Source of the DNA: Actinomycetota bacterium
GTDB taxonomy: Bacteria; Actinomycetota; Acidimicrobiia; Acidimicrobiales; WLNW01
Assembly (NCBI GenBank): GCA_043738925.1
Contig: JAYUFA010000311.1
Location: 1-33,424 of the forward strand
Direction of reading: 5' to 3'
DNA: 33,424 nt
The notes beneath the pieces were generated by a model. That model was not told the DNA's origin and made no database searches. It saw only the letters and a list, made by a program, of their open reading frames with translations. Within the stretch, counting starts at the first letter, position 1. Every line of letters begins with the position of its first letter. This document shows, one piece after another, positions 1-33,424 of this stretch. Position numbers and translations under genes: made by a program.

Positions 1-417
1 ACATTGCTCGCACGCCGAATGCACGACGTCGACGTCGTCGTCGTCAGCGCATGGCACTTCCTCATCGGCGGTGCCGGACTCTCGATCCTTGCGTTCATGA
101 GCGAAGGAGCACCGTCGGTCAGTTGGACACCCCGATTCATTGCAACACTGGCGTTCCTCGCGCTCGTCGGCACAGCCGGCGCATCCGTTCTGTGGCTCAC
201 CGAAGTCCGACGTGCGCCCCTTGCCGCTGTCGCCCTCTGGACATTTCTCACGCCCGTGTTCGGTCTGACCTTTAGCGCCATCGCGCTTCGTGAGTACCCA
301 TCAACCCGGGAACTGATAGGGATCGCGCTTGTCCTTGCCGGCTTGGCTGGTGGTCTCGGGTGGCGTGGTCGGACCGCAGCACGAATCAGTAGTCACCGCC
401 GATGCCAAGCGCTGTGA
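1..417 (+). CDS. EamA/DMT family transporter, 5'-truncated by window edge
   Basis: Open from base 1; hydrophobic helices with typical EamA C-terminal repeat (LAFLALVGTA..., FLTPVFG..., E-x-PS..ELIGIALVLAG). Confidence 0.8.
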   Translation, partial: TLLARRMHDVDVVVVSAWHFLIGGAGLSILAFMSEGAPSVSWTPRFIATLAFLALVGTAGASVLWLTEVRRAPLAAVALWTFLTPVFGLTFSAIALREYPSTRELIGIALVLAGLAGGLGWRGRTAARISSHRRCQAL

Positions 418-524
418 GAGCGCTCATTGTGAACCGAAATAGTCCGTTGACCACACCACTCAGTTCGACCAGCGGGGCAAGCGACCGATCTAAGCAAAAC
501 AAGCAATAGTGGAGGAAAGAGCAA

Positions 525-1910
525 ATGCCGTACCAAAGCGTCAACCCATACAACGGTCAGGTCTTGGAAACCTTCGACGAACTCAGCGACGAGCAACTCG
601 AGACGGCTATCGCCCGTGCGGCGGACTGTTTCGAATCCTGGCGAACGACGACCTTCGCCGAACGCGCCGCGGTGGCGGCACGGGCGGCTGCGATCATGCG
701 TGCCCGTGTCGATGATTTCGCTCGGCCGGTGACGTTGGAAATGGGCAAGCGAATTGAAGAGTCCCGCGGCGAGGTGGCGTTGAGCGCGGACATCCTCGAC
801 TACTACGCCGAGCACGCCGAAGCCTTCCTCGCACCGCAAAAACTCGATCCCAGCGTCGGCGAGGCACGGGTCGAGAACTGCCCGCTCGGCGTCCTCTTCG
901 GTGTCGAACCGTGGAACTTCCCGTACTACCAGTTGGCCCGCTTCGCCGCACCGAACCTGATGGCGGGCAACGTCGTGATGGTCAAGCACGCCGCCTGTGT
1001 TCCGCGCACCGCCGCCTTGTTCGAGGAGTTGTGGTTGGAAGCAGGTGCGCCGGCGGGTGCGTACACGAACCTGAGGATCTCCTACGATCAGGTGAACCGG
1101 GTGATTGATGACCCGAGGATTAAGGGCGTCGCGTTGACCGGCAGTATAGAAGCCGGCAGGACGGTCGCCGGCCGGGCCGGGCAGAACCTGAAGAAATCGA
1201 CGATGGAACTGGGCGGCAGCGACGCGTTCATCGTTCTCGAGGACGCCGACCTCGACAAGGCAGTCACGTGGGCGGTGTGGGCCAAGATGAACAACACGGG
1301 CCAATGCTGTGTCGCTGCGAAACGATTCATCGTCGTTGAAGAACTCGCCGACCGGTTCTTGGAAAAGTTCCAGGCGGCATTGGCAGCGCTGGAACCCGGC
1401 GACCCGATGAACGAGACGACGACTCTCGGACCGCTGTCGACAGAAGCAGCGCTTGTCAAACTGGTGGACCAGGTCGACCGTGCCGTGACGGCGGGTGCCA
1501 GCGTGGTGATGGGTGGCAAACGAATCGATCGGCCGGGAGCGTTCATGCAACCCACCATCCTTGGTGACATCAAGCCCGACAATCCTGCATACCGCGAGGA
1601 GTTCTTCGGACCGGTCGCCCTGTTCTTCCGGGTCAGCAGCGAAGACGAGGCCGTGGCGCTCGCCAACGACTCCGATTTCGGGTTGGGCGGTTCGGTGTTC
1701 ACGAACGACATTGAGCGCGGCAAGAGGGTGGCGAGCCGCATGGACACGGGCATGGTGTTCGTCAATCACCCGACTTGGACGGCACCTGATCTCCCGTTCG
1801 GTGGGATCCAGAACTCCGGCTACGGGCGCGAGTTGTCGGCGATGGGCATCCAAGAGTTCGTCAACAAGAAGCTGGTTCGTGTCGTGTCGATCGACGAGAC
1901 CAAGCCATGA
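525..1910 (+). CDS. gabD: NAD(P)-dependent succinate-semialdehyde dehydrogenase (ALDH superfamily)
   Basis: ALDH motifs PWNFP, VKHA, TGS, catalytic Glu in ELGGSD, catalytic Cys in NTGQCCVAAKR, EEFFGPV, PFGG..SGYGRE; GGAGGA RBS at 511-516. Confidence 0.9.
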   Translation: MPYQSVNPYNGQVLETFDELSDEQLETAIARAADCFESWRTTTFAERAAVAARAAAIMRARVDDFARPVTLEMGKRIEESRGEVALSADILDYYAEHAEAFLAPQKLDPSVGEARVENCPLGVLFGVEPWNFPYYQLARFAAPNLMAGNVVMVKHAACVPRTAALFEELWLEAGAPAGAYTNLRISYDQVNRVIDDPRIKGVALTGSIEAGRTVAGRAGQNLKKSTMELGGSDAFIVLEDADLDKAVTWAVWAKMNNTGQCCVAAKRFIVVEELADRFLEKFQAALAALEPGDPMNETTTLGPLSTEAALVKLVDQVDRAVTAGASVVMGGKRIDRPGAFMQPTILGDIKPDNPAYREEFFGPVALFFRVSSEDEAVALANDSDFGLGGSVFTNDIERGKRVASRMDTGMVFVNHPTWTAPDLPFGGIQNSGYGRELSAMGIQEFVNKKLVRVVSIDETKP

Positions 1911-3094
1911 GCAACTCGGATCCTGGGATCATCATCGTCACCGGCTCCAACGGTCGCATCGGCGAGGCCGTGATGCGCCGGTTGGCCGGCCGCCTCGGTG
2001 ACGTGGTCGGCTTCGACCGCACAGCACCGAGCCCGCCACCACCGCATTGCGTGTACGTTCCGGTCGACATCACCTCCGATCAGAGCGTCAGCGATGGGCT
2101 CCGCACCATCCGCGACCACCACGGAGCGCATGTCGTTTCGGTCGTGCATCTCGCTGCGTATTACGACTTCTTCGGCAAGCCCAGCACGAAGTACGAGGAG
2201 ATCACCGTCAATGGCACGCGCCGCATCCTGCGCGGGCTCCACGACTTCGAGTTCGACGTGGAGCAGTTCATCTTTTCCAGCACGATGCTCGTGCACCGGC
2301 CAGGAGAACCAGGCCAGTTCATCTCTGAGGACTCGCCCGTCGAACCGACCTGGGCCTACCCCGCGTCGAAGGTTCGTACCGAGCAGGTGATCCATGACGA
2401 ACGAGGCGACATCCCGGCTGTGCTATTGCGAATCGCTGGCGTTTATGACGACGCCGGCCACTCGATCCCGCTGGTTAATCAGATCAAACGGATCAACGAG
2501 CGCTCCCTGACCAGCCGGTTCTACTCCGGATCAACCGCACACGGGCAGTCGTTCATGCACATGGACGACCTCGTCGACGCGATTGAACGCGTCGTGGAAC
2601 GTCGTGCCGAACTCGGTCCGGAACTCGTCGTCCTGCTCGGAGAGGCGGAACCGCTCAGCTACGACGAGGTCCAGCACACGATCGGCCGTCTCATCCGTGG
2701 TGTCAGCACCGAAACCATATCGATCCCCACCATGTTCGCGCCTGTCGCGAAGGTGGGAGCTTGGGCACTTGATCACATCCCCGGCAAAGAAGGTTTCGTC
2801 AAGCCGTGGATGATCGACCGAGCCAACGACCATTACGCCCTCGACCTCACCCGCGCTCGCTCCCTGCTTGGTTGGGAACCGTCGCGCACCTTGCGCTCGA
2901 CCCTGCCGAGGATGGTCGCAGCCATGCAAGCCGACCCCGAGGCCTGGTACCAGGACAACGAACTCACCTTCCCCTCCAAACTCCAAAAGGCCGGACGAAC
3001 GCCAACAAGAACCGACACTGCGATGAACGAGTCGGTGCCAGAACCGCACCCAGCCGACCCCGACCACGCACCTGCAGGAACGAACGCAGCGTGA
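1907..3094 (+). CDS. NAD-dependent epimerase/dehydratase (extended SDR)
   Basis: TGSNGRIG Rossmann motif, HLAAYYDF, FSST, catalytic YPASK (YxxxK); ATGA overlap with upstream stop. Confidence 0.88.
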   Translation: MSNSDPGIIIVTGSNGRIGEAVMRRLAGRLGDVVGFDRTAPSPPPPHCVYVPVDITSDQSVSDGLRTIRDHHGAHVVSVVHLAAYYDFFGKPSTKYEEITVNGTRRILRGLHDFEFDVEQFIFSSTMLVHRPGEPGQFISEDSPVEPTWAYPASKVRTEQVIHDERGDIPAVLLRIAGVYDDAGHSIPLVNQIKRINERSLTSRFYSGSTAHGQSFMHMDDLVDAIERVVERRAELGPELVVLLGEAEPLSYDEVQHTIGRLIRGVSTETISIPTMFAPVAKVGAWALDHIPGKEGFVKPWMIDRANDHYALDLTRARSLLGWEPSRTLRSTLPRMVAAMQADPEAWYQDNELTFPSKLQKAGRTPTRTDTAMNESVPEPHPADPDHAPAGTNAA

Positions 3095-4527
3095 GCACCA
3101 ACACCATCCATCCCGCGGGACACACGCCGCCGAGCCCGACGTCGGCGATGGCAATGCCGACCGACGCCACTCCTGGCCAACACACTCACATGTCGACCAC
3201 CCCAAACGAGGTGGCAATGGCGATGCCGGCGGGTCAGGGTCTGGTGTGGCCGCACTTCGCCAACATGACAATCGGCCTGTGGCTCATCACCAGCGCATTC
3301 GCTGCCGCCTACGACAGCACCAAACTCGAGGTCAGCGACATCGTCGTCGGCATTCTCGTCATCGGGTTCTCCGTGCTCGCGTTGTCTCGTCGCCCGTTCT
3401 GGAAACTGTGGGCACCATGGTCGAACGCTGTGGTCGGATTGTGGTTGCTGTTCGCCCCGCTCGTCTTCTGGGCACCGACAGCCGCCAGCTACGCCAACAA
3501 CACACTCACAGGCGCACTCGTTGTCGTGTTTGCCGTCCTCGCTCCCGGCATGCCAATGGCGCCAGGGATGAAGATGGAACCCGGCCCTGACATCCCGCCC
3601 GGCTGGTCCTACAACCCCTCCAGTTGGCCCCAAAGAGCACCGATCATCGCCCTCGCCCTGATCGCGTTCTTGCTTTCCCGCCAGATGGCCTCGTTCGAAC
3701 TTGGACACACCACCTCGTTTCCCGACCCGTTCTTCGGCAATGGGACCGTACGCGTGCTCACCTCCAAAGTCTCCAAAGCATTCCCGATCCCCGACGCCGG
3801 GCTCGGTGCCGTCGCCTACATGATCGAGTTCCTGATGGGCTTCATGGGCGACAAACGCCGCTGGCGGACCATGCCGTGGATGGTCACCTTCTTCGGGATC
3901 CTCGTCATACCCCTCGGCGTGGCCAGCATCACACTCATCATCCTGCAACCACTCGCTGTCGGAGCATGGTGCACGCCATGCCTGATCGCCGCCGCCGCGA
4001 TGCTGATCATGATCGCACTCACTCTCGACGAAGTCATCGCCATGTGCCAGTTCCTCGCCCAAACCAAACGAGAAGGCAGGCCGTTCTGGCGAACGTTCTG
4101 GCTCGGCGGCACCGTCGGTGAACAAGCACCCGAAGGCCCTGTTCGCGCTGACGTCGTGAGTGTCAAGGCCATGTTCTGGGGCACCGGAGCTCAGTGGAAC
4201 CTCCTCGTTAGCGCGGGGGTGGGCGTGTGGTTGATGTTCGCGCCGGCTGTCCTCAAGCACACCGACACGGCGGCCGACAGCGATCACCTCGTCGGAGCGC
4301 TCATCGTCACCACAGCGGTCATCGCACTGTCCGACGTCGGACGAGCGATCCGGTACTTCAACATCGTCCTCGGAGCCGGGATCACTGCATCGCCATGGCT
4401 CCTCAGCGGCGGCACGCGCTTATCCAAATGGAGCGATGTGATCGCCGGCGCACTCGTCATCGCCCTCAGCATGCGACGAGGACCCGTAGGCGAACGTTAC
4501 GGAACATGGCAGCACCTCATCCGGTGA
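3091..4527 (+). CDS. SPW-repeat / vitamin K epoxide reductase (VKOR)-family membrane protein
   Basis: GTG at 3091 overlaps the upstream TGA (in frame with ORF 2806..4527); SPW-type repeats (GLWLLFAP, GVWLMFAP, ASPW); VKOR-like PIPDAGLG and active-site WCTPC. Confidence 0.85.
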   Translation: MSTNTIHPAGHTPPSPTSAMAMPTDATPGQHTHMSTTPNEVAMAMPAGQGLVWPHFANMTIGLWLITSAFAAAYDSTKLEVSDIVVGILVIGFSVLALSRRPFWKLWAPWSNAVVGLWLLFAPLVFWAPTAASYANNTLTGALVVVFAVLAPGMPMAPGMKMEPGPDIPPGWSYNPSSWPQRAPIIALALIAFLLSRQMASFELGHTTSFPDPFFGNGTVRVLTSKVSKAFPIPDAGLGAVAYMIEFLMGFMGDKRRWRTMPWMVTFFGILVIPLGVASITLIILQPLAVGAWCTPCLIAAAAMLIMIALTLDEVIAMCQFLAQTKREGRPFWRTFWLGGTVGEQAPEGPVRADVVSVKAMFWGTGAQWNLLVSAGVGVWLMFAPAVLKHTDTAADSDHLVGALIVTTAVIALSDVGRAIRYFNIVLGAGITASPWLLSGGTRLSKWSDVIAGALVIALSMRRGPVGERYGTWQHLIR

Positions 4528-4618
4528 GGCAGCCAACCCAGGCCCACCCCGATACACGATGTCCCGGCAACCTGCGCATGTCTCGTGCCCGCCAGTCCAA
4601 CACGTCAGGAACTGAACG

Positions 4619-5293
4619 ATGTGCTTCTCTGCTACTGCGAGTTTCACTGCGGGCGCGACGCTCAGCGCTGTCGGGGCCCTGACGGTCCACAAATCGCAAG
4701 GAAAAATCGAGCTCCCGATAGCGTTGGTACCATTGCTGTTCGGGATCCAACAGCTCACGGAAGGCCTCGTCTGGGTCAGCCTCGGTCACGATCTTCCAAC
4801 GCTGCAGACCGTCGCCACGTACGTCTATTCCATGTTCTCCCACGTCCTGTGGCCGATCTTCGTACCGTTCGCGATTTTGTTGGTGGAAACCAACCGGCGG
4901 CGAAAGCGCGCTCTGGGGGTCTTCCAAGCGCTAGGACTAGCCGTCGGCCTGTATCTCCTCTACTTCCTACTCCGCTTCCCGGTGACAGCCCACGTGCACG
5001 GGCGCAGCATCACGTACGACTCGCCGCACTTTTACATCGTCGTGGTACTCGCCGTCTACCTGCTCGCCACATGTGTCAGCGGCCTGTTCTCCACTCATCG
5101 CTGCATCAACGTGTTCGGTGTGCTTGCCTTCATCCTCGCTATCGCCGCCTACCTGGTCTCGGTGACGACATTCGTGTCGGTCTGGTGCTTCTACGCCGCC
5201 ATTCTCAGTCTCCTTATCTACGTACACTTCACCGGACCAATGCAGGCATGCCGGATCAGCCCCGCCGTATCGCCCGAACGAGTCGCGCCCTGA
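4619..5293 (+). CDS. DUF6629-like multi-pass membrane protein
   Basis: Characteristic MCFSATASF N-terminus, PLLFGIQQLTEG, SVWCFYAA; about 7 TM segments. Confidence 0.75.
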   Translation: MCFSATASFTAGATLSAVGALTVHKSQGKIELPIALVPLLFGIQQLTEGLVWVSLGHDLPTLQTVATYVYSMFSHVLWPIFVPFAILLVETNRRRKRALGVFQALGLAVGLYLLYFLLRFPVTAHVHGRSITYDSPHFYIVVVLAVYLLATCVSGLFSTHRCINVFGVLAFILAIAAYLVSVTTFVSVWCFYAAILSLLIYVHFTGPMQACRISPAVSPERVAP

Positions 5294-5461
5294 CCAGACA
5301 CCCCGGAAGCCTCGCGAGCCGAAATAGCGCAGGGGACAGACGACCCGGCCGCTCTGGTGGTGTCCGTAGTTAGCCGCAACCTGTTCCGGGATTCGCCCGG
5401 ATGGCCCGGTCCGCACGACGCGCGATCCTTGACACAGGAGACACATACCTGAGGAAGACTC

Positions 5462-6154
5462 ATGAGCAACCCCATCACCTTGAAACCGAATGACAAGCCC
5501 CCGGACCCGGCGCCTGCAGGGCCCGTCGCAGGATTGACGGCGACCGGGATCATGAAGTCGTACCGGCGCGGCATCTGGCCACGCCGCCGGGAAGTGCCCG
5601 TACTGCGAGGCGCCGATCTGACGGTCGGTCCTGGAGAGGTCGTCGGCCTGGTCGGAGAGAACGGATCCGGCAAGAGCACCCTCATGAAAATCTTGGTTGG
5701 AGCCCTCGCCGCCGATGCTGGCACGGTGGCGGTTTCGGGGCGGATCGGGTATTGCCCGCAGGAACCGGTGCTCTATGAGCGGCTGACGTGCGATGAGCAC
5801 CTTGAACTGTTCGGCGTCGCCTACGGCATGGAAAAACAAGCAGTGAACAGCGCTGCCGAGGCGCTGTACGCCACGCTGGGATTCGACCGTTGGCGGGCGT
5901 CCCAGGTCGCGGAACTCTCCGGTGGCACTCGGGCCAAGCTCAATTTGGCCATCGCACTCCTCGCGGATCCCGAGGTCCTCCTGCTTGACGAACCCTATGC
6001 AGGGTTCGACTGGGACACCTACCTCCGATTTTGGGATCTGACCGCCGAACGGCGTGCGAGCGGACGCAGCGTCGTAGTGATCAGCCACTTCGTCGCCGAC
6101 CAAGAGCGCTTCGACCGCATCGTGCAGCTACGTGACGGGCGGACGGTGCAATGA
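5462..6154 (+). CDS. ABC exporter ATP-binding protein
   Basis: Walker A GENGSGKST, signature LSGGT, Walker B LLLDEP, ISH switch; GAGGA RBS at 5451-5455. Confidence 0.92.
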   Translation: MSNPITLKPNDKPPDPAPAGPVAGLTATGIMKSYRRGIWPRRREVPVLRGADLTVGPGEVVGLVGENGSGKSTLMKILVGALAADAGTVAVSGRIGYCPQEPVLYERLTCDEHLELFGVAYGMEKQAVNSAAEALYATLGFDRWRASQVAELSGGTRAKLNLAIALLADPEVLLLDEPYAGFDWDTYLRFWDLTAERRASGRSVVVISHFVADQERFDRIVQLRDGRTVQ

Positions 6155-7785
6155 CGGGCACGATGACCGTGCTTATCGGAAAGCGGGCGGTAGCCGACTA
6201 CACCCGCCGACCCTTGAATCTCGTCCTGCTGGTCGTCGTTCCTGTCGTGCTCGTCTACGTGTGGGGTCCATCGCTGGCCGACTTCTCCAAACTGTTCGGT
6301 GGCTCCGGTGATCGCGCCCAGATCGAAGCGGCCACCGCCGGGTGGGCAGCCGCAGCACTGGCCGGGCTGGCCGGGTTCTTTCAGGTGACCGGTGCCCGCT
6401 CGACCGATCGGCGACTTGCTGCCGCTGGGGGACGCTCCGCGTCTGTGGTCGCCGGTCGTCTGGGTGCGTCGTTCTGTCTGGCCACGTTGGCTGCGACCGG
6501 AGGTCTCCTAGCCCTCGCAGCGCGCACCGGGATCTCCGACCCGTTTCGGGCAGTATCGGCGACGGTGCTGATCGCAATCATCTATCTCGCCCTCGGCGTT
6601 CTCGTCGGCACGGCCGTAAAGACGGAAATGAACGGTGCCCTGCTCGTCACGTTGGCGTGGGTGTTCGACGTGTTCCTCGGACCAGCGATGGGATCCGGAC
6701 CCTCTTTGGTGACCAGGGTGTTCCCACTGCACTTCCCGACTCTTGTCCTCACCGGGCAGGTCACTGGTCACGCTGGTCCGCTCGGCGATGTTGGCTGGTC
6801 GTTGGTCTGGGCGGTCGGACTCTCGATGCTGGCGATCGTCCGCCTCGCAACCACGACCCGACCATCACCCGCACCGAGCGCCTCGCGAGCGAAGACAGCC
6901 AATAGCGCTGCCCCGGCGGCCAAAGAAGTGGGGCAACCAGCCACGTCGCCTCTCCCCCCGCTCGCCCCGGTGGCCGTCCGGTCGGTGGCGACAAACCGAA
7001 CGATCCCCGCTACCCGACCCGCTCGGGCCAGTGCGCGCCTGATAGCGGTGTTGCGTGCGGGAATGCGTGAGCACCGCCGCAACCGGGTCTTGTGGGCACT
7101 GCTCGTCGTCGTCCCTGCCGTATTCATCGGCATGGCCATCATCGTGACCCTCGACGTGCCTGGACCTATCGCCCTCGTTGAGGGCGGCCGTCATTACACC
7201 GCGCTCATGTCGGAGCGCCGCATCCACGCGGCCACCATGGTTCCGATCGCGTCGGCGTTCCTGGCGGGCCTGACCGGTCTGTTCGTTGTGACGGGCTCTG
7301 CCGGTGGGGATCGGCGGCTGGTGCTGGCCGGGTTCCGACCCCGCGACGTGCTGGCCGGCCGCCTCGGTGTCGTCGCTGCGGCGACCGTGCTTACCACCGC
7401 CGTCGCCGTCGCTATCTCCGGGGCGTGGTACCCGCCCCGCCAATGGATGGTCTTTGCCGCCGCCAACCTGCTCATCGCGCTCACCTACGCGGTGATCGGC
7501 GTCCTGGTCGGCCCGCTGACGGGCCGAATCGGCGGCTTGTACCTGATGCTGCTGCTCGCATTCATCGACGTCGGATTCGGCCAAAACGTCATGTTCCCCG
7601 CCGGGCCCCCGGCATGGGGAACCTACCTTCCCGCGCGCGGCGCCTCACGAGTAATGATCGACGGAGCCTTCACCGAACACTTCGACCAGACCCGCTACCT
7701 CTTACTCGGCCTCGCATGGCTACTCGCGTTGACTGCTGCAACCGGCGAACTCTTCCGACGCCGCACTGCAACATCACGGCGGTGA
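6151..7785 (+). CDS. ABC-2 type exporter permease with two tandem membrane domains
   Basis: Two similar halves (AALAGLAGFF..DRRLAAAG..VVAGRLG and AFLAGLTGLF..DRRLVLAG..VLAGRLG) joined by a Pro/Ala linker; ATGA overlap with ATPase. Confidence 0.82.
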   Translation: MTGTMTVLIGKRAVADYTRRPLNLVLLVVVPVVLVYVWGPSLADFSKLFGGSGDRAQIEAATAGWAAAALAGLAGFFQVTGARSTDRRLAAAGGRSASVVAGRLGASFCLATLAATGGLLALAARTGISDPFRAVSATVLIAIIYLALGVLVGTAVKTEMNGALLVTLAWVFDVFLGPAMGSGPSLVTRVFPLHFPTLVLTGQVTGHAGPLGDVGWSLVWAVGLSMLAIVRLATTTRPSPAPSASRAKTANSAAPAAKEVGQPATSPLPPLAPVAVRSVATNRTIPATRPARASARLIAVLRAGMREHRRNRVLWALLVVVPAVFIGMAIIVTLDVPGPIALVEGGRHYTALMSERRIHAATMVPIASAFLAGLTGLFVVTGSAGGDRRLVLAGFRPRDVLAGRLGVVAAATVLTTAVAVAISGAWYPPRQWMVFAAANLLIALTYAVIGVLVGPLTGRIGGLYLMLLLAFIDVGFGQNVMFPAGPPAWGTYLPARGASRVMIDGAFTEHFDQTRYLLLGLAWLLALTAATGELFRRRTATSRR

Positions 7786-7837
7786 CAGTCGCCCCGAGAA
7801 CGGCTCTTGACCCTCATGCCTTCGGTTTCCGGCCGCC

Positions 7838-8611
7838 TCACTCGTAGGGGTCGGGGGTGATGGTGAGCTTCGTCACCTTTTGCACCGTGAGTGCGGCTCG
7901 GAGGAGTTCGTCGGAGGCGGGGTCGACGGTGGTCGCTTTCCAGGTGCCGTCGACGGTGAGCCAGGTGTCGTCGGGCCATGTTCCGGCTGCACCGAGCAGG
8001 ACAACCTGTATGGGGTAGGCGTCGGCCGCGCAGCATGCGATTTTGAACCGGGTGATAAAAAATCCGCCCGGGGCTGACGCGTCGCGATTCACGAACCCAA
8101 TCAGGCGTATGGGAATGCCTTTGAGGCTTTCTTTGCTGTCGTAGAGACCGCGCTTGGAGAAGTCTGTGAGCGTGAGGGAAACGCGCCCGTTCACCTGGTC
8201 GGGCAGCGGGTCGAATGTGACGTTCTGGGCTTGTTCGAGTCGGGTGGTTTTTACGGCCTGCCGGTTCGCAGCGAACGACCCGAGGGATGTGGGAGCAACC
8301 AACAGCAGCACGGCGAGGGGCAACGCAAGCAGCCATCCCACCGCCGGGCTCGGTCCTGCGGTGTGTCCGTGCCCCTGGTGGCAGTTCTGCTCATCAGCGT
8401 CGCTGGCGGTGAGCGGTCGGCCCCAGGCTCGGATGAGCGTCGCGATGCCGAGGGCCAGGAGCATCAGGGACGCCGCCAGTAACGGTATCTCCATCTTGGG
8501 GCGGATGAACCGGAGGTATTGGCGGCTGACGACGAGGCGAATACCCATCGCCCCGAGTGCGGTGAGGAGCCCGCCCTGGGCGTCCTCGGTGACGCTGAAG
8601 CGGCGGGTCAT
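7838..8611 (-). CDS. TIGR03943/DUF1980 (YcgQ-like) putative permease subunit
   Basis: YLRFIRP, His-rich loop CHQGHGH, RFKIACCAADA, terminal PDPYE; ATG at 8611 overlaps the permease stop (ATGA). Confidence 0.85.
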   Translation of the reverse strand: MTRRFSVTEDAQGGLLTALGAMGIRLVVSRQYLRFIRPKMEIPLLAASLMLLALGIATLIRAWGRPLTASDADEQNCHQGHGHTAGPSPAVGWLLALPLAVLLLVAPTSLGSFAANRQAVKTTRLEQAQNVTFDPLPDQVNGRVSLTLTDFSKRGLYDSKESLKGIPIRLIGFVNRDASAPGGFFITRFKIACCAADAYPIQVVLLGAAGTWPDDTWLTVDGTWKATTVDPASDELLRAALTVQKVTKLTITPDPYE

Positions 8612-9624
8612 AACAACACTGCGCCGACAAGGAGTGCCGTGACCGTGGCTACCAGCAGCGTCATCGGCGCGAACCATGTGGCAAATTTCCGTCCGAAGAC
8701 GCCGGATTGCATGGCGATCAGTTTCAGGTCGACCCCAGGCCCGACGACCAGGAATACCAGACGGGACGTCAGGCTGAATTGGGTGAGGCCCGAGGCAACG
8801 AAGGCATCAGCCTCAGAGCAGATGGACAACAGGACTGCGAGAGCGGCCATGGTGAGCACCGCGGTGACCCCGTGCCCGGCGACCGAGTCGAGCACCCGCC
8901 TCGGCACGAGTACCTGCAGCGCGGCCGCGAACGCTGCGCCGACCATCAGGTAACCGCCTGCGTGCAACAGGTCATGCACCGCGGCGGAACGGAAGCGTTC
9001 CCAGCGGCTTCCGTGTTGGATGACCCGCTTCAGTGCCCGTTCAACCATTTCGGTCTTACCGAAACGAAGCCATAACCACCCCATCACGATCGAGGAAATC
9101 ATCGAGCCAGCGAAGCGGGCCATCCACATATGAGGGTTGTTCGGAAAGGCGATAGCCGTCGAAATCATCACGACCGGGTTCACAGCCGGCGCAGCCAATA
9201 GAAACGTGAGCGCTGCTGCCGGGTGAACTCCGTTGCCCATGAGGCGCCCGGCGATTGGCACCGACCCGCATTCACAGCCCGGCAGCGCGATCCCGCAAAT
9301 CCCGGCTACCGGCACCGCGAGGACTGCACGTTTCGGTAGCAATCGGTTGAGCGAGTTCTCCGAGAGCAGCGCCGCTATAGCGCCCGACAGCGTGACACCG
9401 AGCGCAAGGAAGGGCAGCGCCTGCACACTAATAGCTACGAAGATGGTGGACCATGTGCGCAACGCCTTGTTGTCCAAGGTGTTCGCGAAGACCGGGCGCA
9501 GCGCAACCATCAGAACGAGGAAGAACGCAAGGATCGAAAATCCGTAGCCGCCACGACGCGGCACCGGGTCCGGGTTGAGGACCGGAGCAGACGAATCGTG
9601 CGGCGTGGCAGTAAGAACCATCAT
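8608..9624 (-). CDS. DUF318/ArsP-family (YcgR-like) permease
   Basis: QALPFL..G, PGCECGSVP, AAPAVNP, SICSEADAF, VGPGVDLK motifs. Confidence 0.88.
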   Translation of the reverse strand: MMVLTATPHDSSAPVLNPDPVPRRGGYGFSILAFFLVLMVALRPVFANTLDNKALRTWSTIFVAISVQALPFLALGVTLSGAIAALLSENSLNRLLPKRAVLAVPVAGICGIALPGCECGSVPIAGRLMGNGVHPAAALTFLLAAPAVNPVVMISTAIAFPNNPHMWMARFAGSMISSIVMGWLWLRFGKTEMVERALKRVIQHGSRWERFRSAAVHDLLHAGGYLMVGAAFAAALQVLVPRRVLDSVAGHGVTAVLTMAALAVLLSICSEADAFVASGLTQFSLTSRLVFLVVGPGVDLKLIAMQSGVFGRKFATWFAPMTLLVATVTALLVGAVLL

Positions 9625-9736
9625 CGAATCCTACGTCCTACAGAGTGTAGGTGCATGCACGGCTGCCGTGGCAGCGCAATCGACGTGATGGAGCTCTTTC
9701 GCCGAGCAAAGGTCGGTGTGTCGATGGCGGTTTCGG

Positions 9737-10017
9737 TCAGGAACGCATCAGTCGGGAGATCGCGGCGACAGCTTCGTTTATCTTGGCGTCGGCGTCGGGT
9801 CCGCCGGCCTCGATTGCGTGAGTGACACAGTGCCCCAGATGGTCGTGGAGTAGCCCGACCGCCACGGTTTGGAGGCCTTTGGTGACGGCCGAGATCTGAT
9901 CGAGCACGTCGATGCAGTAGCGGTCGCTCTCGATCATCCTGGCAATGCCGCGTACCTGTCCTTCGATACGTGCGAGCCTTTTCGCGATATCGGGTTTCTG
10001 CATTTCGTAGGCGGCCA

Positions 10018-10018
<1 letters not shown>
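9737..10018 (-). CDS. csoR: CsoR/RcnR family copper-sensing transcriptional repressor
   Basis: RLARIEGQVRGI, RYCIDVL, HLGHCV (Cys-His-Cys Cu(I) ligand set); start overlaps copA stop. Confidence 0.93.
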
Positions 10019-12438
<2,420 letters not shown>

Positions 12439-12439
12439 T

Positions 12440-12601
12440 TCAGTGACGCAACCCGTTGACTTGCGACGGTAAGCCACCGGTCGAGTGCTCCATAGGCATC
12501 GTCGGGCCCACTGGCCCGACCAGGGCACCAACGCCGGCTCCGGCGCCAAAGGTGATCACAACCGAAAGGCCGAAGACAGCCAGACGCTGGCCGGTGGTCA
12601 C
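12440..12601 (-). CDS. 53-aa single-TM small protein between copZ and copA (not in ORF track)
   Basis: Hand translation: [53 protein letters not shown]; GTG overlaps copZ stop (GTGA); TGA lies 1 nt before copA ATG. Confidence 0.7.
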
Positions 12602-12807
12602 GATGACACCAGCTCGAAGCCGGCGTCATCAATCGCAGCGGCGAGGACGGCTCGCTCAAGCCCGTGCATGGCCTTTACCCTGACCACCCCTGCGCCGAGG
12701 TCAACATCAACGTGCTCGACACCATCCAGCCCCGAAATGGCTGCCGTCACCGATGAGACACAATGCCCGCAGGTCATTCCGGCAACCTTGTACGTCTGGA
12801 CAATCAT
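12598..12807 (-). CDS. copZ: Copper chaperone (HMA domain)
   Basis: 69 aa, GMTCGHC, AIDDAGF; GGAGGA RBS at 12815-12820 (- strand). Confidence 0.93.
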   Translation of the reverse strand: MIVQTYKVAGMTCGHCVSSVTAAISGLDGVEHVDVDLGAGVVRVKAMHGLERAVLAAAIDDAGFELVSS

Positions 12808-12829
12808 GGCGAAATCCTCCTCGTTGCAG

Positions 12830-12846
12830 ATACCCCCTATGGGTAC
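12830..12846. promoter_or_regulatory. CsoR operator 1 (ATACCCCCTATGGGTAC)
   Basis: TACC...GGTA pseudo-palindrome with C/G tracts, as for known CsoR/RicR operators; between promoter and copZ RBS. Confidence 0.8.
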
Positions 12847-12857
12847 CTACCTTGGCC

Positions 12858-12886
12858 ACTCTACATACGGGTGGGGGGTATTGCAA
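12858..12886 (-). promoter_or_regulatory. sigmaA-type promoter of copZ-copA-csoR with CsoR operator 2 in the spacer
   Basis: Minus strand reads TTGCAA (12886-12881), 17 nt, TAGAGT (12863-12858); the spacer is occupied by ATACCCCCCACCCGTAT (12865-12881). Confidence 0.75.
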
Positions 12887-12936
12887 CAGCTTCGGAAAGT
12901 TCGGCCCTCAGGTGCTGACATGGCGAAGCGCGTCAT

Positions 12937-12955
12937 CTACGACAGAATGTCGGAG
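12937..12955. promoter_or_regulatory. Putative BlaI-type operator (CTACGA-N7-TCGGAG)
   Basis: Matches the window-wide palindrome; directly abuts ATG 12956; contains CAGAAT 7 nt before that ATG. Confidence 0.65.
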
Positions 12956-13510
12956 ATGAACATCCGTCGTCTCACGAACCCAACGGCGATCCGAAACATC
13001 GGGATGGTTGTCGTAGCGCTGGTCGTCGCCTTCGTCGTTAGTCGTGCTGCGTTACGCCAACCGTCGCTGCCGAACTTCGAGCCGGCCGGATCTCGGCTTG
13101 CTCTGCCGGCGTCAGGGGCGTTGCAATCGGTGTCGCTGAGCGAGTTCGAGGGCGTTCTTGTCGGGCAGACGCCCAGGCCGGTAGTGGTCAACGTTTGGGC
13201 GTCTTGGTGTGCGCCGTGCCGATCGGAAATGCCGTTGTTGCAGCGAGCATCAGCGAGGTATGCGGGCCGGATTGTGATGCTCGGGGTTGCCTCGAACGAT
13301 GACCGAAGTGCGGCTCAGGCATTTCTGACCGAGTTCGGCATCACCTATCCGAACGTTTTCGATGACAGCGGCGAGATACGTGTACGTCTTGAACTCACGT
13401 CGTTTCCGACCACGTATGTGTTCGGCGCGAACGGACGGCTGCGCTCGCGCGTGAACGGTGCCATCTCGGAACAGAGGCTCGCCGCGCTCATCGAGGATGC
13501 ACTCCGATGA
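12956..13510 (+). CDS. TlpA/ResA-family thiol:disulfide oxidoreductase, membrane anchored
   Basis: N-terminal TM, VVVNVWASWCAPCRSEMP, cis-Pro FPTT; start could also be 12947 or 12920. Confidence 0.88.
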   Translation: MNIRRLTNPTAIRNIGMVVVALVVAFVVSRAALRQPSLPNFEPAGSRLALPASGALQSVSLSEFEGVLVGQTPRPVVVNVWASWCAPCRSEMPLLQRASARYAGRIVMLGVASNDDRSAAQAFLTEFGITYPNVFDDSGEIRVRLELTSFPTTYVFGANGRLRSRVNGAISEQRLAALIEDALR

Positions 13511-14223
13511 TCGACTTCGGGCTGTTGGCCAGCATGTTGATCGCGCTCGGCGTTCCTTCGCTGCTCGCTCGATGGTGGCCGATTAAAAATGTGTCAGGTC
13601 GGGGTACGTTCGTCGACGGGGTATTTGGGCCACTCGGTGTTGGAATCGCTGTTGGGCGTATCACCGCACTGGCCCTGGACGACCCCGGCGCGCTCGGCCG
13701 ATTGTCGGACTTGCTCATCATCCGTAGCGGTGTCGAGTTCTGGCCAGGCTTGGGTGCCGCTCTGATCGTGTTGGCGGTCGGCGCCCGCCGCGCCGGAGAA
13801 CAGCCGTTGGAACGGATCGCGGCGTTCGGTCCGTTGTCTTTGGTTGCCTACGGCCTCTTTGAGGCGACGTGCCTCCTGCGCGGCGGTTGTTACGGCCCGT
13901 CAGCCAGACTCGGGCTGAGACCAGCTGGCTTGGGAACGACGATGCTGCCGGTCGGGATATTCATGGGAGTGGCCATGGTGATCGGTTCGTTCACGCTCAG
14001 ACTGGCGGGACGCCGAGGCGCTAGCGCCGTAGTTCTGACAAGTGGCGCGTTGGCGGTACTTGCATCAGTGCGGTCGGTGGCGTCGATCTGGCTGCCAAAG
14101 GTAAGCCCGGGTTTAACAAGGGCCCATCGCACGTCGCTCTTTGTAAGCGCAGGTGCGATGGTGGCGCTCGGCGCAACGATCGGGTCGCAGAGGCGACGAC
14201 GAGTAGTGGCGGGCGAGCGATGA
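13507..14223 (+). CDS. Lgt-like (prolipoprotein diacylglyceryl transferase-like) membrane protein, divergent
   Basis: GIAVGRI, LLIIRSGVEFWPGL and TCLLRGGCYG resemble Lgt motifs (IWxGGLxFxGG; GRxGCFxxGCCYG); ATGA overlaps on both sides. Confidence 0.55.
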   Translation: MIDFGLLASMLIALGVPSLLARWWPIKNVSGRGTFVDGVFGPLGVGIAVGRITALALDDPGALGRLSDLLIIRSGVEFWPGLGAALIVLAVGARRAGEQPLERIAAFGPLSLVAYGLFEATCLLRGGCYGPSARLGLRPAGLGTTMLPVGIFMGVAMVIGSFTLRLAGRRGASAVVLTSGALAVLASVRSVASIWLPKVSPGLTRAHRTSLFVSAGAMVALGATIGSQRRRRVVAGER

Positions 14224-15071
14224 ACGCGCCCATCGCGCTCGCAGTAGCCGCCGGTATGGTCGGAGCGATCAACCCGTGCGGTTTCTCGTTGCTGCCGGCG
14301 TACGTAAGTCTCTTTGTTGCTAGCGAAACGAACGATTCGCCGCTCGACCAGCGTCTTGTTCGAGCCGGTATCTCGTCGGTCTCGGTAACGGTTGGTTTCT
14401 TAGGTGTGTTCGTGACCCTGGGAGTTTTGCTCGATTCTGTTCTCCGTGCTGTCAGACCGTCTCTCCCGTGGTTCACGATGGCTGTCGGGGTTCTTATCGT
14501 CGGCGCAGGTCTGGCTGTCGTTTGTGGCAAACGAATTCCATTTCCGTCCGCATCCTTGCCGGCGATCTCGGGAAGGGGCCCGGCAGCCATGATTGTGTAC
14601 GGGATCGCCTACGCCATCGCCTCGCTCTCCTGCACACTGGGGCCGTTCTTGGCGGTTACCTCGACAGCGCTGGATCAATCAGTCGCGGAAGGGCTCGTTA
14701 CCTTCGCCGGGTACGCGATCGGCATGGGCACAATCATCGCCATCCTCGCAATCAGTGTCGCTTTCGCCCGCCCAGGTGCCAGTCGGCTGCTCCGAAGGAC
14801 GTCTCGTTGGTCGTCGAGGACCGGTGGGGTGTTGATGATTGCCAGCGGCACGTACGCGATCTGGTATTCCCGATGGGAACTAGGTGTGTATAACGGAGAT
14901 CTGAACCGCGATTCGGTTGTTCAATTTGGCGAGCGAGTCCGATCCAACACGATCGCACTTATCGAACGACTCGACCCGATAGCGATCGTCGCGATCGTCA
15001 TCGTCTCGTTCGGCTTCGTGTTGGCCTATACGATCAGCCGTCGAGCCAATCTTCAAAGAGATGCGACGTAG
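14220..15071 (+). CDS. ccdA: CcdA/DsbD transmembrane-domain protein
   Basis: INPCGFSLLPAY and SLSCTLGPF redox Cys pair; 6+ TM segments. Confidence 0.87.
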   Translation: MNAPIALAVAAGMVGAINPCGFSLLPAYVSLFVASETNDSPLDQRLVRAGISSVSVTVGFLGVFVTLGVLLDSVLRAVRPSLPWFTMAVGVLIVGAGLAVVCGKRIPFPSASLPAISGRGPAAMIVYGIAYAIASLSCTLGPFLAVTSTALDQSVAEGLVTFAGYAIGMGTIIAILAISVAFARPGASRLLRRTSRWSSRTGGVLMIASGTYAIWYSRWELGVYNGDLNRDSVVQFGERVRSNTIALIERLDPIAIVAIVIVSFGFVLAYTISRRANLQRDAT

Positions 15072-15119
15072 CGATTTGTGCTGCTCCCTCCAGGATGTGT
15101 TTGCCCGGGCGTACCGAAA

Positions 15120-15169
15120 TCCCGGAGCGGCTGGCATCGCAGCCGCTCCGGGAGGGTCGGAATCGACCC
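15120..15169. terminator. Tandem hairpins, probable (bidirectional) terminator between convergent ccdA and mgtA
   Basis: Perfect 14-bp stem TCCCGGAGCGGCTG/CAGCCGCTCCGGGA (15120-15153, 6-nt loop) followed by GGGTCG-GAAT-CGACCC (15154-15169); short U-tract on - strand. Confidence 0.75.
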
Positions 15170-15171
15170 CA

Positions 15172-17913
15172 TCAGTTGCGACGATCTCGATTTTTGGAGT
15201 GCGATGCGATTGATGGCTGGCTCCTGGCGGCTGTTGGTAATCGTCGGGCTGCCTGGCGGTGTTGCATTGTTCGTCTCGGCGGGACGTGATGTGTGAATCG
15301 TGCAGCTCGCCGGGCGATGTGTCGTTGATGGCGTTGGTGATGGGTGAGCGGGGTGCAGCCGGGGCGGTTCTGGGCAGCGTAGAAGCGGCTCTTGGCGGTC
15401 TCGACAAGGGCGAGGTAGGTGACGACCATGCCGATCAGGATGAGGAAGAAGCTGATCGGCAGCGTCGTGAAGCCCAGCGTTCGGGCCAGCGGAGTGAACG
15501 GAAGGGTGGCTCCGACGACGGCGCTAGCGATAGGTGTGATGAGCATTGGGACGCTGGGCCGGCTGCGGAAGAACGGGACACGGCGTGTGCGGATGACGAA
15601 CACGACCAACGTCTGCGTGGCGAGAGATTCGACGAACCAGCCGCTGCGGAACTCGGCGTGGCTTGCTTTAAGGATGACGAGCATGACGAAGAAAGTCATG
15701 AAGTCGAAGATTGAGCTGATCGGCCCGAAGATGCTCATGAACCGGCGGACGAACGCGATGTCCCACGCTGCGGGGCGGGCGACGATTTCGTCGTCTACTC
15801 GGTCGCTGGGGATCGCGAGTTGACCGATGTCATAGAGAAGGTTGTTGAGCAGGATCTGGGACGGGAGCATCGGCAGGAAGGTCAGGAAGAGCGAGGCGCC
15901 GGCGGCACTGAACATGTTCCCGAAGTTCGACGAGGTCGCCATCAGCACGTATTTGAGGGTGTTGGCGAAGATGCGCCGGCCTTCCATGACTCCGTCCGCT
16001 AGGACGCAGAGGTCTTTGTCGAGCAGCACGATGTCGGCTGCGTCTTTGGCGATGTCGGTGGCGGACTCGACTGAGATGCCGACGTCTGCGGCGTGGAGGG
16101 CGACTGCGTCGTTGACACCGTCGCCCATGTATGCCACGTCGACGCCGGTGCGCCGCGCGACCTTCACGATCCGCGATTTCTGTTCAGGGCTGACCCTTGC
16201 AAACACGGTGGTGTGCGGGATCGCCACGGCAAGCGCGTCATCGTCGAGGACATCGAGTTCGCCGCCGGTCAGGACTGCTTCGACGGCGATGCCAATGTCT
16301 TGGCAGACCTTGGCGGCTACGATGCCGTTGTCACCGGTGATGATCTTGACCGCAATCCCAATCCGGTTGAGCTTGGCGATCGACGCGCCAGCGTCGGCTT
16401 TGGTGCGGTCGATGAACGCGAGGTAGCCGACGAGGTGTAGGTCGCGCTCATCGGCAGCCGTCGGTTGAGTCAGGCCAGCGGCCTCGCGGACTGCGACGGC
16501 AACCACGCGTGCGCCCTCGGCGAAGAGCCCCTGAAGCGTACGGTCCGGGCCCGGCGCCAAATCGACGCAGCGGGTGAGGATTGCCTCGGGCGAACCCTTG
16601 GTCACGAGCAGGGTCTTGCCGTCGGGAGTCTGGACGACGACTGAGCAGAGCTGGCGTTGATGATCGAACGGAAGCAGCCCGAGCCGTTGGTAGCCGCTTG
16701 GCGGGTCGCTACTCGCTGCCAAGGCCTTCGTCGCGGGTGACGACCAAAGCGCGACGTCGAGCGCGTTGCCGCCGACCGGTCCGCTGGCGGTCAGGGTCGA
16801 CTCGTTGCAGATCAGCCCGAATCGCAGTGGAGCGTCGGCGGGTTGGCCGCTCGCGTCAAGGGTGCGGTCGAAGGTGATTGCGCCCTCGGTGAGGGTGCCC
16901 GTTTTGTCGGTGAACAGCACCTCGATATTGCCGAGGTCCTCGATGGTGACGAGGCGTTTGACGAGCACGCGTTGGCGCGCGAGTTGGCGTGACCCGGTTG
17001 ACAAGCTGACGCTGACGATCGCAGGCAGGAGCTGCGGCGTGATGCCGATCGCGATCGCGAGCGAAAACAGGAGCGCGTCGAGCAAGGGCCGCGAGAACGC
17101 GATGTTGATCACGAAGATTGAGATCGTCAACGCCGCCGCCACCCGAATCAGAAGCGTGGAGAATCCGCGCAGGCCAACCTGGAACGCCGTCTCGGCCTGT
17201 CGCTCACCGAGGCCAACGGCGATCTTGCCGAACTCGGTTGACGAACCCGTGCTGACAACGACGGCCTTTCCGGAGCCTTGGTGCACGACGGTGCCCATGA
17301 ACGCGCACGACGGGAGATCGACTCCGGAATTGGTGGTGGAAGCTTCGACAGTCTTGACCGCTGCGATCGGTTCGCCGGTGAGTATCCCTTCGTCGCATTC
17401 CAGTTGGACGGTCTCGATGAGGCGGACGTCCGCCGGGACGAGATCGCCGACGCGTAGCTCGATGATGTCGCCCGGCACGAGACCGCTTACATCGACACGT
17501 TGAGCGTTGTTGTCGCGCCACACCAAGGCTTCGTGGCGGATGTTGGCGTGGAGGGCGGCGACAGTGACCTCCGACCGGTACTCGTTGACGAAGCCGAGCC
17601 CGACGCTCAACACGACGATCGCTGCGATGATCGCGCCATCAGTGGTGTTGCCGGTCGCTGCCGAGACAGCAGCGGCAACCAGCAGTAGGAGCAGTAGCGG
17701 ATTGCGCAGTTGGCGGACCAAAACCCCGAACACGGTCACCTTGCGCGACGAAAGCACGTTCGCCCCGAACGACGACAGCCGTCGGGTCGCCTCCTCAGTA
17801 CTGAGCCCTCCACCAGTAGTACCGAGTTGATGTAGGACCTCGCTGATTTGTTGCCGGGAGGTGGCGGCCAGGTCGGGCCGCGCCGGTATGAAGGACGCGG
17901 CGGTCCGGTTCAT
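15172..17913 (-). CDS. mgtA: Magnesium-translocating P-type ATPase (P3B)
   Basis: TGE, ITPQLLP, DKTGTLT, KGSPE, GDGVND, SSNFGNMFS, NLLYD, GWFVESLATQTLVVFVIRT. Confidence 0.92.
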   Translation of the reverse strand: MNRTAASFIPARPDLAATSRQQISEVLHQLGTTGGGLSTEEATRRLSSFGANVLSSRKVTVFGVLVRQLRNPLLLLLLVAAAVSAATGNTTDGAIIAAIVVLSVGLGFVNEYRSEVTVAALHANIRHEALVWRDNNAQRVDVSGLVPGDIIELRVGDLVPADVRLIETVQLECDEGILTGEPIAAVKTVEASTTNSGVDLPSCAFMGTVVHQGSGKAVVVSTGSSTEFGKIAVGLGERQAETAFQVGLRGFSTLLIRVAAALTISIFVINIAFSRPLLDALLFSLAIAIGITPQLLPAIVSVSLSTGSRQLARQRVLVKRLVTIEDLGNIEVLFTDKTGTLTEGAITFDRTLDASGQPADAPLRFGLICNESTLTASGPVGGNALDVALWSSPATKALAASSDPPSGYQRLGLLPFDHQRQLCSVVVQTPDGKTLLVTKGSPEAILTRCVDLAPGPDRTLQGLFAEGARVVAVAVREAAGLTQPTAADERDLHLVGYLAFIDRTKADAGASIAKLNRIGIAVKIITGDNGIVAAKVCQDIGIAVEAVLTGGELDVLDDDALAVAIPHTTVFARVSPEQKSRIVKVARRTGVDVAYMGDGVNDAVALHAADVGISVESATDIAKDAADIVLLDKDLCVLADGVMEGRRIFANTLKYVLMATSSNFGNMFSAAGASLFLTFLPMLPSQILLNNLLYDIGQLAIPSDRVDDEIVARPAAWDIAFVRRFMSIFGPISSIFDFMTFFVMLVILKASHAEFRSGWFVESLATQTLVVFVIRTRRVPFFRSRPSVPMLITPIASAVVGATLPFTPLARTLGFTTLPISFFLILIGMVVTYLALVETAKSRFYAAQNRPGCTPLTHHQRHQRHIARRAARFTHHVPPRRTMQHRQAARRLPTAARSQPSIASHSKNRDRRN

Positions 17914-18107
17914 CTTGGGGCCAGGCCGTTGCTGGCGCTAGTCGCGAATGTTCGCCGTGTCGAACGTGACGCGACACCAGTCGGAGCGAAGCCGTGTTGC
18001 CCCTCGCTCCCTCCCGACTGCCGGTTGGGTCGTTCGATGGCGTGTCCAAGGCGGAAAGCTTGGCCTGACGCCGGGGTCAAGTCCGGCTCTGGTTCATGGG
18101 TCGGCAT
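17910..18107 (-). CDS. Possible Pro-rich leader ORF translationally coupled to mgtA
   Basis: AGGA shortly before ATG 18107; begins MPTHEPEPDLTP; stop overlaps mgtA ATG (ATGA); mgtA has no SD of its own. Confidence 0.3.
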   Translation of the reverse strand: MPTHEPEPDLTPASGQAFRLGHAIERPNRQSGGSEGQHGFAPTGVASRSTRRTFATSASNGLAPR

Positions 18108-18201
18108 TGGCTTCCTAGAGTTTGCTTGTCGTTCGAGTTTTGGTCTGGGGACGGGGTGGGTTATCACCAATCGTCTGGTGACCACCTTTCTGCCGGCACC
18201 G

Positions 18202-18316
18202 GGAGGCTCCCCGATGAGGCATGTGGCGATATCGAGAGGTCAGGTGTTCGTTCTCCCCGTGTCCCTGTGTCAGTCATTGGGCCACGATGGGGTGTCTCGC
18301 CGCATCGGTAGCCTCC
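18202..18316 (-). ncRNA. Candidate structured cis-regulatory RNA upstream of mgtA
   Basis: Long inverted repeat (18202-18220 vs 18299-18316) enclosing a further nested stem; family not recognised. Confidence 0.35.
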
Positions 18317-18393
18317 ACCGATTCGAGTGCGGGGCAGTACGGAGGCGCTCGCCGTTTCGGGTCGCTCGCTTGATAGAGCGATAGCACGGGGCG

Positions 18394-19450
18394 TCACTCG
18401 TCAAAGCGGGCTTCTGTTGCGGGGCGGGCCGAGTTCTGAAGCTGGGTTGCGTACGACGGTCGCAAGTAGGACCGCTGGGCGGACACAGTTGAAGAGCTCG
18501 TAAGGAGGCCTTGCGACTGGGGGAGGACCCTCCCGGCGACTTCGTATGGGCGGCGATGCGGGTCTCCATCGGCGGGTGCGTTGCAAAGAGCCGGTTGAAC
18601 CAGCCGTGCGCTCCCTTGGATTGCTTGTCGAGGGGGGACTCGATCCACAGGTGGGCGGTGGCGGCGAGGGCGTGACCGATCACGTTGGGATTAGCTCGGA
18701 GCTTTTCGAGGGCCGAGATGAGGCCGTCGGGATTCCGGGTGATAGCACGCCGGACACGTCGGCGAGGGCTTCGCGGCGGCGCGAGATCGCGAGCTGCATC
18801 GTTTTGGCGGCGAAGGGGGCGAGGATGATGAACACGAGGGCGAGGGTGTAGATCTGCGCGCCTTCGCGGTCGTTGTTGCGGCGACGGCCGCTGGTTCCGC
18901 CGAAGAGCAGCAGTCGCAGCCCGAAGTCGGAAAGCAATGCTACGAAGCCGACGAGGGTGACGGCGATGGTGCCGACGAGGATGTCGTAGTTGCGGATGTG
19001 GCTGAGTTCGTGGGCGAGGACGCCTTCGAGTTCGGCGCGGTCCATCAGGTCGAGCAGGCCGGTCGTCACCGCGATGGCGGCATGGTCAGGGTTGCGCCCG
19101 GTCGCGAATGCGTTGGGGGCGGGATCATCGACGATGAAGAGTCGAGGCTTAGGAAGCCCGACGCCCAGGCAGAGCCCGTCGATGACGTTGTGAAGTTGGC
19201 GGTATTGCGCTGGTTCGGCTGTCCGTCCGTGGGCGGCGGCGATGGCCAGCTTGTCGGAGTAGAAGTAGCTGCCCCAGACCATGGCCAAGACCACGATGAC
19301 CGCGATCGCGATCAACATGGGGCCGCCCGCGAACACCAGGTCGAAGACAGCCAATACAGCGGTGATTAACACGGTGAACCCGGCCATCAGGTACACGGTG
19401 CGGCGTTTGTTGCCGGCGATTTGCGCTAGCAGGTCATGACGTTCAGTCAT
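18394..19450 (-). pseudogene. htpX: HtpX/M48 zinc metalloprotease with two apparent 1-nt deletions
   Basis: PNAFATGRNP, HELSH, SRRREALAD; frame jumps at about 18744 into ITRNPDGLISALEKL...ATAHLWIESP...FATHPPMETRIAA and probably again at about 18548 (RIAA-L-YEVAG). Confidence 0.85.
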
Positions 19451-19519
19451 CGCTGTGTCGTCTAGTCGCGGAGCCCGCTGGGCTGTCCGAGCACACGGTC
19501 GGGTCAACGCTCATGCTCA

Positions 19520-20077
19520 TCAGAACCGGACGCTGACGGGTGCCGCGGCGCCGGGCTCAGACTGGAAGAGCTCCCGGATCCTGAAGTGCATGGGACCCGC
19601 GATAAGAGTGCGCGGGAACGTCTGGATACGCGTGTTGTAGCCGAGCACACGCTCGTTGTAGAACTGGCGCGAGTAGGCGACTCGGTCCTCGGTCGAGGTC
19701 AATTCCTCTTGAAGTGCCGAGAAGTTCTGATTCGCTTTCAGGTCCGGATACGCCTCGGCGACGGCGAAGAGGCTCTTCAGCGCGCCGGTGAGAACGTTCT
19801 CGGCTTGCCCTCGTTGCTGCGGCGAACCGCTCTGTCTGGCGTCGATGGCGTTCGCCCGCGCCTGAGTCACCGTCTCGAAGGTTCCGCGTTCGTGTGCGGC
19901 GTAGCCCTTGACCGTCTCGATCAGATTCGGGATCAGGTCGTGACGGCGTTTGAGCTGCACATCGATCTGCGACCAAGCGCTGTCGCACTGATTTCTGGCT
20001 CGAACGAGCCCATTGAACATCCATGCCAACATCAATAGGGCGAGCACCGCTATTGCACCAATCAGGATTGCGATCAT
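19520..20077 (-). CDS. lemA: LemA family protein
   Basis: AWSQIDVQLKRRHDLIPNL, AVAEAYPDLKANQNF, RQFYN, FP; GGGAG RBS; canonical position upstream of htpX. Confidence 0.93.
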   Translation of the reverse strand: MIAILIGAIAVLALLMLAWMFNGLVRARNQCDSAWSQIDVQLKRRHDLIPNLIETVKGYAAHERGTFETVTQARANAIDARQSGSPQQRGQAENVLTGALKSLFAVAEAYPDLKANQNFSALQEELTSTEDRVAYSRQFYNERVLGYNTRIQTFPRTLIAGPMHFRIRELFQSEPGAAAPVSVRF

Positions 20078-20285
20078 TCTTCGACTCCCTTGTTCTTCGA
20101 ATTGAGCGGCACGTGCCTGCGAGCCCGAGACGGCGGGGCTGCTGCCAGGCTGGCCCCACAACCATCGTCTGCCGAGGGCCGCGCCGCATCCGAGACAACC
20201 ACGGATCCGGCTTCGGGAAATCCACCTACCGGGGTCATCCCAGACCCTGCTTTCCGAGACCGAAACGGGGGGCAACTTCCTGGCG

Positions 20286-20915
20286 CTATTTCTCCGCCAT
20301 TCGGGCGAGTTCTTGGCGCTGGCGCTCAGCATCAGCACGGGCCCGAGCAGCCTCGGCCTCCTCGCGTCGGCGGCCTTCATCTGCGACGAGTTGTACGAGT
20401 TCACCGCTCACCTTCAACGCCGGTGTCGCAAGTTCGGCCCGGACTTTTGTGATAGCGACCGTCTCTGTTTCTAACTGTTTGCCCAGCGCCGCAAGCCGCG
20501 CTTGTTCGCTCGCAAGTTCCTTTCCGAGCCGCTCGGTGTCTTGTCGCTCGGCCCGAAGCTCATCGACCTCGTCCGAAGCGGAGCCCACGAGCACCGAGGC
20601 GTAAACTTCGGGGGCGGCCGACAAAGATCCACCCGATCCGTCAAACGAATCGACCAGGTCAGCAAGCGTGATCTGCTGAACGTAGATGTATGAGTGGACC
20701 GCAGCATCAACAACGTCTTTGTTGATAGTCGAGACCGCTGCAGACCGGTCCGCGATTGCGGCCTCAGTCACCTTCACTTCATCGGTCACCTGCTCAAGCC
20801 TGAGTTTGGTCTCCATGCTCTGCTCGTTGATGCGTTCGGCCCGCTGAATGAGAGCTTCACGGTTCGTCTCGTGCATACCGGCCCTGCCGAAGCGCACGCG
20901 GTCGACATAACTCAT
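20286..20915 (-). CDS. Coiled-coil protein, probably a truncated PcsB/CwlO-like stalk
   Basis: Heptad-rich E/A/R/Q sequence with central DAAVHSYIY..LADLVDS break; no signal peptide and no catalytic domain before the TAG. Confidence 0.5.
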   Translation of the reverse strand: MSYVDRVRFGRAGMHETNREALIQRAERINEQSMETKLRLEQVTDEVKVTEAAIADRSAAVSTINKDVVDAAVHSYIYVQQITLADLVDSFDGSGGSLSAAPEVYASVLVGSASDEVDELRAERQDTERLGKELASEQARLAALGKQLETETVAITKVRAELATPALKVSGELVQLVADEGRRREEAEAARARADAERQRQELARMAEK

Positions 20916-21013
20916 GCTCTGTCAGGTTTTTCTCAAGTAGCGGCAGGAGCTCCGACCGGGCGATTCGATGCCGACTGGGATGGCGTGCTTACCGCTCTGA
21001 ACGGCCAGAGAAG

Positions 21014-21823
21014 ATGCTGAACCGACGAAAGTTCATCGTAGGCGTGGCTTCGGCGACCGTTGCCGTCGCCGTGCGTTCGAGCAGCGCCGGGGCGACAACT
21101 CTTGGTGAGATCGCAGTTCGAGCAGCCCGCAGCCAGCTTGGCGTTCCCTACAAGTGGGATGCCGAGACTCCCGGCGTCGGCTTCGACTGCTCTGGCTTGA
21201 CAGCTTGGGCATGGCGACAGGCCGGCATCGAGATGGATTCTTACACCGTCTCGCAGGCAGCGGCGTTTCGGGAGATCAGCTACGATCAAATCGTACCCGG
21301 CGATCTTGTCTTCAACACCTCGCTCGGTCATGTCGTGATCTACGCAGGCAATGGCCGATGCATCGAAGCGAGGCGTACCGGTACGCTGGTTCAGGAGAGC
21401 CCGAACACGATGTCGGCATTGTGCGTGCGCCCGACGCTGCTTCCCGTTCGAGTGGTGCCATCGGGGGTTGCCAATGGTCGAGAGATGCTGATCGCCGAGC
21501 CCGGCGACTCGCTTAACGGCATCGCGTTGGCGAGAGGCATACAGCTTGTGCCGTTCGCTCGAATGAACGGGCTTTCTCCGTCGTCACCATTGCGTCCTGG
21601 CGATAATATTGTGCTGCCATCAGCCGTGAAAACCCTTCCGCCGCCGACCAGCACCCCGAAGGCCATCCCGGCTGCCGCTGCGTCGACCTATGTCGTGCGC
21701 CCAGGGGACACGCTGTCTGGAATCGCGGCCCGATTCGGTATGACGGTCGCGCGTTTGGTCAAGCTCAACGGCATCGCTGACTCAAATCGAATCACCCCAG
21801 GAATTGTACTGAAGTTGACCTAA
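21014..21823 (+). CDS. NlpC/P60 peptidoglycan endopeptidase with Tat signal and two C-terminal LysM domains
   Basis: MLNRRKFI twin-Arg motif plus AGA cleavage site; QLGVPYKW, FDCSGL, GHVVIY; LysMs PGDSLNGIA and YVVRPGDTLSGIAARFG. Confidence 0.88.
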   Translation: MLNRRKFIVGVASATVAVAVRSSSAGATTLGEIAVRAARSQLGVPYKWDAETPGVGFDCSGLTAWAWRQAGIEMDSYTVSQAAAFREISYDQIVPGDLVFNTSLGHVVIYAGNGRCIEARRTGTLVQESPNTMSALCVRPTLLPVRVVPSGVANGREMLIAEPGDSLNGIALARGIQLVPFARMNGLSPSSPLRPGDNIVLPSAVKTLPPPTSTPKAIPAAAASTYVVRPGDTLSGIAARFGMTVARLVKLNGIADSNRITPGIVLKLT

Positions 21824-21827
21824 CTAA

Positions 21828-22676
21828 CTAACTGAGTGGCTCCAGTGTCGAAGGTGGAGGTGTCGATTGCCAGTAACTCACCGAGTAACGAAATCGCGCC
21901 GACCGCGTGACCGCAGTTTGTGTCAGCCATCCGCATTCTTCGAGGGTGCTCGCCGCTGTCGGATTTATGTAGGCGATCCGAACTGATCTCGGTTGGGCTT
22001 CGATGGATGCCCGCAGACATTCGAGCATGGAACGCATGGTGTGCAGGCCGAAAGGATTGAACAGCACAACAACGGTCACCTCGGAGAAGTCAAGAGTCGC
22101 AGCATCACCGGTGAGAACCGTCGTCGGCGACTTCTTGGCCGGTCGTCGGCTCAGGTTAGAGCGAGCTGCCTCCGCGATCAGTGGGTCACATTCGACACCG
22201 ATGACCTGGCGGGCTGGACCGCGAGCAGCCATGACCAGTACTCGTCCCAGTCCGCACCCGACGTCCATGACGACATCATTCCTCGTTGGACCCAGGGTGC
22301 GCAGCACTTTGCGGGCTTGGCCGTAGGCCAGCGGTACATAGAGGTGAACATCCTCGCCGGCGGTCACTCCCCGGGGAACGAGCACAGTTTCTGTTTTGAT
22401 ACCTCGCCATCGATCCTCTGCGCTGGCGGTGAGCCCGCGCCAAAGGCCGAACAGTCGTCGAAGGGCGCCGAACTCCCGAGTTCGGTCCGGTATCCGAGTT
22501 GCACCACGCCCACGTAAGCCATCTCGCCGGTCCTCCTCGCTGCAGCGGCCCTTCACGCGCACCGCATAGAACAAATGTCGGAACGCCCAGCGACAAGCCC
22601 GCCGGTCCGAGCAAGATCCGCGGCGGACCCGATCGACAACGTTCTTTGGGCCATGACGTCGAGCATCTCTCCACAC
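21828..22676 (-). CDS. Class I SAM-dependent methyltransferase (start uncertain, may be shorter)
   Basis: VMDVGCGLGR motif I, GVECDP motif II, GDA, LFNPF, IAYINP. Confidence 0.75.
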   Translation of the reverse strand: MWRDARRHGPKNVVDRVRRGSCSDRRACRWAFRHLFYAVRVKGRCSEEDRRDGLRGRGATRIPDRTREFGALRRLFGLWRGLTASAEDRWRGIKTETVLVPRGVTAGEDVHLYVPLAYGQARKVLRTLGPTRNDVVMDVGCGLGRVLVMAARGPARQVIGVECDPLIAEAARSNLSRRPAKKSPTTVLTGDAATLDFSEVTVVVLFNPFGLHTMRSMLECLRASIEAQPRSVRIAYINPTAASTLEECGWLTQTAVTRSARFRYSVSYWQSTPPPSTLEPLS

Positions 22677-22849
22677 TAACTCCTACGAAATGTAGTTGAG
22701 TTGATCCATGAGGGAGTCCACGCACAGCCAGCATACCGCCCAAGGATTCGACGCACAGGCTTCCGCGATTGTGGGCTGGCGTTGAGGACGCTCACTCCGG
22801 CGCGGGCCAACCGGCGTAGAGTCCATCCGAGGTTGATGAGCCACTTAAC

Positions 22850-23171
22850 TCATCGCCGCAGGGCGGCCATGGCGTCGCTGCCGTGGTCCATGACCTGCGC
22901 GTCGAACCAACTGTGAAGCCCAGCGACCAACTCGTGCTTGGTCGTGACAAAAATAATCTGGGCACCGTTACTCAGCTCGGAATACGTCGTGGTGATCTGC
23001 GCCGCGCCAGCTTCAATGCGGCCAAGCCCGGCATTTCAGCTCGATAATACCGGCGGGGTCATCGAACATACCGGCCGAGAACTTGGGGGAGTGCTGCACG
23101 TTATGAAACGTGCCAGATCAGGAACGAAGGATGTTGCGCTGATCCGCGGACACCTGCAGAGCGAGGCCACC
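22850..23171 (-). pseudogene. Remnant of a conserved hypothetical protein (family often labelled 'aspartate carbamoyltransferase'), frameshifted, with inverted internal segment
   Basis: - strand 23084..22850 reads KFSAGMFDDPAGI/H..AEMPGLAA/EAGAAQITTTYSELSNGAQIIF...LHSWFDAQVMDHGSDA; the preceding part GGVLHV...DVALIRGHLQSEAT is on the + strand at 23085-23171. Confidence 0.65.
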
Positions 23172-23268
23172 GCACACATCGTGCACCGCTAAAGCATCCA
23201 TGAAGTTGTCATGACGGGGTCCCTGATGGATTGGAGTTCGAGCATTTCGTCGGCCCGTGACCGGGATG

Positions 23269-25218
23269 TCAAGGCGGGTACGAGATCGTGTGTTCGATGC
23301 GGTGGCCGGGGTCGATGATTGTTTCCTTGGCGATCCGTTTCGTGATCGGGTCGATCCACATTTTGATCCAGATGTTCGACGCGGGCACGGTGAAGGCGAT
23401 GACGTTGAGGCCTTGGTCGTCGGCGAGTTGGTGGACGTCATCGCCGCCGTTGCCGAACGGTTCTTGGGAGATGAAGTCGGGTCCGGAGATGCGGGTGTTC
23501 CCGGCATCCGCTGATGCTGCGGAGTTGCTGGTGACCGATTCGGTGAGCGAAATGTTGCCCGCCTGTTTCGTGGCGGCGACCGCGGCGGCGAGCAGCGGCC
23601 CTCCGTCAGGTCCGGGGGACCATTCGATGCTGACGTGCGCGGTGCCGCCGGCGTAGTCGCTTTCGCCGACTGTGACGGCGAGTTCGGTGGTGCCAGGTTG
23701 CCATTCGTGGCTGATGGTTTCGCATCCTTGCCCGCAGTTGCGGGCGGTGATGTCGATGTCGCTGCCGTCGGGTTGTTTCCCGCTGATCGTCGCCCGTCCG
23801 GTCGGTGGGGGTTGTCCGCCGGGTTGCAGTACGCGTATTTGGAGTTGGTGGTCGACCGCGGCGACGAGGACCAGATTGTTACCGGCAAGATCGGCACCCC
23901 AGGTAGCGTTCGCGATGGGCGGCGGCCCGAGCACGAACGAACCGGCCGAGCTTGGTGGAGCGGTGACGGCGAGCGCGACGCTCGCGGCGAGCACGGCGGT
24001 GACGGCCAGAAGTTCGACCCGGACAATCGTCCGAAGCGTGGAGGGTTTGTTGTCCACGTTGCGTAGCCCTTTGGCGCGGGCGAGATTGGCAAGTACCAAC
24101 GCGGCCACAACCAGTGCGAGTTTGATGAGGAGGATCGTGCCGTATCGGGTGGTCCAGAGCTGGTGGATGCTGTCGAATCGGGTGAACGCGACAATCGTGC
24201 CAATGCCGATGGTGACTGCGACGACCGGCAGCGCGAATCGGCTGTAGCGGCGGGCGGCGATGCCGAATGCGGTCCGTGCCGGGCGGTCGATCGGTCTGCG
24301 AGTCAGGTGAAGGAGCGCGCCGGCCCAGGCTGCACTACCGATGACGTGTGCGGTGCCGAGCGGTGTTGCCCACCAACGGGAGTCGTCACCGGAATGACCC
24401 CGCCACACCATGAGGGCGAGCGCGGCTGCGACGGGTAGGGCGGCGATGCGGCGCAGTCGGCTGCTGCGAGCGGCGACAAGCGCAAGCCCGGTGAGTGATC
24501 CGGTGGCGACCATCAACCGGTCGGCGCGGGTGGCAAGCGCACCGGACCAGTCGGTGAGGCTGCCTAGTACGTGGCGGCGATGCAGTTCGAGCGCGACGGC
24601 GGACATGACTCCGACAAGCGCGAAGGCGATCGATGGGGCTGCCGGTGATTTCGGTGATGTTGGTGCGGGCCGGTGTGTCGCCCAGATGAGGCGTTCGCTG
24701 GCGAGGCACCCGAACACGAATGCCAGTCCGGCAACAATTTCGAATTGGATGAGGGCGTCGGCCCAACCGAACCGTCCCTGCGACGGTCGTGTTCGGGTAT
24801 CGACCGCGCCGGGTGGCAGGTCGGTCCCGACGGCGAAAGCGAATTCGCCTTCGGTGGTGTGTCCGTCTCGGGCGAGGACTTGCCAGGTGACGAGGTAGAT
24901 GTCGCGGGCCAGGGTGGGCACGTTGGCGCGGATGCGGGTACCGCCCGGGTCGGTGCCAACGAAGGCCAGGTCGATCTTGGTACCGGTGGCAGTCCGCAGA
25001 CTGAGATGCGGTGTTCCGTCGATCCGCTCGGAGAAGTCGAGCACGACCTCGTCCGGGCCGGTACTGAGCCGGGCACCGGTAGCGGGGGAGGTTCGTACGA
25101 GGAAACTGTGGGCATTGGCGGGAGCCGCCAGACCGAGACCAGCGAACACAACGCAAAAGACAACGGCAAACACGCGACCCACCCGCAGAAGCAACGACCT
25201 GTGGTTGATATTCGGCAT
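23269..25218 (-). CDS. CopC-CopD fusion copper resistance/uptake protein with C-terminal extracytoplasmic domain
   Basis: Signal peptide ending ANA-HSFLVRTSP (N-terminal His of CopC), DGH, then CopD TMs (GHS, HVIG..WAG, RRYS, TRYG.ILLIK). Confidence 0.87.
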   Translation of the reverse strand: MPNINHRSLLLRVGRVFAVVFCVVFAGLGLAAPANAHSFLVRTSPATGARLSTGPDEVVLDFSERIDGTPHLSLRTATGTKIDLAFVGTDPGGTRIRANVPTLARDIYLVTWQVLARDGHTTEGEFAFAVGTDLPPGAVDTRTRPSQGRFGWADALIQFEIVAGLAFVFGCLASERLIWATHRPAPTSPKSPAAPSIAFALVGVMSAVALELHRRHVLGSLTDWSGALATRADRLMVATGSLTGLALVAARSSRLRRIAALPVAAALALMVWRGHSGDDSRWWATPLGTAHVIGSAAWAGALLHLTRRPIDRPARTAFGIAARRYSRFALPVVAVTIGIGTIVAFTRFDSIHQLWTTRYGTILLIKLALVVAALVLANLARAKGLRNVDNKPSTLRTIVRVELLAVTAVLAASVALAVTAPPSSAGSFVLGPPPIANATWGADLAGNNLVLVAAVDHQLQIRVLQPGGQPPPTGRATISGKQPDGSDIDITARNCGQGCETISHEWQPGTTELAVTVGESDYAGGTAHVSIEWSPGPDGGPLLAAAVAATKQAGNISLTESVTSNSAASADAGNTRISGPDFISQEPFGNGGDDVHQLADDQGLNVIAFTVPASNIWIKMWIDPITKRIAKETIIDPGHRIEHTISYPP

Positions 25219-25236
25219 CGTGAGTGGGACCCTGAT

Positions 25237-25255
25237 CTACTAAGCGGTATCGTAG
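25237..25255. promoter_or_regulatory. Putative BlaI-type operator (CTACTA-N7-TCGTAG)
   Basis: Palindrome extended by AT on both sides, 18 nt upstream of copC/D ATG; TACAAT -10-like hexamer on - strand at about 25257-25262. Confidence 0.75.
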
Positions 25256-25367
25256 ATTGTAGCTGTCGGGGTTGCTGATACCCGGCGGTGAGTTGCCTCC
25301 AGCCGTGAAGGAGCTGTCTACGAGTGTTGCGCATGACGACCACCGGACACTCGATTTCGCTGTCACC

Positions 25368-25646
25368 GGGATGGCGATCTGCAGGGGCACCGACGTGGCC
25401 ATCGAATTGTCTGATATCCCGCGACTTTCGGCCGAGCTTGGTGTCGCCACCGCGGTGCGGTTGGCGCGGCGCACGTTCCGCACGATCCTGCAGAACCTTG
25501 GCTGGGCGTTCGGGTACAACATCGTGCTTATCCCCGTCGCCGCGTTCGGTCTGCTCAACCCGATCCTCGCCGGCGCAGCAATGGCGTTCTCGAGCGTGTC
25601 GGTCGTCGGTAACAGCCTGCGCCTCTACCGGTTCGGCGAGCGGTGA
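25368..25646 (+). pseudogene. 3' remnant of a second Cu P1B-type ATPase
   Basis: [17 protein letters not shown]...[10 protein letters not shown]...[19 protein letters not shown]: only the last about 90 aa, degenerate, with no DKTGT or CPC. Confidence 0.85.
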
Positions 25647-25653
25647 CGCCCCG

Positions 25654-26088
25654 ATGGTGACCTCGATCCATGCCGGTCGTCGGACGGTTTGGGTCGAACT
25701 GGCCGATCGATGGCCGGCCTGGACTTTCGCGGTCGTCGCCGGTGGCCTCGGTGCGATAGCGCTGGCCGTGTGGGGTTTGCCCGCGTGGGATTTCCACGGG
25801 CCGTTTCATCGTTTCGGTGTGATGGACCCGCTGTGCGGCATGACCCGAGCGGTGCGCTTCGCAGCCAGGGGACAGCTTCGTTCGGCCTGGCGGTACAACC
25901 CCGGCGCGTTCGTGCTGGCAGTAATCGCGATCGTCGGTGTCCCACGGATCATCGCCGGTACCGTTTTCGGCCGGTGGTGGGCGGCGCGTCTCGGCTCGAA
26001 GCGCGTCTGGATCACGATCGGCATCGTCGCCGTCGTTGCCCTGGAAATCAACCAGCAACTCCATGCCACCCTGCTGCGTGGCCCGTGA
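25654..26088 (+). CDS. DUF2752 family membrane protein
   Basis: P...FGVMDPLCGMTRA...AWRYNP motif; ATG 7 nt after the remnant's stop. Confidence 0.78.
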   Translation: MVTSIHAGRRTVWVELADRWPAWTFAVVAGGLGAIALAVWGLPAWDFHGPFHRFGVMDPLCGMTRAVRFAARGQLRSAWRYNPGAFVLAVIAIVGVPRIIAGTVFGRWWAARLGSKRVWITIGIVAVVALEINQQLHATLLRGP

Positions 26089-26723
26089 GCGACAACCAAT
26101 CGGCCGTCGGCCCCGTCGCTGCATCGGACAACGGGTTTGAGCCGGTCGTCGAGGAACCTGCGGCACCGGTACCCCACCGCTCCCGCAGGTGCCGGACCGG
26201 TGTTGTCATCGCCGGAATCATTACGACGATCGGGATCGTCGCAACCGGTGCTGCCCTAGCAGCAAGGTTGAACACGCCCGCTGGAGGGCCGCTCGTCGGG
26301 CACACCGCGCCGTCGTTCACGCTATCGGCCCTGGCCGCCGGGGAGCCCGATGTGTCGCTCGATGCGTTCCGGGGGAGGCCGATGGTGATCAATGTGTGGG
26401 CGTCGTGGTGTGTGCCGTGTCGACGCGAGATGCCCGACTTCCAAGCCGTACACGTCCTGCTCGGTGACCGGGTCGCGTTCGTCGGGATCGACCATCAGGA
26501 CGCCAGAAGCTCTGCGATCGCCTTCGCCCACGAAACCGGAGTCACCTACCCATCGGGTTTCGACCCGCAAGGCACCGTCGCCGCCGACTACGGGCTGTTG
26601 GGCCTGCCGACGACGGTTCTTGTCGCGTCGGACGGTCGGGTTGTTGCCGAAGTGAAAGGTGCCCTCACCCGCGAGAAGCTCCTGAAACTCATCGCGGACC
26701 GCCTCAAGGTAACGGCGGCCTGA
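26085..26723 (+). CDS. TlpA-family thiol:disulfide oxidoreductase
   Basis: GTGA overlap; TM anchor; INVWASWCVPCRREMP; GLPTT. Confidence 0.88.
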   Translation: MSDNQSAVGPVAASDNGFEPVVEEPAAPVPHRSRRCRTGVVIAGIITTIGIVATGAALAARLNTPAGGPLVGHTAPSFTLSALAAGEPDVSLDAFRGRPMVINVWASWCVPCRREMPDFQAVHVLLGDRVAFVGIDHQDARSSAIAFAHETGVTYPSGFDPQGTVAADYGLLGLPTTVLVASDGRVVAEVKGALTREKLLKLIADRLKVTAA

Positions 26724-26795
26724 CCGACCTCGACGGCTGGGTACGGGCACCGAACACGGCATCGTTGACGTATCCGGATGACCGGCACGCGCCCA

Positions 26796-27500
26796 CTACG
26801 GCACGGTGCTGTCCGTCGGTGACGGTCCGCTGCGGTACTTGCCGTTCTTGCTCGTGACCGTCTCCCCGTTCAGGACCCGCTGCAGAACGTCGTCCAGGGT
26901 TGTGGGGCCGACTGCGCCGATCAGGCGGGCCATGACCCGCCCGTCGGGGGCGACAAGGAACGTTTCGGGCACCCCTCGGACACCGAAGTCGATCGCGGTG
27001 CGACCGTCGGGGTCGTTGATCAACGGGTAGGTCAGCCCGAACTCCTCGCGAAACCGGCGGGCGTTCGAGACGGTGTCGCTGTAGAGGATGCCGACGAGCA
27101 CGACACCGTCAGCTTGATGCTGCTGGACGAACCGTTGCAGATCGGCCGCTTCTTCCCTGCATGGCACACACCATGACGCCCAAAAGTTGATCACGATCAC
27201 TGCCCCGGCAAGCCGTGACGAGTCAAGGGTCGTGCCACCCTGAATCGTCGGTAGCACGAACGCGGGCATCGCCCGACCGATCAGCGGTGACGGCGCAACC
27301 TGCGCCCGGTTCAATCCGCGGGCGAGCACGCTACTGAACCCAATCACACCAATCGTCACAGGGATAGCAAGCCACCGCAAACCACGACGCCGACGCGAGA
27401 GACCACGTGGCGAATCAGCCCGTGACCCCGCGGGCACCACCTCCGGCTCGATCACAGCGTCGTCAACGGAGGGTGGAGGCGAGTCCCGTTCGGCAACCAT
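26796..27500 (-). CDS. TlpA/CcmG-like thiol:disulfide oxidoreductase
   Basis: TM anchor, PSPLIGRAMPAF, INFWASWCVPCREE, FGVRGVPETF (CcmG/DsbE-like). Confidence 0.88.
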   Translation of the reverse strand: MVAERDSPPPSVDDAVIEPEVVPAGSRADSPRGLSRRRRGLRWLAIPVTIGVIGFSSVLARGLNRAQVAPSPLIGRAMPAFVLPTIQGGTTLDSSRLAGAVIVINFWASWCVPCREEAADLQRFVQQHQADGVVLVGILYSDTVSNARRFREEFGLTYPLINDPDGRTAIDFGVRGVPETFLVAPDGRVMARLIGAVGPTTLDDVLQRVLNGETVTSKNGKYRSGPSPTDSTVP

Positions 27501-27510
27501 GACCACGAAG

Positions 27511-27529
27511 CTACTATCTAAAGTCGTAG
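27511..27529. promoter_or_regulatory. Putative BlaI-type operator (CTACTA-N7-TCGTAG)
   Basis: GCTACTATCTAAAGTCGTAGC, 10 nt upstream of the tlpA/ccmG-like ATG. Confidence 0.75.
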
Positions 27530-27641
27530 CCGCTGACAGGGCTGGGCGCTGTTCGATGCTACAACGCCAACGCAACAGCTTCTCCAACGTCCAACCATCT
27601 CGGAGCCCCGCAAGCGGACGTGACTCGGGCCGCGGCTATTG

Positions 27642-27660
27642 CTACTATGTTACCTAGTAG
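27642..27660. promoter_or_regulatory. Putative BlaI-type operator (CTACTA-N7-TAGTAG, perfect arms)
   Basis: 35 nt upstream of the DUF2933 ATG. Confidence 0.78.
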
Positions 27661-27695
27661 TCATCGGTGTGGTGACCTCATCCGAAGGAGTTCTC

Positions 27696-27983
27696 ATGAA
27701 ATGCATGAACCGTAAGGTGCTGATTGGCCTCGTCGCGGTCGCCGGACTGCTGTTCTTTGCCGCCCCTTCGGCGCGGGGTGCGCTCCCGCTGCTCGTGGCT
27801 CTCGCCTGCCCGTTGTCGATGGTCTTGATGATGGGTGGCATGGCCAAGGTGATGAGCGGCAAGACCGATGACAGCAAGAACTCATGCGCTTCCGGTGGCC
27901 CGGCGCCAGAGGAAATCGTCGCTGCGAAGGATGCAGAGATCGCCCGGCTCAACAGCCTGCTGCAGCAACAGCCAACCCGCTAA
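27696..27983 (+). CDS. DUF2933 family small membrane protein
   Basis: AAGGAG RBS at 27685-27690; LLVALACPLSMVLMMGGM signature; C-terminal short coiled coil. Confidence 0.78.
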   Translation: MKCMNRKVLIGLVAVAGLLFFAAPSARGALPLLVALACPLSMVLMMGGMAKVMSGKTDDSKNSCASGGPAPEEIVAAKDAEIARLNSLLQQQPTR

Positions 27984-27994
27984 ACCCGGCGTTT

Positions 27995-28477
27995 CTAGCC
28001 GCCCTGTTGCCTGTCGTTGATCGCCGCTGCGACCAGTTCCCGGTCCGAATCCGATGGGGGACCGGGCCGTTGGGCACGCCACCGTACGAACGCGACGCCC
28101 AGCCCGGTAGCGCAACCTAGGAACGCTACGACTGGGAGTAGCCAGACGAGTCCGACGATCCCGTGGGGTGAGGGTGACAGCAGAATGTCGGGCCCGAACC
28201 TGGTCGCCATTGCTTGGCGGATCGTGTTGTCGCTTTCACCTTCGGCGATCCGCCGTTCCAGGTCGGCGCGAATGTCACGCGAAGCTGGGGCTTCAGATTG
28301 GGCGACGGACTGGCCGGCGCATGTCGGACACTTGATCGTCGCGGCGAGCCGCTCGACTCGTTCCCCGGTTGTTCGCGGTGCCCGATTACCGACCGCAGCG
28401 ATCGTGAGTGCGATGGCGAGAACGACGATCGACAGAAACCACACCCAGGCTGTCGTGTTGCTGCGAATTCGCTTCAC
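27995..28477 (-). CDS. ccmH: Cytochrome c-type biogenesis protein CcmH
   Basis: IKCPTCAGQSVAQS, RFGPDILLSP, WLLP. Confidence 0.9.
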   Translation of the reverse strand: MKRIRSNTTAWVWFLSIVVLAIALTIAAVGNRAPRTTGERVERLAATIKCPTCAGQSVAQSEAPASRDIRADLERRIAEGESDNTIRQAMATRFGPDILLSPSPHGIVGLVWLLPVVAFLGCATGLGVAFVRWRAQRPGPPSDSDRELVAAAINDRQQGG

Positions 28478-30456
28478 GGCTGGGTGACCGTAACTAGCTC
28501 GTCGGGCACGTCGATGACGGAAACGGCATCTGGCTGGGTGAGCCGAGATGGGTGGCGAGGTTTACGGTTCGGGATGATCGACAGGGCTGTCCCGAGGGCC
28601 ATAACCGCGCCGCCGGTCCACAGCCACACGGCGAGCGGCATGATAACCACGATGACACCGATCGGGCCTTGGGTGGGGAGGTCGACGATGCTGAGGTAGA
28701 CGTCTTCGGACAGCGAGTTGGCGATCGCCGGGGTGCCGACCGTCTGGGATGATCCGTTGAATTGCTGCAACGCCGGTTTCAAAAGGCGGTCACCGTCAAC
28801 CAAGATGAGAGCGCGGCGCTCGATGAGGGATCGGCCGATGACCTGGTCGGTCGAACGGAATTCGAGGGTGTGACCGGCGAACACGACCGGTTTGCCGGGT
28901 TCCAGTTGGAGTTCGATCCGCCGACTGTACGCACCCGCTGCGGTCACCGCGACGGCGAGCATCACGAACCCGAGGTGAACGACCATCCCACCACCCGACG
29001 CCCCCAGCAGCCCTCGCAGGCCGTGGCGGCGAATATTCATGGAGAGCTGTCGGGTGGCGGCACCCGCAGCTGCACCGCCGAGCGCGAACCCGACCGCCGG
29101 AACGAGACCGCGAGCGCCGAAAAGCACAGCGGCGGCGAGGACGGTTGCTGCGCCGGCTACCGAGGTGGTCAGCCGTTGGCGGAGCAGCGCGGCCGACGAC
29201 ATGCGCCACGGCAGGATCGGGGCGACGGCCATCAGCGTGAGCAGGGCGAGACCGATCGGTATCGCCATCCGATCGAAATAGGGTCTGCCGACCGAGATGC
29301 GGGTGCCTCGCAGCGCCTCAATGACGAGCGGGAACACCGTGCCCAACAGCACCACGAACGCGAACAGGGCGAACAGGGCGTTGTTGATCAGGAACGCGGC
29401 CTCACGCGACGCGACTGCGTCGATCGCTCCGGCGGAACGCAGTCGTTGCCCGCGCCAGGCGATCAGACCGACGCTGGTCAGCACGATCACGGTGAAGAAC
29501 CCGATGATCGCCGGGCCGATGTTGCTTTTGCTGAACGAGTGGACCGAGTCGAGCACCCCGGACCTGGTGAGGAATGTTCCGAGGATCGTGAGGCTGAACG
29601 TGGCGCACAGTAGCGACAGGTTCCACACCCGTAACATGCCGCGCCGTTGTTGGGCGAGGACCGAGTGGATGTAGGCGGTGGCGGTCAGCCAAGGGAGGAA
29701 ACTGGCGTTTTCGACCGGGTCCCACGCCCAGAAACCTCCCCAGCCGAGCACCTCGTAACTCCACCAGGAGCCGAGCAGGATCCCGACGGTCAGAAAGCCC
29801 CAGGCCATCAGCGTCCACCGGCGGGTGATCACCAACCATCCGTCATCGACGCGTCCGGTGACCAACGCCCCGATCGCGAACGCGAACGGTACAGAGAAAC
29901 CGACGTACCCGAGATACAGGATCGGTGGGTGGAACGCCATCAGGATGTGGTTCTGCAGCAGCGGGTTCGGGCCGGGACCGTCCAGCGGGATCGGTGGTGC
30001 GGTGAGGCGGAACGGGTTTGATGGGCCGGCCATTAACCCGAAGAAGAAGGCGCAGATGGCGAACAGTGCGCACATCGCCCAACCGACCAGCGGATCGTCG
30101 AACCGGTGACGGAACCTGACGACCACCGCGATCAGATAGCCGGACAGGATCAAGGCCCATAGCAGGATCGAGCCTTCCAGCGCCGACCACATCGCCGCGA
30201 CGTTGAACAACGCCGGGGTCCGTGAACTCCCGACGTGGGCGACGTAGGCGAGGTGGAAGTCGCGGGTGATCAACGCCCGTTCCATCGCCACGACCGCGAG
30301 CACCGCCCCGAACCCGACGAGCAGCGCGTACCGTCTCGCCCAACGCAGCTGGCGAACATTCCCGGTACGGGCACCGATCGCCGCGTTGAACGCGCCGACG
30401 ACCGACCCGCCGAGCCCGAGCGAAACGCCCATCAAGCCGATCGCCGCGTTCAACAC
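28474..30456 (-). CDS. ccmF: Cytochrome c heme lyase subunit CcmF/NrfE
   Basis: WSALEGSILLW, GPNPLLQN, HPP, WWD motif WSYEVLGWGGFWAWDPVEN, TRSGVLDSVHSF; GTG at 30456 with GGAGG RBS. Confidence 0.95.
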   Translation of the reverse strand: MLNAAIGLMGVSLGLGGSVVGAFNAAIGARTGNVRQLRWARRYALLVGFGAVLAVVAMERALITRDFHLAYVAHVGSSRTPALFNVAAMWSALEGSILLWALILSGYLIAVVVRFRHRFDDPLVGWAMCALFAICAFFFGLMAGPSNPFRLTAPPIPLDGPGPNPLLQNHILMAFHPPILYLGYVGFSVPFAFAIGALVTGRVDDGWLVITRRWTLMAWGFLTVGILLGSWWSYEVLGWGGFWAWDPVENASFLPWLTATAYIHSVLAQQRRGMLRVWNLSLLCATFSLTILGTFLTRSGVLDSVHSFSKSNIGPAIIGFFTVIVLTSVGLIAWRGQRLRSAGAIDAVASREAAFLINNALFALFAFVVLLGTVFPLVIEALRGTRISVGRPYFDRMAIPIGLALLTLMAVAPILPWRMSSAALLRQRLTTSVAGAATVLAAAVLFGARGLVPAVGFALGGAAAGAATRQLSMNIRRHGLRGLLGASGGGMVVHLGFVMLAVAVTAAGAYSRRIELQLEPGKPVVFAGHTLEFRSTDQVIGRSLIERRALILVDGDRLLKPALQQFNGSSQTVGTPAIANSLSEDVYLSIVDLPTQGPIGVIVVIMPLAVWLWTGGAVMALGTALSIIPNRKPRHPSRLTQPDAVSVIDVPDELVTVTQP

Positions 30457-30513
30457 GACCCGCGGCCTCCGCCAGGTCCGACGTGCCCGTCGATGCGCCC
30501 ACAAACCGTTCTC

Positions 30514-30532
30514 ATACTAAGTAGCTTAGGAG
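30514..30532. promoter_or_regulatory. Putative BlaI-type operator (ATACTA-N7-TAGGAG)
   Basis: Two mismatches to consensus; in the ccdA-ccmF intergenic gap. Confidence 0.6.
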
Positions 30533-30549
30533 CAACGGGGGTGATGTGT

Positions 30550-31272
30550 TCAAAAAGGTGGCCAACCGAAGCGGGCGAACGTTCGTTGTAACGGAATGAA
30601 AAACGTGCGCCACACCCCGGTGACGAACAGCAAACCAACCCCGACAAGCAGCATGCCACCCAGTCGTTCCACCCCTCTGGCGTGTCGGCGCAGCCACCTC
30701 GTCGAGTTCTTCGCCCGGCCAAGGCCGAGAGCGAGCCCGACAAACGGCAGGCCAAGCCCGACCGAATACAACAGCAGCAACACCGCACCCCACACCACGG
30801 TGCGGGTCGCTGCCGCAGCGGTCAGGATGGTCGCCAGCACCGGACCGATACACGGTGCCCAACCGAACGCGAATGCGGTACCCAACAGAAACGCCGAGCG
30901 CGGACCAGGCCGAACATGGTCCAACAGGCGTCGTTCCCGGTTCAGGAACGGCACCCGCAGAACCCCGAGCATCATGAGTCCCATCACAATGATCGCAACC
31001 CCGGCAACCCGGGTGATGACCGGCACTCGGCGCAACAACACCGAGCCGATCAGAGCGAACGACACGCCGAGCGCGGTGAACACCAACGTGAAACCGGCAA
31101 CGAAGAACAACGACGCCCGCAACGCGATCTTGCGTGACGCCCGACGGTCGAGTTCGCTCATCGGGAGACCAGAGATGAACGACACGTATCCGGGCAACAA
31201 CGGAAGGCAGCACGGAGACGCAAACGAGATCGCCCCGGCGACAAGCGCGAGGAACGGCAAAATGAACACCAT
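30550..31272 (-). CDS. ccdA: Cytochrome c biogenesis protein CcdA
   Basis: SFASPCCLPLLPGY and FAFGWAPCIGPVL; YSVGLGLPF. Confidence 0.92.
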   Translation of the reverse strand: MVFILPFLALVAGAISFASPCCLPLLPGYVSFISGLPMSELDRRASRKIALRASLFFVAGFTLVFTALGVSFALIGSVLLRRVPVITRVAGVAIIVMGLMMLGVLRVPFLNRERRLLDHVRPGPRSAFLLGTAFAFGWAPCIGPVLATILTAAAATRTVVWGAVLLLLYSVGLGLPFVGLALGLGRAKNSTRWLRRHARGVERLGGMLLVGVGLLFVTGVWRTFFIPLQRTFARFGWPPF

Positions 31273-31291
31273 CAACTATAAAGCCTAGTAG
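31273..31291. promoter_or_regulatory. Putative BlaI-type operator (CAACTA-N7-TAGTAG)
   Basis: One mismatch; flanked by CAT/ATG; directly abuts ccdA ATG. Confidence 0.7.
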
Positions 31292-31304
31292 ATGGTTGGA
31301 GGGT

Positions 31305-32246
31305 TTAGCTGAGGCAGAAGTTCGGCATTGTCAGCACTACCCAGAAGTTCGCGACAACCACAGCGACCGAGAACAACATCCCCGCCCACAGGGCGCTCAA
31401 CGACCCGAACGCCATCACCGTGGAGCGTGGTGTGCTGGTGGGTGCCGGGTGGTCCAACGCGGTTATCCGTTCGACCACCGTCTCCAACCCACCGAACGCA
31501 GCGACATCAACCGACAGACCGGCGAGAGCTACCCCGACCAACGCCCGCCGGGTGATGTGGCGTGCTTCGACCTCGGTGCCCGAAGCTTCCTCGTCGGCCC
31601 ACCGTTCCAACGAACACCGCAACTGATCGGTGGCAATCCGGGCCCACGGGAAAGCCCGCAACCCGCATTCCGCGGCGGCGGCGAGACGCAACAGCAGGTG
31701 ATGTCGATGCTGCAGATGGGCCTGCTCATGGCGCAACACCGCATCCAACTCGGCGCCCGACAACTTGGCGATCAACGTGTCGGACACCACGACCGCACCG
31801 CCATACGCGGCGACGCACAACGCCACCGGGTCAGGCGACGTAACAACAACAACCGGATGCCCTGCGACGGTCGTCGGGCGACCGAGCAACGCGACTTCGG
31901 ACATGGCGTGCTGGGCTAAACGGGCACGCCGGTAGCCGAGCGACACGGCCATCGGCAACATCAACGCGCCAGCCGTCGAGACCCACCCGATCCACGGTGC
32001 GCCGATCACCGCGTGGCTCGCCATCCGTGCGCATCGTGCAGCCAAGCCGTGCGCACCGACCGCCCGAAGCACAACCGGTGCTCCCAGCGAAACGGCGACC
32101 AATTCTGTCGCGACGAGCGCACCGACCAGCGACACCGCGATTGTTTTCGCGGCGAGCGCCGGATGAACGGTGCGGAGCCAACCGCGAGCCAAGGCAGGTG
32201 CCGCGCCCAGGACAACGGCGAGCATTGCGAGCAAGAACACGGTCAC
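31305..32246 (-). CDS. M56-family (BlaR1-like) membrane zinc metallopeptidase without penicillin-binding domain
   Basis: 3 N-terminal TMs, ELDAVLRHEQAHL (HExxH), ERWADE, C-terminal TM; GTGA overlap with blaI. Confidence 0.87.
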   Translation of the reverse strand: MTVFLLAMLAVVLGAAPALARGWLRTVHPALAAKTIAVSLVGALVATELVAVSLGAPVVLRAVGAHGLAARCARMASHAVIGAPWIGWVSTAGALMLPMAVSLGYRRARLAQHAMSEVALLGRPTTVAGHPVVVVTSPDPVALCVAAYGGAVVVSDTLIAKLSGAELDAVLRHEQAHLQHRHHLLLRLAAAAECGLRAFPWARIATDQLRCSLERWADEEASGTEVEARHITRRALVGVALAGLSVDVAAFGGLETVVERITALDHPAPTSTPRSTVMAFGSLSALWAGMLFSVAVVVANFWVVLTMPNFCLS

Positions 32247-32599
32247 TGGGCCAGCGTCCTGCGCAACTGCGCCCGATCGGCATCGCTCAACTGCCCGACG
32301 AACTGGGTGAGCACAACCGGCCGATTCTCAACCGCACCCAACACAGACGCCATTGTTGAGGCGGTGCGAGCCTCGCGGGTCTGCACCGGATGGTAGGCGA
32401 ACGCCCGACCGTCACGGCGACGCTCCAGCACTCCCTTATCGCACAGGTTCGACAGCACCGTCATCACCGTGGTGTACGCCAACTCGCGGCGGGCCACGAG
32501 CACGTTGTGGACCTCACCGGGCGTCATCCAACCCGTCGAATCCCACAGAACGTCGAGAACCTCTGCCTCCAACGGTCCGATGCCTTTGCCAGATGCCAC
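32243..32599 (-). CDS. blaI: BlaI/MecI/CopY family transcriptional repressor
   Basis: GPLEAEVLDVLW, LAYTTVMTVLSNL..KG, RRDGRAFAY; GTG at 32599 with AGGA RBS. Confidence 0.9.
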   Translation of the reverse strand: MASGKGIGPLEAEVLDVLWDSTGWMTPGEVHNVLVARRELAYTTVMTVLSNLCDKGVLERRRDGRAFAYHPVQTREARTASTMASVLGAVENRPVVLTQFVGQLSDADRAQLRRTLAQ

Positions 32600-32619
32600 A
32601 GACCAAATCCTACCACCAC

Positions 32620-32638
32620 CTACTAAGATCGATCGTTC
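32620..32638. promoter_or_regulatory. Putative BlaI autoregulatory operator (CTACTA-N7-TCGTTC)
   Basis: One perfect and one 4/6 half-site, 20 nt upstream of the blaI start. Confidence 0.55.
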
Positions 32639-32645
32639 TGCGAGG

Positions 32646-33424
32646 TCAGGACTCGCCCTGAGACGGTCGGAATCTGCGCGACGCAACCAAATGTCGCTGG
32701 TTGAAGTCCTCCAACCGGTTTCCCAGCCACCACCCGCATCCCAATGCGGCGAGCCCACCGGCCGCGTCGAGCCAGAAATGGTTCGCAGTGACAATGATGC
32801 CGAACAACGTTGCGATCGGGTAGAAGGCGCTCAACCAACGAATCCACCGCCGTCGCCGACCTGCGAGCGGCCACAACGCCAGAACGCACCACGTCGACCA
32901 CGCCATATGCAGGCTTGGCATCGCCGCGTACTGGTTCGAGATCCGAGTCATGCTTCCCGAATCGAAACTCCACAACCCGCCATCCACTTCCAGGGTGTCA
33001 ACGAAATCGATCCCTGCAGGAGCATTCGCCGTCGCGGCGAGTGACGCGCCCCCGTACGGTCCGGTGGAGCTGAGGAGCCGGGGTGGCATCAGCGGATACA
33101 ACATGAAACCGACGAGCGCGAGCGCCGTCGTGCAGGCCAGGGTGTTGCGCCAGCGCACGAACCGGACGCGAGAGAACCGGAAGAGGCACACGAACGTGAC
33201 GATCGTGACGACGAAATGCACGGTCCCGTAAAACACGTTCCAGAACTGCAAGAAACGGTGGTGGCCGAGGAACAGCTGCTGGACGTCGCGCTCACGGTAG
33301 AGCCCGAGCACACGCTCGAAACGCACCACCTGCAAGGCATGACGAAACGGGGCGAGTGGAACACCGCTGGCGGCGAGATGAAACGAGCCGAAACGATTCC
33401 GGATGGCGCTGTACAGGGCGTAGA
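32646..33424 (-). CDS. PAP2 superfamily (PAP2_3 / Aur1-like) membrane phosphoesterase, 5'-truncated by window edge
   Basis: YPLMPPRL, NQYAAMPSLHMAW, TANHFWLDA; frame open to window end. Confidence 0.87.
   Translation of the reverse strand, partial: YALYSAIRNRFGSFHLAASGVPLAPFRHALQVVRFERVLGLYRERDVQQLFLGHHRFLQFWNVFYGTVHFVVTIVTFVCLFRFSRVRFVRWRNTLACTTALALVGFMLYPLMPPRLLSSTGPYGGASLAATANAPAGIDFVDTLEVDGGLWSFDSGSMTRISNQYAAMPSLHMAWSTWCVLALWPLAGRRRRWIRWLSAFYPIATLFGIIVTANHFWLDAAGGLAALGCGWWLGNRLEDFNQRHLVASRRFRPSQGES

Follow-up and report, generated by a model that had tools for sequence, protein, structure and literature searches.

A BlaI-type repressor and a sensor-less membrane protease appear to control, via one box, a copper, thiol-reducing and cytochrome c maturation gene cluster in an Actinomycetota bacterium

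The BlaI regulon of Mycobacterium tuberculosis reportedly comprises blaC and ATP synthase genes, and its sensor-less BlaR is said to respond to general cell-envelope or peptidoglycan stress. A 2025 paper adds cell-division genes to this regulon. In Synechocystis sp. PCC 6803, the protease PetP degrades the repressor PetR in the presence of copper, the PetR box has the core GACA-N3-TGTC, and putative copper ligands lie in the TM2-TM3 loop of PetP (bioRxiv 10.1101/2020.07.31.226407). The operator core of CopY-type repressors is KACANNTGTM (PMC7253601), a beta-lactam sensor is present in only about 6 % of M56 proteins (PMC13492132), and Salmonella ScsABCD includes DsbD-like and thioredoxin-like accessories that are induced under copper stress and keep envelope thiols functional (PMC10907172).

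The window analysed here covers positions 1 to 33,424 of contig JAYUFA010000311.1 (assembly GCA_043738925.1), from an Actinomycetota bacterium with a genome of 3.86 Mb that is 87 % complete. Judged from sequence, a BlaI repressor and a sensor-less protease encoded in the window appear to control a 20-kb copper, thiol-reducing and cytochrome c maturation cluster via a shared box (Table 1).

Table 1. Genes and boxes of the window. Scores are from a matrix built from the boxes of other genomes only.
Feature	Coordinates	Strand	Remarks
tlpA1, Lgt-like and CcdA-like genes (operon)	12956..15071	+	12956-13510, 13507-14223, 14220-15071
CopC-CopD fusion gene, 649 aa	23269..25218	-	Pfam CopC + CopD
copA-type ATPase C-terminal remnant, then tlpA2	25272..26723	+	remnant 25272-25646 (alignment); tlpA2 ends 26723 (Redoxin)
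tlpA3, DsbE/CcmG-like thiol-disulfide oxidoreductase	26796..27500	-	family match
DUF2933 small membrane protein	27696..27983	+	Pfam 25.5 bits, cut-off 21
ccdA, ccmF, ccmH	27995..31272	-	30550-31272, 28474-30504, 27995-28477; Pfam
M48/M56 membrane metalloprotease, 313 aa, HEQAH	31305..32246	-	Pfam; start overlaps blaI stop
blaI, winged-helix repressor, BlaI/MecI/CopY family	32243..32599	-	Pfam Penicillinase_R
Box CTACGACAGAATGTCGGAG	12937..12955	.	directly before tlpA1; score 25.6, second best in genome
Candidate box CGACGAAAGTTCATCGTAG	21023..21041	.	codons 4-9 of NlpC/P60-LysM gene; score 12.9
Box CTCCTACGAAATGTAGTTG	22680..22698	.	stretch without confident gene; score 20.7
Exact box	25237..25255	.	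between divergent copCD gene and copA remnant; score 16.6
Exact box	27511..27529	.	10 nt before tlpA3 ATG (27500); score 18.2
Exact box	27642..27660	.	35 nt before DUF2933 gene; score 18.7
Weak half-site ATACTAAGTAGCTTAGGAG	30514..30532	.	before ccmF; includes ACTAAG; score 6.3
Box CAACTATAAAGCCTAGTAG	31273..31291	.	abuts ccdA start codon; 26-nt gap after M56 gene; score 14.6
Weak half-site CTACTAAGATCGATCGTTC	32620..32638	.	20 nt before blaI; score 2.0

The Penicillinase_R match of BlaI (94 bits, cut-off 22.6) was placed at 32246-32581 by the genome search, and the GTG at 32599 was taken as the start. Among solved structures, the closest to this protein is 2g9w (E 2.5e-17), which we take to be Rv1846c (BlaI) of M. 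tuberculosis. The recognition helix, LAYTTVMTVL, is near-identical to that of 2g9w, and the invariant Phe lines up with the N-F found in MecI and in Staphylococcus aureus BlaI. The protease matches Peptidase_M48 over the cut-off (37.2 bits) and Peptidase_M56 under it (21.5 bits, cut-off 31), and contains no penicillin-binding or sensor domain. It has two notable cysteines, Cys72 in the outer, TM2-TM3 loop and Cys311, which lies three residues before the C-terminal end. In 77 of 85 homologues the two occur together or are missing together, a count that contains only about three well-supported independent contrasts. The pair is also found in proteases of Streptomyces, where most of the loci concerned have NlpC/P60 and not copper genes. 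No beta-lactamase or transpeptidase match was found on this contig, in agreement with a preliminary description of the window.

That description listed seven sites with the palindrome CTAC(T/G)A-N7-T(A/C)GTAG. The match is exact at 25237, 27511 and 27642 (0.00 in shuffles), while 12937 and 31273 deviate at one position and 30514 and 32620 at two. With up to two mismatches, the window contains 11 matches against 1.14 expected, the largest number in any shuffle being 4. Five of the seven sites (12937, 27642, 27511, 25237 and 31273) score far above chance with the relatives-only matrix, 0.000 to 0.008 being expected for each in the 2,423 intergenic bases of the window. The other two are half-sites at chance level in the window's intergenic DNA (0.34 expected for 30514 and 1.4 for 32620), and their support consists of their position and the rare word ACTAAG, found 20 times in the genome and three times in the window (0.17 expected). 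The word CTACTAA, found in the 32620 half-site, occurs six times in the genome. In the relative L040, the 25237 and 31273 boxes are identical (19/19), with substitutions in both flanks of the former and changes just upstream of the latter, and the 32620 half-site is 18/19 identical.

Each of the seven sites is separated by 0-35 nt from the start codon chosen for its gene, these starts being themselves predictions. The list was incomplete, as the strong box at 22680-22698 had been overlooked; a long open frame was looked for in 22700-23268 and none is present, and the methyltransferase frame appears to be non-coding in its N-terminal part. The weaker match noted earlier in the first codons of the NlpC/P60 gene was recovered (0.29 expected per 33.4 kb), with the lowest score of the above-chance boxes.

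The whole 3.86-Mb genome contains five exact matches, three in the 33-kb window and two elsewhere (C13:1096 and C495:9470), of which one precedes a second CopC-CopD and DsbD_TM gene pair and one follows a CcdA gene. Among crude-intergenic genome hits scoring at least 12.5, 6 of 12 fall in the window, and including 27511 makes this 7 of 13. However, the genome as a whole shows no enrichment of the loose pattern CTAC-N11-GTAG (14 hits compared with 6-14 at other spacings), and matrix scores reach 23.5 in the reversed genome, matching those of the whole genome. The signal of the box therefore lies in its placement, not its number. The form found in this genome is a 19-bp palindrome, CTACTA(A/T)-N5-(A/G/C)T(A/C)GTAG, and the consensus in relatives, also of 19 bp, is CTAC(G/T)AC-N5-GT(A/C)GTAG, with C at position 7 in place of the A or T of the window boxes.

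As a sequence pattern, the box occurs almost only near blaI. Exact consensus boxes are present in 9 of 18 blaI-bearing genomes, and absent from the other nine, but are found in none of 43 genomes without blaI, 13 of which contain the control, the pattern read backwards (17 matches). Of 11 exact consensus boxes, nine are no more than 5.3 kb from blaI. With at most one mismatch allowed, five relatives have 28 boxes, 17 of them on the same contig as blaI. Of 80 named actinobacterial loci, 47 have a box with at most two mismatches at a distance of 5-170 nt ahead of blaI (background, 0.0067 per 165 nt). Boxes upstream of blaI span at least 12 genera, and the 32620 half-site is found where these presumed autoregulatory boxes sit. 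Upstream of tlpA1 orthologues the box is the only conserved block, and it is kept in four other genomes. No regulator other than BlaI was a constant neighbour among the loci compared, and a second BlaI paralogue (on C303) has two boxes of its own before its gene, of the form TACGAC-N4-GTCGTA, which occurs nowhere else in the genome. The core of the earlier proposal, a BlaI/M56 regulon, holds up in these comparisons: the box tracks blaI across genomes and is the sole conserved block before tlpA1 orthologues, and the paralogue has its own N4-spaced boxes. The boxes resemble operators of the encoded pair, with the ccmF and blaI sites remaining at chance level.

We consider it very unlikely that the boxes are instead duplicated promoter remnants of paralogues, or sites of another regulator travelling with blaI. 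The copCD boxes of the window and C495 do resemble duplicates, flanks included, several targets are paralogous (three tlpA, two copCD and three ccdA-like genes), and two sites of the original list amount to no more than half-sites. However, the palindrome precedes genes that are not homologous (DUF2933, Lgt, multicopper oxidase, DUF305 and blaI), and its range upstream of blaI, its absence from the 43 blaI-less genomes and the lack of another constant regulator among neighbours all argue against this origin.

The genes beside the boxes had largely been identified correctly, including the CopC-CopD fusion, the copA remnant and the Lgt-like and TlpA-like genes. The tlpA1 product matches Redoxin/AhpC-TSA and is DsbE/ResA-like. 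The Lgt-like gene is assigned on Atlas features (0.94) and structure (TM 0.80-0.84), and the CcdA-like gene on tblastn cross-hits of 27-31 % identity; this trio recurs in relatives L030, L035 and L067. The NCBIfam CopC and CopD scores of the fusion are under their cut-offs. The copA remnant aligns with the C-termini of P-type ATPases in L025, L028 and L035, with no match in a Pfam search. For tlpA2, with a Redoxin match, the start is uncertain and the N-terminal half of the frame appears to be non-coding. The ccdA-ccmF-ccmH genes are co-oriented with blaI-M56, and this ccmF is a second copy, a ccmC-ccmE-ccmF set being present on contig C150. By box position, the predicted regulon includes the tlpA1 operon, CopC-CopD, the copA remnant with tlpA2, tlpA3, DUF2933, and ccdA followed by the second ccmF-ccmH. 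As the ccmF and blaI boxes are not above chance, haem ligation would belong to it only if ccmFH is co-transcribed with ccdA. Thiol-redox, cytochrome c maturation and copper genes look to be tied together by apparent BlaI/M56 operators.

We judge it reasonably probable that the boxes are BlaI operators of a protease-released regulon that responds to a copper or thiol signal and protects processes needing extracytoplasmic cysteines. A BlaI dimer would bind the predicted boxes and block transcription. On a signal, the co-transcribed four-helix HExxH protease would cut BlaI at the conserved Phe helix, and cleavage of BlaI would release all boxed operons together. More tentatively, the signal may be copper, or copper-driven thiol oxidation, at the outer face of the membrane, read by the TM2-TM3 loop Cys and the extreme C-terminal Cys, which would stand where BlaR1 carries its sensor domain. 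Overall, this would be a PetR/PetP-like proteolytic switch answering envelope copper or thiol stress. Such a regulon would handle copper and guard or restore two processes for which cysteines outside the cytoplasm must be free, the attachment of haem to apocytochrome c and the acylation of lipoproteins; the latter is reported to be impaired by copper. Cytoplasmic CsoR would control copZ-copA-csoR, in the same window, separately.

The genes next to boxes in relatives bear on the nature of the signal. Twenty box-flanking proteins, picked from 45 candidates, were scanned. They include three CopC-CopD, two DUF305, and one each of multicopper oxidase, cupredoxin, Caa3_CtaG (genome G026), TlpA-like, rhodanese and Lgt; six are of unrelated families (FliL, AOX, MgtC, Rce1-like, MerR and a GAF histidine kinase) and three have no family. 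Further box-flanking genes in Acidimicrobiia relatives are another Lgt and copA (found by tblastn). Copper or thiol neighbours are present in 8 of 10 rows of the window's BlaI group.

The same operator and repressor could answer general envelope or peptidoglycan stress, as is said of the M. tuberculosis BlaR, with the copper genes as passengers of a local island. The candidate box in the NlpC/P60-LysM gene points this way, as do 16 of 95 tree rows (Streptomyces, Actinoplanes and Amycolatopsis) in which blaI-M56 is followed, some 2 kb downstream, by an NlpC/P60 gene, and most BlaR-like proteins have no known ligand (PMC13492132). However, that box is the weakest above chance, most flanking genes in Acidimicrobiia concern copper and thiols, and such neighbours recur in 8 of 10 rows of the window's BlaI group, which makes this reading improbable.

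Copper scarcity is a similarly doubtful signal. It would make the set a supply regulon, with copper uptake by CopC-CopD and assembly of respiratory enzymes carrying copper and haem c by TlpA, CcdA, CcmFH and CtaG. TlpA-type proteins are known assembly factors, in keeping with this role, and the box ahead of Caa3_CtaG in G026 also fits. The fusions resemble YcnJ, a copper importer proposed in Bacillus subtilis (PMC13344008); CopC-CopD fusions may import copper, a poor fit with induction by copper excess. Against scarcity, boxes in relatives precede copA-type efflux ATPases, a multicopper oxidase and DUF305, which are typical of excess, copper removes the repressor in PetRP, and no Sco protein was found in the 87 %-complete genome.

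The system can be set beside several others. M. tuberculosis BlaI/BlaR (Rv1846c/Rv1845c) includes the closest solved relative of BlaI, assuming that 2g9w is Rv1846c, and a protease without a sensor domain. Among Mycobacteriales loci, TTAC(G/T)AC-N5-GT(A/C)GTAC lies about 58 nt before blaI in 15/15 Nocardia and 3/3 Rhodococcus. However, both Cys are missing from the proteases of the Nocardia-type clade, and the reported M. tuberculosis regulon has no copper or thiol theme. The Firmicutes CopY/CopR/TcrY repressors belong to the same DNA-binding family and control copper genes through a related operator, but CopY is its own copper sensor, by means of a C-terminal CxCx4CxC motif, and works without a partner protease. 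The BlaI studied here contains just one Cys, lacks the motif, and scores 43.4 bits with the CopY_TcrY model (cut-off 121.95).

Clostridioides difficile CenIR and other sensor-less BlaIR systems pair a BlaI-like repressor with an M56 protease that lacks a transpeptidase domain, and have a small envelope-related regulon (PMC13492132). CenIR, whose signal is not known, acts on genes related to peptidoglycan, and the tail of CenR is long and unstructured, in contrast to the tail of a few residues ending in Cys in the protease described here. Salmonella ScsABCD is a functional analogue only, in maintaining envelope thiols under copper stress (PMC10907172); it is Gram-negative, with an unrelated type of regulator, and no Ccm, Lgt or CopCD members are reported for it.

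Although the preliminary description knew of no BlaI regulon of this type, PetR/PetP is a copper-responsive pair of BlaI and sensor-less M56 proteins (bioRxiv 10.1101/2020.07.31.226407, as for the details that follow). It is from a different phylum, and the two systems are likened by shared family and published description. The PetRP regulon has four members, petE, petJ and two more, none for copper handling, thiol redox or Ccm, and PetP has two conserved loop Met where the protease here has a loop Cys and a C-terminal Cys. Both systems nevertheless combine a BlaI-family DNA binder with a four-helix, sensor-less M48/M56 protease of about 300 aa encoded by an overlapping gene. They also share a copper theme, candidate ligands in the TM2-TM3 loop and an inverted-repeat operator whose core, GAC-N5-GTC, matches the innermost positions of the relatives' box and of the one at 12937.

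The assembly that includes the window (3.86 Mb in 570 contigs, 65 % G+C, 87 % complete) has Acidimicrobiia metagenome-assembled genomes as its nearest named relatives. Genes were mapped using Pfam, NCBIfam and Atlas searches and are listed in the table, together with the boxes, the 19 bp palindromes treated here as candidate BlaI operators and named by their start position. Gaps of 26–45 nt are found in the gene row that begins with blaI and ends with ccmH. A ccmC-ccmE-ccmF set is present on another contig of the genome (C150), and the ccmF-ccmH pair in the window is therefore a second copy. No match to a transpeptidase (PF00905) or class A beta-lactamase was found anywhere on the window contig, in agreement with the preliminary description, which had reported no beta-lactamase or penicillin-binding protein. 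A search of the window against Rfam produced no matches.

Several further features of the map are recorded here. The csoR-copA-copZ segment (9737–12845) is a classical cytoplasmic copper module, and another CsoR-family gene is on contig C549. The SPW-VKOR (vitamin K epoxide reductase) frame lies on the same contig as the thiol-reducing genes and is likely to encode a disulfide-forming enzyme. The copA remnant, a frame of 124 codons similar solely to the last transmembrane part of copA-type ATPases, is truncated and retains the box that intact copA has in relatives. The LemA/M48 pair is a second membrane protease pair, boxless and unrelated to blaI.

Features of the window
Feature	Position	Strand	Remark
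SPW repeats and VKOR domain, one frame	2806–4527
csoR	within 9737–10018	minus	domain 9755–9997
copA-type P1B ATPase	10018–12549	minus
copZ	12598–12807	minus
CsoR-like palindrome TACCCCCTATGGGTA	12831–12845		24 nt before copZ
Boxes, start positions	12937, 22680, 25237, 27511, 27642, 31273
tlpA1, Lgt-like gene, CcdA-like gene	12956–15071	plus
P2-type ATPase, LemA/M48 pair, NlpC/P60-LysM gene, methyltransferase			between CcdA-like gene and CopC-CopD in map order
LemA gene, then M48 (HtpX-like) protease gene	18680–20404
NlpC/P60-LysM gene	21014–21823
Weak box in NlpC/P60-LysM gene	21023–21041		codons 4–9
Segment without convincing gene	22340–23268		about 0.9 kb
CopC-CopD fusion	23269–25218	minus
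copA-type ATPase C-terminal remnant, then tlpA2	25272–26723	plus	remnant frame 25272–25646
tlpA3	26796–27500	minus
DUF2933 gene	27696–27983	plus
Palindrome before ccmF	30514–30532
blaI, M56, ccdA, ccmF, ccmH	32599 down to 27995	minus	all one direction; PAP2 gene after
blaI	32243–32599	minus
M48/M56 protease gene	31305–32246	minus	overlaps blaI stop

In the preliminary description, seven copies of the palindrome CTAC(T/G)A-N7-T(A/C)GTAG were claimed. Three are exact matches, against 0.00 expected in the window, and the remaining four sites have 1 or 2 mismatches each. The sites were scored with a weight matrix built on 17 boxes, all from other genomes; these were picked by pattern, and the matrix is thus not free motif discovery. 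Five of the seven sites were upheld, with scores of 14.6 to 25.6, each expected at most 0.008 times in the 2,423 intergenic bases of the window. The other two were not, as the same matrix places the site at 30514, before ccmF (6.3), and the half-site at 32620, before blaI (2.0), at chance level. The sequence before ccmF is a perfect palindrome of another kind, CTAAG-TAG-CTTAG, which might be a separate element instead of a degenerate BlaI box. A box at 22680 that was not among the seven scored 20.7. This strong orphan box lies in the segment without a convincing gene, which may represent a gene that has decayed or a small transcript missing from the annotation. The box within the first codons of the NlpC/P60-LysM gene is weak (12.9). 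A sigma-70 promoter scan gave no signal near the boxes (2 hits versus 3.3 expected).

By number alone, the boxes are not in excess in the genome. The arms CTAC-N11-GTAG gave 14 matches versus 6–14 for the same arms at other spacings, and a reversed-genome null attains matrix scores of 23.5. The signal of the boxes is their location. Three of the five exact palindromes in the genome are in the window, as are six of the 12 genome-wide matches in crudely defined intergenic sequence that score at least 12.5. The other two exact boxes precede a second CopC-CopD and DsbD_TM pair (contig C495, position 9470) or directly follow a CcdA gene that has an Lgt gene in its vicinity (contig C13, position 1096). 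The region of C495 at 1864–9469 is a second metal island on one strand throughout, with the order box, CopC-CopD, DsbD_TM-like gene, cation diffusion facilitator, ZIP transporter, P-type ATPase. A CTACTAA half-site at position 3451 of contig C268 was rejected as a BlaI box; it belongs to a different palindrome, before genes identified by eye as Fur/PerR-like and rubrerythrin-like.

The distribution of the box follows that of blaI. Of 61 related genomes, 18 have BlaI homologues, and the exact consensus CTAC(G/T)AC-N5-GT(A/C)GTAG occurs 11 times in nine genomes, all of them among these 18. It is absent from the 43 genomes without blaI, in which the same pattern written backwards, used as a control, occurs 17 times in 13 genomes. 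These tallies, alone among the results given here, draw on an unpublished genome (G047), counted as blaI-bearing and lacking the exact box, and no p-value is attached to them because kin are not independent. Equal frequency of the motif elsewhere and association with a different regulator, which the preliminary description had named as grounds for abandoning its proposal, were thus not what was found. Nine of the 11 exact boxes are within 5.3 kb of blaI, and the two that are farther away are before a tlpA gene in one relative (G005) and after ccdA in the genome of the window. When one mismatch was allowed, 17 of 28 boxes in five relatives were on the blaI contig and, in a complete 2.0 Mb genome (G012), both boxes were within 1.5 kb of blaI.

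A box (up to 2 mismatches) was present 5–170 nt upstream of blaI at 47 of the 80 named actinobacterial loci, compared to a background of 0.0067 per 165 nt. The upstream box was present in all loci from Nocardia (15), Actinoplanes (4), Paractinoplanes (4), Kribbella (4) and Rhodococcus (3), and in 1 of 18 from Streptomyces. Ahead of the window's own blaI, the sole candidate is the half-site at 32620. The one other BlaI gene in the genome (contig C303, approximately 314–735) has an M56-like gene downstream and is transcribed divergently from an ABC transporter, and the promoter region shared by this blaI and the transporter contains two TACGAC-N4-GTCGTA boxes, the only such boxes in the genome. 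Hence, each BlaI paralogue has its own spacing class. The recognition helices are VAYTTVAKVL in the C303 paralogue and LAYTTVMTVL in the BlaI of the window.

The genes beside the boxes were examined in Acidimicrobiia loci, where 45 open frames flank boxes with no more than one mismatch. Twenty, picked by short distance to the box and by length, were scanned; frames that tblastn had already identified, or that overlapped known genes, were excluded. Eleven of the 20 encode proteins of copper or thiol families (three CopC-CopD, two DUF305, and one each of multicopper oxidase, cupredoxin, Caa3_CtaG, TlpA-like redoxin, rhodanese and Lgt), six belong to other families and three to no family. DUF305 is linked to copper. 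Additional boxes lie before another Lgt gene and before a copA-blaI-M56 operon. In five genomes, the sole conserved block ahead of the tlpA1 orthologue is the box. A related locus (L040) has approximately 87 % DNA identity; its copCD and ccdA boxes match those of the window at 19 of 19 positions, with substitutions alongside, and its blaI half-site matches at 18 of 19.

In the BlaI tree (95 rows, with G047 rows and fragments under 90 aa left out), the window falls in a 10-row group (SH-aLRT 88) of which eight have copper or thiol neighbours. ABC-transporter or NlpC/P60 neighbours dominate in the 66-row clade of other actinomycetes. In L040, window position 31074, inside ccdA, is joined straight to position 25295 (L040 7526–7529), and this locus therefore lacks tlpA2, tlpA3, the DUF2933 gene, ccmH, ccmF and most of ccdA. 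The difference (window 25296–31073) is either a 5.8 kb deletion in L040 or an insertion in the window, and both ends are near boxes. Lgt or Lgt-like genes recur beside boxes (window 13507–14223; C13 2133–2705; and, in two loci of relatives, L044 8454–9308 and L147 1449–2396), which suggests that extra lipoprotein acyltransferase paralogues are under the same control. In Actinoplanes, Streptomyces and Amycolatopsis (L048, L052, L054, L063, L064 and others), blaI-M56 is followed at a distance of about 2 kb by NlpC/P60 genes; together with the weak box in the NlpC/P60-LysM gene, this may reflect an old tie between BlaI and peptidoglycan hydrolases.

The N-terminal winged-helix domain of the BlaI protein matches Penicillinase_R (PF03965), scoring 94 bits (cut-off 22.6) and, when the whole genome was searched, 95.2 bits. 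The closest solved chain, with an almost identical recognition helix, is 2g9w, which we take to be M. tuberculosis BlaI. In the C-terminal helix a Phe is invariant in 13 of 13 aligned orthologues and aligns with the F of LVLNF in the MecI and BlaI chains; the preceding residue is variable (Q in the window). The S. aureus BlaI/MecI cleavage site is the N-F bond of this helix, and the C-terminal helix of the window BlaI is predicted to hold the cleavage-site position. No CopY-type C-terminal CxC(x4CxC) metal site is present, the single Cys of this BlaI being inside the DNA-binding domain with none near the C-terminus. CopY/TcrY proteins also differ in that the window BlaI scores 43.4 bits on the CopY_TcrY model, below the cut-off of 121.95.

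The protease (313 aa) includes the motif HEQAH (HExxH) and is above the Pfam cut-off for M48 and below that for M56 (21.5 bits versus 31). From its hydrophobic stretches, read by eye, four helices are predicted; in BlaR1/MecR1 proteins the protease domain lies between the third and fourth of four transmembrane helices. BlaR1 and MecR1 have a C-terminal extracellular transpeptidase-like sensor, whereas the window protease is without such a domain, as it has no PF00905 match and stops a few residues past its last hydrophobic segment. The TM2-TM3 loop is RAVGAHGLAARCARMASH, and the residue in it that is conserved across orthologues is a Cys (19 of 24 Acidimicrobiia rows). This Cys and a second in the last eight residues were both found in 18 of these rows (one truncated with its tail not seen, and two rows identical), neither in four and only one in two; in the window protease the two residues are Cys72 and Cys311. 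Among 85 homologues, 37 have both, 40 neither, six the loop Cys only and two the tail Cys only; these include only about three supported independent contrasts, too few for a statistical test of co-occurrence. The pair is common to a Streptomyces clade, and a clade of Nocardia, Actinoplanes and Kribbella is without it. The TM2-TM3 loop of BlaR1 touches the extracellular sensor domain, and the same loop of PetP, the sensor-less protease paired with the Synechocystis BlaI-family regulator PetR, bears proposed copper ligands (bioRxiv 10.1101/2020.07.31.226407). By analogy, both Cys of the window protease should face outward.

We propose that BlaI dimers would occupy boxes abutting or overlapping the starts of at least six transcription units and that, on signal, the membrane protease would remove BlaI and release all units together. 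As blaI to ccmH run in one direction with short gaps, the strong box at 31273 may, speculatively, gate read-through into ccdA-ccmFH; equally speculatively, the weak site before blaI would permit basal expression of the sensor pair. As the signal, we favour copper or copper-driven thiol oxidation, by analogy with PetRP and with reports of copper toxicity, as the targets comprise copper proteins together with the lines that supply extracytoplasmic cysteines with reductant. Copper is reported to prevent c-type cytochrome assembly (bioRxiv 10.64898/2026.10.17.759849) and lipoprotein acylation (PMC6538781), and to trigger proteolysis of the BlaI-family regulator in PetRP (bioRxiv 10.1101/2020.07.31.226407). 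Two other signals, copper scarcity and general wall stress, are live alternatives. The neighbouring copZ-copA-csoR genes with their own CsoR-type box suggest that cytoplasm and envelope are sensed separately.

A more specific reading, which we put forward tentatively and consider somewhat unlikely, is that this is a BlaR1 branch in which a minimal two-Cys switch (outer TM2-TM3 loop and extreme C-terminus) has taken the place of the penicillin-binding sensor. The switch would read copper/thiol oxidation outside the membrane and induce a rescue set for cysteine-dependent envelope biogenesis, alongside the cytoplasmic CsoR in the same island. Besides copper-handling proteins, the rescue set would comprise a second haem lyase (CcmF-CcmH), the reductant lines of CcdA and TlpA, and one more Lgt-like acyltransferase. 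If the two-Cys reading is true, actinobacteria would have an envelope response to copper and thiol stress without a described counterpart. Confirmation of the proposed BlaI/M56 system would give extracytoplasmic copper or redox stress a compact set of sensor and operators, and account for the second CcmF-CcmH and extra Lgt-like genes kept by some actinobacteria. Three subjects that have so far been studied apart come together in the locus: the toxicity of copper towards the maturation of cytochrome c, its toxicity towards lipoprotein acylation, and the pathways of thiol reductants.

According to PMC13492132, the majority of BlaI/BlaR-like pairs have no beta-lactam sensor and no known signal or regulon, and proteases lacking the sensor are the most frequent M56 architecture. 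In a second phylum, the locus offers a case concrete enough to test, with a defined operator, about nine candidate sites, coherent targets and two residues that are candidates for sensing. In repressor and operator type, it does not stand out among actinobacterial BlaI proteins. No BlaI-type regulon of copper, thiol or Ccm genes in Actinobacteria was found in the literature searched, and PetRP was the sole copper-linked sensor-less pair found. As far as these searches show, what is new is that the regulon combines copper handling with three TlpA, two or three CcdA, Lgt-like genes and a second CcmF-CcmH, that it recurs across Acidimicrobiia, and that paired cysteines occupy the sensor position. 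PetR/PetP resembles the window in that the gene for a sensor-less M48/M56 protease overlaps a BlaI-family gene. The PetR/PetP operator core, GAC-N5-GTC, is found as GACA-N3-TGTC in the boxes of relatives and in box 12937, whereas GAC is replaced by TA(A/T) in the remaining boxes of the window. PetP also has two conserved Met in the TM2-TM3 loop, whereas the conserved residue of this loop in the window protease is a Cys.

Follow-up and report, generated by a model that had tools for sequence, protein, structure and literature searches.

The window (the whole stretch of 33,424 nucleotides that was analysed) encodes a repressor and a membrane protease in two overlapping minus-strand genes that adjoin an island of thiol reductase, haem lyase and copper genes. 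The first of the pair (32243..32599, minus strand) codes for a BlaI-family winged-helix repressor of 118 aa (PF03965, E 2.5e-27); it starts with a GTG codon, and its stop codon overlaps the start of the second gene by 4 nt (32243-32246). The second (31305..32246, minus strand) codes for a BlaR-type membrane metalloprotease of 313 aa with four TM helices, in which the sensor domain is absent. Behind it on the same strand stand ccdA (30550..31275; DsbD_TM), coding for a membrane protein that conducts electrons for thiol reduction, a ccmF/nrfE-type haem lyase gene (28474..30504), and ccmH/nrfF (27995..28477), whose product carries a CPTC motif. The ccmF/nrfE-type gene is a second copy, its paralogue (58% identity) adjoining ccmE on contig C150. 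The island continues with a gene for a small DUF2933 membrane protein (27696..27983, plus strand), a gene for a tlpA/dsbE-type thiol:disulfide oxidoreductase with a WCVPC motif (tlpA1; 26796..27500, minus strand, ATG at 27500), a DUF2752 gene (25654-26088) that overlaps a second tlpA-type gene (26085-26723) by 4 nt (together 25654..26723, plus strand), a copC-copD fusion gene (23269..25218, minus strand, start at 25218) and a methyltransferase gene (21828-22676, minus strand). A VKOR-type oxidase is also encoded in the window.

The protease carries the zinc-binding and catalytic motif HEQAH at residues 173-177 (31716..31730, minus strand) and the second gluzincin motif, ERWAD, at residues 214-218. 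In a full-length family set of 151 proteins, assembled from the query and its closer homologues together with sequences that represent 50%-identity clusters, H173, E174, E214 and D218 are kept in every member and H177 in 150. As judged from sequence, the active site is an intact one of gluzincin type, facing the cytoplasm. In Pfam, PF01435 (Peptidase_M48) scores 37.2 bits, above its cut-off of 20.3, while PF05569 (Peptidase_M56) at 21.5 bits falls below its gathering cut-off of 31; these two were the sole matches, and no transpeptidase or penicillin-binding domain was found among them. On the NCBIfam HtpX equivalog the protein scores at most 24.1 bits, where the cut-off is 341. An AlphaFold2 model (pLDDT 93.2, pTM 0.90) has as its best structural match S. 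aureus BlaR1 (8EXT_A; 215 residues, rmsd 3.9 A by VIA-align), with a Z of 12.8 that is close to the level helical bundles reach through arrangement alone. The alignment with BlaR1 is co-linear, model residues 3-255 corresponding to BlaR1 1-290. A Foldseek search of the PDB with the model gave no match at E <= 0.001, the top hit again being BlaR1 (E 0.08). The matches in an ESM Atlas search with the protease were actinobacterial M48/M56 clusters only, and a word-indexed profile search for its homologues added no named mycobacterial relatives.

Since the chain ends seven residues past TM4, in ..MPNFCLS*, it has no room for a penicillin-binding domain, and both the open reading frame and the Pfam results bear out the sequence-only reading on this point. 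Its description of the protein as BlaR-like and sensor-less also stands as architecture, but this is nothing special: according to the survey in PMC13492132 it is the commonest BlaR architecture, an antibiotic-binding domain being present in < 10% of annotated BlaR-like proteins, and the signal is not known for nearly all of the proteases that lack one. That the two genes form a canonical beta-lactam-responsive BlaR/BlaI pair, as their family resemblance might suggest, has a negligible probability in our view, given the missing penicillin-binding domain and the finding of no beta-lactamase or PBP gene among the window ORFs scanned.

We then asked which of the two proteins might receive the signal. 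The closest solved relative of the repressor is M. tuberculosis BlaI (Rv1846c, 2G9W; E 1.9e-17, query 5-118 aligning with 5-121), whereas CopR (2K4B) matches with an E of 0.0035. Among NCBIfam models the best match is CopY_TcrY (TIGR02698; E 3.5e-11), which might be taken to mean that copper is sensed by the repressor itself, in the manner of CopY, and that the protease merely turns the repressor over; however, its 43.5 bits lie far under the cut-off of 121.95. CopY and TcrY have a C-terminal metal site of the form CxCx4CxC or CxC (PMC11672702). The present repressor shares their winged-helix PF03965 domain and their tie to copper genes, but it has neither motif, and its inactivation would be proteolytic rather than by metal binding. 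It contains a single cysteine, C53, which is kept in 7 of the 49 partner repressors of Cys-pair proteases; most of these have no cysteine at all, and a CxC tail occurs in none of the 49. The protease and not the repressor must therefore be the sensing partner: direct copper sensing by the repressor appears already contradicted by sequence and is very improbable, and the earlier statement that the repressor is not a CopY holds. In S. aureus, BlaI is cut at Asn101|Phe102, with Phe as the P1' residue (PMC9834060); Phe100 of our repressor, kept in 48/49 partners, is a candidate P1' residue, matching by position only.

Turning to the protease, we located its cysteines. The sequence-only reading had named one in the loop between TM2 and TM3 and one at the extreme C-terminus; both are present, but the protein has five in all (72, 144, 194, 211 and 311). 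C144, C194 and C211 are in the cytoplasmic domain and none is family-wide: C144 is kept in 10/151 and C211 in 24/151, and at the column of C194 Cys is not one of the five most frequent residues. Cys72 (codon 32031-33; ..LAARCARMASH..) lies between model helices 29-62 and 84-121 in a segment corresponding to the outer loop EL1 of BlaR1 as described in PMC9834060 (residues 61-84, of which 66-76 form a short helix; 31995..32066, minus strand). Cys311 (codon 31314-16) occupies the third-last position of the protein, at the end of TM4, within the stretch M307-P-N-F-C311-L-S that precedes the stop codon (31305..31325, minus strand). By homology with S. aureus BlaR1, that is, by the co-linear structural alignment combined with the solved topology of BlaR1 (PMC9834060), both cysteines map to the outer face, across the membrane from the protease domain, and hence to the same side, as had been supposed.

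Both cysteines are features of the family, beyond chance. In the 151-member set Cys72 is found in 142 proteins, a cysteine within the last eight residues in 129, and both together in 128, in good accord with the expectation that the two are conserved. Around Cys72 the motif reads G64-x3-L68-A69-x2-C72-x-R74-M75; in our reading the spacing of G64, L68, A69 and C72 would fit one face of a helix. At the other end the family tail is M-x3-C-x-x-COOH, with exactly two residues after the last cysteine in 100 of the 128 both-Cys proteins and Met at its -4 position in 58. Met stands at +3 of Cys72 in 54/128, and the His and Met residues near the cysteines are each kept in less than half of the family members.

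A search for candidate operators revealed a 19-bp dyad, CTACTA-N7-TAGTAG, at five promoter-proximal sites of the island and a weak sixth, those of blaI and ccdA included. The perfect dyad is found at 27642..27660 (plus strand), 36 nt upstream of the DUF2933 start. The core CTAC-N11-GTAG recurs at 27511..27529 (plus strand), 10 nt upstream of the tlpA1 ATG, and at 25237..25255 (plus strand), between the copCD start and the plus-strand genes. Inside the 29-nt spacer before ccdA lies the operator-like site CTACTAGGCTTTATAGTTG (31273..31291, minus strand), and 10 relatives have kept the dyad motif ahead of ccdA. At the promoter of the repressor itself, the operator-like site CTACTAAGATCGATCGTTC (32620..32638, plus strand; 21 nt upstream of the GTG) has a degenerate right arm and is half a dyad only, and the weaker candidate CTCCTACGAAATGTAGTTG (22680..22698, plus strand), upstream of the methyltransferase gene, has one mismatch. 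The core has three occurrences in the window where 0.05 would be expected, and none of 100 shuffles reached three, and the degenerate dyad gives six distinct sites (10 matches counting both strands) against 0.38 matches expected, all six being promoter-proximal within the island. Across 51 both-Cys loci (502 kb) we counted 12 exact dyads against 0.85 expected, all bordering island genes, CopCD or Cu-ATPase genes among them. The same type of dyad is also present in three loci whose protease has neither cysteine, implying that it marks the repressor family and not the signal. Other operator guesses, GTAGGTGGTGGTAG and the palindrome AGAACGATCGATCT, had no convincing second copy; CTAC-N3..6-GTAG had two sites, at 9638 and 22683, and was dropped in favour of the N11 dyad. 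A sigma-70 promoter scan of 26500-33424 returned no sites, and of nine runs from three studies none was listed as RNA. The predicted targets would be blaI, ccdA-ccmF-ccmH, tlpA1, DUF2933 and the divergent region between copCD and DUF2752-tlpA2. An earlier proposal of a regulon of disulfide reductases was right as to the thiol reductase genes but too narrow, since CopCD is included.

To place the protease in its wider genomic setting, we counted the loci in which a Cu/thiol gene (ccdA, tlpA, copCD or Cu-ATPase) lies within 6 kb of a homologue. This was so in 44 of 53 both-Cys loci (30 of 32 among loci of at least 8 kb), in 5 of 31 loci with neither cysteine and in none of five with Cys72 only; the 38 neighbours in eight contrast loci included no thiol or copper family. 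Proteases that carry the pair do occur next to ccdA or tlpA: these genes stand beside the protease in 33/53 both-Cys loci, compared with 0/31 loci with neither. The both-Cys loci are mostly from Acidimicrobiia and those with neither mostly from Streptosporangiales, so the contrast follows phylogeny and is not independent evidence. Taken with the conservation of the cysteines and their probable placement on the outer face, these neighbourhoods incline us, by a modest margin of belief, towards a BlaI/BlaR-type repressor-protease switch that induces a regulon for copper and envelope-thiol defence and in which the membrane protease is the sensor. The two outer-face cysteines are most likely its sensing element, as the sequence-only reading had suggested, although the pair is not obligatory (see below).

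A copper-activated relative without a sensor domain is already known. In Synechocystis sp. PCC 6803 the M48/M56 protease PetP degrades PetR only in the presence of copper, and Met residues in its TM2-TM3 loop are the proposed ligands (bioRxiv 10.1101/2020.07.31.226407). As PetR/PetP is described there, the two systems share a BlaI-family factor with a four-TM M48/M56 protease lacking a C-terminal sensor domain, a protease start codon overlapping the regulator stop (by 4 nt here), a link to copper and a proposed sensing site in the TM2-TM3 loop. They differ in phylum and in the site itself: PetP, by its description, would use M53 and M58 in a 14-residue loop, whereas here there is a Cys in a 24-residue loop together with a C-terminal Cys. 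A PetP-type pair of conserved loop Met residues is absent, M75 being the single Met of the loop and kept in 56/151. The PetRP regulon (petE, petJ, slr0601-0602) is a cofactor switch, while the candidate sites here, at genes for thiol reductases, haem lyase and CopCD, would indicate stress defence.

Could the switch instead sense the general thiol-redox balance of the envelope, and not copper, the pair becoming oxidised when CcdA/TlpA reductant runs short, as under oxidants or disulfide stress, and more reductase then being made? It is ccdA and tlpA that show the tightest linkage to the Cys pair, and the operon right behind the protease encodes thiol and haem-lyase functions only. In addition, an Arg stands at +2 of Cys72 in 87 of the 128 both-Cys proteins, and an Arg near a Cys would favour a reactive thiolate. 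We nevertheless think this reading unlikely, as 21/53 both-Cys loci have CopCD or Cu-ATPase genes within 6 kb, a dyad stands ahead of copCD here and beside such genes in relatives, and copper is the signal of PetP, the one sensor-less relative that has been characterised and whose signal is known.

Several other BlaR-type systems invite comparison. The mycobacterial BlaI/BlaR pairs (Rv1846c/Rv1845c; MAB_2415c/2414c) are similar in that our repressor matches Rv1846c over its full length and that BlaR lacks a sensor domain, its signal being not known (PMC5473688; 10.64898/2026.08.03.742534); the regulon reported for them consists of blaC together with ATP synthase and cytochrome bd, or else of energy metabolism, in contrast to the copper and thiol genes found here. 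CenIR of C. difficile and PvmSR of P. aeruginosa likewise rely on BlaR-like proteases that lack a transpeptidase domain and whose signals are not known, but they control cell-envelope hydrolases or virulence genes, CenR has a disordered tail of 100-plus residues, and no Cys pair is reported in either description. S. aureus BlaR1/BlaI (8EXP-8EXT), as described in PMC9834060, shares co-linear TM1-3 and gluzincin domain with HEXXH and EXXXD, and an EL1 on the outer face between helices 2 and 3. It differs in that our protease has no penicillin-binding domain, an EL1 of 24 rather than 41 residues and an identity of 10-12%.

With copper as the favoured signal, the switch might operate as follows. 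A dimer of the repressor would bind the 19-bp dyads. External copper would act on the two thiolates, either as Cu(I) bridging both, perhaps together with Met75 and Met307, or by oxidising them to a disulfide. This event would shift EL1 and TM3, the helix connecting that loop to the protease domain, as beta-lactam binding does in BlaR1. The catalytic site would then open and the repressor be cleaved, probably on the N-terminal side of Phe100. The induced CcdA, TlpA/DsbE, spare CcmF/CcmH and CopCD could then repair and protect thiol-dependent cytochrome c maturation, and the induced reductases may re-reduce the sensor.

The two cysteines might, alternatively, form a permanent structural disulfide that staples TM4 to EL1 in place of a sensor domain, or have separate roles, the signal arriving through a partner, the state of the membrane or a cytoplasmic cue. 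Extracytoplasmic Cys pairs are commonly structural, an enzyme that could be relevant here, the VKOR-type oxidase, is encoded in the window, and the missing signals of CenR, PvmS and mycobacterial BlaR are in keeping with such a cue. Moreover, 14 family members have Cys72 without a C-terminal Cys. On the family tree the C-terminal Cys changed state about nine times and Cys72 three times, and because the former was lost about nine times while Cys72 stayed, the pair is not obligatory; a tree test for coupled loss of the two had too few independent pairs to show it (sign test p = 1). On the other hand, the pair co-occurs with thiol reductase and copper genes and is missing in relatives elsewhere, and the loop bearing Cys72 corresponds to the signalling loop of BlaR1 (PMC9834060). 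On balance we regard this alternative as improbable.

Returning to the reading in which the cysteines sense, a more specific version is a tentative suggestion that we would put forward with some reserve: the outer-face pair would be a reversible copper/thiol switch that the induced TlpA and CcdA re-reduce, closing a feedback loop, and sensing through the EL1 Cys would be ancestral to a large clade of actinobacterial proteins that spans at least 128 clusters at 50% identity. If true, this would give a BlaR-type protease without a sensor domain a defined input device for the first time, and the clade may include relatives whose signal has long been sought. In the literature searched, no paper ties a Cys pair, a disulfide, CcdA or TlpA to BlaR-like proteases. 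The family offers a concrete input site of two residues, a 19-bp candidate operator and a coherent regulon; through it, regulated proteolysis in Actinomycetota would be tied to the chemistry of copper and thiols outside the cytoplasm.

The copper-induced envelope reductase systems, ScsB/C/D and the DsbD/DsbE/DsbC set induced by Cu(I), stand under other regulators. Their output resembles the present case in that copper stress calls up a DsbD/CcdA-type conduit and thioredoxin-like reductases (PMC3322552); here, by contrast, a BlaI/BlaR pair regulates, and a second CcmF/CcmH is added. Cu(I) is described as impairing cytochrome c maturation and inducing DsbD/DsbE-type pathways (PMC4600104; bioRxiv 10.64898/2026.10.17.759849), and the spare CcmF/CcmH/CcdA/DsbE set in copper islands would be explained as a backup for the copper-poisoned pathway.

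The 33.4-kb window is a complete contig of an Acidimicrobiia-like metagenome-assembled genome, whose near relatives in a contig homologue search bear the labels Actinomycetes or Ilumatobacteraceae. A PAP2 gene (32646-33422, minus strand) precedes the gene for a 118-aa BlaI-family repressor (32243-32599, minus; PF03965, E 2.5e-27), which overlaps by 4 nt the gene for a 313-aa membrane metalloprotease (31305-32246, minus). The island next to this pair begins with ccdA (30550-31275, minus), 29 nt beyond the protease gene, and comprises genes for a ccmF/nrfE-type haem lyase (28474-30504, minus), ccmH/nrfF (27995-28477, minus), a DUF2933 protein (27696-27983, plus), two tlpA/dsbE-type genes, tlpA1 (26796-27500, minus) and tlpA2 (26085-26723, plus), a DUF2752 gene (25654-26088, plus) and a copC-copD fusion (23269-25218, minus); left of copCD lie an HMA-domain Cu P-type ATPase, another TlpA/CcdA-like pair and a VKOR. 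Since a housekeeping ccmE-ccmF is found on another contig of the same genome (G000:C150:10397-12795; its CcmF is 58% identical to that of the island) and this genome, at 87% completeness, yielded no ResB, CcmF, CcmH, CcdA and DsbE of the island look like a second, inducible set. The repressor-protease pair is a real BlaI/BlaR-type switch, and a regulon for copper and envelope thiols is very probably under its control.

Pfam assigns the protease to M48 (37.2 bits; M56 reaches 21.5, below its cut-off of 31) and finds no penicillin-binding domain. As the sequence-only reading had stated, the protein stops soon after its last transmembrane helix, ending in MPNFCLS, 7 residues past the last hydrophobic helix. 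Such a "sensor-less" architecture is the rule for BlaR-type proteins: PMC13492132 reports a transpeptidase domain in about 6% of some 15,000 M56 proteins. Published mycobacterial, C. difficile and P. aeruginosa examples have no known signal (PMC13492132; 10.64898/2026.08.03.742534; PMC5473688). The two cysteines singled out in the earlier reading are where it put them, Cys72 in the loop between TM2 and TM3 (LAARCARMASH) and Cys311 third from the end, but the protein has five in all rather than two; the remaining three are in the cytoplasmic part and lack family-wide conservation in an alignment of 151 sequences.

An AlphaFold 2 model built from 142 sequences was confident (pLDDT 93.2, pTM 0.90), with helices at 2-19, 29-62, 66-76 (short) and 84-121, then the protease core and a final helix at 273-311. 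Foldseek gave no match to the PDB at E <= 0.001, the best being BlaR1 at 0.08. When the same candidates were compared using VIA-align, S. aureus BlaR1 (8EXT_A) came top (Z 12.8, rmsd 3.9 Å over 215 residues), residues 3-255 of the model aligning co-linearly with BlaR1 1-290, while Z was 7-9.5 for other M48 proteases and at most 4.5 for unrelated chains. In the solved BlaR1, as described in PMC9834060, the helix 2-3 loop (EL1, residues 56-96) is the extracellular signalling loop and is joined to the cytoplasmic protease by helix 3, and the fourth transmembrane helix connects to the sensor domain outside. Homology with BlaR1 places the stretch 61-84, which contains Cys72, on the outer face together with the C-terminal heptapeptide, which contains Cys311, as had been proposed. 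The same orientation follows from the need for the protease to reach a cytoplasmic repressor, given a single membrane crossing by TM3 and another by TM4. The positive-inside rule is uninformative, as each short loop has 3 Arg/Lys.

HMMER, run exhaustively against 1.84 billion cluster representatives, identified 1623 relatives with E <= 1e-3, 305 of them with E <= 1e-10, and nearly all of the best 150 matches were about 310 aa long. We aligned 151 full-length sequences of 285-335 aa (the query, closer homologues and cluster representatives), leaving out shorter fragments. This analysis supported the expectation that the two cysteines are conserved: Cys72 is present in 142 of 151 and a Cys within the last 8 residues in 129, with both in 128, Cys72 only in 14, the C-terminal Cys only in 1 and neither in 8. 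Of the catalytic residues, H173, E174, E214 and D218 occur in every sequence and H177 in 150/151. Within the both-Cys set, the last Cys is followed by exactly two residues in 100/128, and the flanks carry Arg at +2 (87/128) and Met at +3 (54/128) of Cys72 and Met at -4 of the last Cys (58/128); the window's protease shows all four features. By our reading, the conserved G64, L68, A69 and C72 are spaced as one helical face. A FastTree phylogeny of the 151 sequences required 3 state changes for Cys72 and 9 for the C-terminal Cys, which argues against a strict pair, and returned p = 1 for coupling of the two, there being too few independent contrasts. No description of a conserved EL1/C-terminal Cys pair was found in the literature searched, some subscription papers being beyond reach.

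To relate the cysteines to genomic context, we examined 98 loci besides the window's own, 19 from related genomes (where 22 of 61 genomes gave a match) and 79 from the best 80 of 491 contig matches, including two duplicate pairs (L002 = L039 and L004 = L040); L002, from the unpublished genome G047, shows nothing beyond L039. We used phmmer with the proteins of the window to label ORFs, and classed loci by the two Cys. A Cu/thiol gene was found within 6 kb in 44 of the 53 both-Cys loci (30 of the 32 that span at least 8 kb) and in 5 of the 31 with neither Cys; copCD or a Cu-ATPase accounted for 21 and 5, respectively. For ccdA/tlpA the counts were 33 of the 53 versus 0 of the 31. The contrast between the classes is an association rather than independent replication, since it is confounded by phylogeny, both-Cys loci being mostly from Acidimicrobiia and those with neither mostly from Streptosporangiales. 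None of these genes accompanied the five Cys72-only loci or the single locus with the C-terminal Cys only, and of eight loci with a missing N-terminus two had a Cu/thiol gene (ccdA/tlpA in both, copCD/Cu-ATPase in none). Pfam found no thiol or copper families among 38 neighbours in 8 contrast loci, which encode MurJ, VanW, GAPDH, an M23 peptidase, COX1/COX3 and others. The literature searched, with some subscription papers out of reach, likewise gave no BlaI/BlaR pair in control of ccdA/tlpA/ccm/copCD genes. One Cys72-only locus (L071:4417-6833), which lacks the C-terminal Cys, adjoins cytochrome oxidase subunits I and III, recalling the reported respiratory regulon of mycobacterial BlaI.

The repressor is indeed not a CopY: it has one Cys, lacks CxC and scores far under the CopY_TcrY cut-off. 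Among 49 repressors encoded beside Cys-pair proteases, Cys53 is kept in 7 and replaced by Trp in 29, most have no core Cys and none has a CxC tail, so that in this family the repressor cannot be a CopY-like metal or thiol sensor. That the protease does the sensing is well supported. Phe100 is kept in 48/49; BlaI is cleaved between Asn101 and Phe102 according to PMC9834060, and the conserved Phe is compatible with cleavage on these lines, though no proof of it. Of solved structures, M. tuberculosis BlaI (2G9W) comes nearest to the repressor, with E 1.9e-17 over the full length; staphylococcal BlaI/MecI and lactococcal CopR were weaker (E 4e-4 to 4e-3). The genome has a second BlaI-family gene (L104, G000:C303:1-835), and behind it the N-terminal part of a BlaR-like protein cut off by the contig end, with no Cys in the TM2-TM3 loop; the locus is divergent from an ABC transporter, making it a within-genome contrast to the Cys-pair system.

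Sensing via the protease Cys pair is a plausible but unproven, and precisely testable, idea. Two thiolates are enough for Cu(I) in known sensors. Low-coordination Cys-rich Cu(I) sites are described in PMC11672702. CopCD and Cu-ATPase genes in the Cys-pair neighbourhood point to copper, and so does the apparent second, inducible CcmF/CcmH/CcdA/DsbE set. PetP, alone among sensor-less relatives of BlaR in having a known signal, also counts toward copper: it is reported to degrade its BlaI-family partner only with added copper, in vivo and in E. coli extracts, the TM2-TM3 loop being its proposed site (bioRxiv 10.1101/2020.07.31.226407). A further line is the reported chemistry of Cu(I), which binds thiols, catalyses non-native disulfides, impairs c-type cytochrome maturation and induces DsbD/DsbE-type reductive pathways (PMC4600104; 10.64898/2026.10.17.759849). 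The main rival, a pure redox switch, fits nearly as well.

The window contains the hexamer CTACTA 7 times, compared with 0.89 expected (0/100 shuffles reach 7), 6 of these in intergenic or promoter-proximal DNA of the island. The copies resolve into a 19-bp dyad, CTAC-N11-GTAG (ideally CTACTA-N7-TAGTAG), with three exact sites against 0.05 expected. One falls between copCD and the genes on the plus strand (25237-25255), another 10 nt upstream of the ATG of tlpA1 (27511-27529) and the third 36 nt upstream of DUF2933 (27642-27660). Three more come in when CTACTA-N9-GTWG is searched with one mismatch allowed: one in the spacer ahead of ccdA (31273-31291), one 21 nt upstream of the repressor GTG, of which only the left half is good (32620-32638), and a weak one ahead of a methyltransferase gene (22680-22698). 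This gives 6 distinct sites (10 matches, both strands counted) versus 0.38 matches expected. The ccdA spacer motif is kept in 10 relatives, down to ~35% protein identity. The 502 kb of 51 both-Cys loci contain 12 exact dyads where 0.85 would be expected, each of them edging copCD, ccdA, DUF2933, tlpA, Cu-ATPase or blaI genes. We infer that the repressor binds this candidate dyad. The same type occurs at 7 sites in three loci whose protease lacks both Cys (three in L065, three in L066, one in L095), so the dyad marks the repressor family, not the signal.

Shorter dyads, CTACA/G-N3-TGTAG, occur twice in the window (9638-9650 and 22683-22695; 0.22 expected), one 14 nt upstream of an ArsP-type permease/DUF1980 pair that comes after the Cu-ATPase and the other before a methyltransferase gene; either the same repressor or a related one may bind them. 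The second thiol module (12485-15071, plus), divergent from the Cu-ATPase, encodes a TlpA-like protein (12485-13510, plus), one unassigned ORF and a CcdA-like membrane protein (14025-15071, plus; 33% identity to CcdA), and the window dyad scan found no CTAC-N11-GTAG in front of it. A protein fusing a disulfide-forming VKOR domain to SPW repeats (2806-4527, plus) is the oxidising counterpart of the island's reductases. LemA and a second M48 (HtpX-like) protease (18680-20404, minus) are a common pair in their own right and have no relation to the BlaI switch. The similarity of an open frame at 25263-25646 (plus), just upstream of DUF2752-tlpA2, to a Cu P-type ATPase is confined to the C-terminal ~85 residues of the latter (62% identity with positions 752-835 of the 10018-12549 product), and the frame looks like a truncated remnant; relatives have an intact ATPase at this position. 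Close strains differ in the arrangement of the island: in a relative at 90% identity (L022:8972-11202), ccdA ends early after ~90 codons and copCD lies directly next to it, with a dyad at the junction.
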